From positions 9,671-73,670 of IMG/VR virus record IMGVR_UViG_3300042569_002607: a stretch of DNA of 64,000 nt; one strand, 5' to 3'. The position numbers and the translations under genes were made by a program. This document shows positions 1-64,000 of this stretch, one piece after another; positions within the stretch are counted from its first letter, which is position 1, and each line of letters opens with the position of its first letter. The notes under the pieces were generated by a model. The model made no database searches. It was not told the DNA's origin and saw only the letters and a list, made by a program, of their open reading frames with translations. Origin of the DNA: a virus.

Positions 1-573
1 CGCTTTCAGCAGGCCATCAAGGCGCGACGTGAGTCCGCGGTCGTCACGCTCGGGGCGTTACTCAAGACCGAGATCGTGCGGCAGCTCTCGACGCCGGGGG
101 CCGGGCGCTACTACGCGAAGACCGCGCGAACGGCGGGTGAAACCCCGCGCGGCCCGCGCAACACCGCCGAGCGGACGGCCTTGGCGCGTCGACGGCTACA
201 GAACCGCCGCCTCAATGCGAAGCGGCAACAGACTGCCGACGCGCTGAACGCCGGCACGATTACGCGTGATGCCATTCGTTCTGCGCGTGTGTTGACCGGC
301 CTCCACCGCGCGTCGAAGCCTGGCGATCCCCCCGCACCAGACACGGGCACGTTGCGGCGCTCCGCCTTTCTCGAGCGCACCGCGAACGGGGTGCGGGTTG
401 GGGTGGCGATGCCGTACGCGGCCGCGCTTGAGTTCGGGACCACACGCGCGGGCAAGCAACGCAACGTGACCATTGCGCCCCGTCCGTTTCTGCGCCCAGC
501 CATGGCAAAGATACGCGCGCAGTTCGGCGTCTTGTTTCGCGCCACGCTGCAGACCGGTGGGCCGCGCGCATGA
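1..573 (+). CDS. HK97 gp10-like neck/tail-completion protein (5' partial)
   Basis: Frame open from base 1; DTGTLRRS, YAAALEFGT and PRPFLRPA motifs; lies upstream of tail genes. Confidence 0.85.
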   Translation, partial: RFQQAIKARRESAVVTLGALLKTEIVRQLSTPGAGRYYAKTARTAGETPRGPRNTAERTALARRRLQNRRLNAKRQQTADALNAGTITRDAIRSARVLTGLHRASKPGDPPAPDTGTLRRSAFLERTANGVRVGVAMPYAAALEFGTTRAGKQRNVTIAPRPFLRPAMAKIRAQFGVLFRATLQTGGPRA

Positions 574-998
574 CGACGATCGATCCGGTGCAGGCGTGGA
601 GCGAGCACACCGTCGCGATTGTCACCGCCGATGCCGAACTCCGCACGCTGATGGGGCGCCCCAGCGGTCTCATCGTGCCGTGGTCCACCTTCACGCTCGA
701 CGGCCCGTTGCCGGTGATCTGCTATGCCGAGATCGCCGGCCCTTCTCCCCTCAGCTCGCGCACCCAGCGCTTTTCCGCCGGGTTCGCGGTCTTCGCCGCG
801 TCGCGATCGCTCGCCAACACGATCTGCAAGCGGCTCGACAACCTGCTGAAGTACCCGGCCTACGCGGCGCGCGGGGCGGACATCGCGCGCGACCCCGCCT
901 CCCCGGCTGACCGCTCGTGGCCCCCCGCCGAGCCACGGCAAGATGACGCCGCGCAGTTTCGCGCCGACGTCGACCTCACGTTCCTCGTGCCCGGGTAA
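570..998 (+). CDS. putative tail terminator/completion protein
   Basis: 142 aa, ATGA overlap, syntenic position between gp10-like gene and tail tube. Confidence 0.65.
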   Translation: MTTIDPVQAWSEHTVAIVTADAELRTLMGRPSGLIVPWSTFTLDGPLPVICYAEIAGPSPLSSRTQRFSAGFAVFAASRSLANTICKRLDNLLKYPAYAARGADIARDPASPADRSWPPAEPRQDDAAQFRADVDLTFLVPG

Positions 999-1021
999 TC
1001 CCGGCCCTTCCTGGAGAACAC

Positions 1022-2473
1022 ATGGGTATTCTCGACAAGCAATTCGACGTCGTCACGGGCTTTCACCTCTTCGTCGACACCCCGACCGGCGGCAATACGA
1101 CCCTGTCGGCGGCCGCGCTGGCGGGAGCCAGTACGCTGGTCCTCACGTCGGCCACCAACTTTGCCATTGGCGACGACATTCGCGTCGGCTCCGGCGAAGA
1201 TGCGGAGCTCTGCCGCATTCAGAACCTCGTGACGAACACCGTGACGTTGGCCAAGCCGCTGCTGTTCCCCCACCCGATTGCGGACCCCGTGGTCGAGCAG
1301 TCGGCGTTGGATCTCGGCGTGCCGGAAGCCGATGGCGCGCGCTTCAACTGTCAGGTGGAGAACACCGACGTGTTCTCGGCGCTGCAGAAGCTCGCGTATG
1401 GCACGCTCGTCGGCTACGGCGACCTGACGGTCTCGTGGCGCTACATGGCCATCACAGCGGACGTGATCGCGGCCGCCCTCGGATTGCCGCGCTCCAACGT
1501 CCTCGGCAACGGGACGGCGGCCGCGCAGACCGGCACCGCGGGCCCTCGGTTGTTCACCACCGACGGCACCACGCTTGGAGCGGCGGCAAACTTCTCGGTC
1601 GTCATCACGGGTACGCTCAATGACGGCAGCAACGTGAAGGCGACGTTCAACGGGCTCAGCTTCAACCCGACCGTGTTCACCACGACGTTCTCGCGTGGGC
1701 AGCTCGCGACGGTGCCGGTGGCGGCGCTCGCTGCAAGTGCGGCCTTCGACTTCACCAACGTCACGTTCACGCCGGCGAACGTCATCAACACGTTCGCCTC
1801 GACCAACGCGGATCTCTTCGCCGAGATCGTCGCGGTGGCGCAGCTGACCGACTCCGGGACCGCCACCACGCTGAACGGTGCGGTGGCCGCTGGCGCATAC
1901 AGTGCCGTCGTCGCGTCGGCAGCGGGCATTGTTGCGGGCGACTGGGTGCGCGTTGGCAATGAGTTCCACCTCGTGCACGGCGTCGTCACGAACACGCTGA
2001 GCTTCCGGACGCAGGTGCAGCGCGCGCAGGCCACCGGTGTGGCCGTCGTAAAGCAGAACGTGACCGACGTCGGCGGCATCGATGGCGGGTTCACGATCGC
2101 GACGCCGGGTCAGGTGACGCCGCAGCGTTCGGAAACGCGCCGACTCTCGCTCAAGTACCGCACCGGCAACATCTCGGCGCAGCTCAATTTCAACGCCACG
2201 GGGGTGACGCCCGAAAACCTGCAGCGGGCCTTTGGTATTGCCCCCGCGGCGTACGCCAACAGCGTACTGCCGATCACGTCGGCCACGGTGGCGAAGAACC
2301 TCACGGGCACGTTCGTGTTCACCGGGCTGACGCAGGGGGGGCGGAGCGTCACCATCTGCGGCTGGAACGGCACGTGTCAGCCGAATGGCGAACTGAACAT
2401 GACCCAAGCGTCGGCGCTCACGGTGCCGATCGCGTACAAGCCGCAGGCGCTGCAGGTCTTCGTCAACACGTGA
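1022..2473 (+). CDS. major tail tube protein with internal duplication
   Basis: GGAGA RBS; T/A/G/V-rich beta protein; position before chaperone and tape measure; two similar halves. Confidence 0.75.
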   Translation: MGILDKQFDVVTGFHLFVDTPTGGNTTLSAAALAGASTLVLTSATNFAIGDDIRVGSGEDAELCRIQNLVTNTVTLAKPLLFPHPIADPVVEQSALDLGVPEADGARFNCQVENTDVFSALQKLAYGTLVGYGDLTVSWRYMAITADVIAAALGLPRSNVLGNGTAAAQTGTAGPRLFTTDGTTLGAAANFSVVITGTLNDGSNVKATFNGLSFNPTVFTTTFSRGQLATVPVAALAASAAFDFTNVTFTPANVINTFASTNADLFAEIVAVAQLTDSGTATTLNGAVAAGAYSAVVASAAGIVAGDWVRVGNEFHLVHGVVTNTLSFRTQVQRAQATGVAVVKQNVTDVGGIDGGFTIATPGQVTPQRSETRRLSLKYRTGNISAQLNFNATGVTPENLQRAFGIAPAAYANSVLPITSATVAKNLTGTFVFTGLTQGGRSVTICGWNGTCQPNGELNMTQASALTVPIAYKPQALQVFVNT

Positions 2474-3384
2474 GCACGTCGCCGGAGGGAAAGCCCCCGC
2501 GATCCCGCCGGCGCGTCGCGCCCGATCCTATCCGCGAGGACGGGGTCGGGCGTGACGTGTTGCAGGCACGCTGTCAGGTGCTCGAGCTGGCCGTGTCGAA
2601 GCAACCCGGCATCACGCCGGAGCTGGTGGCGGCCAACCGCCCCGGCGGCGCCGACAATAAGGACCAGAGTGGGACCGGCTGGCTCACCTATCTCTGTTGG
2701 CTGCACGGACAGTACGCGCGCGGCCCGCAGACCCCGAAGGGCAACGCCGCCCGCTGGGATGCGCGCGCGATGGACGACATGCGCGCCGCGATGGCGGCGG
2801 AGCCGATCTATCTGACGATGGAAAACGGGCGGCAGATCGGCGTCTACCCCAAGGGCGAGGCGGCCCTTAACCGGCTCGTCGTGAACCAGATGGCGTTGCA
2901 GTGGGCGACCATCCGCCGCGTGGCGCTCCATGATCTTGCCGACGAGCACACGACGACGACGCTCGACACCCTCCGGGATGTGACCCGGTTCGAAGCGTTC
3001 TTGCAGGCCGAGTTCATCACCATCGTGACGCATCCCGGCGCGTATCTCCCGTGGGACGACGTGGGCACGTGGGAGCATCCGCTCCCGCGGTGGACGCTCG
3101 AGGCCTCGCCGTTCGATCTCCTGGCGATTCGCGCCGCGTACTACGACGTGAACCTGTTCCGCATCAACGCGATTGCCGAGCGGTCGCGGCACTTTGCCAG
3201 CAGTGGTGATCCCATGCCGCTCGCCGCGTTCCTCGGCGTGATGGCCGACGAGCTGAAGGTGAAGCCGGAAGAGTTGGCCCGCCGCTACTCGCTCGGCGAA
3301 GTGTTCGCGATGAGCTACGCGAAGTATGAGGCGACCGAGCGCGCAAAGGCTCGCGCGGCCGCTGACGCGCCCCCGAAGACGTAA
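2470..3384 (+). CDS. putative tail assembly chaperone
   Basis: GTG start overlapping tube stop; position between tube and tape measure genes. Confidence 0.55.
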   Translation: MSTSPEGKPPRSRRRVAPDPIREDGVGRDVLQARCQVLELAVSKQPGITPELVAANRPGGADNKDQSGTGWLTYLCWLHGQYARGPQTPKGNAARWDARAMDDMRAAMAAEPIYLTMENGRQIGVYPKGEAALNRLVVNQMALQWATIRRVALHDLADEHTTTTLDTLRDVTRFEAFLQAEFITIVTHPGAYLPWDDVGTWEHPLPRWTLEASPFDLLAIRAAYYDVNLFRINAIAERSRHFASSGDPMPLAAFLGVMADELKVKPEELARRYSLGEVFAMSYAKYEATERAKARAAADAPPKT

Positions 3385-3407
3385 CCTCGCCCGCACCTGA
3401 GACGCTG

Positions 3408-6400
3408 ATGTCCACCGAGACCAAGCTCGATACGGTTTTCTACGAGATCGAAGCGAAGACCGACCTGTTCGATCGACAGATCGACCGGGCGCGGCAGAGC
3501 TTGCGCGCGCTCACCGGGGAGAAGCCCCCGGCCATCTCGGTGAAGGCCGATACCACGACTCTCGATCGCGACATCGACCGCACGAAGCGGAAGATCAAAG
3601 AGGAGTTCGGGCCCGGGAACGCCACGACGGTGAAGCTGTCGGGCGACATTCAGCAGCTTGAAAAGGCACTGAACGAGGCGAAGCGATCGGCAGCGGAACT
3701 CGGGGCGACGCGGGCCGGCAAGCCGATGGTGGCGAAGCTCGACGCGCAGATCAGCGCCTTCGAAGCGAAGATCACGCGGGCGAAGGCGCAGATCGCGCAG
3801 CTGACCAGCCAGCCGCAGTCGGTCAAGTTCGATGCGCAGGCCACATCGCTCACGTCGGCCCTCAAGAAGCTGTCGCTCGATATCGGGGACTTCGGGGAGC
3901 AGACCGCCGGTCGCCTCAATGTGTCGCCGCCGCTGGAGGAGAGCACCAGCGCCGCCAAGGCGTTCGCTGACGAGTTCGAAGTCGCCGGGACCCGCGTGGG
4001 CGCGAGCGCGACCGAGATGGCCGCCAAACTCGCGAACCCGTACACGGCGGTGGCCGCGCTCACCACTGCGCTGGCCACGCTGACGGTGATCGGGACCCAA
4101 GAAGCGGCGAAGCTCGATACCGCATTCCGCTCGCTCGAATCGGCCTTGCCACAGGGGACGAGTGTCGAAGGGCTCGGCTCGCTGAAGACCGAGATCGTGG
4201 AGTTGTCGAAAGTCACGCCGCGCTTGCCGGGCGAGCTCGCGGCGACTGCGAAGGCGATCACCGACATGGGCACCGCCGATCCCGCGGAAGTGGGCCGGAA
4301 TCTGCGCACGCTCGCGCTCGTGGGCGACGCCCTGGGCAAGACGGATCTCAACCCGCTCGCCGATCAGCTCGACCTCATTGGGGATGCCTTCGGGCTCACC
4401 GGGGAGGGCGCCCGGCAGGCGTACGTGCAGATCGTGGCCATGGCCAAGGGCCGCATCGACATCGACGATCTGAGTGGCGTGCTGTCGAAGAGCGCGACGC
4501 GCATGAACGCGCTCGGCATTTCTGCCCAAGAAGCGGCCTCGGCGATGGTCGTGCTGGTGGATGCCGGGGTGAACTCGCGGCAGATCACGACGGGACTGAT
4601 TGATCTGCTCGACAAGGCCGGCAACGCACAACGCGCCGCGCTGGAGGCAGCGTCCGCCGGGAAGGCTGGCGACGCAAAAGCCCTTGAGGTGTTTGCGCGC
4701 ACGGTGAACGACACCAACGTGCGCGCGCTCGGTCTTGTGGGCACGCTGGGCCGATTGTTTACGGAGTTCAAGGGCAGCCGCGAAGCGTTCCAAGCGGCGG
4801 GGCTCTCGCTGAATGACTATCAGATTGCCCAGAAGGCGGCGGCGGCGTCGGTGGATGCCGCAAGCACGAAGACCCTCTCGTACGCCGACTCGCTGGCGAA
4901 GCTCGGCGCTTCGGCGCAGACCAATCGGGAATCGGCCGGCGCGTTGTCGCAGATCATCAAGAACGAACTGGGTGCGCAGCTGGTCGACTTGGGCAACATC
5001 TTCCTGCCGAAGGTGATCAGCGGGCTGAGTATCATGGCGGACCTACTGTCGCGCACTCGTCGCGAGGCAAAAGGCGCCGCCGAAGCGATGCCGGAAATCA
5101 AGGCGCTCTTGGATAGGGGCTCACTCGGCGCGGCCGTGCGGAAGGTCCAGCCGATCGTTCAGAGCGTGAATACGACGCCAGGCGTCATCGACGGCTACAG
5201 CGTTGAGCAGCTCCGTGACCTACAGGCGATCTTCCGTCGGGTGGCGAACGCCGGCGAAGGTGGTGACGGACTCACGTCGGCGCTGCAAAAGGTGGAGGAT
5301 CGCATTCGGTCGCTGTCCGGCGCGACTGCCGCGCTCGTGGTGGAGACGAAGCCAGTCCCGAACGCCTTCGAGAACGCATCCGCCAAGGCCGCCGCGCTCG
5401 CCACGAAAAACGCCGAGCTCGAGCAGCGCTTCCAATCGGCGATCGAAGGGGTCAAAGACTACGGGGAATCGCTGAACGATAGCGATCAGCCGATGGCGGC
5501 ATTTGAGCGCCGCCAAGACGCGATCCGCCGTGAACTCGACAAGGTGATCGGGACGTTGCCGAAGGTCCGGCAGGCCTCGGCGCGGCTGCAGGCGAACACG
5601 ATACTCGACCAACTGGCTGACGCCGGCGAACGACTGCGCGACTCGCAGGGAATCGACCTCGCGGGAAAGTTGGCCGAACTGTTGGCCGGCCAGTCCACCA
5701 ACGCGGTCGATGCGATCGCCCGCCAATATGCAGAACTCGAGAAGCGGCTGCGGGCGGTGGCGACGGCGGCAGACTCTCTCGGGACGGAAGAAGGCAAGCT
5801 GACCGCGAAGCGGGCGAATGAGGGCATCAAAGCGCTGGAGGGCCAACGCGACGCCCTCATCGAGGTCGAGCGGGTCGCGCAGGAATTTGCGCGGTCGCTG
5901 CAGACGATCACGACGTTCGAGCGGCAGAGTAATGCGGGGTTCGCGGAGGCCGGCGTCACCCTCGCCGATTACCGCAAGGCGCTTGGCGATCTCGCACGCG
6001 AAGAAAGCCGGCTGCGCGAGATTCGGGACCGCGCAGCGGAGGGCACTGTCGCGCGCACGAAGGCGGAGGAAGCGCTCAAGGCGGTGCAGGCCAAGCGCCT
6101 TGAGATCGAGAAGAACGGCGAGCAGGCCATCCCGAAGTCGGCTGAAGCCGTCGGGCTCACGCAACGGCTCGGCTCCAGCCTCAAGGTGGCCGCACAAGCG
6201 GGGCTCGGTCTCGTGCAGATCATTGGGCAAGGGAACAGTGAACTCGGCGCCATGCTCGCGGGCGTCGGCTCGCTCGCGGCGGGCATTGAGGGCATCGCGG
6301 CGGCCGCGCAAAAGGCCGGCGGCTTCTCGAAGCTGTTTTCGAGCGGTGCTGGTATCGCGTCGGTCATTCCGGCGCTGACGCAGACCGTCGGCGGCATCGT

Positions 6401-8834
6401 CGCGGTCTCGCAATCCCTTGGTGGCAATGACCAAGCGGGCAAGGCGCTCCGTGACACGATGGAAGCGAATACCGCCGCGATCGTGCTCCTCTCCCGCAAC
6501 CTGAACGATCTGGGCGCGAGCTTCAGCGGTACGCAGCTGCGCGGGGTGTTCGATGGCATTCAGCGGCTGTTCAGCGAGGGGCGCACCCCGAGCAACTTCC
6601 TGAATCTCGGCGTGGCCAAGATCGGGCAGAAGTACAACAACTACAGCCTCGGTGACGAGCGGCTGCCGGACTACGTGAAGATCGATCCGAACAAGTTCTT
6701 CGCGTCTGTGGGCACCAGCATGGCCGATGTCGAAGCGGTGGCAAAGAAGCTGGGGATCACGTTGGACGGCTCGGTGGGCAGCTACCGCAAGCTGGCGGAG
6801 GCGCTCGCCAAAGCCGACTTCGAAGCGCTGTCGAACACGCTGGAAGGGATCACGCGCCGGTTCTCGATTCTGAACAAGATCGCCGGCACGTCGAACGACC
6901 CGCTCGAGCAAGTCGCCAACAAGTTCCGCAGCATCGTCGGCATCGCCCCGGAGATCGCCAAGATCTTCGACGTGAACGACGTGTTTACGTCGGAAGGGCG
7001 TGCCCGACTGCGCGCGGGGGTAGCGGACCTACTCACGGAGGTGCTGTCGTTCGACGCCGATTCGGAAGAGGCGAAGGACTTCATGCTAAACAAGCTCGGC
7101 GGGCTTTCGCTGGATGAGTTCCTGACGCTCTTCGGCGGGATCCTTGATGGGCTCGATGATTTCCGCGATGGCTTGGAGTCGTTCGTCGACGGGCTCGACG
7201 TGTTCCAGAAGGCCGCGCACGTGTTCGGCGCACAGGGGCTGAGCTACGTCACCGGGCTGATCAATGCCTACGGCAACAAGTTCGGCTCGCTGCAGGGGCT
7301 GCTGGATGGCGTGGATCTGTCCACCGCGGACGGCGTGGCCACGGTGCTCTCGCGACTGCGGGCGCGCTTCGCCGAACTGCTGGAAGGCGGCCTGACGCTG
7401 GAGGAAGCGGATATCGCGGACGCGATTCTCGACATCATTGGCACGCTCGAGCAGCTGCCGGCCGCCCTGGATCCGCTGTCAGAGGCCATCAATACCGCGT
7501 CCGAGAAGTTCGGGATTTTCGGCACGTCGGCGAAAGATCAGTTCACCGAGCTCGGGGCGTACTTCAAGGCGAAGTTCCCGTTCAAGGGACCGACTGGACT
7601 TGCCGACGTGTTGGGCCCGGACTTCCAGAACGAAATTGGTACGGAGGCCGGCCGCACGAAGCTCAAGGACAACATCGGCGCCGCCATCAACGCGATTCTC
7701 GCCGACGGCAAGATCACGGACGCCGAGCGCCCGTTGTTGGATGCGTTAAAGCAGCTGTTCTCCCTGGTCAACCAGACGATCAAGGATGCGGCGGATGAAG
7801 CCCAAAAGAATGCGGACGACGTCGCCAACACAGCGGCCACGACCGAGCAGACGCGGCAGGCGGGCTTGGGTGGGCGGGCGCGCGACGCGCGGATGAACAT
7901 CGGCCTGAATGATCTCACCGGCGCCGAGGCGTTCACGGCTTCTCTGCAAGGGTACAGCGCCGCCTTTGCGGCGCTCTTCGCCACGTTCGATGTGACGACG
8001 CTCGAAGGCATCGACGCGGCGAACGCGGGGCTGATCGACATTTACAACAGCCTCGCCACGATGACGGACGCCGAGATCCTCGACAAGTTCGGGATGACGC
8101 GCGATGAGGTGCTGACGGCGCTGGCCGACGTGGAAGGCGGTTTGGATGGCCTTTCGAGCACGCTGCAGGATTTCAAGAAGCGCGGCGTCGACTTCGTGAA
8201 GGACCTGAACATCGAATTCCTGAACGCCACCGGGCAGGGCTTGGAGGCGGTCAAGATCCAAACAAAGCTCTGGGTAGAGCAGATGATCGCCACCGCCAAG
8301 ACACTCGGCGTGTGGACCCAGGAGATCGAGAATCAGATCCGGGCGGTGGGCACGTCGCGCATCAACAACGCGGCAAGTGCCGCGGCGCCCCAATCCTCGG
8401 TGTCGTTCAGTAGTGCGCGGGCGGAGTCGACGGCGGCAGACGTGAGAACGATCGACGGGGAGATCACCGCGCAGCGGGTCCAATCGATCACGGCCGCGGA
8501 AGCGATGACCCTCACGAACGTGCTCGCGTCGTCGTTGGTGGAGCACCGCGCGATCCGCGTCGCGTCCGAGCAAATGGCCGCCATGCTGTCGGTCCTCGTC
8601 GGCGGCCCCCTCCCGTCACTGCAGGTGCCGTCGTTGCCGATGGGGACCGGGCAATACGGCGCATCGGCGCCTGGCATGTTCACGCTCATCGTGAACGTTA
8701 ACGGCCCCATTCTCGGCCAGTCCGCCAGCGACGCTGGCCGGCAGCTAGCGGAAGCGGCGTTGCCCTATCTGAACGAATCGCTTGCGCGCGCGGCGGGCGT
8801 TCAAGCGCAGCTCGCCGGGGTGCCACTGTCATGA
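3408..8834 (+). CDS. tape measure protein
   Basis: 1808 aa, Ala/Leu-rich helical, TP901-like core (ALGISAQEAASAMVVLVDAGVNSRQITTGL). Confidence 0.92.
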   Translation: MSTETKLDTVFYEIEAKTDLFDRQIDRARQSLRALTGEKPPAISVKADTTTLDRDIDRTKRKIKEEFGPGNATTVKLSGDIQQLEKALNEAKRSAAELGATRAGKPMVAKLDAQISAFEAKITRAKAQIAQLTSQPQSVKFDAQATSLTSALKKLSLDIGDFGEQTAGRLNVSPPLEESTSAAKAFADEFEVAGTRVGASATEMAAKLANPYTAVAALTTALATLTVIGTQEAAKLDTAFRSLESALPQGTSVEGLGSLKTEIVELSKVTPRLPGELAATAKAITDMGTADPAEVGRNLRTLALVGDALGKTDLNPLADQLDLIGDAFGLTGEGARQAYVQIVAMAKGRIDIDDLSGVLSKSATRMNALGISAQEAASAMVVLVDAGVNSRQITTGLIDLLDKAGNAQRAALEAASAGKAGDAKALEVFARTVNDTNVRALGLVGTLGRLFTEFKGSREAFQAAGLSLNDYQIAQKAAAASVDAASTKTLSYADSLAKLGASAQTNRESAGALSQIIKNELGAQLVDLGNIFLPKVISGLSIMADLLSRTRREAKGAAEAMPEIKALLDRGSLGAAVRKVQPIVQSVNTTPGVIDGYSVEQLRDLQAIFRRVANAGEGGDGLTSALQKVEDRIRSLSGATAALVVETKPVPNAFENASAKAAALATKNAELEQRFQSAIEGVKDYGESLNDSDQPMAAFERRQDAIRRELDKVIGTLPKVRQASARLQANTILDQLADAGERLRDSQGIDLAGKLAELLAGQSTNAVDAIARQYAELEKRLRAVATAADSLGTEEGKLTAKRANEGIKALEGQRDALIEVERVAQEFARSLQTITTFERQSNAGFAEAGVTLADYRKALGDLAREESRLREIRDRAAEGTVARTKAEEALKAVQAKRLEIEKNGEQAIPKSAEAVGLTQRLGSSLKVAAQAGLGLVQIIGQGNSELGAMLAGVGSLAAGIEGIAAAAQKAGGFSKLFSSGAGIASVIPALTQTVGGIVAVSQSLGGNDQAGKALRDTMEANTAAIVLLSRNLNDLGASFSGTQLRGVFDGIQRLFSEGRTPSNFLNLGVAKIGQKYNNYSLGDERLPDYVKIDPNKFFASVGTSMADVEAVAKKLGITLDGSVGSYRKLAEALAKADFEALSNTLEGITRRFSILNKIAGTSNDPLEQVANKFRSIVGIAPEIAKIFDVNDVFTSEGRARLRAGVADLLTEVLSFDADSEEAKDFMLNKLGGLSLDEFLTLFGGILDGLDDFRDGLESFVDGLDVFQKAAHVFGAQGLSYVTGLINAYGNKFGSLQGLLDGVDLSTADGVATVLSRLRARFAELLEGGLTLEEADIADAILDIIGTLEQLPAALDPLSEAINTASEKFGIFGTSAKDQFTELGAYFKAKFPFKGPTGLADVLGPDFQNEIGTEAGRTKLKDNIGAAINAILADGKITDAERPLLDALKQLFSLVNQTIKDAADEAQKNADDVANTAATTEQTRQAGLGGRARDARMNIGLNDLTGAEAFTASLQGYSAAFAALFATFDVTTLEGIDAANAGLIDIYNSLATMTDAEILDKFGMTRDEVLTALADVEGGLDGLSSTLQDFKKRGVDFVKDLNIEFLNATGQGLEAVKIQTKLWVEQMIATAKTLGVWTQEIENQIRAVGTSRINNAASAAAPQSSVSFSSARAESTAADVRTIDGEITAQRVQSITAAEAMTLTNVLASSLVEHRAIRVASEQMAAMLSVLVGGPLPSLQVPSLPMGTGQYGASAPGMFTLIVNVNGPILGQSASDAGRQLAEAALPYLNESLARAAGVQAQLAGVPLS

Positions 8835-11800
8835 TCACACCCACGCTCGAAGTCATCTCGGCATTCGCCACTGGCAGCGCCAATGGTAAGCTTGAACTTG
8901 TACGCGCGGTCTCGGTGCAGCAGATCGACAACAACGACGCCCTCGTGGCGGCCGTGCGATTGCCGACGAATGTACCCGTGAAACAGCGCACGAAGCTGCG
9001 GTTCACCGGAAACGACGGTTACGTCCGCGAGTATAGGGTGCGGCGCTACCGTACGAACACGCAAAATCGCGTGATGGAGATCGAAGCCGGCCCAGTCTGG
9101 ATGGACCTCGCGACCGCGGGCGACACGGCTACTACCAACGCCAACGCAACTACCTTCACGATTGAGGCGACGCTCAGCGCGAGCGATTGGCTGACGTCTC
9201 TGGTTCTCACCAATCTCGCCAGCGACGGCCTGACGTGGCTCGACACCGTGCTCGGCACGATTGAAGCTACCGGCACGCGGTACTTCAAGTTCGTCAATGC
9301 GACGCGTCTTGAAATTCTGCAAGCGGTCGCTGCGGCGTTTCAGGTCGAGTGGTCCATTGCTCAGCCGAGTCCGGGTGCCCTGTATCGTATCAATCTGTTC
9401 ACGCAGCGCGGGGCCTCTGCTGGCGTCTCGTACTTTGCGCTCGCACGCAACGTGATGCTGAAAGACACGGAGAGTGCGGACGACCAATTGGTGACGCACG
9501 TGAAGCCACTCGGCGACACACCGAGCGGTGGTGTCGATTCGGCAACGCTCGCTGACAATCTGTGGCGTGTGTCCGCTATCACGAGCGGATGGGTGTCTCT
9601 GGTTGATCCTGCTGGTGGCAGCGCGCCGATCGCTTTGGATGATCTGGCAAATACGATGACGCTGTTTGGTCCGATGACCGGATCAACCGCGCCCTTGACG
9701 TACCAGGTGCTCGACAGTCGCGCCAGTGATGGCGCGGTCTTGCTGTCGTCGACGAGCGGACTCGCCGTGGGTGCCCTTGTGTCGCTGCGCCGCAATGCAT
9801 CCGGAGACGGCGTGTACGAGCTGATGCACCCCGTCGCGGCAGCGGAATACGACCGCGTGGTGGCGACGCCGGAGATGAACGGGATGCGCGGCGAGGCGAA
9901 CTACGTGGAGGACGGGCGCTTTGTCAATGGGCTCGCCAACTGGGCCGCAATCAACGGGACGACGCCGCCGAACTTCGTCGAAGTGAAGCGCAGCGAACTT
10001 GGTGTCACGCTGAGCGGTCAGGCGAACGGCGCGCGCGCGGCGGCAACTGGGACGGGGACGCCATTTGCCATCAAGGGACTTCCGGCGAATAGCTTCGTGC
10101 GACAGCAAGCGCTCATAAAAGTTGGTGGGGCGACGCTGCCGGTCACCGCTGACGCGATTCCCGACACGAGCGGCGCGCTCACGCTGGCACTCGGCGGCGC
10201 TGGATTGCCAGGCAGCTACCCAGACAACACGCCGTTCACGTTGATTCGGCGGGAGGTGCGGACGTGGACGCTGGACGGCGAGCATTCCGTGCTGGCGACG
10301 AACCTCCGCTTCACCGACAGCAACACGGACGGCATCTTCGCGGTCAATACGGGGACGCTCACGAGCACGTCGGGCGGGTTTGTTGCGGGGATGCAGACCG
10401 TTCAGTACGTGGACGCGCCCCTGTTCGCCGGACGCATTCGGGTATCCCCTCCGTTCGGGTTCTTTCAGGCGCTGGACCTCGGCGCCTCAAGTGTTACTCC
10501 GGACTTCGCGTTCGTGCGCTTTGTCAATGCATTCTTCGGGGCTACCGTTGGGTCAATCCGCATCATCGGCACGCAAGCCACGCCTGTTGTCGTCGGCACG
10601 ACGCGCCTGTCGTTTCGCGGGACAAATGGCGTGGTGGTCTGCGCGAGAGTAAGCGCGAATCTCGGAGGGGGAGATTTTGAGATTACGGCGGAGAATGGGT
10701 CCGTGTTCTACGGATTCAACGGCCAAGGGTATGATGCCGTAAACGATTGGTTCGTGATGACGGTCAGCAACGGCGTCATGGCAAGCGGATCGACGTGGAC
10801 CGCCACGCTCACCCGCGAAACGCGCACCGTGTTCTGCAACGGACCCGTGAGCGCGGGCGCAATGTCGTTGCCGTGCAAGGCGCAAGCGAACCTTGCCACG
10901 CGCAATTGGACGGCGAGCGACACGATCTCCATGACGCGCGACATTGCGTGCACGGTAGACGTGACCGCAGCGGGCAGCATCGTCGATGAGTTTGAATTCG
11001 ACATCGATCTCGGGATGGACGTGTTTATTGGCAAGAGCCATAGCGTCACATTCAACGCGGCCACTAGCACGTTTGACGAGGTCGATGCCGCCGACCGCCC
11101 CAACCCGCTATTCCTCGGTGAGTGGCGGTTTGTTAGCATCGTCGGCAGCACTATCAATCTGTTCAAGGCGCCGGATGATCCGGGCCCCTCCAATCCGCTA
11201 CCGACCGGCGTTCTTAACCTCGCGTGGGCCGTCACGGACACCTACGCGCTGACCGGGACGGCAAGCTGGGGCACGAATGGTCGCGTCACGCTGAACTTGG
11301 CTAGCGCTATCCCGGCGGGCAGAAGCTACGCCCGTGGGCTGCCGGTTGGGTCGAATTGGGTCAGCGGGTTTATGCGGCTTCACGCCGCGCGCTCTGGTGG
11401 CAACAGCACGGTCGAACTGTTCGGTCATGACGCGTTCTTCTCCAACACCGACCCGTCTTCCGCCTCACGCGGCGCATTGTATCGCATCACGGCGAGTGGT
11501 AGCACCATGCCGATCCCCGGCAACACGTTGACGGCAGCGGCAACCGCGCAGGCAGACGGGAGCGGCAACGCGAGCGTGACGCTCACGGCGGCGAATGCCA
11601 ACGCGATCGCCAACAACGAAACAGTCACGATCGCGACGCCGCAGATGCTGCGCCCGAGCGATCCGCGTACGGGTAGCATCGTGCGCCTGCTCTACGCGGT
11701 CGGGAACAGCAGCATCCCACTCACGGCCACACCGGGCATCCGATCCAACTACTGGTGGGTGCCGGTGCCCGTCGGCGGCAGCAAGGTCGTGACGGTGTAC

Positions 11801-12367
11801 GGCGTGATCGCGATGAATACTGGCGCATACACGCTCGGCCAACTGCCCGCCGTGGCCGTGGTCGGCACCGCCCGCGAGATCCTCGGGTATACGCGCTTTG
11901 CGGATGCTACGGTAAATGTTGGCACCTTGGTCCATGGCACGCTGATCGCAAGCGCCACCATCACAACGTCACGCGCCGTTGCCATTGCCGCCTACGGTGG
12001 CTTTGTCGACACACCAGGATCGTGGCACGCGTTGATTGAGGGGTGGGGGATCATCTCGCCGGCGACGGACGTGCCCTTCGTCAACGGTTCGCACGCGAAT
12101 GCGCTGTGGCTGTCGGCGATCAAATACCTGCAGGTCTACGGGCGCGCGGTGTCGAAGCTCTCGGTCACGGTCGCTCAGCTGCAGGCCGCCACCGGCATGA
12201 CGTTGTTGCCCACGGCTCCGGTCATCGGCCAAACCATTCGCGATGAAGACACGGGCGACACGGTACGTCTTGCCGCGGTATCGATCGACCATTTTGACTT
12301 TACGCGCACAGAGTACACCCTCGACTCGCTGCGCCCAACCGCCGCTCGCCTACTCGGGGTACGATAA
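8831..12367 (+). CDS. tail tip / baseplate hub (Tal-like) protein with large inserted beta-rich region
   Basis: 1178 aa directly after TMP; N-terminal prophage tail-protein-like segment (LVTHVKPLG). Confidence 0.7.
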   Translation: MITPTLEVISAFATGSANGKLELVRAVSVQQIDNNDALVAAVRLPTNVPVKQRTKLRFTGNDGYVREYRVRRYRTNTQNRVMEIEAGPVWMDLATAGDTATTNANATTFTIEATLSASDWLTSLVLTNLASDGLTWLDTVLGTIEATGTRYFKFVNATRLEILQAVAAAFQVEWSIAQPSPGALYRINLFTQRGASAGVSYFALARNVMLKDTESADDQLVTHVKPLGDTPSGGVDSATLADNLWRVSAITSGWVSLVDPAGGSAPIALDDLANTMTLFGPMTGSTAPLTYQVLDSRASDGAVLLSSTSGLAVGALVSLRRNASGDGVYELMHPVAAAEYDRVVATPEMNGMRGEANYVEDGRFVNGLANWAAINGTTPPNFVEVKRSELGVTLSGQANGARAAATGTGTPFAIKGLPANSFVRQQALIKVGGATLPVTADAIPDTSGALTLALGGAGLPGSYPDNTPFTLIRREVRTWTLDGEHSVLATNLRFTDSNTDGIFAVNTGTLTSTSGGFVAGMQTVQYVDAPLFAGRIRVSPPFGFFQALDLGASSVTPDFAFVRFVNAFFGATVGSIRIIGTQATPVVVGTTRLSFRGTNGVVVCARVSANLGGGDFEITAENGSVFYGFNGQGYDAVNDWFVMTVSNGVMASGSTWTATLTRETRTVFCNGPVSAGAMSLPCKAQANLATRNWTASDTISMTRDIACTVDVTAAGSIVDEFEFDIDLGMDVFIGKSHSVTFNAATSTFDEVDAADRPNPLFLGEWRFVSIVGSTINLFKAPDDPGPSNPLPTGVLNLAWAVTDTYALTGTASWGTNGRVTLNLASAIPAGRSYARGLPVGSNWVSGFMRLHAARSGGNSTVELFGHDAFFSNTDPSSASRGALYRITASGSTMPIPGNTLTAAATAQADGSGNASVTLTAANANAIANNETVTIATPQMLRPSDPRTGSIVRLLYAVGNSSIPLTATPGIRSNYWWVPVPVGGSKVVTVYGVIAMNTGAYTLGQLPAVAVVGTAREILGYTRFADATVNVGTLVHGTLIASATITTSRAVAIAAYGGFVDTPGSWHALIEGWGIISPATDVPFVNGSHANALWLSAIKYLQVYGRAVSKLSVTVAQLQAATGMTLLPTAPVIGQTIRDEDTGDTVRLAAVSIDHFDFTRTEYTLDSLRPTAARLLGVR

Positions 12368-12720
12368 TGGGACGTTACACGGTGGAACCCGGCACAGGCC
12401 GGATCATTCGTGAAGAGCCGCTACTCACGCAACGCGAGTTCATGAAGCGGTGGCGGGAGAGTGGCGCCGGGGCAGTCTTGTCGATGCTCTTTGCGTTGGA
12501 GGTCAAAGACTCGGCGGCCGGCGCGCAGGCGCGCGAGTGGCTGACGGAGTTTCGAACGGCACGCGGGATCGATCCACTGTTGGACGAGACCGCCACGAGT
12601 ACGGATGCGGCGCTGTCGTTCGGTATCGCCACAGGCGTCATCACGTCTGCGCAAGCGGCGGCCGCTCGCCCGCTGATTCTTGCGCCGGTGCCCGACCCCC
12701 CACAGTGGAACGAGGAATAA
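12367..12720 (+). CDS. small tail-associated hypothetical protein
   Basis: TAATG coupling to the upstream gene, 117 aa. Confidence 0.65.
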   Translation: MGRYTVEPGTGRIIREEPLLTQREFMKRWRESGAGAVLSMLFALEVKDSAAGAQAREWLTEFRTARGIDPLLDETATSTDAALSFGIATGVITSAQAAAARPLILAPVPDPPQWNEE

Positions 12721-12723
12721 CGG

Positions 12724-13527
12724 ATGCCGTCGATCTATCTCGATGATACCGCGATTGAGGATATGGGGATGATCCTGTACGAGGGCGCTCCATACCTCGG
12801 TGGCTTCACGCGCACCCGCGAGCACACGCCATGGCCAGGTCGGGCCGGCACCGTCGCCGCGTCTCAGGCCACCACGGGACCGCGGCTGATCCGGATGGTC
12901 GTCGATGTCCCCTGCTCCACCCCGGCGCAGCGCACCGCGTTGCTGGATCTGTATGGAGACTTGCTCACCGGCACCAAGGAGGTCCGCTACGCTGACGCGC
13001 CCGACCGCGTGATGCGTGGCCAGTGTCGCGTCTTCGAAGCGGACATTCCGGTCGCGCCACGCTGGGTGAACCTTGAGCCGCGCGTCGTCGTCGAGATCGA
13101 GTGCCCGATCGCGCACCGGTGGGACGCGCAGCCGCAGTCGCGCGTGCTCAGCAGCACGCCGACCCCGATCCCGGTGGGCACCCTTGCGCATGGTGGGCTG
13201 GTAACCGTCATGGGGGCGAGTGCCGGCGCCCTGTCCACGACGACCACGCTCCGGTACCGCGGGATCTCGGGGGTGGTGCTTGGAGAACTGACGCTCACGC
13301 CGGCCTTGCTCGCCGGGGAATACGCGCTCATCGATCTCAACCTCGCGACGATCACGAAGGTGAGCACCGCAGGGGTGCGCAGCGACGCGTACGCCTGGAA
13401 GACCGGCGGCGGCACATGGTTCAAGCTGTACCCACGCGACGGCACCCGCGCACTCGGCGCGTGGCCCACGCTCGAGCTCACGGCGGGTTCCGGCTTGTAT
13501 GTGTTCCGCCGCAACTGGGTGAGCTGA
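12724..13527 (+). CDS. distal tail (Dit-like) protein
   Basis: Dit-type pattern (PWPGRAG, PRLIRM, YADAPDR, IECPIAHRW, C-terminal FRRNW), 267 aa. Confidence 0.7.
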   Translation: MPSIYLDDTAIEDMGMILYEGAPYLGGFTRTREHTPWPGRAGTVAASQATTGPRLIRMVVDVPCSTPAQRTALLDLYGDLLTGTKEVRYADAPDRVMRGQCRVFEADIPVAPRWVNLEPRVVVEIECPIAHRWDAQPQSRVLSSTPTPIPVGTLAHGGLVTVMGASAGALSTTTTLRYRGISGVVLGELTLTPALLAGEYALIDLNLATITKVSTAGVRSDAYAWKTGGGTWFKLYPRDGTRALGAWPTLELTAGSGLYVFRRNWVS

Positions 13528-14276
13528 TGACGATCCCCATCACGCCGGCGGAGTTCGATGCCGCCGACCTCGAGATCACCAGTCGGTGCATCGCGCACTG
13601 GCGCGGCGATGACCTCGCCATCGATTTGGTCAGCGGACAACCGGGGACGTTTTCCCGCGGGGCCACGGCGACGGTCTTCGATTCGAACGGGGTCAGCATT
13701 ACCGTGGCGAATGCGATGCCACGCTTCGAACCGCGCGACTGGCTCGGCACGAGTGCGCGGACACACATGGGGCTCCTTATGGGCACCAGCGACCGGCTAC
13801 ACTACGCGGCCGACTGGCGCCCGCGCGCGTGTGCCTTTTGGATCGAAGGGATCGAAACCGGAGGCGCGGCCATTGTGGGCGGCGGCGTGCTCTCGGTGAC
13901 GATTGATGCGGCCACCGGCGCCTACCTGATCGTCGACTCCAACGGGACGACCTATCGCGTCCGGCACAGCAACGGCGTCAATGCCGAAGTGGTGCAGGCG
14001 CTGGCGGTCGCCCCGACGGTCGGTCAGCGGTTCGTGCTCCGGGGGCAGTTGTATGCCGATGGATCCGTCCAGCTCTGGCAAAGTCTCAACGAGGGGGCCG
14101 AGACGAATACCGCGCGTTCGACGGCGCCGGCCGCCGGGCTCGCGGCCAGCTGGGGGGCCGGGGCACGACTCCGGCTCAACAGCGTCGGCACGGGCAACGG
14201 CGGCAGTCTGTGGGCTCGCCGGTTCAAAGTGGTGCCTGGTGTCCCCGACTACACAACACTCAACCGATTGTTCTGA
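13527..14276 (+). CDS. LamG/concanavalin-like virion fibre protein
   Basis: ATG at TGATG overlap; TFSRGATATVFDSNG...PRFE motif and beta-sandwich character. Confidence 0.6.
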   Translation: MTIPITPAEFDAADLEITSRCIAHWRGDDLAIDLVSGQPGTFSRGATATVFDSNGVSITVANAMPRFEPRDWLGTSARTHMGLLMGTSDRLHYAADWRPRACAFWIEGIETGGAAIVGGGVLSVTIDAATGAYLIVDSNGTTYRVRHSNGVNAEVVQALAVAPTVGQRFVLRGQLYADGSVQLWQSLNEGAETNTARSTAPAAGLAASWGAGARLRLNSVGTGNGGSLWARRFKVVPGVPDYTTLNRLF

Positions 14277-14647
14277 TGGCGCCTCTTGATCCTGAAGCCG
14301 CGAAAGTCGGCCACGCGCTCACCGACTCCGTTGCGGAGACCGGTCTGATCGCCCTCGTCACGGCGGTCATGACGTGGGTCATTTCCCGCCTCACGGTGTC
14401 GGCACGGATCGCTCAGCTGGAGCACACGGTGACCGAACGGCTGGATGTGTTCCAAGCGGACATCCTGCGTCGCCAATCTGAGATCGAGGGGCGCGTGCAC
14501 TCGATTCACCAAGAGCTCTATGGCGCGCAGGGAGACGGCGGCATGATGCGCAGCTTGGAACGCCTCCAGTCCGACGTGGAGATCATCAAGGAAAGCACGG
14601 CGCGACTGAACGCGAACCTCGAAATCCTTCTGCGCCGCGTGCCGTAG
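14276..14647 (+). CDS. membrane protein with coiled coil (lysis-associated)
   Basis: One hydrophobic helix plus coiled coil, at the start of the lysis cluster. Confidence 0.6.
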   Translation: MAPLDPEAAKVGHALTDSVAETGLIALVTAVMTWVISRLTVSARIAQLEHTVTERLDVFQADILRRQSEIEGRVHSIHQELYGAQGDGGMMRSLERLQSDVEIIKESTARLNANLEILLRRVP

Positions 14648-14655
14648 GTTTCCCC

Positions 14656-14671
14656 TTGCGCTTTTGGCACG
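14656..14671 (+). repeat. dispersed 16-bp motif (variant)
   Basis: TTGCGCTTTTGGCACG, 8 bp after a stop and upstream of the holin. Confidence 0.6.
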
Positions 14672-14749
14672 GCCTTCCGCACCCTTCCCGAGTCCAACAC
14701 GCCGGGCCCGGACGGCCTAGCGCCGCACACTCTGCGCAGGGAGGTGATC

Positions 14750-15007
14750 GTGTTCCAGTTGTCGAAGGCGTGGGGGTGGTACCTACTCGCCATCCAGATC
14801 CTGAACGGCGTCGCCGCGGCGCTGGCCGTTTTTGCGATGAAGCTGCCGCCGGAGACCCAGGCCACCGTGCTCGGGTGGAATGCCGCGATCGCCGGCGCCG
14901 TCGGTGGCGTACAGGCGTTCACGAAGTCGCTGAGTGATACGGACGGCGATGGCACCCCCGACCTGTTCGACGCCACCCCCAACGGCCCGCCCCCGGGCGC
15001 GGGGTGA
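14750..15007 (+). CDS. putative holin
   Basis: GGAGG RBS; two predicted TM helices; upstream of endolysin. Confidence 0.6.
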   Translation: MFQLSKAWGWYLLAIQILNGVAAALAVFAMKLPPETQATVLGWNAAIAGAVGGVQAFTKSLSDTDGDGTPDLFDATPNGPPPGAG

Positions 15008-15501
15008 CGGTGCCTACCGCGTTGTCGTTCCCGATGGCGTCGGTGCCGCAGCTGGCATCGACGCTTTCGTCGACCGCCTCTTCGCGTCCGCGATTCCTCG
15101 CGCCGGCCGACGAACTGTCCGTGACGTTCCTACGCGGCGGGAAGGTCCGCCTCGAACAGCCGATCGTGTTCGCCGATGTCGACGGCATCCACGTCACGCC
15201 GTCGGGCGTGATCAGCGATGGCACCACGTCCCCCGCGCCGTTCTGGCCGTTCCTCGGTCATCGGTTGAGCTACAGCCTGTTCCCGCCCAGCGTGCAGCAC
15301 GACTACCAGCTCGAGCAGGCCCAACGCCAGCGTGCGCGCGGTGAGCCACATCAATCCCGTGTCGCCATTGACCGGCGCTCCTATCGCGCGCTGCGGGCAT
15401 GGGGCAATGGCCGGACTCGCGCAGGGTGGCACTACGCCGGCGTGCGCGTCAAGGCGCTCACGGTCGGTCCGAATTGGGATGGGGAGGAGGTCACGTCTTG
15501 A
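15004..15501 (+). CDS. DUF1353 family protein
   Basis: PSGVISDGTTSP, VQHDY and YAGVR pattern. Confidence 0.75.
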   Translation: MTVPTALSFPMASVPQLASTLSSTASSRPRFLAPADELSVTFLRGGKVRLEQPIVFADVDGIHVTPSGVISDGTTSPAPFWPFLGHRLSYSLFPPSVQHDYQLEQAQRQRARGEPHQSRVAIDRRSYRALRAWGNGRTRAGWHYAGVRVKALTVGPNWDGEEVTS

Positions 15502-16022
15502 GTACGATCGCCCCTCTTCCGGATCTGGCCCCGTGGCTGCCGTCGGCCACGGACGCGCGCGTGGCCGCCGTCGTGCGGCACGCCCTTGCGCGCGTTGGCG
15601 TGTGTGAAATGCCACTCGGCTCGAATCGCAGTACGCTCATTGACGAGTGGGCGCGCGAAGCCGGCGCTGAGCTGGGGTCGTTCTGGTGCGCGAACCTTGC
15701 CACGAAGGTCTGGCGCGCGGCGGGCCTGCCCACGGCGGGCAAAGGGAAAGATCCGTCGTGTGATCTGCTGATGCATTGGGCGAAGGATACGCAGCGATGG
15801 AGCACGACCCCGGCGCTCGGTGCCCTCGTGTTCTACGGACCCAACGCGAACGACGCGACGCACGTCGCCGTGGTGGTGCGCTTGTCGCCCGCCGCGCTCG
15901 TCGTCGGGGGCAACGAACGCTGGGGCGCGCTCGCGTCGCGGAATGGTGTCGCCGTGCAGCTTCGCGCCGAACAGCGCACGGACATTCTCGGCTATGCGCA
16001 TCCGTTTCCGGTGGCCGTATGA
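15498..16022 (+). CDS. CHAP-domain endolysin
   Basis: GVCE.P.GSN, FWCA, THVAVV and GGN motifs; GGAGG RBS before TTG. Confidence 0.8.
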   Translation: MSTIAPLPDLAPWLPSATDARVAAVVRHALARVGVCEMPLGSNRSTLIDEWAREAGAELGSFWCANLATKVWRAAGLPTAGKGKDPSCDLLMHWAKDTQRWSTTPALGALVFYGPNANDATHVAVVVRLSPAALVVGGNERWGALASRNGVAVQLRAEQRTDILGYAHPFPVAV

Positions 16023-16235
16023 AGCGCCCGCTCGTGACCGCCGCACTGTGTGCCCTCACGGCGCTCGTGACCTACCTGCTGACGTACTTCCAGCTCAAGG
16101 GGTTGTCGTGACGTACTTCCCGCGCATCCGCCCCGTGCTCCGACTCTCGCAGTGGTGCGCCTTCGTGCTGGCCGCGTTTCTCGCCGCCGTGGTCGGGATG
16201 ATGGCGGGCACACTCGCGGCAGCGGCGGTGTGGAC

Positions 16236-16562
16236 ATGAGCAAGCTCAAACACGCAACGGGCAACGACCATCACGTTGCATGGTGGTGCCCCGGATGCAG
16301 TGCCGTGCACTCGATCCCTGTAACCGGTTCGAAGGCCTGGCAATGGAACCGTAGCGATGATGCGCCGACGTTCTCGCCGAGCGTGCTTGCGCATCCCCAT
16401 CCAACGCTCGGGGAGGGGGACATCCCGACGATGACGCCGCTCTGTCACACATTCATCACCGACGGCGTGATCGACTTCCTGAGCGACTGCACGCACGCGC
16501 TCGCGGGGCAGAAGGTGCCGATGGTCGAATGGCGCGGCTACAACGCTGAGGCGTACACATGA
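16236..16562 (+). CDS. DUF6527-like Cys/His protein
   Basis: WCPGC..VH, W.WN, PTFSPSVL, CH.FITDG and DCTH motifs. Confidence 0.75.
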   Translation: MSKLKHATGNDHHVAWWCPGCSAVHSIPVTGSKAWQWNRSDDAPTFSPSVLAHPHPTLGEGDIPTMTPLCHTFITDGVIDFLSDCTHALAGQKVPMVEWRGYNAEAYT

Positions 16563-17140
16563 AGCCGACCTACTACCGCCCCCGCTACGCCCCTGTGGTG
16601 TGGGGTGTCGTGATCGCCCTCGCGCTCGCCGCCGCCCTCGTCTTCGCACATCGTGCCGCCGTGGCGTCTGCCGTGGCCGCTGAGCGGGCGACGGTGCTAC
16701 GGGAAGGGGAAGGGCTGCTTCGCGTCGCCTTGTCGCACAGCGCGGCCCTCAAGCGGGAAGCGGATTCGCTGCGGGTCGTCGTGGCGCGCGTGGACACGGT
16801 CCTCGTGAGTCGACTGCGGACCGTGCGCGATACCGCATGGCTCCCCGCCGACACGTCGCCCGTGGTGCGCCTCGCTGCCTGCCGTGCCACGCTCGACACC
16901 CTCGCCACCGACTGCGAGCGGTTCCGCGCCACGGCAACCGCCGCACTCGCCAACGCCGACAGCCTACACCGCGCCGACAGCGCCGCCGCACACGCGCAGT
17001 CAATCATCACCGCTGGCATCACCCGCAGCCGTGACGCCGCGCTCTCGCAGCTCGCGTCCCACGGTAAGCGCCGGTCTTTCGAGCGGGGCGTGTGCGTCGC
17101 GTCCGGCCTTCTCAACGTCCTGCAATGGAGAGCGCGATGA
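16559..17140 (+). CDS. putative i-spanin (Rz-like)
   Basis: N-terminal TM helix plus Ala-rich coiled coil after endolysin. Confidence 0.5.
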   Translation: MKPTYYRPRYAPVVWGVVIALALAAALVFAHRAAVASAVAAERATVLREGEGLLRVALSHSAALKREADSLRVVVARVDTVLVSRLRTVRDTAWLPADTSPVVRLAACRATLDTLATDCERFRATATAALANADSLHRADSAAAHAQSIITAGITRSRDAALSQLASHGKRRSFERGVCVASGLLNVLQWRAR

Positions 17141-17766
17141 AGTTCCTCTGTCTGCTCCTGCCGTTCCTCATCGGCTGCGGCCGTGTCGAGGCTAGCACCA
17201 CCGACCTCCCGACCCTCACGGTCGAGATGCAAGCCGACTCGGCGCGCGTCATCGCGACCTGGCGCCGTCCGTGCGACGCGCGCGGCTGCGCCGATGGCTA
17301 CCGCGTGCAGTGGACCGCTGGCGCCGTCTCGCGCCTCCGCACCACGGCGGCACTCGCGGACACACTGTGGGTGCCCCGCCCCTCCGTCGGTGACACGCTC
17401 GTCGCGACGGTCGCCGTCACCGCGTCGCGTCGTGGCATCGTCGGCGCGACGCGCACCGCTACCGCTGTCGTCCGCCATCCCGACGCGCCGCCGCCGGCGG
17501 TGGATTCGCTCCGCACGGATACGCTCACCGTCGAAGGCGCGCTACTCGACTCGTTCCCCGTCGTGGCGGTGCGGGACACGCTGGGCCGCTCCGCCAGAGA
17601 CCTGCCGCTGTACGGCGCGCTGCGCCTCTGCGCCCTCGCGCGCAATCGCTACACGGGCCTCGTCACCATTCTCATCCCCGCGTCGATGGCCGAGGACGAT
17701 GAAACGCGTGAGGCGGAACGCTGCGAGCGCGCGCGCGCCTCGTACAGCGTCGAGCGTGCCGGATGA
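17137..17766 (+). CDS. lipoprotein with Fn3-like domain (possible o-spanin)
   Basis: MKFLCLLLPFLIGC lipobox; W...GYRVQW Fn3-like pattern. Confidence 0.55.
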   Translation: MKFLCLLLPFLIGCGRVEASTTDLPTLTVEMQADSARVIATWRRPCDARGCADGYRVQWTAGAVSRLRTTAALADTLWVPRPSVGDTLVATVAVTASRRGIVGATRTATAVVRHPDAPPPAVDSLRTDTLTVEGALLDSFPVVAVRDTLGRSARDLPLYGALRLCALARNRYTGLVTILIPASMAEDDETREAERCERARASYSVERAG

Positions 17767-18320
17767 CGACGCCGAGCCCCGAGACGGTGGCGACGTGGTG
17801 GCGCGCGGGGGACTTCGACCGCGCGCTGCCCGTGCTGCGGACATGGGGCCAGCAGCTGACGCGGCGGCTTCCGGCCGACGTCGCGGACGACGTGTGCGCG
17901 ACGTTGTTGGTACGCGCATGGCGGTCGCCCACGATCCCTGACGACCCGCTGCGGTGGGCCGCGCGCGTCGTGCAGAATTTGCAACACGATGTCCGCAAGC
18001 CGGTCTGGAATCGCCCCGGCCGCATCGTGTCGCTGGAGACCGACCAGTTGGCCAGCGCGTTCCCCGCGCCCGATGCGTTTATCGACGCGGAGCATGACGC
18101 GGCTATGGTGCAGCTGGCGCGCGCTGCGATCCGTCGCCTGCCCGATGTCACGCGCCGGTGTTTTGTCCTGACCGTGTGGCACGGACAGACCAGCGCCGTC
18201 GTCGGCGACGCGCTTGGGCTGTCCCCTGCCGCCGTGCGGATGTGTGTCACGCGGGCGCGGCGCACCCTCGCGCGCTCGACGCGCCGTGCCGCGCGGCAGC
18301 TGTCGGTACTGGCCCGATGA
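17763..18320 (+). CDS. ECF-like RNA polymerase sigma factor
   Basis: Region 2-like ADDV...W...N; region 4 AIRRLP..TRRCFVL...G.T...VGDALGLSPAAVRMCVTRARRTL. Confidence 0.75.
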   Translation: MTTPSPETVATWWRAGDFDRALPVLRTWGQQLTRRLPADVADDVCATLLVRAWRSPTIPDDPLRWAARVVQNLQHDVRKPVWNRPGRIVSLETDQLASAFPAPDAFIDAEHDAAMVQLARAAIRRLPDVTRRCFVLTVWHGQTSAVVGDALGLSPAAVRMCVTRARRTLARSTRRAARQLSVLAR

Positions 18321-18508
18321 CGCTGCGCCTCCGTGTGCAACCCAAACCGCACAACAAAGTGCGCGTCTCTGTGTTTGTGCCGTGCAACCACGGGCACCAC
18401 GGCGCGGGCGCGCTCGATCTGCCGGAACTGCTCTGGCGGACCCTGCTCTACCCCATCCTCACCGCTGGCGCCGCACGGCACGGCGTTACCCTGACACTGG
18501 AGCCCTGA
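18317..18508 (+). CDS. hypothetical protein
   Basis: Start and stop both coupled to neighbours. Confidence 0.5.
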   Translation: MTLRLRVQPKPHNKVRVSVFVPCNHGHHGAGALDLPELLWRTLLYPILTAGAARHGVTLTLEP

Positions 18509-18933
18509 TGGCTGACGCAATTCTCGACGCGCACATCGCGCAGCGCCGCGCGGCGCTCGTGGCGGCGTTTCCGCAGATCGACCCGACGCACTACGTCGAC
18601 GGCGTATTGCAAGACCGCGCCGACCGCTACGCGGCGCATCTCGCGACGATGACCATCGCGCCCGACATGGTGCAGTGGGCGCTCACGATGGGGCGCCGCT
18701 ATGGCCCGTGGGTCAAGGTGCATCACTTCGTCGCGGACTGGCTCACGGCGCTGCTCATCATCCGCTACGGCGAAGAGCCCGACGCCGCGCGCTCCGACGA
18801 TCCGAACTTCCACGGCTGGCCGGTGGCGTTCACGGACGACGATACCGCGCGCGCGAGTGAGTTGCTCGCCGGTACCAAGTGGCCGCAGGCGCTGACGCTG
18901 CTGCCGAAGAACCCGCTCGCACAGGAGGGCTAA
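18508..18933 (+). CDS. hypothetical protein
   Basis: TGATG coupling; GGAG RBS. Confidence 0.6.
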   Translation: MADAILDAHIAQRRAALVAAFPQIDPTHYVDGVLQDRADRYAAHLATMTIAPDMVQWALTMGRRYGPWVKVHHFVADWLTALLIIRYGEEPDAARSDDPNFHGWPVAFTDDDTARASELLAGTKWPQALTLLPKNPLAQEG

Positions 18934-18936
18934 GCC

Positions 18937-19368
18937 ATGTCGCAGATGACGGATATCGCCGAGAACGACTTTATCGACGTCTACATTCGCAATCAGGCGA
19001 GCGGCAAGCCCACGTCGTGGAACATCCGCCTGTATACCGCTGCTCCCGGTGAGACCGGCGGGGGCACCGTGGCCAGCTACACCAACTACGCCGACGTCTC
19101 GGTCGCCGCGTCGCTCGCTAACTTCGCCGGCACGCAGGGCGCTGGCACCACGACCGCCAGCACCGGCACCGGTGGCGTCACGTCGAACAACAACGTGCTG
19201 ACCTTTGGCACGGCGGCAGGCTCCGGCCCCCAGACGCTGACCCACTTCGCGTGGTGCAACGCGACGACCCCGTGGTACTACGGCGCCCTCACCACGTCGC
19301 GCACGATCAACAACGGCGACGTGGCGCCGAGCTTTGCGGCGGCGGCGTTGACGTTGACGGCGGCGTGA
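18937..19368 (+). CDS. virion fibre-associated structural protein
   Basis: LYTAAPGETGGG...NNN.LTF...THFA...YGALT.SRTI pattern common in phage fibre modules. Confidence 0.7.
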   Translation: MSQMTDIAENDFIDVYIRNQASGKPTSWNIRLYTAAPGETGGGTVASYTNYADVSVAASLANFAGTQGAGTTTASTGTGGVTSNNNVLTFGTAAGSGPQTLTHFAWCNATTPWYYGALTTSRTINNGDVAPSFAAAALTLTAA

Positions 19369-19829
19369 TGACCGCCGCCGAGATCCGCACCGCCATTACG
19401 AACGATCCGGCGGTGCTCGCGCTCATGCCGGATACGGTCGCGATCACGGCCGCGCTCTCGGCAGGACGGACCACGCTCACGCTCACGATGATTACCGAAC
19501 GCCGGATCTTGTCGGCGCTCGGCGTCGTCGCGGGGGCGGTGTTCCTCGACGCGCTCGACGCGTTTGCGGCGGCGACGCTCCCGCCCGAGCATCCCCTTGC
19601 CGCGTATCACAGCGGCATCCGTCGCGCGGTTGGCTGGCTCAAGACCGACGACGGCATCGACATCGGTGACCCGACGTCGCAGGCCATGCTCGACGCCCTT
19701 GCAGCGGCTGGCGTGGTGACAGCGGAAAGCGCCGCCATCGTCAAAGGCATCGCGCGCGTCCCCGATCCTCTCTCTGAACTCGACGTGCGTCGTGCGGTGT
19801 TCGCCGACGACGGCACGCCACTGGTGTAA
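19368..19829 (+). CDS. hypothetical protein (structural module)
   Basis: Coupled ORF, 153 aa. Confidence 0.6.
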   Translation: MTAAEIRTAITNDPAVLALMPDTVAITAALSAGRTTLTLTMITERRILSALGVVAGAVFLDALDAFAAATLPPEHPLAAYHSGIRRAVGWLKTDDGIDIGDPTSQAMLDALAAAGVVTAESAAIVKGIARVPDPLSELDVRRAVFADDGTPLV

Positions 19830-19831
19830 TC

Positions 19832-20224
19832 ATGCCGAAGACACAAACACGGACTGTACTCGTCTCTAGCACCAGTCGTGCGGCCGGTGCAGCAGCCACG
19901 CGCGGCACACTGGACGTGTCTGCCGTCGATGGCGGCATCGTCACGTTCCGCATCACGAATGGGCCCACGGGGCCGACGGCGCAATGCGTCGGGCGCATCA
20001 TGATCGCGCACAAAGATTCGGCAATGCCGGCAGCCGCGGCCGAAGGCACGGGCGATACCGCGTGGAAGCAGGTCTATGAGATCGGCGCGGGGCTCGCTGC
20101 CAACGCGAACGCGCGTGGCGTGTACCGCTTCGGTCCCGAGGTCGCGTACATCCAGATTGAGTGTACGGGCAACACGGGCCAACCCGTGACCGTAGAAGCC
20201 CACGCGACGACGTTCGTGTACTGA
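19832..20224 (+). CDS. hypothetical beta-sandwich structural protein
   Basis: 130 aa ORF within the operon. Confidence 0.6.
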   Translation: MPKTQTRTVLVSSTSRAAGAAATRGTLDVSAVDGGIVTFRITNGPTGPTAQCVGRIMIAHKDSAMPAAAAEGTGDTAWKQVYEIGAGLAANANARGVYRFGPEVAYIQIECTGNTGQPVTVEAHATTFVY

Positions 20225-21162
20225 TGCTGCTGCTTGACGCGCCGTTCGACAGCCAACCGCAGGAAGCGGTTGAAATCGACTGGGGAAACTCGATCACAGA
20301 TGGGTTGCTGTGGGCGCAGAACGGGTCGTCTCTGCTGAACACGTTCGGACGGCAAGACATTATCCAAATCAATGGAACGATCTCGCCATCGGAAGCGAAT
20401 GCCATCGGGTCAGGCTTGCAGTTCAGTGCGTCGCAGTGGGTTCGCTGTTATGAAACAGGCGCACCACGAGGAGACAGGCAGTTCACCGGCCTTGTGGTAA
20501 TGACGCGCATTGGCTCGGGACGCGCCACGGTTATGGGAGCGTTTCCTGGCGCGGGCGGTACGGGTATGACGTACTTCGGCTACACGGTAACGGGACAGCT
20601 AGAGGTAGACACGAATGACGGGCAGTTCCGTGTCAATGTGTCGTCCTTTGCGCCGATCGCCGTCGGCGCATCCGGTGTACTCTGCGCCCGTTGGCGAGGA
20701 GACAACGGCGCTGACGTGTTTTGGAATGGTACCAGAACCGACAACCCGTACACGACCGCGCTCGGGACACTCGCCCCGCGTGAGATTCAGCTGGGCTCGT
20801 GGAATGCAGGCGGCGACGCGTTGTTCAATGGCATTCTTCACTCATCGTTCTTTTGGGATCGTGAGCTGTCAGACGAAGAGGTCAGGAGCGTAAGCGCGAA
20901 CCCGTGGCAGCTCTTCCGCGCGCCGGTGGATTACTGGGTTCCGAGCGTCTCCCCGACGATTCTCACCCCCGACGCCACCCTCAGTAACACGAATTGGAGC
21001 GCTGTCGGTGCCGCCTCGTTACACGCGGCGCTCGCCGCTGGCGATAGCGACTACATCACCGCGAGCACGGCGGGCGCGGTGGCGGAACTGTCGCTGACGA
21101 ACCCGTCGCCCCTGCTCACGCTGACCGACGCGTCGTTTACCGTGCGCGCACGCCTCAACTAA
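20224..21162 (+). CDS. LamG-like lectin domain protein
   Basis: FNGIL...FFWDRELSDEEVRSVSANPWQLF, typical of LamG C-termini. Confidence 0.75.
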   Translation: MLLLDAPFDSQPQEAVEIDWGNSITDGLLWAQNGSSLLNTFGRQDIIQINGTISPSEANAIGSGLQFSASQWVRCYETGAPRGDRQFTGLVVMTRIGSGRATVMGAFPGAGGTGMTYFGYTVTGQLEVDTNDGQFRVNVSSFAPIAVGASGVLCARWRGDNGADVFWNGTRTDNPYTTALGTLAPREIQLGSWNAGGDALFNGILHSSFFWDRELSDEEVRSVSANPWQLFRAPVDYWVPSVSPTILTPDATLSNTNWSAVGAASLHAALAAGDSDYITASTAGAVAELSLTNPSPLLTLTDASFTVRARLN

Positions 21163-21179
21163 CCCCTACTCACCCGGCC

Positions 21180-21614
21180 ATGGCAGACGACGTACAGATT
21201 ACTCCCCGTAGCGGTGACAGCGCCCTCGAAAACATCAGTACCGAGGAAGTCACGACGCTGAACGGCAGCACGGTGACCGCGAAGCAAGTGCAGCGCGTCG
21301 CGCCGGTGCTCATCAGTGGCGACGCGACAGGCGTCGACGTCGGCCGCAACAACCCGATGCCGACCGAAGTCTACGGCGAACTGGTCGAGGCCATCGAAGC
21401 GATGCGCTTCGCCGTGCAATCGCTGACGCGCAGTGTGGGGCTGCTCACCGTCGACGGCGCGGGCCGCGTCCGCATGGTATCGGACTCGATCGCAATCGCG
21501 TCCGGCAACCTCACCAATCAGGGGCAACTCGGCGGCCTGTCGGCCAACGATGCGATTCCCTCGTTCCTCGGAATGCGCGCGGACGGCCTGCGCGCGAACA
21601 TCACCATTACCTGA
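21180..21614 (+). CDS. hypothetical structural protein
   Basis: 144 aa, NPMP motif, precedes the propeller gene. Confidence 0.6.
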   Translation: MADDVQITPRSGDSALENISTEEVTTLNGSTVTAKQVQRVAPVLISGDATGVDVGRNNPMPTEVYGELVEAIEAMRFAVQSLTRSVGLLTVDGAGRVRMVSDSIAIASGNLTNQGQLGGLSANDAIPSFLGMRADGLRANITIT

Positions 21615-21625
21615 GCCCATAGCCC

Positions 21626-23056
21626 ATGCCTACGACCAACGGCAACCGAAAGCTCCTCGATCTCAAGCGCTGGGAAATGTGTGCACCGCTGCCGCAGATC
21701 ACCAACAGCGCGATGTTCGTCGCGTCTTCGCGGCACTTCCGTCAGCAACAGATGCTGGTGTCGAGCGCGACGGTCGCACAGCTGCATAACCCTGGCGAAG
21801 ACGGCTGGGTTGCGGTCCCGTCGCCCGCGCTCGGCAGCTTCGCCGTGGGCGCGTGTGGCGTGGGCGGCGCGATCTCGACGGGCGCCACGGCGGGTGTCGC
21901 GTCGCTGACGGCCACGGGCGGCACCACGTCGACGATCGTCACGAATCAAACGCTCGCGCGCGCTCTGCGCGGCTATCACGTGCACATTCTCGCGGGGCCG
22001 AACGCGGGCGTCACGTTGGAGATCCTCAGCAACACGATCGGCGCCAACGCGACGATTATCGTGGACGAGCAAGGCAGCGCGTTTACCGCGTCGACGGTGT
22101 ATCGCCTGATCACGCCGGTGTGGTACGTGTTCGGCGGCGGGACGCTGGCGGTTGGCAGTTTCCGCAAGTACGACTACGCGACGAATACATGGGTCACGCT
22201 CGCGAACACGGGGTTGCCCGCCTCGTTCGGCACCGACGGCAAGCTGTTTAACACGCCATCGTGGATTGATACCGGCTACAAGCAGTTCGCGACGGGCACC
22301 GCGACGGCGGGCGGCGCGAGCACGCTGACCAACAGCGCGCGCAACTGGACCACGAATCAATGGGCGAACTGTCAGGTCCGAATCGTCTCCGGCACGAACG
22401 CGGGGCAGATTCGCACGATCGCGAGCAACACCGCCACCGTGCTCACGACGACGGCCGCGTGGCCGACGCCCCCTGATGCGACGACGGTCTATAGCATCGA
22501 AGGCAACGACGATTTCCTCTACCTGCTCGGCAACAACGCGGTGACGCTCTACCGCTACTCGATCGTCGGCAACACGTGGACGACCCTCGCGCCGACCCTC
22601 GCGCGCGCGGGCGTCGCGAACAACGCGGTCTCGGCGCACTGGATTCACAGCGCCACGGCGGCCGAATGGAAGGCGGAGAACACGATCCAAAACGGCCGCT
22701 ACGTGTACAGCTTTCGCGGCGGCGGCTCGGCGGCGCTCGATCGGTATGACATCGCGCTCAACACGTGGGCCGCGCTCACGTATGCGCCCGCGACCGAGAC
22801 GCTCACGACCGGCACCAAATACTGCTACCTGAAGGACCGCATCTACATCACGAAGGAAGCGACCGGCCGCTGGTTTGTGTTTGACGTCGTGGAGAACGCC
22901 ATGCACCCGTGGTCGACAATGCTCTACCCGCAGGGCGGCGCCGTGATCGGGGACACGTCCTGGGACGCGACGTTCCGAGACGGCACGACCGAAATCGACT
23001 TCGTCTACATGGCGCTCAATACCAGCGCCATCGTCCTCCGCCAAATGGTGATCTGA
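21626..23056 (+). CDS. Kelch-type beta-propeller protein with inserted domains
   Basis: Repeated YD..TNTW / YS..GNTW / YDI..NTW blades with GG motifs. Confidence 0.8.
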   Translation: MPTTNGNRKLLDLKRWEMCAPLPQITNSAMFVASSRHFRQQQMLVSSATVAQLHNPGEDGWVAVPSPALGSFAVGACGVGGAISTGATAGVASLTATGGTTSTIVTNQTLARALRGYHVHILAGPNAGVTLEILSNTIGANATIIVDEQGSAFTASTVYRLITPVWYVFGGGTLAVGSFRKYDYATNTWVTLANTGLPASFGTDGKLFNTPSWIDTGYKQFATGTATAGGASTLTNSARNWTTNQWANCQVRIVSGTNAGQIRTIASNTATVLTTTAAWPTPPDATTVYSIEGNDDFLYLLGNNAVTLYRYSIVGNTWTTLAPTLARAGVANNAVSAHWIHSATAAEWKAENTIQNGRYVYSFRGGGSAALDRYDIALNTWAALTYAPATETLTTGTKYCYLKDRIYITKEATGRWFVFDVVENAMHPWSTMLYPQGGAVIGDTSWDATFRDGTTEIDFVYMALNTSAIVLRQMVI

Positions 23057-23057
23057 C

Positions 23058-23228
23058 ATGACCGTTGATGATCTCATCGAGATGGCGGACGCGCGGCTCG
23101 CGCTGTGCGCGCAGCGTCGGAGCGTCGCGGTCGCGGACGGCGACGTGCAAGCCGTGATCCGACTGGACGCCGAAATCGCGCAGACCGAAGCGACGCGCAC
23201 GGTGTTGCTCACGTCGCGCCCGTCGTAA
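23058..23228 (+). CDS. small helical protein (56 aa, absent from the ORF track)
   Basis: ATG immediately after upstream stop; MTVDDLIEMADARL... Confidence 0.6.
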   Translation: MTVDDLIEMADARLALCAQRRSVAVADGDVQAVIRLDAEIAQTEATRTVLLTSRPS

Positions 23229-23240
23229 CCGGATCGCCGC

Positions 23241-24251
23241 GTGTCGCTGCTCCTGCTGCTGCGGCCCAGTACGGAGCCTGCCGCCCCGCTGACCGTCGCG
23301 CTGCTCCAAGGCGCGACGGTCATTGCGACACGCATCATCAGCGGGCTGACGACGACCGAGACGGACTACGCGTTCGTCCTCACGGCCGGCGAGCGCGCGG
23401 CGATTACCGATCAGACCGCCCTCCGGCTGCGCTGGACGCTCGGCACGGCCACGGCGGTGCGCGTCACCGAGGCGCGGGTCTCGCTCACAGGGACGCCATC
23501 GACGACCGGGGCGGCCCTCGCGGGCGACGTCGTGGTCACGATCGCGGCGACCGGTGCTCTCACGGTCGACAAGCCGCTAAGCGGTACGGCAGCGGTCGCG
23601 CTGGTGACGAGCGCCGCGTTGACGGTCGGGAAGCCGCTCGCGGGCGCGTCCTCGGTTGCCGTCACCACCAACGGCGCGCTGGCGGCGGTGGGGATGAGCG
23701 CCGCGAGTGCGGTGTCGGTCGGTACCGCCGGCGCGCTCGAGGTCCCGAAGCCGCTGAGCGGGGCCGTGCTCGCGGCGATCACCGTGAGTGCCGCCCTCAC
23801 CGTGGCCAAGCCGCTGGCCGGGAATGCGGCGCTGGCCCTTACGACGGCGGGGGCCCTCGACGTCCCGAAGCCGCTGGCGGGCACCGTGTCGGTCTCGGTG
23901 GCGGCCGTCGGCAGTGTGGTGGTGCCGAAGCCGCTCGCGGGCGGGGTCAGCGTCAGCGTGGTGGGCGCGGGGGCGCTGCGGGTGCCGAAGCCGCTATCGG
24001 GCGTGGTGGAGATTGCCGTCACCACCAGCGGCGCACTGCTCTCGCTGACGATCGGCCGCTACCTCAACGGCGTACAAACCGTCGTGCCGCGCTACGCGGG
24101 AGTGTTGTGGGTCGGCGCCCGCGCTGACGCGGACCTCACGGTGGATGAACGATTGGCGAGCGTCGTGGCGCTCATCGCCCGCTTCGAAGCGGACGCGCTG
24201 CATTCCGCTGGCGGCGGTGCGCTCGCCGTGATTGCCGGCGAACCTACATAA
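23241..24251 (+). CDS. repeat-rich fibre protein
   Basis: About eight 20-aa repeats of GAL.V.KPL.G. Confidence 0.7.
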   Translation: MSLLLLLRPSTEPAAPLTVALLQGATVIATRIISGLTTTETDYAFVLTAGERAAITDQTALRLRWTLGTATAVRVTEARVSLTGTPSTTGAALAGDVVVTIAATGALTVDKPLSGTAAVALVTSAALTVGKPLAGASSVAVTTNGALAAVGMSAASAVSVGTAGALEVPKPLSGAVLAAITVSAALTVAKPLAGNAALALTTAGALDVPKPLAGTVSVSVAAVGSVVVPKPLAGGVSVSVVGAGALRVPKPLSGVVEIAVTTSGALLSLTIGRYLNGVQTVVPRYAGVLWVGARADADLTVDERLASVVALIARFEADALHSAGGGALAVIAGEPT

Positions 24252-24262
24252 CGCGAGGCCTT

Positions 24263-24643
24263 ATGGCGAACAACATCGCGCCCGAATGGCCCGTCGATAA
24301 CGACGGCCTGTGGTGGTGCAAGATCACGCAGAAGCAGCCGAATCCCACCACGGGCGAGATCGAAGATATCGACGTGATCGGTCGGAACGACGTCATCGCC
24401 TTCCCGTCCGCGACCGAGACGCTCAGCGATGCGGAGACAATTCACGCAGACCTGCAGCTCACGTTGACCAACGTCGCGGGCACCAACGTGTACTACGCCT
24501 ATCCGCAGGGTGACAAGGCGCGGCTCCGTTTGTTGCCGACGTATCTCGACCAACCCGTGTGGATCCACTTTAAGGCGGGCGACGGGGATTGGCACGAGGC
24601 GGCACGCACGATGGTGCGCAACAAGCGCACGGCCACGGGCTGA
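24263..24643 (+). CDS. hypothetical structural protein
   Basis: GAGG RBS; resembles the next gene. Confidence 0.6.
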   Translation: MANNIAPEWPVDNDGLWWCKITQKQPNPTTGEIEDIDVIGRNDVIAFPSATETLSDAETIHADLQLTLTNVAGTNVYYAYPQGDKARLRLLPTYLDQPVWIHFKAGDGDWHEAARTMVRNKRTATG

Positions 24644-24645
24644 GT

Positions 24646-25038
24646 ATGGCACGCCCCGCTCAACCGCTTACGCCGGCCGAACCGACGCTCATCGTGGATG
24701 GGCGTTCGGTGTTTCTCGCGCGCTCTCCCGTCCTCGAGGATGCCCGCGGCGCCCCCTACGATGGGCGCCAGGTGTCGCTCTCGCTGACGGCCACCGACGA
24801 CCCCGTCGGGGCGCCTCCCATTCACCCAGCCCTCGCGGGTCCGGGGGTCGGCATCGGCGGCGGGGTGTACACGCTCGCCCTGCTCCCGCGTGACTTGTGG
24901 TTACGCCTCGCCGCCTACGCGCACGAGCGCATTTACGTGTGCACGGCGACGCCGGAGCATCCGCCGCACTTCAGCCCCGTGCGCGTCGTATGGCGCGTAG
25001 CCGAATACCCCACGCCTGCGATCGAGGCACGCGCATGA
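24646..25038 (+). CDS. hypothetical protein, probable paralog of 24263-24643
   Basis: Shared SAT....IH..L....G..VY....RL..Y....V pattern. Confidence 0.55.
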   Translation: MARPAQPLTPAEPTLIVDGRSVFLARSPVLEDARGAPYDGRQVSLSLTATDDPVGAPPIHPALAGPGVGIGGGVYTLALLPRDLWLRLAAYAHERIYVCTATPEHPPHFSPVRVVWRVAEYPTPAIEARA

Positions 25039-25383
25039 CTCGGCGCCGCAGCACGCTCACGCTCGGGTACGAGGAGACGCAGGCGTCGCTTGACCGCGAA
25101 GACGTGGTCTTGCAGCAGCGCCGCGCGCAGCATCGGCCGAGTACGTCGCGCCCCCTTGCCCGCTGCGCCACGTGTGGGCAGTGGCCGCGCTGGCGCGAGA
25201 CGGTGACGGGGACGCTTTGCGTGGGGGATGGGGGCTCGGGACATCCATACAGCACGCAGTAGGCGGCGAAACGTCCGCCAATTCGGGAGCCGACCCCGAG
25301 GATTTTCGGAGCCCCCCGCCACGCTGGAATCGCGTAAAGCCCACGTTTTCAATCGTTTCCGGCCCTTTTGAACCAGTGTACCC

Positions 25384-25399
25384 CGTGCCACTTGCGCAA
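25384..25399 (-). repeat. dispersed 16-bp motif (variant)
   Basis: TTGCGCAAGTGGCACG on the minus strand, overlapping the -35 of the DUF932 promoter. Confidence 0.5.
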
Positions 25400-25420
25400 G
25401 GGGTAGCCTTGGGATATCCT
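25392..25420 (+). promoter_or_regulatory. sigma70-like promoter with palindromic operator
   Basis: TTGCGC-17bp-TATCCT; inverted repeat CAAGG-N5-CCTTG in the spacer. Confidence 0.55.
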
Positions 25421-25492
25421 TATTGTGTGGCCAGCGCGGAGACACCACCTCCGGCACTGACGGCCCACTCCCATTTCCCGAGGATACACACC

Positions 25493-26548
25493 ATGGCTCA
25501 CGAACTCGACACCCGCGACAACGGCGCCGCCGCCTTCGTCTCCCTCCGCCAGTCCGCGTGGCACCAGCTCGGCACGATCGCCGCCGACGAAATGACATTC
25601 GACGAAGCGATGCATCTGGGCGGACTCGATTACCCGTTGGCCCTTCGTCCGCTCACCACGTCGCTGTCTATCGAAGGCGCGAACGGCGACGAAATCGATA
25701 CGCTCGCGATCGACGTCCCGGGACATCGCGCCGTAGTCCGCGCGGACCGGAATCTGGTGCTTGGCGTGGTCTCCGATCGCTACGAACTGGTGACGAATCG
25801 CGAGGCCATGCAGATGGTGGACGTGCTCGTGAATGACGGCCTCGCCGTGATCGAAACGGCGGGCGTGCTTCGCGAAGGCGCTGATGCGTGGATGGCGCTG
25901 CGCTTCACCGGTGAGCAGATCGACGCGGCTGGCGAGAACGGCGGCGACGAGATCAAGTTCTACGGGCTGGTTCGCACGAATCACAACGGCAAGGCCTCGG
26001 TTCAGGTCGCGACGACCCCCGTGCGGGTGGTGTGCGCGAATACACTGGCCATGGCGCTGGGCAACGGGCAGACGACGGTCCGCAGCGTGCTCCACATGGG
26101 GGCACAGGCACGGAACAAGGTGCGCGACGCGGCGCAGTCGCTGTGGTCCGGCACGTTGCAGGACGCCGAGAAGATGGCGGCGGCGTTTGCCACGATGCGC
26201 CGCACAAGCATTTCCGAAGCGCAGTTCGAAACCGCGGTACTCGATGTCCTCTGCCCCATGCCGGCCGAGCCGGACGCCGACGCGTCCAAGCTGGCCCACG
26301 CGCTGTTCCCGTCGCGCGTGCTGAAGGCCACCGAAACGCGCTTCCGCATTCAGGAACTGTGGATCAGCGGCACCGGCCAGCAGGGCGCGTGCACCGCGTG
26401 GGATGCCTATAACGCCTGCACGGAAGCGCTGGACCACTTCGACGCGGTGACCGTGAAGGGCGAGCGCCTGACGGCGCTCCTGCCGACGGGCAAGCTCGCG
26501 CAGCTGAAGGCCACCGTGTTCGATCGCCTGCTGTCGCTGGCCGTCTGA
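25493..26548 (+). CDS. DUF932 family protein
   Basis: AWHQLG, LGVVSDRY...N.E, TPVRVVCANTL and TAWDAYNA motifs; CCCGAGGA RBS. Confidence 0.9.
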   Translation: MAHELDTRDNGAAAFVSLRQSAWHQLGTIAADEMTFDEAMHLGGLDYPLALRPLTTSLSIEGANGDEIDTLAIDVPGHRAVVRADRNLVLGVVSDRYELVTNREAMQMVDVLVNDGLAVIETAGVLREGADAWMALRFTGEQIDAAGENGGDEIKFYGLVRTNHNGKASVQVATTPVRVVCANTLAMALGNGQTTVRSVLHMGAQARNKVRDAAQSLWSGTLQDAEKMAAAFATMRRTSISEAQFETAVLDVLCPMPAEPDADASKLAHALFPSRVLKATETRFRIQELWISGTGQQGACTAWDAYNACTEALDHFDAVTVKGERLTALLPTGKLAQLKATVFDRLLSLAV

Positions 26549-26555
26549 TGACCTC

Positions 26556-26593
26556 ACGCCGGCGCGGGACACCACCCCGCGCCGGCGTCTTTT
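26556..26593 (+). terminator. intrinsic terminator with ACACCAC loop
   Basis: Perfect 13-bp stem followed by CTTTT. Confidence 0.75.
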
Positions 26594-26615
26594 CCCCTCT
26601 CCCGAGATCCGCCCG

Positions 26616-26894
26616 ATGACCTGTCCCATTCCCGTGCGCCGCGCGACGCGTCGGCGCCCCAGTGTTCCCGCGACGTCCAGCCCGGCGTGCACGCTGCAGC
26701 GCATTACCGTCGTGATTCGGCTCGGTGACGTCGTTGTCACCGCGTGCCGCGTGGCGGGTGCGCGCTATGTCCTTTGCTTCGATCGCGGCGAGCGTCGGCC
26801 CCGATTTGTGACGATGCCACGCAAAACGCTCGCGACCATGCTTCGCTACGCGCGCCGCGTGGGGCTCCCGTCGCGCATTCTCGGGAGGGTGTGA
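26616..26894 (+). CDS. hypothetical basic protein
   Basis: ORF fills the operon gap. Confidence 0.45.
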   Translation: MTCPIPVRRATRRRPSVPATSSPACTLQRITVVIRLGDVVVTACRVAGARYVLCFDRGERRPRFVTMPRKTLATMLRYARRVGLPSRILGRV

Positions 26895-26896
26895 AT

Positions 26897-27268
26897 ATGC
26901 CCACCTTACAGGGAAACACGCTGCGGAGTGCATTGAGCCTCGCCGCGCAAGTCATGAGTGATCTGGACGGCGACCTGGCTTTTGCGCTGCATATCGCCAG
27001 CATCGGGCACGCCGCGATGACGGATATGCTGGCGGACGTCGTTCTTGCCGTCATCACCCGCGTGGTGGACGAGACGGGATCACTTGAGACGTATTGGGAG
27101 GGCATCGAGCATCGCGGGATTCCGCTCTACGAATGCGCGAACGCGATCGCGACCGTGATGCAGGACCGCGGGCTCAGTGACGCGGCGACGTTGGAAGCCG
27201 CTGCCATCGACGCGTGCCTGGCACTGCTCCAGCCGATCCCGACGGCGGAGGACCGGCACCATGGCTAA
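26897..27268 (+). CDS. small acidic hypothetical protein
   Basis: GGAGG RBS; overlaps next gene. Confidence 0.6.
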   Translation: MPTLQGNTLRSALSLAAQVMSDLDGDLAFALHIASIGHAAMTDMLADVVLAVITRVVDETGSLETYWEGIEHRGIPLYECANAIATVMQDRGLSDAATLEAAAIDACLALLQPIPTAEDRHHG

Positions 27269-27521
27269 ATGGTACGCAGGCTATCGCACAGCGCTCGGTC
27301 TCGAGAGTGAGCCGGTGGCGCATGACACGTGGTCCGACGCACGCACGTCGTTGCGAGACATCGCCCATGTGCAGCTCATGAGCGCCATATGCGCCGGGCG
27401 GGCTTCTGCGGTGCGCGAGATGGAGGCGGTGCTCGATGACGTCGACGCGTGCACGGCCGATGCAGAACACGAGTTCGAAGGGGAGGGGCTCACCTTCTTT
27501 CTGGAGGAGCGCGCCCCATGA
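27261..27521 (+). CDS. small acidic hypothetical protein
   Basis: GGAGG RBS; coupled to neighbours. Confidence 0.6.
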   Translation: MAKWYAGYRTALGLESEPVAHDTWSDARTSLRDIAHVQLMSAICAGRASAVREMEAVLDDVDACTADAEHEFEGEGLTFFLEERAP

Positions 27522-27907
27522 CGATCCTCCCGCCCGCGGGCGCGGTTCCGGCCGTTCCTTGCCCGTCTCCCGACACTTCTCCCGTTTCCCCTTCCCTACC
27601 TCCTTGCGCACCAGATGCGTCGGTTCACGGGGCCATTCCGCGGCGTATTGCGCCGGCCGCGCTTGACCGATTTATGACGGTGTACGAGCGGCAGCTCCGC
27701 GCGCTCGTTGTCCGGCCATCGCTCGGCTACGGCTTCACGCTCGACGAGGTCCCGCGCGTCGTCGCACGAATGCGCGAAGCCTTCCGCACGGGCACTTACA
27801 ACCGGAAGGGACATGCGCTCAACGGGACGTGCCGGAGTCTCGGGATCTCCACCTCGCGGCGGTCAATCGACGCGTACCTCAGCGGAGGGCGCGGTCATGG
27901 ACCATAA
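27518..27907 (+). CDS. hypothetical protein
   Basis: ATGA coupling; GGAGG RBS. Confidence 0.55.
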   Translation: MTILPPAGAVPAVPCPSPDTSPVSPSLPPCAPDASVHGAIPRRIAPAALDRFMTVYERQLRALVVRPSLGYGFTLDEVPRVVARMREAFRTGTYNRKGHALNGTCRSLGISTSRRSIDAYLSGGRGHGP

Positions 27908-28235
27908 CGATCCCGCCTTCAAGCAATGGCTCGTCAGCGTCTCGGCGGCCGCCGCGCGTGAGCTGGCCGACGTCGTCACGCGCCCGTGTAGTGTGGCCGT
28001 CGTGCGCCGTGCCGTGCGCGCGGCGCTGCAGGACGACGCCTGTCCGTCGGACATCCGTGGCGAGCTCGTGACACACCTGACGCGTCTGACGAACGCGAAC
28101 AAACCGGCGCGACGTGATGCGCCGGTGTTGGTGAAGTTCTCCGCCGAAGAAAAAGCGCGCGTGGCGGAGCGCGCCCGTGCCGCGAATGTCGCGGTGGCGA
28201 CCTATATCCGGGCCTGTGCCCTAGGAGAACTCTGA
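27897..28235 (+). CDS. C-terminal ribbon-helix-helix DNA-binding protein
   Basis: VLVKFSAEEKARV..RARAANV.VATYIR..AL RHH pattern. Confidence 0.7.
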   Translation: MDHNDPAFKQWLVSVSAAAARELADVVTRPCSVAVVRRAVRAALQDDACPSDIRGELVTHLTRLTNANKPARRDAPVLVKFSAEEKARVAERARAANVAVATYIRACALGEL

Positions 28236-28891
28236 TGCCCCCGCGTTCCCCCGCGAACAAGTTGAGACCGCCGATGCCACCAGCCTCACCGGAAACGGCA
28301 GCGCTTACAATGCAGATGGTCCCAACTCTGTCCCTGCAGCCAGCGCCGTGGAACCCGCGGCGCATCGCGCCAGATGCGCGACAACGGCTGCGGGCAGGCA
28401 TCGAACGGTTTGGCTTTGTACAACCCGTCATCGCGCGCGAGGAGGACCGCCTCATTGTTGGCGGACATCAACGTTGGGACATCGCCGTTGAACTGCAGCT
28501 GCCCACCGTACCCGTCATCTTTCTCGCCGGTCTGACGGACGCGCGTGCAAAAGCGCTGGCCGTGCTGCTCAACAACAAAGATGCCCAGGGAGAGTGGGAG
28601 ATGTCGTCGTTGACCGCTCTACTCGAGGAGCTTGCCGTGGATCCGCTGGAGGAGTTGCTGTCGGCGACTGGCTTCGAAGCGAGCTCGCTTGAAAAGCTGC
28701 TTGGGACTGGCGCGAGTGACGCGGCGGTGCTCACGCCGCTCGAAGTGCGGCCGCTCCCGAAGATGGTGTGGGTGCTGATCGGTGCGCCGTCTGGCCAGTA
28801 CGCCGATATCGCCGACCGCGTCCAAGAGATCGCGACCGTCTCGGGCATTCTGTGTGAGGTGGTGTCCAGTGACCACGGAGCGCCGGCGTGA
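28235..28891 (+). CDS. ParB/Srx N-terminal domain protein
   Basis: PAPWNPRRI, FGFVQPVI and IVGGHQR motifs. Confidence 0.85.
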   Translation: MPPRSPANKLRPPMPPASPETAALTMQMVPTLSLQPAPWNPRRIAPDARQRLRAGIERFGFVQPVIAREEDRLIVGGHQRWDIAVELQLPTVPVIFLAGLTDARAKALAVLLNNKDAQGEWEMSSLTALLEELAVDPLEELLSATGFEASSLEKLLGTGASDAAVLTPLEVRPLPKMVWVLIGAPSGQYADIADRVQEIATVSGILCEVVSSDHGAPA

Positions 28892-29535
28892 GCGGCACGG
28901 GCAAAGTCGACAACGACTACTTCGGCGCGAAGCTGGCGCTGCGTCGGTACTTCCTTCGCACCTACCACGCGGGGCAGACCACGAAGGTGTTCGATGCGTG
29001 CCAGGCGACAGGACAATTGTGGAAGACCCTGCGCCAGGAGTTCGCGGTCTCGTACTTCGGCGTGGATCGTACGCCGCAACCCGGACGCCTGCAGATCGAC
29101 TCGGCGCGAGTGCTGGCCACGCCCGGGTGGTCGTTCGACGTGATCGACGTCGATACCTACGGCGCTCCGTGGACGCACTGGGAACAGATTCTTCGGCATG
29201 GCCGCGCGCCGGTGTCGGTGTTTCTGACGATCGGTTCGACGATGTTCAACGGGAGCACCGACAACGTCGCGCTACGCGCGATTGGCCTCGGGCCGATCAT
29301 CAGCAAGATCCCGCCGTCGTTTCGCCGCCGGCTTGACGAACTTGGCGTAGATTATTGTCTGGCAATGAGTTACACTTACCGCTGGCGCGTGGTTGACGCA
29401 CAAGAGGCACCCCGTGGACGGTCTGCGCGGTACCTCGGTCTCCACTTGGTACCCGAGGCTGTCGGCACGTCCGTGCCAAACCCGCAAGCGACCGGACACC
29501 ACCCGGCGCCTGCGTCACCTTTCCCGAGGACCTGA
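28888..29535 (+). CDS. putative SAM-dependent methyltransferase-like protein
   Basis: Motif I-like VFDACQATG; FDVIDVDTYGAPW resembles the DxDPYG motif. Confidence 0.6.
   Translation: MSGTGKVDNDYFGAKLALRRYFLRTYHAGQTTKVFDACQATGQLWKTLRQEFAVSYFGVDRTPQPGRLQIDSARVLATPGWSFDVIDVDTYGAPWTHWEQILRHGRAPVSVFLTIGSTMFNGSTDNVALRAIGLGPIISKIPPSFRRRLDELGVDYCLAMSYTYRWRVVDAQEAPRGRSARYLGLHLVPEAVGTSVPNPQATGHHPAPASPFPRT
29472..29487 (-). repeat. dispersed 16-bp motif (exact)
   Basis: CGTGCCAAACCCGCAA upstream of DUF5131. Confidence 0.8.
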
Positions 29536-29537
29536 AC

Positions 29538-30428
29538 ATGGCAGAAGGCTCAATCATCGCGTGGACCAATCACACCCTGAACCCGTGGATGGGGTGTCTC
29601 AAGATCAGCGACGGCTGTAAGAACTGTTACGCCGACACGCTGGTCACCAATCGCATGAAGCTGAACGTGTGGGGGCCTGCCTCCACAACCACGCGTAAGG
29701 TGACCAGCGCCGCTATCTGGGCGAAGCCGCACAGCTGGAATCGCGCCGCCGCAAAGGCTGACGAGGAGACGTTTGTGTTCTGCGCGTCGCTCTGTGACGT
29801 CTTCGAAGATCATCCGGTCGCAGACGCCACGCGGCCACGTCTCTGGGACGTCATCCGCGCTACGCCGCATCTCACCTGGCAGCTCTTGACCAAACGTCCT
29901 GAGCGCATTGCGGCACACCTGCCAGCGGATTGGGGTGAGGGCTGGCCCCACGTGTGGCTCGGCACGTCGATCGAGGACATGCGCGTGGCGAGTCGCGCGG
30001 ATCATCTGCGCCGCGTGCCGGCGGTGGTGCGCTTCATCAGCTACGAGCCGGCGCTCGGCCCGCTCGACGATCTCAACCTGTCCGGCATCGATTGGGTTAT
30101 CTACGGCGGGGAGTCGGGACCCGGGTATCGAGCGCACGATCTCGCGTGGCCGCGCGTTATGCGCGATCGCTGTGCCGCGGAAGGCGTTGCCTTCTTCTTC
30201 AAGCAGTCGGCCGCGCCGCGCACCGAGATGGGCATTCGACTCGACGGAGAGTTGATCCGCCTCTGGCCAACGCCACGCACGGTGCAGCATCCGTCTTTTC
30301 CGGACTACCGACCAGCCAGCATTCGCCGCACCCCGCCGGATAAGGACTACTCCCCGCGCTACTCCACAACGACACCGGCGGAACCGCCGGCGCTCGGCGC
30401 CGAGATAGCGGAAGGGCTGCTGCTGTAG
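29538..30428 (+). CDS. DUF5131 (phage Gp37/Gp68) radical-SAM-like protein
   Basis: I.WT..T.NPW.GC.KIS.GC.NCYA, LLTKRPE, DWVIYGGESG and FFFKQ motifs. Confidence 0.92.
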   Translation: MAEGSIIAWTNHTLNPWMGCLKISDGCKNCYADTLVTNRMKLNVWGPASTTTRKVTSAAIWAKPHSWNRAAAKADEETFVFCASLCDVFEDHPVADATRPRLWDVIRATPHLTWQLLTKRPERIAAHLPADWGEGWPHVWLGTSIEDMRVASRADHLRRVPAVVRFISYEPALGPLDDLNLSGIDWVIYGGESGPGYRAHDLAWPRVMRDRCAAEGVAFFFKQSAAPRTEMGIRLDGELIRLWPTPRTVQHPSFPDYRPASIRRTPPDKDYSPRYSTTTPAEPPALGAEIAEGLLL

Positions 30429-30439
30429 CGGCGCACGCG

Positions 30440-30922
30440 ATGAACGCGCCGCCGTATCCCGAACCGGTGAACGCGCCACGCGAGAAGCGACCGGATGGGT
30501 CGGTGCTGCTCCATGCAGCGCCGCCCCTGCGTCGCTTTCCCATCGCGGAAGCCCCAGGCTTCGCCGTCGAAGTCACCGATCGCCCCGAGGCGGTCTACTT
30601 GCTGGGGAAACCTGACGGCTCGGAGATCCCGGTCCCGTGCCGGCTCTGTGGCACCTGGAACCCTGCCACCATCAGTGGTCGGCACTTCTTCTACGCGTGG
30701 GAACCGGACGTCGCGCTCGAGCTCACCAGCGTGCGCCGCGTGGAGTGCCTTATCGGCCGCCTGGCGTTTCCCAGCGGCTGGGCGGCGTCGCCGTGGTTCG
30801 CGAACACGTCGCGCCGTGCCCTGCTCCGCCAGTTGAGTGCATTCACCGCGGCATTCCTCGACGAACGCCTCACGAAGTCGGTGGCACTCATGCGCGCGGT
30901 CTCACGGCAAGACGCGCGATAG
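30440..30922 (+). CDS. hypothetical protein with CxxC
   Basis: 160 aa ORF. Confidence 0.5.
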   Translation: MNAPPYPEPVNAPREKRPDGSVLLHAAPPLRRFPIAEAPGFAVEVTDRPEAVYLLGKPDGSEIPVPCRLCGTWNPATISGRHFFYAWEPDVALELTSVRRVECLIGRLAFPSGWAASPWFANTSRRALLRQLSAFTAAFLDERLTKSVALMRAVSRQDAR

Positions 30923-30969
30923 CGTCCAGACTGGCGACGCCGGCTACGTGCGTCGCCTATCTTTATCTA

Positions 30970-31206
30970 ATGTCTCAACGATCCCCGAAGAAGCTGCGCA
31001 TTGCCGATGACACGCCACTGGGGCACCTGATTGGCGCCGAACTTCTCAGACCGCGAACCGTTACCGCGCTGACTCGCACGATGTGGACCGTGGGGCAGCT
31101 TCGCGCGTGGTGGCGAGATCACGAAGCCGGATCGGCCGCGGTGCTGCCCTGGGTCGGCCCGGCGGCGATGGACGACATTCGCCGCGCCATGCGTCGGATC
31201 GCATGA
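30970..31206 (+). CDS. small protein with HhH-like C-terminus
   Basis: LPWVGPAAMDDI. Confidence 0.4.
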   Translation: MSQRSPKKLRIADDTPLGHLIGAELLRPRTVTALTRTMWTVGQLRAWWRDHEAGSAAVLPWVGPAAMDDIRRAMRRIA

Positions 31207-31308
31207 CGCCAGCCCTCCCACGTTTCCGGTCGGTCTTCGTCCGCCGCAAGTGACGCGAAGCAGCGCTCGCGGGCGCGGCGCGGGATGCGCGGCCGGTGAC
31301 TTATCGCG

Positions 31309-31337
31309 TTGACAACATAGGGGTATGCCCCTATTTT
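31309..31337 (+). promoter_or_regulatory. sigma70 promoter with palindromic operator
   Basis: TTGACA-17bp-TATTTT; ATAGGGG-tatg-CCCCTAT at 31317-31334. Confidence 0.75.
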
Positions 31338-31403
31338 TATGGTGTCGGCGCGAGTGGCGCCGGCACGAACCGCCCACTGGGGCGCTGCCCCGAGGATACC
31401 GAG

Positions 31404-32015
31404 ATGACCGCTTTCTTTGCCGCCTACACCGACGCCATGATCTGCGCCGTCGGCACGTCGCCCGCCGAGGCCATCGCGACCGCTCGCCGCGAGATGCAGG
31501 AGCCGGACGCCGAGCTGGAGACGGCGCGCATTTCCGAGACGCTGGCCGCGTACATCGCCAGCGGTCACACGCCCCGCCGCTGGGACATCGTCGGCGGCTC
31601 GCTCATCGACACGACGCACGCCGATGCCGACGCCGATTTCGTGCGGTGCGACTCCGACGCGGGCGACGGCGGGTGGTCGCTCCACGCGCCGGACAGCACG
31701 GACGAGGATATTGCCGAGGGGCTCGCGCTCGAACTGGCCAGCGGCACCGGCAAGCCCACGCGGGAGGACTACGACCTCGCCCGGGCGCAGATGGCGAGCC
31801 CGGCCCGCGCGTCGACGTGGGCGCTTCGGCGCCTCGTCGCCGCCTCCGGCCTCACGCCGACCGAGCTGTCCCGCGTGCTGGGCCGCGATGACCGCACGAT
31901 GCGCCGCTGGCTGTCGGGGGAGCAGGACGTGCCCGACACGCTGGCGCAGCAGGTCGCGCGGCTCCGCGTCACGGCGGTGGACCCGGAGTGGGTCCACCTG
32001 ACGTATCGCCGCTGA
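31404..32015 (+). CDS. acidic N-terminal domains fused to C-terminal HTH
   Basis: D/E-rich N-terminus; GLTPTELSRVLGRDDRTMRRWLSGEQDVP HTH. Confidence 0.75.
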   Translation: MTAFFAAYTDAMICAVGTSPAEAIATARREMQEPDAELETARISETLAAYIASGHTPRRWDIVGGSLIDTTHADADADFVRCDSDAGDGGWSLHAPDSTDEDIAEGLALELASGTGKPTREDYDLARAQMASPARASTWALRRLVAASGLTPTELSRVLGRDDRTMRRWLSGEQDVPDTLAQQVARLRVTAVDPEWVHLTYRR

Positions 32016-32815
32016 TGGCGCGACCGAAAGCCACGGTCCCGGACGAGCCGCTCCCGAGCGAGGACTACATCACGCTGTTCGACGGGCAGGGAGCGAGCCC
32101 GTCGCGTGGCTACATGCTCGCGATGACGATGGACGGCACGCACCGCAAGGTGTGGCACGGGGTCGCCAAGTACGGATCGTGGGCGGCGGCGCTTGCGGCC
32201 GCGCGTCAGGCGCGGGAAATCTGGCTGGCGACGCGCGACCCGCAGGATGCCGTGCCCGGCCGGGGGAAGCGGGCGCATACGCGCGGGTGTCGGTATGACG
32301 CAGTGCGGCGGCAGTGGGTCGCACGCTGGACCGATCCCATCGTGCGGCGCCTGTACTCCGTCGGCTGTGGCGACGGCGAGGCCGGCCGGGAGCGTGCCCA
32401 CGCACTGCGCGCAGAGGCCGAATCCCGGATTGCGTCGCATCGCCCGACGATGGACCTGGTGCCGCCGAGGGGACGGGCGCCGGCGATCCGGCGCCAGACG
32501 AAAGAGGCGCTGACAGAGCGGTTGGCCGATCTCCAGCGCAAGATTTGGGCGCTCAAGTCGGAGCAGCACCGGGTGCGCCTGAGCCTGCGCGCGCTTGAGG
32601 GCGACGACGGGCCAGCGCCGGCCATGCCGCAGCACGAGAGCCGCACGCTCCGCGCCGAGGTCGCGCGCATGTCGCGGGCCGGGTACAGTGTGCGCGACAT
32701 CGCGTCGCATCTCGGCATCACCGAGCGCGCGGTGTATTCGCACCGGCACAAGGCGGGGGTAGCGACGCCCAGAGCGGAAACGCCGGGCGAGCCGCAGCCG
32801 CCAGACGGGGGTTGA
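32015..32815 (+). CDS. tandem AP2-like domains plus C-terminal HTH
   Basis: KYGSWAAALAAAR and RQWVARW AP2-like segments; GYSVRDIASHLGITERAVY HTH. Confidence 0.6.
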   Translation: MARPKATVPDEPLPSEDYITLFDGQGASPSRGYMLAMTMDGTHRKVWHGVAKYGSWAAALAAARQAREIWLATRDPQDAVPGRGKRAHTRGCRYDAVRRQWVARWTDPIVRRLYSVGCGDGEAGRERAHALRAEAESRIASHRPTMDLVPPRGRAPAIRRQTKEALTERLADLQRKIWALKSEQHRVRLSLRALEGDDGPAPAMPQHESRTLRAEVARMSRAGYSVRDIASHLGITERAVYSHRHKAGVATPRAETPGEPQPPDGG

Positions 32816-32840
32816 CTAATTAGACGGTCAGTGTTATTAT
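32812..32840 (+). promoter_or_regulatory. sigma70 promoter
   Basis: TTGACT-17bp-TATTAT. Confidence 0.75.
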
Positions 32841-32911
32841 CATGATGTCGGGCGCAACGAGCGCTGACCAGTGGCGGGCCGCTGATTCGGTCCGGTAGCG
32901 CAGGAGCAACA

Positions 32912-33367
32912 ATGGAAGCTGTGTCCCTCCCCTCGTGGTGCCGCATTGTCCGGGAGACGTCGCCGGAGCTGGTGGCCGCGTTCGCCGCACGCCCGACAAT
33001 CGCCGGCCCGACGGATGCGGCCGCGTACCTCGCCCCGCGCCTCGTCGCTGAAGAGGTTGAGGTGTTTGCGGTCATGATGCTCGACGCACAGAACCGTGTC
33101 ATGGCGATGCACGAAGTCACGCGCGGGTTGGTAAACTCCTCGCTGGTCCATCCGCGTGAGGTGTTCCGGCTCGCGATTGCGGTCGGCGCGTCATCCATCA
33201 TCGTCGCGCACAATCACCCGAGCGGCGTGCTGACGCCGAGCCCGGAAGACATCGAGGTCACGCGCGCGCTCGTGGCCGCCGGCGAAGTGCTGGACATCCC
33301 CGTCCGCGATCACCTGATCATCGGCCTCAGTGGCCACCGGTCGCTGGCGTCGGACGGGTACATCTGA
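32912..33367 (+). CDS. radC: RadC-like JAB domain protein (JAB only)
   Basis: VHPREVF, AHNHPSG..TPS.ED and DHLIIG motifs. Confidence 0.92.
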   Translation: MEAVSLPSWCRIVRETSPELVAAFAARPTIAGPTDAAAYLAPRLVAEEVEVFAVMMLDAQNRVMAMHEVTRGLVNSSLVHPREVFRLAIAVGASSIIVAHNHPSGVLTPSPEDIEVTRALVAAGEVLDIPVRDHLIIGLSGHRSLASDGYI

Positions 33368-33441
33368 CGATCATCAGGCGCCGCCACAGTGGCGGCGCCC
33401 ATGCGGCTCCCCTCGCCGAATCCCTCACCGAGAGCACGATC

Positions 33442-33828
33442 ATGTCTGACGGACCTCCCATCACCTACAGCACGACGCACCCAGAGCCGAGGCGCACGGT
33501 CGATCACGCAGAGGCACCGCGTGTGCCGACTCCTGCGGCTCAGCAACGCCTGCGCGACCTCGTCAATGACCCGACGCCGAGCGGAGACACCAGGGGCTCC
33601 GCATTGCCGGCGCCGCATTCGGGGGCGCGATTTTCGCAGCGGCAGGCGGCGCGAAAGCTGCTGGCCGGACGCAGCTATCAGGCCGTGCAAGCGTGGCTGA
33701 GAGGCGAGCCCGTCCCGACCGCCACGGCCGAGTTCCTCGAGCACGACCTACAGCGCGTCGACGCGCGCCTCGAGGATCGGATGATCCGCATAGCCGAGGA
33801 CGAGATCGCGATTGTAGTGAAGCGGTAA
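33442..33828 (+). CDS. HTH protein
   Basis: FSQRQAARKLLAGRSYQAVQAWLRGEPVP. Confidence 0.6.
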   Translation: MSDGPPITYSTTHPEPRRTVDHAEAPRVPTPAAQQRLRDLVNDPTPSGDTRGSALPAPHSGARFSQRQAARKLLAGRSYQAVQAWLRGEPVPTATAEFLEHDLQRVDARLEDRMIRIAEDEIAIVVKR

Positions 33829-33926
33829 AGCGGCCAGAGTAACCTTCATAATCAGCTTTTGACGGTGGGACAAACGCCAGCGTAATTGTTGGAGAACAAC
33901 GCGTTAGCAGTTTTTACCTGTGGAGT

Positions 33927-34565
33927 ATGCAAGATTTTTGCAGAAATTCCGACATCATTTCCGAGGTGAAAGTGTCCCACGCAAAGAGCTGGTGTGAGGC
34001 GGTGCGGCAGGCGGAAGCGCTGTGGATCGACGCGATTATCGCTGCGGATGCACGACTGCCAATGGAGATTCGGCCTTTCCTGAACCTCAGCTTGGCGAAG
34101 CAGAATCTGTCGCACCTGATTCGGCGCGAGCTGATCCAGAGCGGCTTGCCCGTCGTGGCGCAGCCGTCCGGGAATTCCGATGTCGATTACTTCGTGCTGA
34201 AGGGGACGGCGGTAATCCGGGTGAAGGGCCTCAACAAGCAGGGAAGGCCGTCTAACTACGCGACAGATACCGCCCTGCAGTATCACCTTGGCGATGCGGT
34301 TGACAGCCTGCCGGATCTACCGCCGCTTCCGCGAGTCGATGTGTCGTACCATCTCGACGAGGTGCTCTTCGTGGTTCGCGCAGTGGAACTGCTCGAATGG
34401 CGAGAGAACCGCGCGGTTCGGCGCTACCAGTTGCCTGCGTTTGGGATGCCTCGGGAAATCGAGGTGGCCGAGGAGTTGCCGTTCGAAGTCGCGCCGGCGA
34501 CCATTCGCCCGAAGCGCGAGGAGATGAACCGTCGTCGTCGCGCGAGGCGCGAAGGAGAATCGTGA
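33927..34565 (+). CDS. hypothetical protein, partner of HTH-ImmA/IrrE
   Basis: Overlaps the start of the peptidase gene. Confidence 0.65.
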   Translation: MQDFCRNSDIISEVKVSHAKSWCEAVRQAEALWIDAIIAADARLPMEIRPFLNLSLAKQNLSHLIRRELIQSGLPVVAQPSGNSDVDYFVLKGTAVIRVKGLNKQGRPSNYATDTALQYHLGDAVDSLPDLPPLPRVDVSYHLDEVLFVVRAVELLEWRENRAVRRYQLPAFGMPREIEVAEELPFEVAPATIRPKREEMNRRRRARREGES

Positions 34566-35620
34566 ATAGGGTTCGGGTGAACGGGGAACTGTTGCAGCTG
34601 GCTCGCCAACGCGAAGGGCTGACGCAGACGATGCTTGCCGAGCTCAGTGGAGTTGGGAGTCCGCTGATCTCTCGCGTGGAATCGGGCCTCGTCACGCACC
34701 TGCCAGAGGAGTCCGCACGCAAGTTGGCTGACGCGACGCATGTGAGCGTGCGGTTTTTCGATAAAGACCCTACGGTGCGCCATCTCGGCTTCCATCGACT
34801 GTATCGTCTTCAGCGGAAAGTCGGCGTTCGCGCACTTGAGCGTCTTGAAAGCGAGATCAACGCACGTCGGCTTCACATAATCAGCCTGCTCAAGAAGTTC
34901 GACGTGGAACACGCGATGCCGTTGCCATCTCGCTCAGACTTTGAGGGCCTATCGCCGATGCAGGCCGCTCAGGAGATCCGCCGGATGTGGCTTGTAAAGC
35001 GCGGAGTCATCGGCCCCATCACGCCGTTACTCGAGGCGGCAGGCATTCTCGTTGTTGAGGTCGATGTTGCAGAAAAGGCATTCGAAGGACTGGCGGTTCA
35101 CGCCTTCGATGGCATTCCACTCGTTTTCGTTCGCAAGGGGCAAACCGCTGATCGGCGACGCTACACGCTCGCACATGAGCTGGCACACCTGCTGCTGCAT
35201 CAGTCGACGACAGAAGAACAGGAGAAAGAAGCCGAAGAGTTCGCGGCCGAGCTGATCATGCCCGAAGAATATGCTCGGAATCTGTTGGCAAACTTCACCA
35301 TCCAGAAGGCGCTGGAGCTCAAAGCTCGCTACCAGATATCCGTACAGTTCTGCATCATGCGCGCAGCACAACTCGAACTCATCGGAAAAGACGAGAAGAC
35401 GAGGCTGTTCAAGTATGTGTCCATGAAAGGCTGGCGGACCGAGGAACCGTATGCGATGCCTCCGGAACGACCGACCATCCTCAGTGACATTCTACGTTCA
35501 GTCATCAAGCAACTCGCCTATACGGTTGAAGAGCTCGCAGACGAGTTCGGCGAAACTCCAGATCGAGTGCGTGATTACTTCTTCACGGAAGATCAACCCA
35601 ATCGCCTCCGCTTGGTGTGA
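34562..35620 (+). CDS. XRE HTH fused to ImmA/IrrE (M78) metallopeptidase
   Basis: LARQREGLTQ..LA HTH; RRYTLAHELAH; EAEEFAAELIMP. Confidence 0.92.
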   Translation: MNRVRVNGELLQLARQREGLTQTMLAELSGVGSPLISRVESGLVTHLPEESARKLADATHVSVRFFDKDPTVRHLGFHRLYRLQRKVGVRALERLESEINARRLHIISLLKKFDVEHAMPLPSRSDFEGLSPMQAAQEIRRMWLVKRGVIGPITPLLEAAGILVVEVDVAEKAFEGLAVHAFDGIPLVFVRKGQTADRRRYTLAHELAHLLLHQSTTEEQEKEAEEFAAELIMPEEYARNLLANFTIQKALELKARYQISVQFCIMRAAQLELIGKDEKTRLFKYVSMKGWRTEEPYAMPPERPTILSDILRSVIKQLAYTVEELADEFGETPDRVRDYFFTEDQPNRLRLV

Positions 35621-35631
35621 GCCAAGAATCG

Positions 35632-35659
35632 AACGCCCCACCGTCACCGGTGGGGCGTT
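35632..35659. terminator. hairpin between convergent genes
   Basis: 12-bp perfect stem AACGCCCCACCG/CGGTGGGGCGTT. Confidence 0.7.
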
Positions 35660-35664
35660 TGCAT

Positions 35665-36141
35665 TCACGGCTCTGGCTGCTTTGCGGCGAACGTTTTAGC
35701 AACTAGCGCGTGGGTTCGAAAGACACACGTAATTTGAAAGGCCATGCGAGAAGACATTGTGCCGTACGATTTGAACTGTTTGGGTATCGAGAGTTGCCCG
35801 ATCAGGGCCTTTACATCATCGAATGAGTGGATCGAAATCGTGTGGGCGAACTTGTTCCGGATTTTGAAGATGGTCCTGAGCTCTTGATGCTCATCGTCAT
35901 CAATCAATCCAAAGGCGTGTGCGACCGTGAGATGCCGTGAAACTTGTTCTTCACACAGCGATCTAGCGGACGCGTTAGGCCTCGTGCTTGCGGCGATCAA
36001 TCGCGCAAGCTGATCCTCAATCTGGCCGGCCAGCAGAATGGCCACCTCGCGATCGCTAAGAACGTTCCACGCATTGAAGCGGGTGTTCATTTCGGCGACC
36101 TGCTCAAGCAAGTCCCTTTCTTTCGAAGGCACCTCAGTCAT
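35665..36141 (-). CDS. MtlR-like / HEPN-fold protein
   Basis: SDREVAIL...IED.L..LI; FGLID; KIRNKFAH (Rx4H). Confidence 0.7.
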   Translation of the reverse strand: MTEVPSKERDLLEQVAEMNTRFNAWNVLSDREVAILLAGQIEDQLARLIAASTRPNASARSLCEEQVSRHLTVAHAFGLIDDDEHQELRTIFKIRNKFAHTISIHSFDDVKALIGQLSIPKQFKSYGTMSSRMAFQITCVFRTHALVAKTFAAKQPEP

Positions 36142-36449
36142 AGCGGCGCCCACCTCGTCACCGCCCCAATCCACTTCCGCCCCGTCCCGCTGTCGTCATT
36201 CCACGTGACGATCACCTTGCACGCCCACGGCCCGGGACCCTGCAGGATGCGCAGCGCCGTCCGTTCGCCACGGCCGAGCGACGCGGGGAGCTCTCCGGCG
36301 AGCAGCTCCGAGACGTCGTCGCCGTTGTGCTCGAGTGTGCACCGCAGCTGCACCGCAGTGTCATCACCAGTGTTCTCGATCACCAGCTGGCGACGGTGTC
36401 CGGCTCCATCGGGGCGCGCGGAGAGGGCGGCGGATTTGCCGAAGGGCAT
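36138..36449 (-). CDS. hypothetical protein
   Basis: Coupled to neighbours. Confidence 0.5.
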   Translation of the reverse strand: MPFGKSAALSARPDGAGHRRQLVIENTGDDTAVQLRCTLEHNGDDVSELLAGELPASLGRGERTALRILQGPGPWACKVIVTWNDDSGTGRKWIGAVTRWAPL

Positions 36450-36451
36450 GG

Positions 36452-36700
36452 CTAGCGGATGTGCACGGTCTCAACCCAACCACAGTGGCGATTGGGACAC
36501 GTAACCACTGCTGACCGTAGCCCGACCGGTACAAGCGATCCGCGGGGGGCCGCGATCGCCTCCCATGTTGTCTCACAGCTCTCGCACTCGACGGTGGCAC
36601 TCAGAATGGGACCGGTCAAAGGACGGGAGCCCATCGGTGATCGGCTGATCAGATTCGACGCGATCTGTTTGAAGCGCACGTTTCGAAGATTAAAGGCCAT
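36452..36700 (-). CDS. Zn-ribbon protein
   Basis: CESC and CPNRHC; GGAG RBS. Confidence 0.55.
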   Translation of the reverse strand: MAFNLRNVRFKQIASNLISRSPMGSRPLTGPILSATVECESCETTWEAIAAPRGSLVPVGLRSAVVTCPNRHCGWVETVHIR

Positions 36701-36761
36701 TGCCGCTCCTGATATCGAGAAGGTGTTTCACGTGCATTCCGCGCATGGACGTTTCGGGGGG

Positions 36762-37154
36762 TTAGCGACCTAGGCATTTTGTCCGGTACTGATTAAACCG
36801 AGCTTCGGCCGACGTCCCCGCCGCGCCTTTTTCCGTGATGACATCACCGCGACGGCCAGCGAATGATTCAAATCCGGTATAGGCGCCGAAGGAGTTTCGC
36901 GCGTTGAACTCGCCGCACACATAGAACACGGAATCAGACTCGGCCGACACGATGCCTTGCCATTGCACGGAACTCGGGTCCTTCATGCGACTTGCGAGTT
37001 CGTCTTTGACCATCTGTTCGGCCACCGGCTGCCGGTAGCGCTCGCGCGTTTCCTCCTCGCTGGGCCCCAGCGCACAGAATCCGGCGACCAGGAGAAGCAC
37101 GACGAGGATCGTCCCCCCGCATCCGACTTGAAACGCCTTTCCAACAGTTGACAC
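36762..37154 (-). CDS. membrane-anchored protein (possible superinfection exclusion)
   Basis: AGGAGG RBS, TM helix, KDPSS...VCGEFNARNSFGAYTG motif. Confidence 0.65.
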   Translation of the reverse strand: MSTVGKAFQVGCGGTILVVLLLVAGFCALGPSEEETRERYRQPVAEQMVKDELASRMKDPSSVQWQGIVSAESDSVFYVCGEFNARNSFGAYTGFESFAGRRGDVITEKGAAGTSAEARFNQYRTKCLGR

Positions 37155-37268
37155 AGTCTCCCTCCTTCGAATGGGTAACTTCCCACAGATTTCCACACCG
37201 TCGCGAGCTTGCCGCGTCCCACAATTGCGGCTGTCAGATCAGCCCGCCATACTCCGGCAACCCCAAAA

Positions 37269-37595
37269 ATGCCCCGAATGGTGAAGCCGTCCGCGACCTG
37301 CTATTTCCGTCTTGAGCGCCCAATGCGCTTCCCCATCGCCGGCGAGGCTGGGGACTTCTTGGCCGTGATGCCGCCGGCCTTCCGTGAGAACCTCTGGATG
37401 CTGCAGGCGGAGTCGCTGTGGGTCATTCGCCGCCGCGCGTTTGAGGAAGGGAAGCTGTGGTCCATGCTGAACGACAAGGTCGACGATGGCACACTCACTT
37501 TGCTGCACGCTCCTGGTCGTCGGTTTTTAGGTCATCTGGTCGAATCTGGGCAGCTGTCGACTGCTCAAGCGCTTCGGGTGTTACGGGCGGGGTAG
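37269..37595 (+). CDS. hypothetical protein
   Basis: ORF convergent with and overlapping the repressor 3' end. Confidence 0.45.
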   Translation: MPRMVKPSATCYFRLERPMRFPIAGEAGDFLAVMPPAFRENLWMLQAESLWVIRRRAFEEGKLWSMLNDKVDDGTLTLLHAPGRRFLGHLVESGQLSTAQALRVLRAG

Positions 37596-37947
37596 CCTTT
37601 CGCTCGCCAGAGGCGTCGACCGGCGCGCGCATCGACTCTGCGATGGACGCGAGGCGCGCCGCGAGATCAACCGCGTATCCACGCGCTTCCTCGACACGCC
37701 CACGCCAGTAGTCGAGACTCTCAGAGCCCGTGACCAACAGCGCGTTCACCAGCGTTCCCGGCTCGAGCTCGTACGCTCGCTCTACGACGGACAAGGTTTC
37801 GTCCTCAAGTGGCAGACCACCGGTTTCCCAGTTGTACACCGTTTGTCGCGTCTTCCCGGACGCTCTGACAATGTCCGGAATGCTCTTGCCAGACTGTATG
37901 CGCGTCGACTGAAGAAAATGGCCGGCTCGCTGTCGGAGTAGTGTCAA
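37495..37947 (-). CDS. CI-like HTH repressor (start uncertain)
   Basis: SGKSIPDIVRASGKTRQTVYNWETG HTH; divergent from cro-like gene; no S24 domain seen. Confidence 0.7.
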   Translation of the reverse strand: MTLLRQRAGHFLQSTRIQSGKSIPDIVRASGKTRQTVYNWETGGLPLEDETLSVVERAYELEPGTLVNALLVTGSESLDYWRGRVEEARGYAVDLAARLASIAESMRAPVDASGERKATPPVTPEALEQSTAAQIRPDDLKTDDQERAAK

Positions 37948-37991
37948 ATTTATACTTGACAGTTGACAATGCACGGCTGTACACTTGTAAA
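37942..37991. promoter_or_regulatory. immunity switch promoter/operator region
   Basis: TGTCAA-N8-TTGACA palindrome, second TTGACA at 37963, TACACT at 37980, AT-rich. Confidence 0.7.
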
Positions 37992-38036
37992 GCGCCTGTT
38001 TAACAGGTGGATGCCAGTCGCTTTACATGAGGATGT

Positions 38037-38318
38037 ATGCCCCGACACCAGTCTCCCGCCAAGCGCGCGACCGGAAAGAAGAAGCGGTCTCTCCCATGGA
38101 GTGGACCCATTCCGCTTGGTCCCATGTCGCTCCGGCTTGCCGCCAAGATCATTGGCGGCGTGAACTCCTATGGAGTGATGCGGTTGATCGCCGAAGGAGA
38201 ATTGAGCGGCCAGAAGGTGCACAACACCGCCGGTGGCCATGCCCTCCAGGTTTTGGGGGAGTCGGTGGCCGCCTACGTGGCCAGGCGTGAGGCCGCGCCG
38301 CAGCGCGGTATCGCGTGA
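38037..38318 (+). CDS. Cro/excisionase-like DNA-binding protein
   Basis: MSLRLAAKIIG...VMRLIAEGEL (Xis/MerR-like HTH); GAGG RBS. Confidence 0.6.
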   Translation: MPRHQSPAKRATGKKKRSLPWSGPIPLGPMSLRLAAKIIGGVNSYGVMRLIAEGELSGQKVHNTAGGHALQVLGESVAAYVARREAAPQRGIA

Positions 38319-38320
38319 TC

Positions 38321-38797
38321 TCACGTCTTTCGTCCCCGTTCGCTGGCGCGGATGGCGCGCAGCGTCCTCCCGCTGATCTCCACACCATCCGGTGTGGTCT
38401 CCGGCCGCAGCAGGCAATCGGCCGGGATCTCGGGCGGCACGGCGCCAGAGAGGCGGCCATACGTCACCCAGCCGGGATCGACGGTCAGCCCGAAGTCCAC
38501 GCGAGCCCACTGCACCAGCGCCATGATCAGATCGGGGGTCCAGCGCCGATGCGAGCGCACCAGCCGCGAAACGGTCGTGTACGACTGGATGCTCTGCGAG
38601 TCGACGTAGGCATTGAGCCCTTCGGCGACCACCGGATGGCTCAGGTGCGGGGTCTCGCGCGGCAAGTCGGCCCGCTGATCCAGCAACGACAAGACCAATC
38701 GGGCGCGGTTCGCCATCGCCAACTGCAGCGGGCTGGAGCTCCGCAGCGATTCGGAGGCGCCGTACTTCTTTCCGGACGGGCGGGATGTCGTAGCCAT
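38321..38797 (-). CDS. HTH-like protein
   Basis: IQSYTTVSRL...VDPGWVTYG XRE-like pattern. Confidence 0.5.
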   Translation of the reverse strand: MATTSRPSGKKYGASESLRSSSPLQLAMANRARLVLSLLDQRADLPRETPHLSHPVVAEGLNAYVDSQSIQSYTTVSRLVRSHRRWTPDLIMALVQWARVDFGLTVDPGWVTYGRLSGAVPPEIPADCLLRPETTPDGVEISGRTLRAIRASERGRKT

Positions 38798-39012
38798 GGG
38801 CAAACGCTCGGGACGTGTGGTGGTAGTCAGCTCCTACGCGGTACCCCTTCGCTCCGCACGATCAACGCCGGGACGATAGCGCACGGCCCCGGGTTGCGAT
38901 CTCCGCAAGGAGTTCGCCGCGCATGGACGTTTCAGCAGGGGCTGACGAGCGGAATATGTCGCGCGGGTGCGCAATCCGACAGGCGGAACGCCGCGCGGAT
39001 GCGCCAACGCAA

Positions 39013-39040
39013 AGCGGCAGGAGCCGAGGCCCCTGCCGCT
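39013..39040 (-). terminator. putative terminator hairpin
   Basis: AGCGGCAGG/CCTGCCGCT stem with a short A-run on its left. Confidence 0.45.
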
Positions 39041-39184
39041 GCGACCACCGCACCACACGGTGGATTTGTTTGCGCGCTCCCGAGGACGAATCCCCCACGC
39101 GCTCTCACAAAGTAGGCAGTCCCCCCCTGTGGCGCCAGACCACCACATCGGCGCGACACTCCTTCCCACAATCCCGAGGACCTG

Positions 39185-40675
39185 ATGGCGATTCAATTCC
39201 AACGCGCGACACGTCGTCGCGTGAAGATCAAAATGCTGTTGAAGGGCCCTACCGGTTCGGGCAAGACGTATGGCGCCCTGCACATCGCCGACGGGCTCGC
39301 GCCTGGCAAGATCGTGCTGATCGACAGCGAGCACGATCGCTCCGAGTTCTATGCCGACGTGGTGCCGTTTGATCGTTCCTCGATCGACGATCACACGCCG
39401 AAGGCCTACGCAGCACACATTCGTGCCGCCGTCGATGCCGGCTACGAAGTGGTAATCGTCGACTCCCTCTCGCACTGCTGGATCAACGTGCTCGAGCGGA
39501 AGGACGCGTACGACAAGGCCAATCCGCGATCGAATCAGTGGACGAACTGGGGCTTGTTCGGTGGCGAGTGGGATGAACTCATGCGCACGATCCTAGAGGC
39601 GCCGATCCACGTGATCTGCACGGCGCGTTCGAAGATGGCGCACGAGCAGGTTGAGCAGAACGGAAAGAAGCAGGTCGTGAAGCTCGGCCTCGCACCGCAG
39701 CTGCGCGATAACACCGAGTATGAGTTTGCGATCTGCTTCGATGTGGAGCAGACGACCGATAAGCGCCACCCCGCCCAGGTGTCCAAGGACAATACGAACC
39801 TGCTGAGCGAACCGGGTCGCGTGTGGGATCTCACCGACGGGGCCGTGCCCGCACTCATTCGCAAGTGGATGGAGACGGCGCGTGAGGTTGAGCGCCCGCT
39901 TCCGGAGACGCAGCAAGCGATTGATGATGCGCTGTTGGATCTACCCGAAGGGCTCCAGGCAAAGTCTCGGAAGAAGATCGCGCAGTACAAGCAACAAGGC
40001 TTCCCCGAAACGAAGGCGCAGGAAGTGTTGGCACAGCTTCGCGTGCTCGTGCAAGGCGCGGTGGCGCCGACGGCACCGGCCGTCGCGGCGGCACCGACGC
40101 CGCCAGCAGTCCCGCACCCGCCGGTCGACGACGCGCCGCCGCTCACCAACGACGCACACGAGACCTCTGATGACCGCACGCCCCTGCCCTCGATGTCGCT
40201 CAGTGAAGCGGCCTCGATGACGGTGACGCTGTCAGACGGCGCGAAAGCGCTCGGGGATCTGAGTACGAAGTCCCTCAAGAAGCTGCGCCCGCTCGCTGTC
40301 GAGCGTGAGAACCTCGCATTGGTACAGGCGATCGATGTGGTCCTGGCCGATCATGCCGCGCTCGCGTCCCCGGCCGCTCCGCCTGCCGTCACTGCGTCAC
40401 GTGGTGTCGCGCCGGATCTCGGCGAGCCGTCCTTGACTATCGCTGGGAAGATGCAGGTGAAGACGGAAGCCGGCTCGTATCAGCTCCAGCAGTTGCCACG
40501 GCGGTACCTCGAGCGATGCCTACAGCACCGCACAGACCTCACGCACGAGATGCGCGCGGGCATCCGCGTGGTGCTGGCGTACCGCGACGGCAACCCGATG
40601 GATCCGCACGTGATGGAAGTGGAGTCCAAGGACGCGCCTGACGAGGTCCAGCACGTGAGCACCGCCGGCACCTGA
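39185..40675 (+). CDS. Sak4-like AAA recombination ATPase with long C-terminal extension
   Basis: GPTGSGKT, LIDSE, IVDSLSH and EYEF motifs; SSB nearby. Confidence 0.85.
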   Translation: MAIQFQRATRRRVKIKMLLKGPTGSGKTYGALHIADGLAPGKIVLIDSEHDRSEFYADVVPFDRSSIDDHTPKAYAAHIRAAVDAGYEVVIVDSLSHCWINVLERKDAYDKANPRSNQWTNWGLFGGEWDELMRTILEAPIHVICTARSKMAHEQVEQNGKKQVVKLGLAPQLRDNTEYEFAICFDVEQTTDKRHPAQVSKDNTNLLSEPGRVWDLTDGAVPALIRKWMETAREVERPLPETQQAIDDALLDLPEGLQAKSRKKIAQYKQQGFPETKAQEVLAQLRVLVQGAVAPTAPAVAAAPTPPAVPHPPVDDAPPLTNDAHETSDDRTPLPSMSLSEAASMTVTLSDGAKALGDLSTKSLKKLRPLAVERENLALVQAIDVVLADHAALASPAAPPAVTASRGVAPDLGEPSLTIAGKMQVKTEAGSYQLQQLPRRYLERCLQHRTDLTHEMRAGIRVVLAYRDGNPMDPHVMEVESKDAPDEVQHVSTAGT

Positions 40676-40742
40676 CACGAGCACCGATGACCTTGCTGGT
40701 AGGCATACCGCCTGCCGGCAGCCAAACCTTTTGGAGCGTTCC

Positions 40743-41312
40743 ATGAATATCGATCTCAAGGCCCTCGGCATCACCGAGGAGCAGCTCGTCGAGAAGATCA
40801 TCGACAAGACCGTCGAGCGGCTACTCACGTCGGTCGGCTACGATGAGGACGGCGACGAGTTCGTCGTAGACTCGCGCCTCGTGAACAACCTCAACGATCT
40901 CACGAAGAAGCTTATCGACGCGAAGGTAGAGCAGCTCGCGGACACGCACGTGAAGCCGCTGATAGAGTCGCGCCTCGAATCGCTCGTGCTGCAGCAGACA
41001 AACGCATGGGGCGAGAAGACGGGCCAGCCGGTCACGTTCATCGAGTATCTGATCAAGCGCGCCGACGCGTACATGACCGAGCCTGTGGACCACAACGGCA
41101 AGGCGAAGGGTGAGGGCAACTCGTACGACTGGCGCCAGAGCACGACGCGCGTGTCGTACCTGATGGACAAGCACCTGCAGTACAGCATCACTGTGGCGAT
41201 GCAAGAGGCGCTGAAGACGGCGAACAGCAGCATCACGAAGGGCCTCGCTGACGCTGTAAAGATGTCCCTCGCTGAAGTACAGGCGAAGCTGAAAGTCGAG
41301 GTGAAGGTATGA
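40743..41312 (+). CDS. conserved phage hypothetical protein
   Basis: GGAG RBS; TNAWGE motif. Confidence 0.7.
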   Translation: MNIDLKALGITEEQLVEKIIDKTVERLLTSVGYDEDGDEFVVDSRLVNNLNDLTKKLIDAKVEQLADTHVKPLIESRLESLVLQQTNAWGEKTGQPVTFIEYLIKRADAYMTEPVDHNGKAKGEGNSYDWRQSTTRVSYLMDKHLQYSITVAMQEALKTANSSITKGLADAVKMSLAEVQAKLKVEVKV

Positions 41313-41788
41313 GCCGCTCGCTGAATCGCGTCACGCTTATTGGCCACGTTGGCGGTGATCCCGAAGTCCGCGACGTAAACAACGGCAGCCGCGTCGCGAC
41401 GTTCTCATTGGCCACGAGTGAATCGTGGACCAACGACGCGGGTCAGGCAACAGAGAAGACCGAGTGGCATCGGGTCGTCGTGTGGAACAAGGGGAAGCGC
41501 ACCCTGGCCGATTTCGTTCAGCAGTACATCAAGAAAGGCGAGAAGCTCTACGTCGAAGGGAAAGTCACGTATCGACAGTGGGAAGACAAAGACGGGCTGA
41601 AGCGCACGACGACCGAAATCAACGCGAGCGAGCTCATGCCGCTCGGTGGACGACGCGACAATGATGCAGGTGCGGAAGCACGAGCGCCTCGCGCGTCGGC
41701 AGCGCCAGCTACGCCGAAACCGGCGCCAGCGGGTGACAGTTTCCCTGACGCTCTGCTGGATGACGACGACGATCTCCCTTTTGACTGA
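41309..41788 (+). CDS. ssb: single-stranded DNA-binding protein
   Basis: LNRVTLIG...DPE, TEWHRVV, YVEG and acidic DDLPF tail. Confidence 0.97.
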   Translation: MSRSLNRVTLIGHVGGDPEVRDVNNGSRVATFSLATSESWTNDAGQATEKTEWHRVVVWNKGKRTLADFVQQYIKKGEKLYVEGKVTYRQWEDKDGLKRTTTEINASELMPLGGRRDNDAGAEARAPRASAAPATPKPAPAGDSFPDALLDDDDDLPFD

Positions 41789-41800
41789 CGGGTGACGATC

Positions 41801-42226
41801 ATGAGCAAGACCTGCTTCAAGTGCGGCGAGCTAAAGCCGCTGGAGCAATTCTATCGTCACCCCCAGATGGCCGATGGGCACTTGAATAAGTGCAAGGTCT
41901 GTACGCGGAAGGATGTTCGCCTCAATCGTCGTGCGAAGCGAGTGTACTACAACGAGTACGACGTGCAGCGATACCGGAAACAGCACAGGTGGCCAGATCG
42001 CGATCCACAGAAGGCACGTGCCACGGCCATGGTAAACATTCGTGTACAACGAGGGACGATGATTCGGCCGAAGCGATGCTCGCAATGCGGCCGATCGGAT
42101 CTCGCGATCGAAGCGCATCACGATGACTACAGCAAACCGCTAACGGTTCGATGGCTCTGCACTTCGTGTCACGACAATCACCACGCAATGGAGAACATCC
42201 CGGTTCCCCATGTCGATCATGATTAA
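41801..42226 (+). CDS. HNH-like Zn-binding endonuclease
   Basis: KTCFKC..CKVC; CSQC..AHHDDYSKPL.VRWLC..CH. Confidence 0.8.
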   Translation: MSKTCFKCGELKPLEQFYRHPQMADGHLNKCKVCTRKDVRLNRRAKRVYYNEYDVQRYRKQHRWPDRDPQKARATAMVNIRVQRGTMIRPKRCSQCGRSDLAIEAHHDDYSKPLTVRWLCTSCHDNHHAMENIPVPHVDHD

Positions 42227-42545
42227 CGACGACACCGCCGATCTCGGCGCCGCTCCCTTTGCGCGGGCCCGACGCGGCCGGGTGCAGATCGAGCTCCCGC
42301 AGATCGCGGTGCAGACGCAAGACGCGGCGCGCATCGCGGGCATGGGCGACGACGTGCTCCGAAAGATCCCGTGGCGCGTGTTGCCCTTTGCGCGCCACGG
42401 CAAGCACCGGTGGTACCTGGTGGCCCACGTGCAGCTCTTCGCGGAACGACTGATGGCCCTGCGCATCGCGCGCGGCGAGCCGAAACACATTGAATCCCTC
42501 TTGGCACTCGCGGTTGAGCTGCCGTCCATGGAGCACGACATATGA
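42219..42545 (+). CDS. hypothetical protein
   Basis: Coupled ORF. Confidence 0.5.
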   Translation: MINDDTADLGAAPFARARRGRVQIELPQIAVQTQDAARIAGMGDDVLRKIPWRVLPFARHGKHRWYLVAHVQLFAERLMALRIARGEPKHIESLLALAVELPSMEHDI

Positions 42546-43522
42546 GCGCGATGGCAGATCAGTCGGCAGCAATCGACGAGGCGATCAGCTTGCTGGGGGA
42601 GAACGGCTATCGCGTGTTGCGCCCGTTCGTCGGGCGCGCGCGCGATTACGTGGAGGTGGCTGACGTGCCTGAGGCATCACCACACGTGGGATGTGGCATG
42701 ATGGTCGATACCGAAACGACGGGGCCCGACGTCTCGGTTGACGAGATCATTCAACTGGCCGTGACGCCGTTCCTATTTGACCGGCAGACCGGCGCGATCC
42801 TGCACGTGCACGCGGCCGTAGTGATGTACGAAGAACCCTCGCGCCCGATCACGGAGGCGGCGTCCGCCGTCCATGGGATCTCGCCCGATCGTCTGGTGGG
42901 GCAGCGGTTCCATGCGGATCTCGTTGCAGAGCTCTGGACCATGGCCGAGGTGATCTGCGCGCACAACGCGGCGTTCGATCGGCCGATGCTCGATCGACGG
43001 TTCGGGGCCACACTGCCCGAGCGCGCCTGGGGGTGCACCTACGTCGACGTACCATGGCGGCGGGCGAAGTATCCGAGCGCAAGCCTTGGCGCGCTGCTCA
43101 TTGAGCACACGGAGCACTTCTTTGCGGGGCATGATGCCGCCGATGATTGCTACGCGGCCCTGCACTGCTTGGCGATGCCATTCCACACCCCCGGCTTTGA
43201 CGCCACCGAGCAATACCCCTTCTGGCACGTGCTGCAACGCGTCCAGCAACGCGTCGTGCGCCTGTTCGCCACCGGTGCCCCGTTCGAAACGAAGGACGCG
43301 CTGCAGCGGCGCGGCTACAAGTGGAACGATCCGAGCAAGCCTGGGGCGCAGTTCAAGGGGTGGCACCGGAAGGCGTGGTGGCGTGAGGTCCCCGAGGAGG
43401 CCCTTGAGGAGGAATACGCGTGGATGACGACCGCCGTCTATGGCGGACGACCGGCGGCATTGCTGAGCGGTCGGGAAGACGTTCCGGCCACGAAGCGCTT
43501 CGCGAAGGGCGGCGCGCCATAA
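42542..43522 (+). CDS. DEDDh 3'-5' exonuclease (DnaQ-like)
   Basis: VDTETTG, AHNAAFDR and HDAADD motifs. Confidence 0.9.
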   Translation: MSAMADQSAAIDEAISLLGENGYRVLRPFVGRARDYVEVADVPEASPHVGCGMMVDTETTGPDVSVDEIIQLAVTPFLFDRQTGAILHVHAAVVMYEEPSRPITEAASAVHGISPDRLVGQRFHADLVAELWTMAEVICAHNAAFDRPMLDRRFGATLPERAWGCTYVDVPWRRAKYPSASLGALLIEHTEHFFAGHDAADDCYAALHCLAMPFHTPGFDATEQYPFWHVLQRVQQRVVRLFATGAPFETKDALQRRGYKWNDPSKPGAQFKGWHRKAWWREVPEEALEEEYAWMTTAVYGGRPAALLSGREDVPATKRFAKGGAP

Positions 43523-43824
43523 TGCGAGACTCGGTACTCCTCCGGCGCGATGACGCGAGCTGCAACACGACGACGGCGGTGCAGCAAACGCGCATTGCCA
43601 TCGAGAAGGTCGCACGGTCGCAGACATGGGACATTGAAGGCGCGTCGCCGTTTCCCATGGACGTGCTCCCGCTCCTACAGGACGCGAGTAAGCTCCTCGC
43701 CAAGGCGCACGCGAAGATCCGCGCCCACGCTCAGGAGCATGTGTGGCCGGCGCACCGCGTGCATCATCAGCGTGAGCGCATGACCGAGACGTTCCGTGCA
43801 ACCGAGGATCCCACCCATGGGTGA
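43522..43824 (+). CDS. hypothetical protein
   Basis: TAATG coupling. Confidence 0.5.
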   Translation: MRDSVLLRRDDASCNTTTAVQQTRIAIEKVARSQTWDIEGASPFPMDVLPLLQDASKLLAKAHAKIRAHAQEHVWPAHRVHHQRERMTETFRATEDPTHG

Positions 43825-44113
43825 CGCGGGTGACGTGTGGAACGCCGCGCGCAGCAATCGACAGGAGGCGAACGCGGCTCGCTACCACCGGTGTGTGGCG
43901 CAGCTCGCGGAGTATCCGTATCACGTGCAGCAGTTCAATCATGGGGCGCACTGGCGTGTGGATGTGCTGGGCGTCGCCTTCGACTTCTGGCCGCACACCG
44001 GCAAGTATCGCAGCCAGACGAGCGGTCCGGTCATGCAGGGGACCGCTGCGGATTTCGTGGAGTTTCTCGCGCGGGCGCGCTCGGCGCTCGCCACCTTGGT
44101 GACCGTGAGGTAG
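43817..44113 (+). CDS. hypothetical protein
   Basis: GAGG RBS; N.G.H...DFWP.TGK motif. Confidence 0.6.
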   Translation: MGDAGDVWNAARSNRQEANAARYHRCVAQLAEYPYHVQQFNHGAHWRVDVLGVAFDFWPHTGKYRSQTSGPVMQGTAADFVEFLARARSALATLVTVR

Positions 44114-44120
44114 CAGACCG

Positions 44121-44492
44121 ATGGCACTCCCTTTGTTGGCAACATCAAGCATGGAAGAGCTGCTCGAGGAATGGGCACGTGATGCCGCGACGCTGCGCAA
44201 GCACGGCCAGTCCGCGCTCGCGCAGCAGTTGGAGACCGTGGTGACGCGCGTGCGTGAGGTCGCCGAAGAGTGGCTGGACACGCTCACTGAAGGAGAGGCC
44301 GCATTGTACTCGGGCCAGTCGACGCGATGGCTTGCACAGCGCTTCGAGTCGTACGCGCGTCGAGGACTGGCGTTCAAGCGTGGGCGCGCCCGTGTGTATC
44401 GCCGGTGTGCCCTCCCTCGGCGGTCAGAGATCGTGGCGGCGTACGTGGCCGGCCAAGAGGCGGCGCGACAGACGCGTGCGGTGTCGCTGTGA
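44121..44492 (+). CDS. putative excisionase / recombination directionality factor
   Basis: HTH-like LTEGEAALYSGQSTRWL; directly upstream of integrase. Confidence 0.5.
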   Translation: MALPLLATSSMEELLEEWARDAATLRKHGQSALAQQLETVVTRVREVAEEWLDTLTEGEAALYSGQSTRWLAQRFESYARRGLAFKRGRARVYRRCALPRRSEIVAAYVAGQEAARQTRAVSL

Positions 44493-45823
44493 GCGAGACG
44501 AAGGCGAGAAAGGAACTGTACCGCGCCGGCGGGCGCGGGGATCTCGTGCGTGTGGTGGTCGACACGGGCGAGAATCGCACGATCGTGTACTATCGCGACG
44601 CCGACGGCATCCCACGGAAGAAGAAGTATCCGAACACGAAGACGGGGCGCGATGCCGCCAGGGCCTTCGGCGAAGGGTGGTTGTCGGCGCGTGATCGCAT
44701 GGTGCGCGAGCGGGCAACCGCCGCAATCAATGCGGGACCAACGCTCACGGTCCGCGGGCTGTGGGACGCGTATAAGGCGGCGGAGTTCTCGCTCGAAGTC
44801 GGGCACGGGCTACGGGAAGCCACGCAGCGCTCGTACACCCAGCACTGGCGTCGCTTCGAGCTCTTCATCGGCAAAGATCGCTTGGCGGAGACAATCAAGG
44901 TCCCGGAGCTCGCCGAGTTGAAGCGGCAAGACTTAGACGCCGAGCGCGCCCTGAATCAGATCAAGCAGACATTCAACGTGGTGCGCACCGTGTTTCGGTG
45001 GGGCGTCGAACAGGAGCTGATGATCCGCTCGCCGCTGGCGCTCATGCGGTGGAAGTCGCGCAAGGATGAACCCAAACCGCTGGAGCCCGACGAGTACACG
45101 GCGGACGAGAGCGAGCGCATCCTCGCCGCGTTGGACAAAACGGACACCCGCCAGTGGAAGGCGTGGGTGTTCGTGATGCTGGCCGCGCACTACGGCCAAC
45201 GCGCCAACGCCGTGCTCCATCTCCGGTGGCAGGACATCGATTGGGAGGCGGGGATCATCCGGTGGCCGGGACGCTTCCAGAAGCAGGGGCGCGATCTCGT
45301 GCGCCCGATCCTGTGGGAGGCGTATTCCGCACTGCTGACGGCGCAGCAGGAGCGGGAGCGGGCCGCCGGCTTCCGTCGCCTGAAGCACCACAAGAGCGCT
45401 CACAGCACTCGCGAGCGACTCGAGTCCGCGGACTGGGTCCTCTTTGCCGAGCGCGATCGCGCCAAGCCGATGTCGTACCAGTCGCTGCATTACCACATCT
45501 GCCAGGCGGAGATTCGCGCGAAGGTGGACGCGAAGCCCTACCGGAAGGCGCACGGGCTCCGGCGCATGTTGCTCGGCAAGGTGCTCGAAGAGACCGGCGA
45601 CCGCGCGTTGGCGTTGGAAGTCATTGGCGATCGCGATCTCTCGCAGCTGGCGAGCTATGACCGGCGCATCGACGTGCGGACGGCCGCTGCGCTCCGGCAG
45701 GTCAGCATCGAGGGGCAAATGGAAGCCAGTGCGAAACTGTCCCCGAAACGTCCCGACGTCCCCGAAAACGAAACGGCCCCCGGAGGACCGGAGGCCGTAA
45801 CTTCAAACGTGGAGGCAACTTAG
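44489..45823 (+). CDS. int: tyrosine integrase
   Basis: YGQRANAVLHLRWQDID (R), QK, HGLRR (HxxR), IGD, SYD (Y). Confidence 0.9.
   Translation: MSETKARKELYRAGGRGDLVRVVVDTGENRTIVYYRDADGIPRKKKYPNTKTGRDAARAFGEGWLSARDRMVRERATAAINAGPTLTVRGLWDAYKAAEFSLEVGHGLREATQRSYTQHWRRFELFIGKDRLAETIKVPELAELKRQDLDAERALNQIKQTFNVVRTVFRWGVEQELMIRSPLALMRWKSRKDEPKPLEPDEYTADESERILAALDKTDTRQWKAWVFVMLAAHYGQRANAVLHLRWQDIDWEAGIIRWPGRFQKQGRDLVRPILWEAYSALLTAQQERERAAGFRRLKHHKSAHSTRERLESADWVLFAERDRAKPMSYQSLHYHICQAEIRAKVDAKPYRKAHGLRRMLLGKVLEETGDRALALEVIGDRDLSQLASYDRRIDVRTAAALRQVSIEGQMEASAKLSPKRPDVPENETAPGGPEAVTSNVEAT
45771..45798 (-). terminator. hairpin terminator 3' of the tRNA fragment
   Basis: ACGGCC.CCGG/CCGG.GGCCGT stem with T-runs on the minus strand. 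Confidence 0.55.
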
Positions 45824-45837
45824 AAATGCAACGCTCA

Positions 45838-45875
45838 GAGCCACAGATCGGGATTGAACCGATGACCGCATCGTT
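45838..45875 (-). other. attP core: 3' half of a tRNA (Thr-like)
   Basis: Minus strand AA-CGATG-CGGTC-ATCGG-TTCAATC-CCGAT-CTGTGGC-TC gives anticodon 3' stem, variable loop, T arm and acceptor; 5' half absent; adjacent to integrase. Confidence 0.88.
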
Positions 45876-45925
45876 GGAGAAATCGGACGAATCGCGGGCT
45901 TCCCTCTGTCGCACCCCGACTCGCC

Positions 45926-45941
45926 TTGCGGGTCTGGCACA
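45926..45941 (+). repeat. dispersed 16-bp motif (2 mismatches)
   Basis: TTGCGGGTCTGGCACA, 50 bp right of the att core. Confidence 0.7.
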
Positions 45942-46049
45942 AGAAACCCCGGTTTTTCGCGCAAGTCAAGACAGAAGTGGCAACGAAATGGCAACCGGCG
46001 ACGGGATGGCAACGGACGCGGTGGAACGCCGCCACGCCGGAGCGTCCCG

Positions 46050-46568
46050 GTGCCGATAACGACCGACGACGTCGCCATCCTGTCCGCCCAACTCGCCTTT
46101 ATCCGACGCGAGCGGTTGGCCCAGTGGACGAGCGCGCGTGCGTTCCGATCGTTCCGTGGCGCGCCGACGCCGAGACACCGTGCCCTGATCGACTTATGCG
46201 ATGCGCTGGCCGCGGCGCAGCTCGCCCAGTTGCACGACTCGCCGACCTGGGCGGCGCTGGAGTCCGCGGGGCAACGCGTGTGCCTGGAGGTCCTGACGCA
46301 GGTGGTGGAACGGGTCACGCGGTATGGGACCGGCCTCGGCAGTGACGAGCTGGAGACCCTCGAGGCGTGTACCCGCCGCCGGCTGTTGGCGGCGCTCCCG
46401 CCTGACGCGCAGGACGGTGCGGATACCGAGTGGTGGAGCGTCGCGCACTCCGGGCTGCTCTACGCGATGGAGCTCCGGGATGGGGTCCGGCAGTGGTGGC
46501 CCGTCACGGTCCCGCTGGCGATCGCCAGCGAGTCGCTGCCGGCGGAGGTGCGCCAGTATGTCGCGTAA
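46050..46568 (+). CDS. hypothetical protein
   Basis: GGAG RBS; overlaps next gene. Confidence 0.55.
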   Translation: MPITTDDVAILSAQLAFIRRERLAQWTSARAFRSFRGAPTPRHRALIDLCDALAAAQLAQLHDSPTWAALESAGQRVCLEVLTQVVERVTRYGTGLGSDELETLEACTRRRLLAALPPDAQDGADTEWWSVAHSGLLYAMELRDGVRQWWPVTVPLAIASESLPAEVRQYVA

Positions 46569-46965
46569 CGCCTCTCGGCAGGATCTGGCCGAAGAGCAGA
46601 TTGCGCGGTCGCGCCGGATGCCATCCGACGACGACTTGGGGCCGCTCTTTGCGCCAACGCTCCCCGAGGCGGCCCCCGTGGCCGCCGTGGATCACGGTAC
46701 CAGCCGGGACGCGGCTGACCGGGTGCTCCCGATTACCGGCGCGCTCCGTCGTCGCATCCTGGTGTTGCTCATCGACGCCTACGACGAAGGGATGACGGAC
46801 AAAGAGCTCGAAGATCTGCCGGAGATGAAGCGGTACGGATTCTCAACGGTGCGAAAGCGCCGGAGCGAATTGTTCAAGGCGGGGTTGCTGAAAGCCGCCG
46901 GCTCCCGCGGTGGGCTGACCGTGTGGGTCGCGCTGCCCCATGCCTCCGCCGTCCTCGGGCCCTAA
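46558..46965 (+). CDS. winged-HTH protein
   Basis: TSRDAA...GMTDKEL...TVRKRRSEL...G..VW. Confidence 0.7.
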   Translation: MSRNASRQDLAEEQIARSRRMPSDDDLGPLFAPTLPEAAPVAAVDHGTSRDAADRVLPITGALRRRILVLLIDAYDEGMTDKELEDLPEMKRYGFSTVRKRRSELFKAGLLKAAGSRGGLTVWVALPHASAVLGP

Positions 46966-46968
46966 CCC

Positions 46969-46984
46969 TTGCGGGTTTGGCACG
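46969..46984 (+). repeat. dispersed 16-bp motif (exact)
   Basis: TTGCGGGTTTGGCACG, 3 bp after a stop. Confidence 0.85.
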
Positions 46985-47000
46985 TCGTAGTCACATTCGT

Positions 47001-47120
47001 GCATCCAGTCCTGAACCCACTGGATGCCTCGCCGGAAGCGTCTTTCGCGCCCCACGGCCACCGGCCCTACACGTCTCGCGCGTGTTGGGGGGTTCACCGG
47101 TGGTCGGGGGCGTGTTCTTT
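47001..47120 (+). promoter_or_regulatory. structured leader / possible attenuator or sRNA
   Basis: 9-bp perfect stem 47001-47027; long stem 47048-47112 followed by TGTTCTTT. Confidence 0.55.
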
Positions 47121-47130
47121 GGGAGGCAGT

Positions 47131-47346
47131 ATGGCCGTCAGCACGGCCGCTCGACTGGTGGTCCCGATCGCGCCGGATGATACCGCGCCGGATCGCCCCC
47201 TGTCGGAAGACGATCAACGATTGGTCGCCGCGTGGTTGCGGCGTTTGGAACGCGAAGCCCCCGCAGGCAGCGCGGACCTCACGGTCCCGCGGTATCTCGC
47301 ACGTCGCATCGCGGCCACCTTTGCGCCCGCGGAGCCGACCGCATGA
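47131..47346 (+). CDS. hypothetical protein
   Basis: GGGAGG RBS; coupled to helicase. Confidence 0.55.
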   Translation: MAVSTAARLVVPIAPDDTAPDRPLSEDDQRLVAAWLRRLEREAPAGSADLTVPRYLARRIAATFAPAEPTA

Positions 47347-48683
47347 CGGTGCCTATTCGCCATCGTACCTGCGTGTTCCCCGGCTGCGGCCTCAGCTTCG
47401 ATCCGCCGGCGGAGCCGTTGGAGCACGAAGGGCATCTGTTCTGTGGCCAGCATCGGATCGGGGGACAGATGTTCCTGAAGCGCGGCTGGTCGCTCGACCT
47501 GCTGGTGCACTGGCCACGTTGCCGGTGGTGTCGCACGGTGCTGCCGCAGAAGCGCTATGAGCACTACATCGACGACGGCTGGGAGCCGGGCGGCTACGTC
47601 TACTGCGACGCGCACGCCGTCATCGAAGGCCGTGACCCGGAACTCATTGCGCTGCGGGGGCTCGATGAAGCGTCCGCGATCGACGAGATCTCTGACGAGA
47701 AGCTCGTCCGGTTCCCCCAAGCCGCGTTACATCGACTCGCCGGCCCCATGGCGCCGGGGCGTCTGTGCTACGTCTGCGCGTTCAGCGGGGGCGGCAAGAC
47801 CGTGTCCGTCACGAACTGGATCTGGCATTGGGTGAAGGTGGCGGGGCTTCGCGTGCACTACCTGCCGACGGAAGGCAGCATCGGCGAGGTGCTCACGCGC
47901 TTCGCGTGCTTTCTGGCGGGTGCCGACGCGGACGAGGCGCTGTCGTATCGCTACCGCGATGCGGAACGAGCCGGCGACGTGCGGGCGAAGATCATGCGCC
48001 AGGAGATTGCGCTGGCCCGGGAAGAGTTGCGCCGTGATCGCGAGTTCCTCACGAACCTACGCATCGATCCCATTGAGACGCTCACCCCGTCCAGCTTTCG
48101 CACCGCGATTGAAGCGACGCGCGTCATGGAGAGCGAGCTCCTCATTGTGGATCATGTGGACCACATGGAGTCTGATGCCGATGATCAGCACCCCGACATC
48201 GTCATCTCAAACCGCGTGCAAATGATGGCGCTGCGCGCGGCGAAATCGCTGAACATTCCGGTCCTCGCGTTGTCGCAACTCAACAGTCGGTATGCCGGGG
48301 CTGGGCAAGATCCGCTGGTGAAGTTCCGCCCGCCATCGCCTGACTGGATGTACAACAAGGGCAAGAAGGAAATGCTCGGGGCGCAGATCATCGGACTGCA
48401 TCGCGTCCTCGATCCGCGGGCGGACCCGAGCGCGCTGCGCAAGGTCCGCAACCGCGAGCTCGATCCATGGCGCGTGAGCTTGCCCAACGTGATGGGGTGC
48501 TCGGACATGAAGTTTCGCTTCGGCCGTGGCACCGCGCGCGGCACCGTGCTGCTGCAGTACGCCGAAGGTCGCCTCAGCGACATGCCGCAGGACTTGTTCG
48601 ACCTCGCTGACGACGCGGCCACACCGCCACCAACCGCGCCGACTCCCGCCGCTCCCGACCCTCTCGCTTGGATTCACGATTGA
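47343..48683 (+). CDS. DnaB-like (SF4) helicase with Cys/His-rich N-terminus
   Basis: SGGGKT, LIVDHV, IPVLALSQLN and K.R.G motifs. Confidence 0.82.
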   Translation: MTVPIRHRTCVFPGCGLSFDPPAEPLEHEGHLFCGQHRIGGQMFLKRGWSLDLLVHWPRCRWCRTVLPQKRYEHYIDDGWEPGGYVYCDAHAVIEGRDPELIALRGLDEASAIDEISDEKLVRFPQAALHRLAGPMAPGRLCYVCAFSGGGKTVSVTNWIWHWVKVAGLRVHYLPTEGSIGEVLTRFACFLAGADADEALSYRYRDAERAGDVRAKIMRQEIALAREELRRDREFLTNLRIDPIETLTPSSFRTAIEATRVMESELLIVDHVDHMESDADDQHPDIVISNRVQMMALRAAKSLNIPVLALSQLNSRYAGAGQDPLVKFRPPSPDWMYNKGKKEMLGAQIIGLHRVLDPRADPSALRKVRNRELDPWRVSLPNVMGCSDMKFRFGRGTARGTVLLQYAEGRLSDMPQDLFDLADDAATPPPTAPTPAAPDPLAWIHD

Positions 48684-48701
48684 ACCGGCACGACTGCACC
48701 C

Positions 48702-49664
48702 ATGCCTAACCTCTGCATCATCCCCGCGCGCGCACTCGCCGACGACCGCGTCACTCCGACCCAACTCCGCGTTCTCCTGGCGGTAGGCACCTTCACGTCC
48801 CGCGACGGCGGCGGCGTGTGGGCGAGCAACGCCACCATTGCGGACGTGGCCGGCCTTCATGTGCGACACATGCGAGACGCCCTCAAGGCGCTCGTCAGCT
48901 TTGGCTATGTCCGCAAAATTGCTCGCCCAGGACGCACCGCCATTATGGCCATCGTCCTCGATGACCCCCTCGAACCACCCTGCACAGAATCCGTGCAGAC
49001 CCGAAAAGTGAAGCCTTCGGCACCCTGCACAGAATCCGTGCAGACCACCTCGCACGAGATCGGTGCACCCGGGTGCACGAAATCGGTGCACCAAACGACC
49101 TCCTTAGCGGCCCCAGTGAACGAGATCCTTTCAGCTGACGCTGAAAGGCCATCAGTCGGCGTAGACCCCGCAATGGTGTTTGACCTCGCCGAGGATGACG
49201 AACTGGTGGCCCCACCGATCGACAAGCGAGCCGTAGAAGCGCCGCCCAGACGCCGCGCACCAGCGAAGCCGAAACCGCCCGCGCAGTTCCCGCACTTCAC
49301 GCCGGAGCTTCGTGGACAGCTTCTCACGATTTGGGAAGAGGGCGTGCGTCCATTGGCCAACGGGGAGCACGGGCGACTGTTCGCGACGTTCGGCCCCTTC
49401 TTCCGGATGCCGGAAGCTGAGCGCCCCCCAGAGCATCCGCGCGACGCCGAGGTCATGGCAGCGCTCATGGAAATTCTTTCTGCTCGGGCCGATGGCTTAG
49501 GGGGCGACAAATACGGGTCCCCAACGTTCGCCGCTGAGAAGATCCGGCCAGTAGTCCACATCCTCCGAGAATGCACGTACGACCCTGCTGCTCGTCTCGA
49601 ACGTGTTGATCGCGCGCTTGGGCTACGCCGTCACCCGTCAGCTGGTGGACCTTCGTTTCGCTAG
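48702..49664 (+). CDS. replication initiator (N-terminal HTH)
   Basis: IIPARAL.D, WAS..TIA...G HTH; internal iterons. Confidence 0.8.
   Translation: MPNLCIIPARALADDRVTPTQLRVLLAVGTFTSRDGGGVWASNATIADVAGLHVRHMRDALKALVSFGYVRKIARPGRTAIMAIVLDDPLEPPCTESVQTRKVKPSAPCTESVQTTSHEIGAPGCTKSVHQTTSLAAPVNEILSADAERPSVGVDPAMVFDLAEDDELVAPPIDKRAVEAPPRRRAPAKPKPPAQFPHFTPELRGQLLTIWEEGVRPLANGEHGRLFATFGPFFRMPEAERPPEHPRDAEVMAALMEILSARADGLGGDKYGSPTFAAEKIRPVVHILRECTYDPAARLERVDRALGLRRHPSAGGPSFR
48976..49092 (+). repeat. origin iterons
   Basis: Exact 26-bp repeat at 48976 and 49021 plus two variants; core (T)GCAC-N7-GTGCA. Confidence 0.8.
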
Positions 49665-49672
49665 ACCTGTCA

Positions 49673-49688
49673 TTGCGGGTTTGGCACG
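49673..49688 (+). repeat. dispersed 16-bp motif (exact)
   Basis: TTGCGGGTTTGGCACG, 8 bp after the initiator stop. Confidence 0.85.
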
Positions 49689-49799
49689 CTCTACACGTCC
49701 CACCTCACACCACTCCGAGATCCCGATGACGACGTTTCACGAGTTTCTGCAAACCACAGCGCCCACGACACGCGATACGCGCTACGTGGAGGTCCTGGC

Positions 49800-50054
49800 A
49801 TGAAAAACAAACTGACCGATCTGAACGACCTCCTCTTTGCGCAGCTCGAACGGCTGGCCAGTGACGACCTTGACGCGGAGCAGATCACGCAAGAAGTGCA
49901 GCGGGCGACGTCCATGGTGCAGATTGCCGACCGCATCGTGGATACCGCCCGGCTGCAACTCGACGGTGCCAAGTTCGTGGCCGATCATGGCGGGAAGTTG
50001 GCGCAGCTGCCGGCCACGATGGCGATCCCCGCGACGACCGGGCCCAAGGCATGA
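49800..50054 (+). CDS. conserved phage protein
   Basis: MKNKLTDLN..LFAQLERL, usually paired with a downstream HNH. Confidence 0.8.
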   Translation: MKNKLTDLNDLLFAQLERLASDDLDAEQITQEVQRATSMVQIADRIVDTARLQLDGAKFVADHGGKLAQLPATMAIPATTGPKA

Positions 50055-50887
50055 AGGGCCGACACATCGCGTACCGCGCGGACGAGCTCGCGTTCATCCA
50101 AGCGCGGCAGGCAGAGTCCCGTCAGGCGATTCATGAGGCCTTCGTGATCGCGTTCGGTCGGACCGATGTGGCCGTGACGCACATCAAAGCGCTCTGCACT
50201 CGCATGGGGTGGACGTCTCGCGCGCCGTACACGCCGGACGAGGATGCCATCATTCGCGCGAGGTATGCCGACTCCCCTACCGAGGCGGTGGCGCGGGCCA
50301 TCGGGCGAACCACGCGGTCGGTGTACCACCGGGCGCGGCAGCTTCACCTGACGAAGTCGGCCGCGTTTCTGGCCAGTGCGCAATCCGGTCGCCTCACGCC
50401 AGGCGATTCCCGTGGCGCGAGCACCCGTTACGCCAAGGGGCAGACACCGGCCAACAAGGGCGCGAAGCGTCCCGCCGGATGGGCACCTGGACGGATGCGG
50501 GAAACCCAGTTCTCCGCGGACGCGCAAAGCTGGAATACCCAACCCGTCGGCGCCGAGCGCATTATCGGCGGCTACCGCTGGACGAAGGTCCGCGACGAAC
50601 GCCGCGTGCGGTGGGATCAGAACTGGCGGCAGACGCATATCCTCTCGTGGGAATCTGTCCACGGACCGATCCCAAGCGGCTGGTGCCTGAAGTGCCTTGA
50701 CAGTAATCGCCTCAACTGCGATCCGAGCAACTGGCATCTGATCGAGCGCGGCGTCCTCCCGCTCATCAACGGCGGCAAGGGCTCCCGACTCAGCTACGAT
50801 CACGCGCCCGAGGATCTCAAGCCGACCGTCCTCGCCGTCGCCAAACTCCGCCGTGCGGCGAAGCAGCGACGCGGGCAACCGGCATGA
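50051..50887 (+). CDS. HNH endonuclease-like protein
   Basis: KGQTPANKG; H...WE..HGPIP.G...D.NRLN....N. Confidence 0.8.
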   Translation: MKGRHIAYRADELAFIQARQAESRQAIHEAFVIAFGRTDVAVTHIKALCTRMGWTSRAPYTPDEDAIIRARYADSPTEAVARAIGRTTRSVYHRARQLHLTKSAAFLASAQSGRLTPGDSRGASTRYAKGQTPANKGAKRPAGWAPGRMRETQFSADAQSWNTQPVGAERIIGGYRWTKVRDERRVRWDQNWRQTHILSWESVHGPIPSGWCLKCLDSNRLNCDPSNWHLIERGVLPLINGGKGSRLSYDHAPEDLKPTVLAVAKLRRAAKQRRGQPA

Positions 50888-51168
50888 CGATGACGGATGG
50901 TCAGATTCAACTCGCCACCCTCGTGCTGGTGCATGGCGGGGTGTACACGATCGAGTTGCAGGGCGGCGCGCAGTATCACGGCGTGCGGTGGGACCGCCCG
51001 CTGCTGTCGTTCATGCTGAATGCCAGAGGCGGCGTCCCGCTGCGATTCACCGAGCGGGTGCGACGGACCGACGACGACGCGCTCTGGTTCGACTACGCGC
51101 AACTCCGGATGGCGGCGGTGCCCGTGCCGGCGTCACCTGACGCCGCCGCCCTCGTCCGGCGAGGCTGA
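50884..51168 (+). CDS. hypothetical protein
   Basis: ATGA coupling. Confidence 0.5.
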   Translation: MTMTDGQIQLATLVLVHGGVYTIELQGGAQYHGVRWDRPLLSFMLNARGGVPLRFTERVRRTDDDALWFDYAQLRMAAVPVPASPDAAALVRRG

Positions 51169-51169
51169 G

Positions 51170-51451
51170 GTGCAGTACCGTCTGTGCTCGTCCCGCCGCG
51201 TCCAGCCGTTGCCGGTGGATGCGCCCGCGTGGAGCTTGGCGGAGCGCATGTTCGCCGGTTCGTGGGCGTGCGAGTTCCGATCGATCGAAGAGGCGAGCGT
51301 GGCCGAGGTGCTCTGGCAGGCCGGTCTCGTGGTGCGGCTTGAGCACTTGCCGGGACCGCGGCGGGTGCGGTACACCCTGTCCCAGGCCGGCGCGGCCGCA
51401 GTCCGCGATCGCGTGTACGGCCCCGTACTCCCCGTGCAGAATCTGCGCTGA
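51170..51451 (+). CDS. hypothetical protein
   Basis: GTG after upstream stop; wHTH-wing-like C-terminus. Confidence 0.45.
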   Translation: MQYRLCSSRRVQPLPVDAPAWSLAERMFAGSWACEFRSIEEASVAEVLWQAGLVVRLEHLPGPRRVRYTLSQAGAAAVRDRVYGPVLPVQNLR

Positions 51452-51457
51452 TACCTC

Positions 51458-51473
51458 TTGCGGGTTTGGCACG
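51458..51473 (+). repeat. dispersed 16-bp motif (exact)
   Basis: TTGCGGGTTTGGCACG, 6 bp after a stop. Confidence 0.85.
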
Positions 51474-51556
51474 GCAGACACATTATTGCGCAGGACGCTC
51501 CACCGCGCGGGACATGCCACCACCGTGATCCGCGTCGACCCTTCTCCCGAGTCGCA

Positions 51557-51817
51557 ATGCCTATGACCTCCGAGCGTGCCAAACCCGCATTCTCACACCG
51601 CGCCGACGGTGTGCTCTCCGACGAGAGCGCGGCGGTGACCTTAGCCGAGTTTGAGCGCTGGCGCTCCCTCGCGGGCGTTGGCGCGCCCGTCCAGTTTCCG
51701 CAGGCGCTTGGGGTCGCACTCCTCGATCTCGCGATTGCCGAGCTCCGCGCGTATCGCGCTCAGGCGGCGCTGTCCGCCATCGTGCGCGGCGAAGCGCGAC
51801 CGACCACGGTGCCATAG
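51557..51817 (+). CDS. hypothetical protein
   Basis: ORF after motif-containing intergenic region. Confidence 0.5.
   Translation: MPMTSERAKPAFSHRADGVLSDESAAVTLAEFERWRSLAGVGAPVQFPQALGVALLDLAIAELRAYRAQAALSAIVRGEARPTTVP
51575..51590 (-). repeat. dispersed 16-bp motif (1 mismatch, inverted)
   Basis: CGTGCCAAACCCGCAT; forms an inverted pair with 51458. Confidence 0.75.
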
Positions 51818-52275
51818 CACGTGGGCGACAGTCTCCGGCTCGTCAGTGCGAGTGTCGACGCGCTGCTGGCGGCGGCGACGATCAATCGTGCCCTCGAGCG
51901 CGTGCAACAGGCGTCGCGGTTGTTTGGGGGCCGTCCCCATGCGTGATCGCCTTCCCGTGCTCCTCCTCGCGCCGTGGTGGCCATATGCCGTCGCGGTCGC
52001 GTGCCTGATCATCGCCGTGATCGTGTCGTCGCGCCATCGCGAAACCGCGCGTCGCGAACTACAGCGGTTCACCGCGCGCATTCCTCGGAAGGGCGCATGG
52101 CGCGTATGACCCGAGGCGACACGGCCGCGCGCTTAGCGGCCGCGGACGAGGCCGCGCGCGAGGAACGGTTCGATCGCTTTATGGTGCGATTCCTCGCCGT
52201 GTGTGTTTCAGGGTTCGTACTGCTGGCTCTGTTGCTGGTGGTGCGCGCCGTGATCTTGGCGTGGAGTGTGGCGCC

Positions 52276-52809
52276 ATGAGTCGCGTCCCGCCCATCGACG
52301 CGTTGGCCACTCGCGTCGTTCCGGTCATCCTTGGTAGCCCCGGGCTGCCGACGTGCGCGTACCGCGCGCGCGTGCCTGGTGCCTCGGAGCGTTCCCTGTA
52401 CCGCGCGCTCGCCCGGTTGCGCGATCGCGGCGTCGTGCGAAGCGAACGAGCGCTGACGCGCAGAAGCGATGCCGTGCGGTGGTATCCGACGCCGCTCGCG
52501 CTGACCTACACCAGCGAGATTGTGGGGGAGGCGTCTCGCTTACGCGCAAGCATGATGGAGCTGATGGCGGACGGTGTCTGTCGCGCGCTGCGCGAGACGG
52601 CGGACGCCCTCCGCGTGCCGGTTCCCCGCGCCTATCGCGCGCTGTACGATCTGAGTCGCACGGGGGCGGTGGTGCGGGTCGGCGAAGGCCGAGGCTCACG
52701 GTGGGTTGCCACCGATGTGGACGAGCCGTTTGTGCCGCAGCCGTACATGACAAGTCTTCGCGCCCAGGTGCTTCGGTTGCCGCCGGCGTCGAACGGACGG
52801 CGGGCATGA
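52276..52809 (+). CDS. tandem winged-HTH protein
   Basis: Two YRAL..L...G.V repeats. Confidence 0.6.
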   Translation: MSRVPPIDALATRVVPVILGSPGLPTCAYRARVPGASERSLYRALARLRDRGVVRSERALTRRSDAVRWYPTPLALTYTSEIVGEASRLRASMMELMADGVCRALRETADALRVPVPRAYRALYDLSRTGAVVRVGEGRGSRWVATDVDEPFVPQPYMTSLRAQVLRLPPASNGRRA

Positions 52810-53336
52810 AGGCGACGTGTCCAGGTTGCCACGGTGCGGTGCGTACCGCGCGTGACGCCACTGGCGCCCCTGAGATGCGCTACTGCGTGACGTGCGGAGA
52901 TCGCAGCTACGTCAATGCTGATGGGAAGTGGTCGCCGTATGCCAGCGATACGCTCTGGCGTCAGCGGTTCCTCACGCGGCGGTATGTGGATGCGTGGATC
53001 AAGGGCGATGCGGAGCGGAGCGGACGCTCCGTGAAATCTTCACGTGCAGCGGTCATGGCCGCACTCGCCCCGTTGTTCGCCGACCATCGCGTGCCCCACT
53101 GGCACACGTGGAGCGCCACAGCGTGCGACACGATCACGCGCGTGGCCATAGTGCGCGTCACTCAGGTGGCTGACGCGATCGTGTCTGGCCCCGAGCGCTT
53201 TGGGTTGCATGTGGCGCGCGCGAAGCAGAGCCGGTGGCCGCGCGCCATGATGGCGTGGTTGCTCTTCCGAGATCGTGCCCGGGTCGCCCTTGCGCGGTGG
53301 ACGACGCGCACACGCCTCACCGACGGCGTTGACTGA
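52806..53336 (+). CDS. Zn-ribbon hypothetical protein
   Basis: CPGC and CVTC. Confidence 0.55.
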   Translation: MKATCPGCHGAVRTARDATGAPEMRYCVTCGDRSYVNADGKWSPYASDTLWRQRFLTRRYVDAWIKGDAERSGRSVKSSRAAVMAALAPLFADHRVPHWHTWSATACDTITRVAIVRVTQVADAIVSGPERFGLHVARAKQSRWPRAMMAWLLFRDRARVALARWTTRTRLTDGVD

Positions 53337-53734
53337 TGCCGCGCGATACGCGTCCCCTGCGTCCGATCGTGCGCACGCAGCTTGAGCGCCTGCTCGCCGT
53401 CAGTCCCGACGGCCGCACGATCACGGAGTTGCGCGCCTTCCTCGTGACGCAGCGTCCGGCGTCACGCGACACGATCGCTCGCGTGCTGGCGGATCTCGTC
53501 GCCGAGGCCTTGGTGCACCCCACCAGCGAACCCGCGTGGCGGCGTCGCGTCCGCACGCGCCTCACCGCGCCCGCGCGCCGATCCCTCCGGGGCCGTGCGC
53601 ATGTGCTGTACGTCCCCACCCGTGCGCTGCACGACCGTGTGCGCTCGTGGTTTTTGCTCGAGGCGCCGACTGACGCCTCAGCGGTTTCTCACCCTGCACA
53701 CTCTGAGGTCGTAGTCGATGGCGAACACGTTTGA
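53336..53734 (+). CDS. winged-HTH-like protein
   Basis: G.TITEL...SRDTIARVL.DL. Confidence 0.5.
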   Translation: MPRDTRPLRPIVRTQLERLLAVSPDGRTITELRAFLVTQRPASRDTIARVLADLVAEALVHPTSEPAWRRRVRTRLTAPARRSLRGRAHVLYVPTRALHDRVRSWFLLEAPTDASAVSHPAHSEVVVDGEHV

Positions 53735-54479
53735 CTTCACGCCGTTTGATCGGCAGCTGCTGAAACTCGCGGCCGAGTCGGCGTCGGCGGTGGCGAAGAC
53801 GGCGAAGAAGGCGGCGCAAAAGGCGTATCTCACCGCCGCCGAATCCGAAGCGCATGAGATGGAAGGGTACGCGGACGAGGCGATCCGCTTTCTGAACAAT
53901 CCCGACGGCATCGTGGAAGAGAGTGCGACCGACGACGCCACCGAGGAGGAGCGCAAGGAGGCCGTGCAACTGATGTTCGGCCATCGCGCGGCTCTCCGCG
54001 TCGGTTGTCTCATCCTGATCAAGGATGCCGAAGGGTTGATCGAAAAGCAGACCGAGATCTTTGCCGACTCCGACGGGACGCACGAACGCGTGAAGGATTT
54101 CCGTCGGCTCGAGTCTCGGCTGCGTGGCATGAACAGCGATCAGACCGAGCTGCCGCTCCCAATCAAGGATCCCGACGCCGCCCCGTCCGAGGCCGCTGCC
54201 GACGAGGACGCGGAGATCACCGACGGTCCGCTCGGCCCGTTCGATGCGCCGCCCGTTGCCGCGCCGCTGGCCCTTGGCTCTGGGACCGCGGATCCCATCG
54301 ACATCCCCGATGCCGAATTCGAAATCCTCGACGAGGAGGATGAAGAGGACGACGAGGCGGACGACGTGGCCACGGTCAGCGCCCCAATGCAGCGCGAGGA
54401 CGTCGAAGCCTGGTTGAACGAACCGCTTCGCACGACACCGCATGAGGACGACGATGACGACGATGATCTCACACACTGA
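53718..54479 (+). CDS. protein with very acidic C-terminus
   Basis: GAGG RBS; D/E runs. Confidence 0.7.
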   Translation: MANTFDFTPFDRQLLKLAAESASAVAKTAKKAAQKAYLTAAESEAHEMEGYADEAIRFLNNPDGIVEESATDDATEEERKEAVQLMFGHRAALRVGCLILIKDAEGLIEKQTEIFADSDGTHERVKDFRRLESRLRGMNSDQTELPLPIKDPDAAPSEAAADEDAEITDGPLGPFDAPPVAAPLALGSGTADPIDIPDAEFEILDEEDEEDDEADDVATVSAPMQREDVEAWLNEPLRTTPHEDDDDDDDLTH

Positions 54480-54501
54480 CCCCTGCCCCCGGAGACCCGC
54501 C

Positions 54502-54753
54502 ATGCCCGCATCCCCCACGCGCCCTGTCCGGGCGCTTCTCTTGACGCCGGTCCAGCGTGGCCGATTGATGACGTCGATCGGTCGCCGGCTGTCCGTCGCC
54601 TGGGCGCGGGTCGACGCCACGACGCTGCAGCTCTGTGGCGTTCATCTCACGCGTGAGGAGGCCCGCCAGCACAAGTCGAGCACTGAGCGCATCATTCGCG
54701 CGGATCTTCGCGTGAAGGGACTGCGCGTTTCTCGGCAGGCGCCCAAGCCATGA
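54502..54753 (+). CDS. hypothetical protein
   Basis: GGAG RBS; coupled to next gene. Confidence 0.5.
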   Translation: MPASPTRPVRALLLTPVQRGRLMTSIGRRLSVAWARVDATTLQLCGVHLTREEARQHKSSTERIIRADLRVKGLRVSRQAPKP

Positions 54754-55217
54754 GTACGAAGTCCCCTTCCCGCGCGCGTGTCACCCCGCGCGCACCAAAG
54801 AAGCCGCACGTCATCGATCCGGTATTCGCCGACGCGCTCACCGCGCTGGTGGCCGCGGGGGCGAAGCGCGCGCTCGCGGAGTATCAGCCGGCGCCCATGT
54901 CGAACGCGATCGCTGGCACGCTTGGGGTTGGTGTGACGAACGTCCGCACCAACGAGATCTACGACGCACCGCTCGGTCTAGGCGATCTGCTCGGCCGACT
55001 TGAAGGCGTGCGTGAGCGCTTGTGCTCCGTCAGTGGCCAGCTCTCGGTATCGGTCGAGCGGATGACCGGTCGCACGATCACCCCACGTCTGCTGGGGCAG
55101 GACATCGCGCCAAAGGAAAGCGGACAGCTCGGCCGCGCACACGCCCTCGTCAGCGAGTGCTTTGCCGTGCTGGACATGTTGGACGAGCTCGCGGCCTCCA
55201 CGGCGGCGCTCCTCTGA
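54750..55217 (+). CDS. hypothetical protein
   Basis: Coupled at both ends. Confidence 0.55.
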   Translation: MSTKSPSRARVTPRAPKKPHVIDPVFADALTALVAAGAKRALAEYQPAPMSNAIAGTLGVGVTNVRTNEIYDAPLGLGDLLGRLEGVRERLCSVSGQLSVSVERMTGRTITPRLLGQDIAPKESGQLGRAHALVSECFAVLDMLDELAASTAALL

Positions 55218-55603
55218 TGCCCACGCTGTACCTTGCCGGCCCGATGCGTGGGCTGCCGAAGCACAACGCCCCCGCGTTCGATGACGCAGCGCGTCGACTG
55301 CGCGCGCTGGGCTTTGGCGTGATCAACCCCGTTGACGTGTGCGCCATCCTGGGACTCGCGCCCGGTGCGCATCCGCCGCAGGACTACCTCCGCGCGGACA
55401 TCGGACAGTTGGCCACGCGTGCGTCGGGCATCGCCCTGCTCCCCGGGTGGGAGACGTCTGTCGGGGCGCGCTGTGAAGCCGCCATCGCCATCACGTTGGG
55501 GTTGCCGTTCTTCGATGCGCTCACGGGAAGGCCGATCGATACACCGACGGTGACGATCTCGCACGGCTACGAGGCAGACGAGACGCCGGTGGCGCCGATA
55601 TGA
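55217..55603 (+). CDS. DUF4406 / nucleoside deoxyribosyltransferase-like protein
   Basis: YLAGPMRG, VINP and LPGWETSVGARCE motifs. Confidence 0.85.
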   Translation: MPTLYLAGPMRGLPKHNAPAFDDAARRLRALGFGVINPVDVCAILGLAPGAHPPQDYLRADIGQLATRASGIALLPGWETSVGARCEAAIAITLGLPFFDALTGRPIDTPTVTISHGYEADETPVAPI

Positions 55604-55807
55604 GCCGCCGCGCGTATCAAGCCCGACGCAGTCAGCTGCAGCACCGCGCGGCGCGCAACGATGGCGCCGGTCTCGCGCTGGGCCGGTGTCTTGTGTGCGA
55701 CGAGCGGCGTCCGCTCATCGTGCATACGGGGTTGTGTCAGGAGTGCACGACGCACGAGGATCTCGCGCTGCGGAATCAGTTCCCTGACGCGGGGCACGGG
55801 GGGCACC

Positions 55808-56404
55808 ATGCGCGCGCCTAAGTTCGTGCCGGGCGCGACGGCCCTGAAAGCGGCCCGCGGCGCGACGCAACGCGCCGGCGGCAAGCGCACGGAGTCCATG
55901 CTGGACCGCACGCACGAGACGTATCACGCGCGCGGGACGGCGGAGATTGTGCACCTGCATCCGCCGGTGTTCGGGGCGCCAGGCGCCATGAACTTCAGCG
56001 GGAAGGGCCACGTCGATTACATGGGGGTGCTCGCGGGGGGGCGCTGCCTCGCCTTCGATGCGAAGGGCGTGACCGGGGCGGCGACCCTGAAGGTGCCGGT
56101 CGAGCTGCCGCTGTCGCACAAGCACCACGCGCGCAGTGTGCGCGATCGTCGGCGCCTGTTGGATCAGGCCGCGTTGCTGCGCTCGATCCAGAAGCTCGGC
56201 GGCGTGGCGGCGTTCCTCTGTCTGGACGTGACCCGAGCGCGCGCGTGGGTGATGACCGACGTGGCCCGCATCGCGCGGGGCGAGGATGTGAAGTTGCGCG
56301 AGCGCGATCAGGACTTGTGGCCGGCGGTGGCATTCGCGTCGCCGGCTGAGATCGCACGCGGCGCCCCGATGATCGACTACCTCAGCGTGTGGCCGGACCT
56401 ATGA
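55808..56404 (+). CDS. RecU-like Holliday junction resolvase
   Basis: VDYMG...G...AFDAK...Q...L....GG.A. Confidence 0.7.
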   Translation: MRAPKFVPGATALKAARGATQRAGGKRTESMLDRTHETYHARGTAEIVHLHPPVFGAPGAMNFSGKGHVDYMGVLAGGRCLAFDAKGVTGAATLKVPVELPLSHKHHARSVRDRRRLLDQAALLRSIQKLGGVAAFLCLDVTRARAWVMTDVARIARGEDVKLRERDQDLWPAVAFASPAEIARGAPMIDYLSVWPDL

Positions 56405-56644
56405 CCACCTCCGTGAACCCCATCCCACGGGCGCGGAAGGCCGGCACGTGGTACGTCGTGCGCGATGCGCGCGGCGAGATCCGCCACACGGGGCGTACCA
56501 AGCGCGACGCGCTGGCGCCGTACATCGGCAGTCTGACGAAAACCGAGGTGAAGGGGCGCCGGCGCGGGGTCATGCCCGACGCGCCCACGCTGCGGAAATC
56601 GCGCGTTTGGCTGTTCCTGTTCCGCCACGGCTAGCGGTGCACCT

Positions 56645-57334
56645 GTGAGACCCGCCCCCAGACGGGTTCCTCGGCGTCTCCCCGCCATTCTCCGGCCGTT
56701 TCAGCGGCTGGGGCTCCTCTTCCCTCACCCTGACCGTCTCGTGTCATCTCCGCAGCCCCCCGCGGCGAAGGCCGCTCCCCACGAGCAGGAAATCGCGCGC
56801 CTATTCGCCTCCCAGGAGTCCGCGGACTGGCGCTTGCCGATGCAACTCGCGGCCGCCTTGCCATTTGCGGCCTTCACCGCGTCCGTCGAACAGCCCACCA
56901 AGCACAGTGCGCCGGTCCTCGTTGTTGAGGCGGTACTCCCCTGCCCCGAGGCCACGGAGCCCGAGGCCGCGCGCTTTCGCATTTCGCGCACGATCCCGCG
57001 CTTCGTGATCCGCGTGAGCGAGTCGCAGTGGTGCAGTACCTGCAGCTTCGCCGCGCTCTTTGGGGTGCCGCTCACGCCGGTCCCGGCGCTGACGCTCCTC
57101 GTGGGCGAGCGATTGGCCATCCTCGAGCCCCCGGCGCAGGGGCGACCGTTCCTGCCGAAGTGGACCGAGGCGATCGCGGGACTCGCGCGCGCTGTGACCG
57201 ATATGCACTGGCAAGCCTTGGCCGTGATCTTCGATCGTACCGCCGTGCACAAGACCACGCGATCCGTCCGTGACGACGCGCGACTCCTCGGTGGTGGCTG
57301 GGGCGTCGCGGGGCGCACCGGGGTCACGCCATGA
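56645..57334 (+). CDS. hypothetical protein
   Basis: ORF coupled to next gene. Confidence 0.45.
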   Translation: MRPAPRRVPRRLPAILRPFQRLGLLFPHPDRLVSSPQPPAAKAAPHEQEIARLFASQESADWRLPMQLAAALPFAAFTASVEQPTKHSAPVLVVEAVLPCPEATEPEAARFRISRTIPRFVIRVSESQWCSTCSFAALFGVPLTPVPALTLLVGERLAILEPPAQGRPFLPKWTEAIAGLARAVTDMHWQALAVIFDRTAVHKTTRSVRDDARLLGGGWGVAGRTGVTP

Positions 57335-57699
57335 CGTTCACGGAGCCCGTGCGTGTGCACCTCGTCGATAGCCGGCGTCCGGCGAATGCGCTGATCGACG
57401 AGATGCTCTGGGCGCAACGGTGCGGATTCGTCGGCTTTGAGATTGGCGATCGAGCGGTGCACTTCGCCCCATACGCGCCGACCCGTGTCAACGCCGACGC
57501 CGATCGCACGCCACGGTTTACCGCGTTCTTCGACGTCCATCTGCAGGACATGGTGGTGCGATGCCACCAGGTCGGGACGCGGGCGGACGGCACCGAGTGC
57601 CATGCCGCGTGTGGCGAATTGCTCCATCGCCGAACGGACTCCATCGGCGAGGTGCTGGCCGACATGGAAGCGCGCGTCGCGGAGTATCTCCGGACGTGA
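57331..57699 (+). CDS. hypothetical protein
   Basis: ATGA coupling. Confidence 0.5.
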   Translation: MTFTEPVRVHLVDSRRPANALIDEMLWAQRCGFVGFEIGDRAVHFAPYAPTRVNADADRTPRFTAFFDVHLQDMVVRCHQVGTRADGTECHAACGELLHRRTDSIGEVLADMEARVAEYLRT

Positions 57700-57791
57700 C
57701 CGAGCGCGACGCCGTCACGAACAATCCCCTGACTCTCGAGGAATGGATCGTGCCATTCCTCCTCCCGTTTATCCCTCTCTCGACCACAAAC

Positions 57792-58103
57792 ATGAGCACT
57801 GCAGAGCCCCAATCGACGCCGACACAGACACCGACTCCGGCGCCCACGGAACACAAAGAAACGCTCCGGCCACCGTCCTCCGACGTTGAGCGTCGCTACG
57901 TGGTGGAGATCAAAGAGATCACCCGCGGTGAGCACCATGTGCAGGAGTATCGCCACAAAGGCAAGCGCGCAGACGGATCGGAGAACTACGGCTACGTCAC
58001 GACCGTGCAGCGCTACCAGGCGGACCGCGTGGTCTTCTCCGGCGAGTTCACGAAGCGCCCATCGATTGCCGCGCTCGCGACCCTCTTGGAATCCTCGGGA
58101 TGA
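57792..58103 (+). CDS. hypothetical protein
   Basis: ORF with YGY motif; coupled to next gene. Confidence 0.5.
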   Translation: MSTAEPQSTPTQTPTPAPTEHKETLRPPSSDVERRYVVEIKEITRGEHHVQEYRHKGKRADGSENYGYVTTVQRYQADRVVFSGEFTKRPSIAALATLLESSG

Positions 58104-58266
58104 TCACGACACCGCCGTCCCCAGTCGAACTCGCCGCAATGATCATTGGCCTTGTCGCCGTCGCGATATGGCTTGCCTACCTGGACGCGTCCACGATGGA
58201 CCTCTGGGATGACCACCACGCTGTGCCCTCATCGCTCCCGCCCACACCACCTCCCGAGACACCGCC

Positions 58267-58716
58267 ATGCAAAACACCCTCGTCACCGTCACCCTGAAGC
58301 CCGTCACGTGCTGCAATTGCGGTGTGCTCTTTGGCATGGACGCGGACTACATGGCGGAGCGCAAGCGCGACCACAAGTACTTTACCTGCCCGAACGGCCA
58401 TTCGCAGCACTGGTCTCAAAAGACCGAAGCCGAGAAGCTGCGCGACCAGCTCACCCGTGAGAAGCATCTCCGGGAACAGGCGCAGGCACTCGCCGAGCAT
58501 CGGCGGTCGCGTATCGAGGAAGAGCAGCGCAATGCCCAGCGCATCACGCGCCGCCTCAACGCCACGCGCGGGGTCGTCACGCGCCACAAGAAGAAGATCG
58601 CGGCCGGTCGGTGCCCGTGCTGCTCGACTCAGTTCAAGGACCTGAAGCGGCATATGGCCACGAGACACCCCAACTGGGATCCCGAAAAGGAAGCGGAGGT
58701 GCGCGCCCATGGGTGA
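58267..58716 (+). CDS. Zn-finger coiled-coil phage protein
   Basis: CCNC, CPNGH and CPCC..F..L.RH...H. Confidence 0.8.
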   Translation: MQNTLVTVTLKPVTCCNCGVLFGMDADYMAERKRDHKYFTCPNGHSQHWSQKTEAEKLRDQLTREKHLREQAQALAEHRRSRIEEEQRNAQRITRRLNATRGVVTRHKKKIAAGRCPCCSTQFKDLKRHMATRHPNWDPEKEAEVRAHG

Positions 58717-59614
58717 CGCAGACATCGAACACGCTGCGCAGCTGATCTACGCGGTGGTGCATCGGTTCCGCACCGACGGCAAGACGATGCCATGGGTAGA
58801 CGGCGGGAATAGTCTGGTCCAAGAAGACTGTCGCCGGGCCGCGCAGCGCATCGTGGAACGGCATCGGGTCGACGCGTCAGCCCCGCCGGCACGCGAGCCG
58901 GTGGCCTGGCGTATTGATGCGCTGCCGCCGCATACGTGGGTGCAATTCACTGACGATGCCGCAGTGGCCAACGCGAACCGGGTGGCTGGGTGGCCGGTGA
59001 CACCGCTTTTCGTGGTTGCGCCCCATTCACGCGCGGGGCTGGAGCTGCTGGAGAAGGAGCGCGACATGTGCATGGGCTGGTACGAGAAGGATATTGGCAA
59101 GCTGACCCCCACCCCGCCGCGCCGGTTGCGGGAGTACAAGGGGGTGACGTACGCGCCGAATGGGAAGTGGTACGATACCGCCGCGTGCTTGTACTTCGCT
59201 TCGGCTGCCGAGTTGATCGTGAAGCGTAAAGGCTTCACCGATGCCGACCACGCCGCGTTGCTCGCGTTGCGCGACGATCTGTGGGAGCCGGTGGAGACGT
59301 TGGAGGCGGTGCTTGAAGACTGGGCAAACGCGACACGAGACGGCGTGCACTCTGTTGAGCTTTCGGACTTGGAACACCGCCTCCGCGCATGGCTGAATAC
59401 GCCAAGTGACGCCAAGAATGTTGGCGCGGCGTTGGCGGATTCCGAAAAGCAACCTGTAAGCATTCCATACACGTTGCCGATCACGCCGGAACAGGCGGTG
59501 GGGGTGTTGGTGGCGCATGGGGCATCGATTCACAAGCTGGCACACGCGCCGCACTTTTATCGGCAAGACACGGATATCCTCGTCCTCCCCACCGCAACGC
59601 CGGAGGGCAAGTGA
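58709..59614 (+). CDS. mosaic hypothetical protein
   Basis: GGAGG RBS; GNSLVQ and EPVAW...TPL modules. Confidence 0.65.
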   Translation: MGDADIEHAAQLIYAVVHRFRTDGKTMPWVDGGNSLVQEDCRRAAQRIVERHRVDASAPPAREPVAWRIDALPPHTWVQFTDDAAVANANRVAGWPVTPLFVVAPHSRAGLELLEKERDMCMGWYEKDIGKLTPTPPRRLREYKGVTYAPNGKWYDTAACLYFASAAELIVKRKGFTDADHAALLALRDDLWEPVETLEAVLEDWANATRDGVHSVELSDLEHRLRAWLNTPSDAKNVGAALADSEKQPVSIPYTLPITPEQAVGVLVAHGASIHKLAHAPHFYRQDTDILVLPTATPEGK

Positions 59615-59783
59615 GCCGCACCTATCACCATCGCGCACAGCGCAAGAACAATCTGCGCTACGAAGTGTGGTCGAAGCGTTGCAAGCTCGTGTCCATGTGG
59701 GCGTTTAACGCGCTCATGAAGCGCATAACAAGACGTTACGAACGCCGCCAAGCAAAAGAACAGATTCGCAACGAGGTGACCTC

Positions 59784-60524
59784 ATGACCCCGCCGACGCC
59801 GAAGGAGCCGGAGGCCATCAGTGAACTCCGCAGCGGACTGGCCGGTTCGCGCTTTGAAGGATGTGGAGGCTACGGTTGCTTTAACCACACATGGCACATG
59901 GAAGATGTTCTCGCCGCCTACGACACCCTCGCCGCCGAGCGCGACGTCCAGGAAGAGAAGTTTGAGCAAGCGCGTAAGCTGTATCTTGAGACACTTGATC
60001 GTGCAGTGAAGGCCGAGGCCGAGCGCGACGCGGCGGTGCAAAAGGCGCGCTACGAAAGCGACGTAGCCGCGCAAGCGATGGCGGCGAAAGACGCGGCGGT
60101 GCAGGAGCGGGATGACGCCGACGACGCATTGGCCGCGTGCCAGGCACAGGCGGCGGGGACGATTGCCCAACTCCGCGAGACGCTGGACGCGGCGGAGCGG
60201 CGTGCTCTCAATCTGCTTGCGGTTGTGCACCGTGACGGGGGACAGCACACGTCAATCGTTGGGTTCGCGGAATCGTGCACCGAAGCGGAAGCGGTAGTCG
60301 TGGCGCTCCGCGCGCAGCTGGCCGAAGCGGAGGAGGATGCGGCGCGGTTGGATTGGCTGGCCAATCACTATCACCACTTCCGCGTCAACAAGCCGTACGG
60401 TGGATGGGACTTCGCAACGCAAAAGCCCGGAGTATGGTCGTGGAGCGACACATACAAGCCGTTTCCGACACTGCGCGAAGCCCTCGACACCGCCCTCACC
60501 GCCGCCACGGCGCAGGGGGAGTGA
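59784..60524 (+). CDS. coiled-coil hypothetical protein
   Basis: GAGG RBS; IHRDGG-like and DAARLDWL...LREALD modules. Confidence 0.7.
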   Translation: MTPPTPKEPEAISELRSGLAGSRFEGCGGYGCFNHTWHMEDVLAAYDTLAAERDVQEEKFEQARKLYLETLDRAVKAEAERDAAVQKARYESDVAAQAMAAKDAAVQERDDADDALAACQAQAAGTIAQLRETLDAAERRALNLLAVVHRDGGQHTSIVGFAESCTEAEAVVVALRAQLAEAEEDAARLDWLANHYHHFRVNKPYGGWDFATQKPGVWSWSDTYKPFPTLREALDTALTAATAQGE

Positions 60525-60835
60525 TGGCTGACATAGACTTTGGCGCATTCATCGCAGCGCGTGAGCACATCTTCGCCAGCGACGGAACAGTTGACGAAGC
60601 GTTGCTCAAGGCGATTGAAACCGTACAGCAGACGGCAGCGGACGCCGGTTCAGTTACCGTCGAAATCCGGTGCTTCTCACGCGCGGATCGTCGCGGCGAC
60701 AAGCACACGAACTTTGCCACGGACATTCGGTACGCACGCGCTCTCTACGACATCGCACCGTGGGCGTTGATGGCGCTGATCCGTCGCGTCCGAGAACTAG
60801 AGAACCCCACCCCCACCCGAGGGCCGCGGCCGTGA
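60524..60835 (+). CDS. Ead/Ea22-like hypothetical protein
   Basis: P...ALIRRVRELE C-terminus. Confidence 0.5.
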   Translation: MADIDFGAFIAAREHIFASDGTVDEALLKAIETVQQTAADAGSVTVEIRCFSRADRRGDKHTNFATDIRYARALYDIAPWALMALIRRVRELENPTPTRGPRP

Positions 60836-61113
60836 GTAACCGAGTGAAGATCATCGAACAGCGGGAAGGCATGATTCGCGCCGAGTTGGAAACCGCCTAC
60901 GAGCACCGTGACGGCAACCTGCTGTTGCGCGTGGAGTGGAGTGTTGACGACGACTGTTGGGTAGCGCGTTACCACCACGACGACCCGACGAGCAACGCCA
61001 TCGGCATTGGGGACACTGTACAGGATGCGCTCGCGCATTTGTGCGGTGCGTTGAGCAGCGAGATTGCCGCGTGGCGTGACCTGTACATGGAGAAGGGAGG
61101 GCCGCAGCCGTGA
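60832..61113 (+). CDS. HicB-like small protein
   Basis: W...DDCWVA...GIGDT..DAL..L pattern. Confidence 0.45.
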   Translation: MSNRVKIIEQREGMIRAELETAYEHRDGNLLLRVEWSVDDDCWVARYHHDDPTSNAIGIGDTVQDALAHLCGALSSEIAAWRDLYMEKGGPQP

Positions 61114-61436
61114 ACCGTGAGCACATTGAGACGCTACGCCACTTCGTATACAAGGCGACGAAGTGGAACGATGCCGCTGGCGAATACGCAAACGACATTG
61201 GCGTGGACGATGCACTGGACGCACTTGAAGCCCGCGCCGAGGCGGGGGTCATCAGGACACTCTACGAGTTCCGCGTGATCGACGCTCGCGGCAACGTGCG
61301 CGACGAAGTGGGTGCGTTTGAGACCCCCGACGACGCCGCAGCACGCTGCGACGCCGGATGGCCGCACCAAGGACCGCACCGCGCCGTGCAAGTCGCCCTC
61401 GTTGAACCCACCCTCACCGGAGGCGCGAGCGCATGA
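61110..61436 (+). CDS. hypothetical protein
   Basis: Coupled ORF. Confidence 0.55.
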   Translation: MNREHIETLRHFVYKATKWNDAAGEYANDIGVDDALDALEARAEAGVIRTLYEFRVIDARGNVRDEVGAFETPDDAAARCDAGWPHQGPHRAVQVALVEPTLTGGASA

Positions 61437-61741
61437 GTGGAGGATCATACGACTACGTGTACCACCGCTTCCACGCGGCAGCCGACGAACTGCGGTCACG
61501 ACACAGTGAGCCGCATGTCATTGCACTGTCGCGGCTGCTGGATCGTATCGGCGTGGTTATGCACGACATCGAATGGGCTGATTCGTGTGATACCCAGTGG
61601 AACGAGGCATTAGACAAGAGCATCCGTAGTGTCATCACGCCAGCCGATGAACTGAAAGCCGCACTGGACGCCGCGAGGATCGCCAACGACCGATTAAGCG
61701 CAGCCATTCGCCATGTGGAGGGGATGATTGATGGCGCGTGA
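61433..61741 (+). CDS. conserved phage protein (MSGGS.DY family)
   Basis: MSGGSYDY...HDIEW..SCD. Confidence 0.75.
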   Translation: MSGGSYDYVYHRFHAAADELRSRHSEPHVIALSRLLDRIGVVMHDIEWADSCDTQWNEALDKSIRSVITPADELKAALDAARIANDRLSAAIRHVEGMIDGA

Positions 61742-62018
61742 ACTGCGGGAGGTGTGGCGTATCACGTTTGCGGGCGGCGACACGGATTTCCAAGAAACGG
61801 CGCCTGACCTCGACGCTCTGCGTCGGTTGTTTTCCGGCGCAGAAGTCGAGCGCCTCACCCTGCTCACGCCGGAAGCGGCGGCGGTGATCGAGGCGGCGGT
61901 CGCGTTGGTCACCGACGACCCGAGCGACCCGTGGGGATACCAGAAAGACGTGCAGTTTGACACGCTGCGCGGCGAGGTGGTGCACTACATCGCGACACGG
62001 GGGGCCGATGCGAACTAA
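61731..62018 (+). CDS. hypothetical protein, paralog A
   Basis: MARELREVW...VERL.LLTP. Confidence 0.6.
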   Translation: MARELREVWRITFAGGDTDFQETAPDLDALRRLFSGAEVERLTLLTPEAAAVIEAAVALVTDDPSDPWGYQKDVQFDTLRGEVVHYIATRGADAN

Positions 62019-62280
62019 AGTGCTCTGCACGAGCTGCGAGCAGTACGTCTACACCGACGACGTGCATAGCTGTTACGACGCGAAGTCGTTACGCGCCGTG
62101 CGGGACGCGGAGGCGGGGGTGGTGGGTATCGCCGAACACGTTGTAAGCAAACTCGATATCAGGCGCATCGACGGAGACGTGGTGTACTTCGGCTTTACCG
62201 AAACACAAACGCTCGTCGCGCTTGAAGAAGCCGTCCGCGCCCTCCACGCGGCGCGGCAGGGGGTGCAGGATGGCGAGTGA
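62008..62280 (+). CDS. hypothetical protein
   Basis: Overlaps neighbours; CxxC...H.C. Confidence 0.5.
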   Translation: MRTKVLCTSCEQYVYTDDVHSCYDAKSLRAVRDAEAGVVGIAEHVVSKLDIRRIDGDVVYFGFTETQTLVALEEAVRALHAARQGVQDGE

Positions 62281-62581
62281 ACTGCGGGAGGTGTGGGTCG
62301 TGCGCAGCCCCGACGGTGAAATCCTGCGCACGTCTCTCCGGGGGGTCGTGATCCTTCCGGACAACGTGCCGGGATCGTGTACCGTCGAACGCCTTCCCTT
62401 GCTGACGCCGGATGTCAAGAAGGTACTCGACGCCGTACGGGCGTTTGCCAAGGCGAAAGAGGCGAGCCGCGCGGCCTGGATTGAACACGGCGTCGTCCCG
62501 CCGTCACTCACGAACACGCTCGACAAAGCGACCGATAACCTCCTTGCGGCCTACCGCGCCATCGAGGGTAGTGACGGATGA
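62270..62581 (+). CDS. hypothetical protein, paralog B
   Basis: MASELREVW...VERL.LLTP. Confidence 0.6.
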   Translation: MASELREVWVVRSPDGEILRTSLRGVVILPDNVPGSCTVERLPLLTPDVKKVLDAVRAFAKAKEASRAAWIEHGVVPPSLTNTLDKATDNLLAAYRAIEGSDG

Positions 62582-62878
62582 GCGCGACCCAAGCCTTCGG
62601 GCTCATGCTGGTCGTGATCCTCTACGGCAGCGCGATCTTCTGCGTGTTGCTGAGGATCCTCGAGGAGCTGCGGACGCACACCCGACGCTTCACCTCGACG
62701 ACGCGGGGGAGCTAGCCGTTGCGGAAGCCCCTGAAGTTCTTCGACGTGGCGCACCTCGGGTCACCTTCCACGCTCCCGTGCCCGCGATGCGGCACCATGG
62801 TTGCCCACGTTGCGCCAGATGGTACCTGCAGCTACTGCCCGCACTTCCCCAGAACCACCACCAAGGAGACCGCACGCA

Positions 62879-63709
62879 ATGCGCAGCAGCCGCCGCTGGA
62901 GTGACACCGAACGCCGCTTGGGCCCGTTCACCTACGACCGGGCAACGCGTCGCACCAACCACTGGACCGCCCTGCTGTGCTCCGGGGAGGAGGACTATCC
63001 TGGCTGCACGCTCCGCCTGCAGGCGTTCACGCACACGTTGATCATCGATCTCCCGCCGATCTTGCGCCCCTACCGTGAGCAGGTGAAGGCGCGCTACTGG
63101 GACGCGTGGACGATCGCGCGCGCGGGCCGCGACTGGTATTGGGACGAGGATCGGCGTGAGGTCGGATTCTCGATCTTCGAAGGCTTGCTCATCGTGCGAT
63201 TCGGCCGGCAGTCGGATGATTCCCGGACAGATCGCAATTGGTCATGGTTCCTGCCGTGGACCCAGTGGCGCCATGTTCGCCAGAGCTGGTACGGCCTGCA
63301 GGGCGAGCTCCTGCACACATTGCCCGATACCGAGGCGCGTCTCCGCTCGAGATTCGAGCGACAACAGCAGTTCACCGAGATCACGCCGAAGGTGACCTAT
63401 CTCTTCCGTGACTTCGACGGGGAGCCGATCGAGGCGACGACGCACATCGAAGAGCGCGAGTGGCGGAAGGGCACGGGCTGGTTCCGTTGGCTCTCGTGGT
63501 TTGTGCCCCCACAGGTACGCCGCACGCTCGAGCTTCAGTTCAGCGCTGAAGTGGGCCCCAAGAAAGGCTCTTGGAAGGGCGGGACCATCGGACACTCGAT
63601 TGAGATGCGGGCGGGCGAGTCGCATCAGGCCGCCTTCCAACGATACTGCACGCAACACGGGCTCAAGTTCGTCGGGCGCTCTCAACCGTGGCCGACGGTG
63701 ACGGCATGA
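62879..63709 (+). CDS. Trp-rich conserved phage protein
   Basis: AAGGAG RBS; FDGE, EEREW..G and EVG..KGSWKGG motifs. Confidence 0.75.
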   Translation: MRSSRRWSDTERRLGPFTYDRATRRTNHWTALLCSGEEDYPGCTLRLQAFTHTLIIDLPPILRPYREQVKARYWDAWTIARAGRDWYWDEDRREVGFSIFEGLLIVRFGRQSDDSRTDRNWSWFLPWTQWRHVRQSWYGLQGELLHTLPDTEARLRSRFERQQQFTEITPKVTYLFRDFDGEPIEATTHIEEREWRKGTGWFRWLSWFVPPQVRRTLELQFSAEVGPKKGSWKGGTIGHSIEMRAGESHQAAFQRYCTQHGLKFVGRSQPWPTVTA

Positions 63710-64000
63710 AGGAACGCCCCATTCTGTTCAGCGCCCCGATGGTGCGGGCGCTGCTCGACGGCTCGAAGACGCAGACGCGGCGGGTTGCTATGCACACTGT
63801 CTGCGGCGTGCGCGTACCTCGATTTGCTACGGACGGCGCACCGGAGGTGAGTACGTGCCCGTACGGCGTCCCCGGCGACCGGCTGTGGGTGCGGGAAAGC
63901 GCATGGCTCTACGGACAGTGGTGGAAGGACGGTTTTACGAAGAGTGGTCGCCAGCGGTGGACATTCGCTATGTCGTTCGGCCAGAAGGTCCGCTACGAGC
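63706..64000 (+). CDS. ASCH/PUA-like phage protein (3' partial)
   Basis: MKERPILFSAPMVRALLDG.KTQTRR...CPYG.PGDRLWVRE. Confidence 0.85.
   Translation, partial: MKERPILFSAPMVRALLDGSKTQTRRVAMHTVCGVRVPRFATDGAPEVSTCPYGVPGDRLWVRESAWLYGQWWKDGFTKSGRQRWTFAMSFGQKVRYE

What the first reader, a model, noticed from the sequence alone, without database searches (positions are those of the whole stretch)
25437..39154. Hairpins with identical ACACCAC loop but different, fully compensated stems
Seen: CGGAG-ACACCAC-CTCCG (25437-25453, DUF932 leader); a 13-bp terminator stem with ACACCAC loop (26556-26588); CCGG-ACACCAC-CCGG with an extendable stem (29488-29509, DUF5131 leader); and a looser GCGCC.GA-CCACCACA-TC.GGCGC (39132-39154, Sak4 leader). 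The leader copies precede a CCCGAGGA RBS, and two lie just downstream of a reverse copy of the 16-mer. A conserved loop on varying stems is the signature of a protein-recognised hairpin (as with lambda boxB). Inference: a phage antitermination or translational-control element; its presence in a terminator loop suggests regulated read-through into the small-gene cluster.
Basis: partly seen in the sequence, partly recalled or inferred. Interest (0 to 1): 0.7.

Follow-up and report, generated by a model that had tools for sequence, protein, structure and literature searches.

The report
Phage leader hairpins with CACCAC loop
About six early genes of an uncultured lake-water Gemmatimonas phage, and of its two known relatives, are preceded by small RNA hairpins that all show the letters CACCAC in the loop while their stems differ but stay paired, which marks a new and still uncharacterised gene-control signal.

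Summary
The window is part of a 73.7 kb temperate siphovirus; its closest protein relatives are named Gemmatimonas sp. It carries six sense-strand hairpins with CACCAC in a 7-8 nt loop: the four reported, plus 39045-39063 and 51504-51537. Each is followed by 12-23 nt of C/U-rich spacer and a (C)CCGAG(GA) Shine-Dalgarno box. Two further leaders carry unpaired CACCAC beside that box.

Two relatives (G003, 48.6 kb; G404, 75 kb) have hairpins at orthologous leaders. CACCAC is invariant in all 15 copies, while the stems are rebuilt with compensating changes. A covariance model trained without G404 finds two of its copies at 23-24 bits. Controls gave one such hit in 1.54 Mb.

There is no Rfam match, boxA, phage RNA polymerase, complement in host-class 16S rRNA, or recognisable RNA-binding domain.

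Best reading (about 0.45): a cistron-specific leader RNA operator, bound at the loop by an unidentified protein that controls translation or mRNA stability of the early, non-structural genes. Nut/put-like antitermination (about 0.2) and a factor-free leader structure are not excluded. The "terminator loop" is not conserved: in G003 the terminator and the CACCAC hairpin are separate. The closest architectural analogue is the SAS/ESAS of Cluster K mycobacteriophages.

The parts
25437..25453 (+). Hairpin 1: CGGAG-ACACCAC-CTCCG in the DUF932 leader. It is nested in an outer helix 25427-25468 and lies about 10 nt after the predicted start of a TTGCGC-N17-TATCCT promoter.
   Evidence: The ortholog in G003 is GCAGCGU-CCACCAC-GCGCUGC with conserved flanks.
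25477..25495 (+). CCCGAGGA box (25477-25484) and the ATG of DUF932 (25493).
26556..26588 (+). Hairpin 2: 13 bp stem with ACACCAC loop, -30 kcal/mol, then CUUUUCC. It is terminator-like and starts 8 nt after the DUF932 stop codon.
   Evidence: In G003 a separate terminator (loop ATAC) is followed by GCGUCGU-CCACCAC-GCGCCGC.
26601..26894 (+). CCCGAGA box (26601-26607) and a 92 aa ORF (26616-26894, Arg-rich N-terminus) with a coding GC3 signal.
   Evidence: The C-terminal half of the ORF is seen again in the read-through tail of P0002.
29484..29513 (+). Hairpin 3: core CCGG-ACACCAC-CCGG (29492-29506) with an extended bulged stem, in the DUF5131 leader. It starts 5 nt after the reverse 16-mer (29472-29487).
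   Evidence: The G003 ortholog is CCGU-UCACCAC-ACGG.
29523..29540 (+). CCCGAGGA box and the ATG of DUF5131 (29538). In this genome the upstream ORF (28888-29535) runs 24 codons past its homology, through the 16-mer, the hairpin and the SD.
39045..39086 (+). 'Startless' module: CCACCG-CACCACA-CGGTGG, then AUUUG..., then CCCGAGGA (39079-39086), with no start codon at SD distance.
   Evidence: It is conserved in G003 (CCCAGC-CACCACA-GCCGGG) and in G404 (CCGCCC-CACCACA-GAGCGG).
39132..39187 (+). Hairpin 4: GCGCC(A)GA-CCACCACA-UCGGCGC (39132-39154), a C/U-rich spacer, CCCGAGGA (39173-39180) and the ATG of the Sak4-like AAA_24 gene (39185).
   Evidence: The G003 ortholog is CGUCGCG-UCACCAC-CGCGGCG. 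G404 has CACCACACCAC in a 29 nt loop closed by GCUAC/GUAGC.
51504..51559 (+). Hairpin 5: CAUG-CCACCAC-CGUG inside a longer stem (51504-51537). It starts 31 nt after the end of a forward 16-mer (51458-51473) and is followed by CCCGAG and an ATG at 51557.
   Evidence: The G404 counterpart is GUGUCGUG-CCACCAC-CGCGACGC behind a 16-mer.
49707..49728 (+). Unpaired ACACCAC one base before CCGAGAUCCCG-ATG. It starts 19 nt after the end of a forward 16-mer (49673-49688).
58244..58269 (+). Unpaired ACACCAC three bases before CCCGAG...ATG (58267).

Best explanation
SHOWN: This is a family of sense-strand stem-loops in the 5' leaders of early, non-structural genes. Each displays an invariant CACCAC in a 7 nt (once 8 nt) loop on stems of 4-13 bp. 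The stems differ between copies and between orthologs but stay complementary. In the window each hairpin is followed by a G-poor C/U-rich spacer of 12-23 nt (9-23 nt across the three genomes) and a conserved (U)CCCGAGGA box that contains the Shine-Dalgarno core GAGG, usually 5-10 nt before an ATG.

INFERRED: The element works as RNA. It is a cistron-specific operator in which the single-stranded CACCAC is read by a trans-acting RNA-binding factor. That factor may be phage- or host-encoded and is not identified. Bound 25-50 nt upstream of the start codon, at the edge of the 30S platform, it would repress or enhance translation initiation and/or change mRNA stability. This would tie about six early operons (DUF932, a small basic ORF, DUF5131, the Sak4-SSB-exonuclease operon and others) into one post-transcriptional regulon.
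For: 1. Structure under selection. Twelve NCACCAC hairpins from three genomes are 86% paired over 7 bp, against 49.5% after shuffling and 29-46% with slid partners. There are 29 cells changed on both sides, and all 7 pairs covary (the 10-copy version is).

2. Orthologous leaders.
- DUF932: the flanks are conserved, yet 4 of 5 stem pairs are replaced.
- DUF5131: G-C becomes U-A.
- Sak4 and post-DUF932: new stems in each genome.
- The startless module has three different stems in three genomes.

3. Loop conservation. CACCAC has no change in 15 hairpin copies.

4. Independent recovery.
- Model R1, trained on G000 and G003, scores two G404 copies at 23.9 and 23.1 bits.
- 1.54 Mb of unrelated GC-rich contigs gave one hit at or above 23 bits.
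- The next hit inside the two training genomes is 17.5 bits.
- A scan of all IMG/VR for CACCAC-N-TCCCGAGGA-N-ATG returned G404 as the only new contig with a true module.

5. Strand and place. All copies are on the coding strand. None lie in the structural-gene arm. All are in leaders, and they precede non-homologous genes in different genomes.

6. Cistron-level logic.
- Two copies lie 1.1 kb apart in one transcription direction.
- Two copies sit in tandem in the Sak4 leader.
- Four or five leaders have unpaired CACCAC 1-4 nt from the SD.

7. The CCCGAGGA box is conserved beyond its 4 nt match to the host-class anti-SD.

8. A third lineage, inferred from protein only. The read-through tail of P0002 (Gemmatimonas sp.) encodes R-A-V-H-H-T-A-R. 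All six fixed codon positions of the implied stem are complementary around N+CAYCAY.
Against: - No RNA-binding domain was recognised in about 85 ORFs, so no partner is identified.
- There are no expression data, since no RNA run holds the phage.
- The hairpins lie upstream of the SD rather than over it, so occlusion of the ribosome is not obvious.
- One conserved module has no start codon behind it.
- One G404 copy lacks a good SD.
- Only three genomes were available as DNA, and the paralogous copies were partly chosen because they fold. The ortholog comparisons and the G404 test are free of that bias.
- A model built from the five G000 copies alone ranks only two G003 copies at the top.
- The tail of one more distant relative (P0117) does not show an obvious CACCAC in the DUF5131 leader.
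Confidence: 0.45

Rival explanations
1. Nut- or put-like processive antitermination. The nascent leader hairpin, alone or with an N-like protein, modifies host RNA polymerase soon after initiation, so that it reads through terminators inside the early operons.
For: - The hairpins lie about 10-15 nt after the predicted starts of a TTGCGC-N17-TATCCT promoter and of the 16-mer sites.
- A strong terminator-like hairpin follows DUF932 in both genomes.
- The startless module shows that a start codon is not required.
- The ORF after site 2 is small, basic and Arg-rich at its N-terminus.
- From general knowledge, lambda boxB is the classic conserved-loop hairpin.
Against: - There is more than one copy per transcription unit: 25442 and 26569, and a tandem pair before Sak4.
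- In G003 a copy lies after the terminator it would have to overcome.
- Spacing to the SD is constrained, and unpaired CACCAC abuts the SD in other leaders.
- No lambda or rrn boxA was found.
- The Arg-rich ORF has no homolog in G003 or G404.
- Few terminator-like sites lie in 24.9-31.5 kb.
Confidence: 0.2
2. A factor-independent leader architecture. A 5'-proximal hairpin protects the mRNA from 5'-end-dependent decay or acts as a ribosome standby platform. The C/A-rich loop and spacer are kept only because they cannot pair with the GAGG core. This would be a CA-rich translational enhancer.
For: - The leaders are G-poor and C/A/U-rich throughout, and CACCAC also occurs unpaired.
- The hairpins lie near the predicted 5' ends.
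- No binding protein was found.
Against: - A purely structural or compositional role does not explain six invariant loop letters in 15 copies while the stems turn over.
- It does not explain the use of a thermodynamically poor 7 nt loop.
- No GUGGUG is available in host-class 16S rRNA for direct pairing.
Confidence: 0.2
3. A DNA-level signal: a hairpin extruded in single-stranded or supercoiled DNA, acting as a hairpin promoter (as in phage N4), a priming or ssi site, or a nicking site.
For: The element is strand-specific, with a conserved loop on variable stems. From general knowledge, this is also typical of N4 virion-polymerase promoters and of HUH-nuclease sites.
Against: - No phage RNA polymerase, Rep/HUH or primase domain was found. 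The phage is a temperate siphovirus with an integrase and sigma-like proteins.
- The strict position before SD boxes and start codons has no rationale for a replication signal.
Confidence: 0.07
4. No function of its own: remnants of one duplicated promoter-leader cassette, or chance.
For: - The modules look like copies of one cassette.
- ACACCAC is only mildly over-represented.
- The leader composition favours C/A words.
Against: - The stems have diverged almost completely, yet pairing and the loop are kept across three genomes whose proteins are only 35-85% identical.
- The control rate is one hit in 1.54 Mb.
Confidence: 0.05

Closest known systems
Start-associated sequences and extended SAS (SAS/ESAS) of Cluster K mycobacteriophages (Pope et al. 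2011, PMC3203893)
   Same: - A phage-specific, one-orientation conserved box that embeds the SD core a few bases before ATG.
- It is confined to non-structural genes and precedes unrelated gene families.
- About half the sites carry an inverted repeat immediately upstream.
- The function is unknown, and the authors suspect translation initiation through a host or phage factor.
   Different: - In ESAS the 17 bp arms are conserved in sequence and the spacer varies. Here the arms vary and the loop is invariant.
- The box differs: CCCGAGGA against GGGATAGGAGCCC, which is absent here.
- The host phylum differs.
Lambda-type nut sites (boxA + boxB) bound by N protein
   Same: A short hairpin in early leaders, recognised through its loop, present in several copies per phage (general knowledge).
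   Different: - boxB has a 5 nt GNRA-like loop, and its stems are the same at nutL and nutR.
- There are two sites per genome, with boxA alongside.
- Here the loop is a 7 nt CACCAC, there are at least six sites, there is no boxA, and the sites sit at SD distance.
Coat-protein or translational-operator hairpins (MS2/PP7 replicase operator; T4 gp43 operator)
   Same: A variable stem with specific loop bases read by one protein, which controls translation initiation (general knowledge).
   Different: - Those hairpins contain or abut the SD or AUG of a single gene.
- Here the hairpin lies 12-23 nt upstream of the SD, and there are about six target genes.
CsrA/RsmA binding sites (GGA in hairpin loops plus GGA at the SD)
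   Same: - A short single-stranded word shown in hairpin loops and also unpaired next to the SD.
- Several sites per leader.
- Regulon-wide post-transcriptional control (general knowledge).
   Different: - The word is CACCAC, not ANGGA.
- The module was not seen in the host-class genomes searched.
HK022 put RNA
   Same: A leader RNA structure just downstream of early promoters that acts in cis (general knowledge).
   Different: - put is a roughly 70 nt two-stem structure present twice per genome.
- It has no relation to SD boxes and shows no sequence likeness.
- No Rfam family of any kind matched the window.

Membership tests
Lambda-type nut site | boxB hairpin with a 5 nt purine-rich (GNRA-like) loop | tested here: not met
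   The loops are 7 nt N-CACCAC, CACCACA at the startless module, or CCACCACA at one site.
Lambda-type nut site | boxA (CGCTCTTA, or TGCTCTTTAACA in rrn) next to the hairpin | tested here: not met
   There is no exact lambda boxA in any of the three genomes. The rrn-boxA-like words found (up to 2 mismatches) are far from the hairpins.
Lambda-type nut site | A phage N-like protein with an arginine-rich motif | tested here: inconclusive
   The 92 aa ORF 26616-26894 has an Arg-rich N-terminus, but it has no homolog in G003 or G404 and no Pfam hit.
Lambda-type nut site | Terminator read-through that depends on the site | not testable with these tools
   This needs Term-seq or reporter assays. No RNA run holds the phage.
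Any described RNA family (Rfam 15) | A covariance-model match at the gathering score | tested here: not met
   There are no matches in the 64 kb window. Only chance-level hits appear in 25300-29600 at E up to 5.
SAS/ESAS of Cluster K mycobacteriophages | The 13 bp box GGGATAGGAGCCC 3-7 bp before start codons | tested here: not met
   No sense-strand copy with up to 2 mismatches is present in any of the three genomes. The box here is (T)CCCGAGGA.
SAS/ESAS of Cluster K mycobacteriophages | Conserved 17 bp inverted-repeat arms with a variable spacer | tested here: not met
   The arms vary and the loop is invariant. The comparison is.
Intrinsic terminator (site 2 only) | A GC-rich stem followed by a U-tract | tested here: inconclusive
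   The stem is 13 bp at -30 kcal/mol, but only 4 U follow it. The consensus scan does not call it. G003 has a separate terminator hairpin at the same place.
Sigma-70-type or phage promoter made of CACCAC and CCGAGG | Fixed spacing between the two elements | tested here: not met
   The spacing from the start of CACCAC to CCGAGG varies from 27 to 35 nt.

The most novel reading that the evidence does not exclude
The CACCAC heptaloop is the operator of a previously unknown RNA-binding regulator, either a phage ORF of unknown fold or a Gemmatimonadota host factor. This regulator would time a whole set of early, anti-defence and recombination operons after transcription. It would be a new RNA-protein recognition pair and the first regulatory circuit described for phages of Gemmatimonadota.
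Probability: 0.35. Interest if true: 0.65.

Novelty: new variant of a known kind. Interest (0 to 1): 0.55.

Why it matters
Phages of Gemmatimonadota have not been cultured, and nothing is known about how they regulate their genes. This element is a clean, comparatively supported cis-signal that links about six early operons: DUF932, the ParB-N/methyltransferase-like/DUF5131 group, Sak4-SSB-exonuclease and several small ORFs.

If a protein reads the loop, it defines a new hairpin-protein pair, which could serve as an orthogonal tag or switch. It would also give a handle on the timing of early and anti-defence genes. It is a mirror image of the unexplained SAS/ESAS system of Cluster K mycobacteriophages, which suggests that SD-linked phage-specific leader codes are more widespread than is recognised.

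Tried and rejected
- DNA searches of the phage collection (megablast and blastn) found no relatives.
- The metagenome and genome-contig scans gave only distant DUF932 loci at 30-38% identity, without the module.
The DNA of the closest relatives (P0001 at 92% and P0002 at 89%, both named Gemmatimonas sp., and P0004-P0008) could therefore not be fetched.
- DUF932 was searched in 401 genomes of the class reached through a Longimicrobium locus. No close prophage was found in those searched.
- The pattern CACCAC-N-TCCCGAGGA was searched in the same 401 genomes. The hits look like coding sequence (for example inside ruvB) and none forms a hairpin module. The unpublished genomes G021, G025 and G032 appear only in that tally, and G002 served only as a handle.
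- Loop pairing with 16S rRNA was tested. There is no GUGGUG in three 16S genes of the class.
- Sequencing runs: no RNA holder is listed. The laid contigs of four lake or freshwater runs showed no listed differences at the hairpins, but the tables were truncated, so this was not usable.
- The model built from G000 only (R2) was too weak to recover all G003 copies.
- C-terminal tails of methyltransferase-like homologs, read as proxies for the DUF5131 leader, were uninformative or lacked a clear CACCAC (P0117, P0120).
- An upstream ORF behind the startless module was considered. There is no conserved start or frame in G003.
- L234 and L257 look like the module but come from unrelated phages.
- Two literature searches timed out. 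One search on CACCAC found nothing relevant.

Full report
WHAT THE WINDOW IS

The window is bases 9671-73670 of a 73,670 bp virus record. It has 65% G+C, and nearly all genes lie on the + strand. Pfam identifies these genes:
- a tape-measure-like protein and tail proteins;
- an integrase, SSB, an exonuclease and a DnaB-like helicase;
- RadC and an Acb3-like protein;
- HTH proteins and two proteins with sigma-70 region 4.

This is a temperate siphovirus with no RNA polymerase of its own. The closest DUF932 proteins in the large protein collection are named Gemmatimonas sp. (92% and 89% identity), and one lies on a 4.79 Mb contig. The phage DNA is held by lake-water metagenome runs.

THE OBSERVATION

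All four hairpins are present as described. Three small corrections apply:
- The fourth hairpin has a one-sided bulge.
- Site 2 is followed by CCCGAGA, not CCCGAGGA.
- Site 2 has only four U after the stem, so the consensus scan does not call it a terminator.

- 39045-39063, CCACCG-CACCACA-CGGTGG, followed by CCCGAGGA with no start codon behind it;
- 51504-51537, CAUG-CCACCAC-CGUG inside a longer stem, starting 31 nt after the end of a forward 16-mer.

The common anatomy in the window is: hairpin (stem 4-13 bp, loop 7 nt, once 8 nt), then 12-23 nt of G-poor C/U-rich spacer, then (U)CCCGAG(GA), then 5-10 nt, then ATG. Across all three genomes the spacer ranges from 9 to 23 nt.

The word ACACCAC alone is hardly over-represented (12 against 7.2 expected). 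However, 4 of the 40 sense-strand NCACCAC words are closed by at least 4 bp, where about 1 is expected. CCCGAGGA is about four-fold enriched.

RELATIVES

DNA searches of the phage collection found nothing. Protein-guided scans of IMG/VR found one relative, G003 (IMGVR_UViG_3300047678_000368, 48.6 kb, collinear, proteins 33-85% identical). A pattern scan of all IMG/VR for CACCAC-N12-32-TCCCGAGGA-N5-10-ATG returned 69 stretches. Apart from G003, the only one with a true module was G404 (IMGVR_UViG_3300048597_000457). G404 is 75,163 bp, has direct terminal repeats, and is syntenic with proteins 29-77% identical. Look-alikes in L234 and L257 belong to unrelated phages.

ORTHOLOGOUS LEADERS

| Leader | G000 | G003 | G404 |
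|---|---|---|---|
| DUF932 | CGGAG-ACACCAC-CUCCG | GCAGCGU-CCACCAC-GCGCUGC | no DUF932 match |
| DUF5131 | CCGG-ACACCAC-CCGG | CCGU-UCACCAC-ACGG | not compared |
| Sak4 | GCGCC(A)GA-CCACCACA-UCGGCGC | CGUCGCG-UCACCAC-CGCGGCG | CACCACACCAC in a 29 nt loop closed by GCUAC/GUAGC |
| After DUF932 | 13 bp stem with ACACCAC loop | terminator (loop AUAC), then GCGUCGU-CCACCAC-GCGCCGC 10 nt later | none (no DUF932) |
| Startless module | CCACCG/CGGUGG | CCCAGC/GCCGGG | CCGCCC/GAGCGG |
| After the 30440-gene ortholog | none seen | CGGCGAG-ACACCAC-CUCGCCG | CCGAG-UCACCAC-CUCGG |
| 16-mer then hairpin | CAUG-CCACCAC-CGUG | not found | GUGUCGUG-CCACCAC-CGCGACGC |

In the DUF932 leader the promoter-like TTGCGC-N17-TATCCT and both flanks of the hairpin are conserved. 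The startless module always has the loop CACCACA and is followed by AUUUG... and CCCGAGGA.

The small genes behind several modules are not homologous between genomes, so the module is portable.

A further lineage can be read only indirectly. P0002 is a frameshifted DUF932 whose tail translates the intergenic region as ...R-A-V-H-H-T-A-R-G...L-L-P-R-P. That corresponds to CGN GCN GUN CAY CAY ACN GCN CGN. All six fixed positions of this stem are complementary around a loop of N+CAYCAY, and a possible CCCGAGG follows. This is an inference from protein sequence, because the third codon positions are unknown.

NUMBERS AND CONTROLS

- Over the 12 NCACCAC hairpins, a 7 bp stem is 85.7% paired, against 49.5% in shuffles (0 of 500 shuffles reached the observed value) and 29-46% with slid partners. 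All 7 pairs change on both sides, in 29 cells (the 10-copy version is).
- Caveat: the paralogous copies were partly picked because they fold. The weight therefore rests on the ortholog comparisons and on the next test.
- Model R1, built from G000 and G003, separates its 10 training copies (23.6-31.1 bits) from everything else in those genomes (next hit 17.5 bits).
- R1 finds one hit at or above 23 bits in 1.54 Mb of unrelated GC-rich contigs.
- R1 finds two copies at 23.9 and 23.1 bits in the untrained 75 kb G404. Both are on the coding strand and in leaders.
- A model built from the five G000 copies alone is weaker. It ranks two G003 copies first (E about 0.01) and loses the others in noise.
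- CACCAC is unchanged in all 15 hairpin copies.

WHAT IT IS NOT

- It matches no Rfam family.
- No lambda or rrn boxA is present, and no SAS box.
- It is not a two-hexamer promoter, because the CACCAC-to-CCGAGG spacing runs from 27 to 35 nt.
- It is not an N4-type hairpin promoter or a replication signal. No phage RNA polymerase, Rep or primase domain was found, and every copy sits before an SD box.
- It does not pair with 16S rRNA. Three 16S genes of the class lack GUGGUG, and their 3' end is GGAUCACCUCCUUUCU. CCCGAGGA therefore offers only GAGG to the anti-SD, so the box is conserved beyond what the SD requires.
- It is not a host-wide motif as far as tested. Hits to CACCAC-N-TCCCGAGGA in 401 genomes of the class look like coding sequence (for example ruvB), and none forms a module.

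HOW IT MOST LIKELY WORKS

Three features point to a single-stranded function, and to RNA in particular: compensated stems, strict sense-strand orientation, and position inside leaders.

Several features fit a cistron-level operator better than a once-per-operon antitermination site:
- A copy lies before each regulated cistron. This includes two copies 1.1 kb apart with no evident promoter between them, and one copy that lies after a terminator in G003.
- Copies sit in tandem in the Sak4 leader.
- The distance to the SD is constrained.
- Some leaders have unpaired CACCAC touching the SD.

I therefore favour (about 0.45) a leader operator whose loop is read by an unidentified protein that tunes translation or mRNA stability of the early genes. 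The two main rivals are about 0.2 each:
- Nut/put-like antitermination. It is helped by the promoter-proximal position, the startless module and the small Arg-rich ORF after site 2. It is hurt by the points listed above, by the absence of boxA, and by that ORF's absence from the relatives.
- A factor-free role as a 5' stabiliser, standby site or CA-rich enhancer. This does not explain an invariant six-letter loop.

No RNA-binding domain was recognised among about 85 ORFs.

COMPARISON WITH WHAT IS KNOWN

The closest architectural analogue is the SAS/ESAS system of Cluster K mycobacteriophages. It also has a phage-specific SD-embedding box, an upstream inverted repeat, restriction to non-structural genes and an unknown function. 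The conservation logic is opposite: in ESAS the arms are conserved and the spacer varies, and the sequences differ. Functionally the element resembles boxB, the MS2/PP7 operators or CsrA sites, but it meets the defining features of none of them. I rate it a new variant of a known kind, that is, a loop-specific regulatory hairpin in phage leaders.

LIMITS

- Only three genomes were available as DNA.
- There are no RNA data.
- The laid contigs were uninformative at the hairpins.
- Two literature searches failed.

Noticed in passing
window 29472-29487, 46969, 49673, 51458, 51575; variant TTGCGCTTTTGGCACG at 14656 and at genome positions 2976 and 6013: The 16-mer TTGCG(G/C)(G/T)TTTGGCACG recurs at operon boundaries in G000, G003 and G404. 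In four leaders it lies 5-43 nt upstream of a CACCAC element. It does not have the sigma-54 arrangement (TGGCAC-N5-TTGC), and it could be the site of one of the phage's sigma-like or HTH proteins.
   Followed up: partly
window 29464-29477: The palindrome GGCACG-TC-CGTGCC overlaps the reverse 16-mer in front of the DUF5131 hairpin. It looks like an operator.
   Followed up: no
window 28888-29535: The methyltransferase-like ORF runs 24 codons past the end of its homology. The G003 ortholog stops at a TAG after 194 aa. The extra codons run through the 16-mer, the hairpin and the SD of DUF5131, so the annotated C-terminus is probably fortuitous read-through of a regulatory region.
   Followed up: yes
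P0002 (protein collection; Gemmatimonas sp., 4.79 Mb contig): This DUF932 homolog is 89% identical, is frameshifted near its end, and reads through the intergenic module into the next ORF. It indicates a prophage of this phage group in a Gemmatimonas chromosome, which assigns the host, and it is a possible pseudogene or assembly error.
   Followed up: partly
window 25391-25419: A promoter-like TTGCGC-N17-TATCCT is conserved base for base between G000 and G003 upstream of DUF932. The consensus sigma-70 scan misses it.
   Followed up: partly
window 39079-39086 and all CCCGAGGA boxes: The conserved octamer offers only GAGG to the anti-SD (CCUCC) of Gemmatimonadetes 16S rRNA. One copy has no start codon behind it, so the box probably does more than act as an SD.
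   Followed up: partly
window ORFs between 12.3 and 63.8 kb (exact member not resolved): Pfam hits include Acb3 (CBASS inhibitor, E 5.9e-72), a RadC-like JAB domain, an M78 peptidase with HTH, and two proteins with sigma-70 region 4 (one at 17763-18320).
   Followed up: no
window 26616-26894: This is a 92 aa basic ORF with an Arg-rich N-terminus and an HTH-like C-terminus, directly behind hairpin 2. Its coding GC3 signal is good. It has no homolog in G003 or G404, but its C-terminal half recurs in the tail of P0002.
   Followed up: partly
G404 (L270-L273), whole record: This is a complete 75 kb relative with direct terminal repeats. It lacks a DUF932 match and has its DUF5131 gene at a different place, yet it keeps the 16-mers and the CACCAC modules.
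   Followed up: partly
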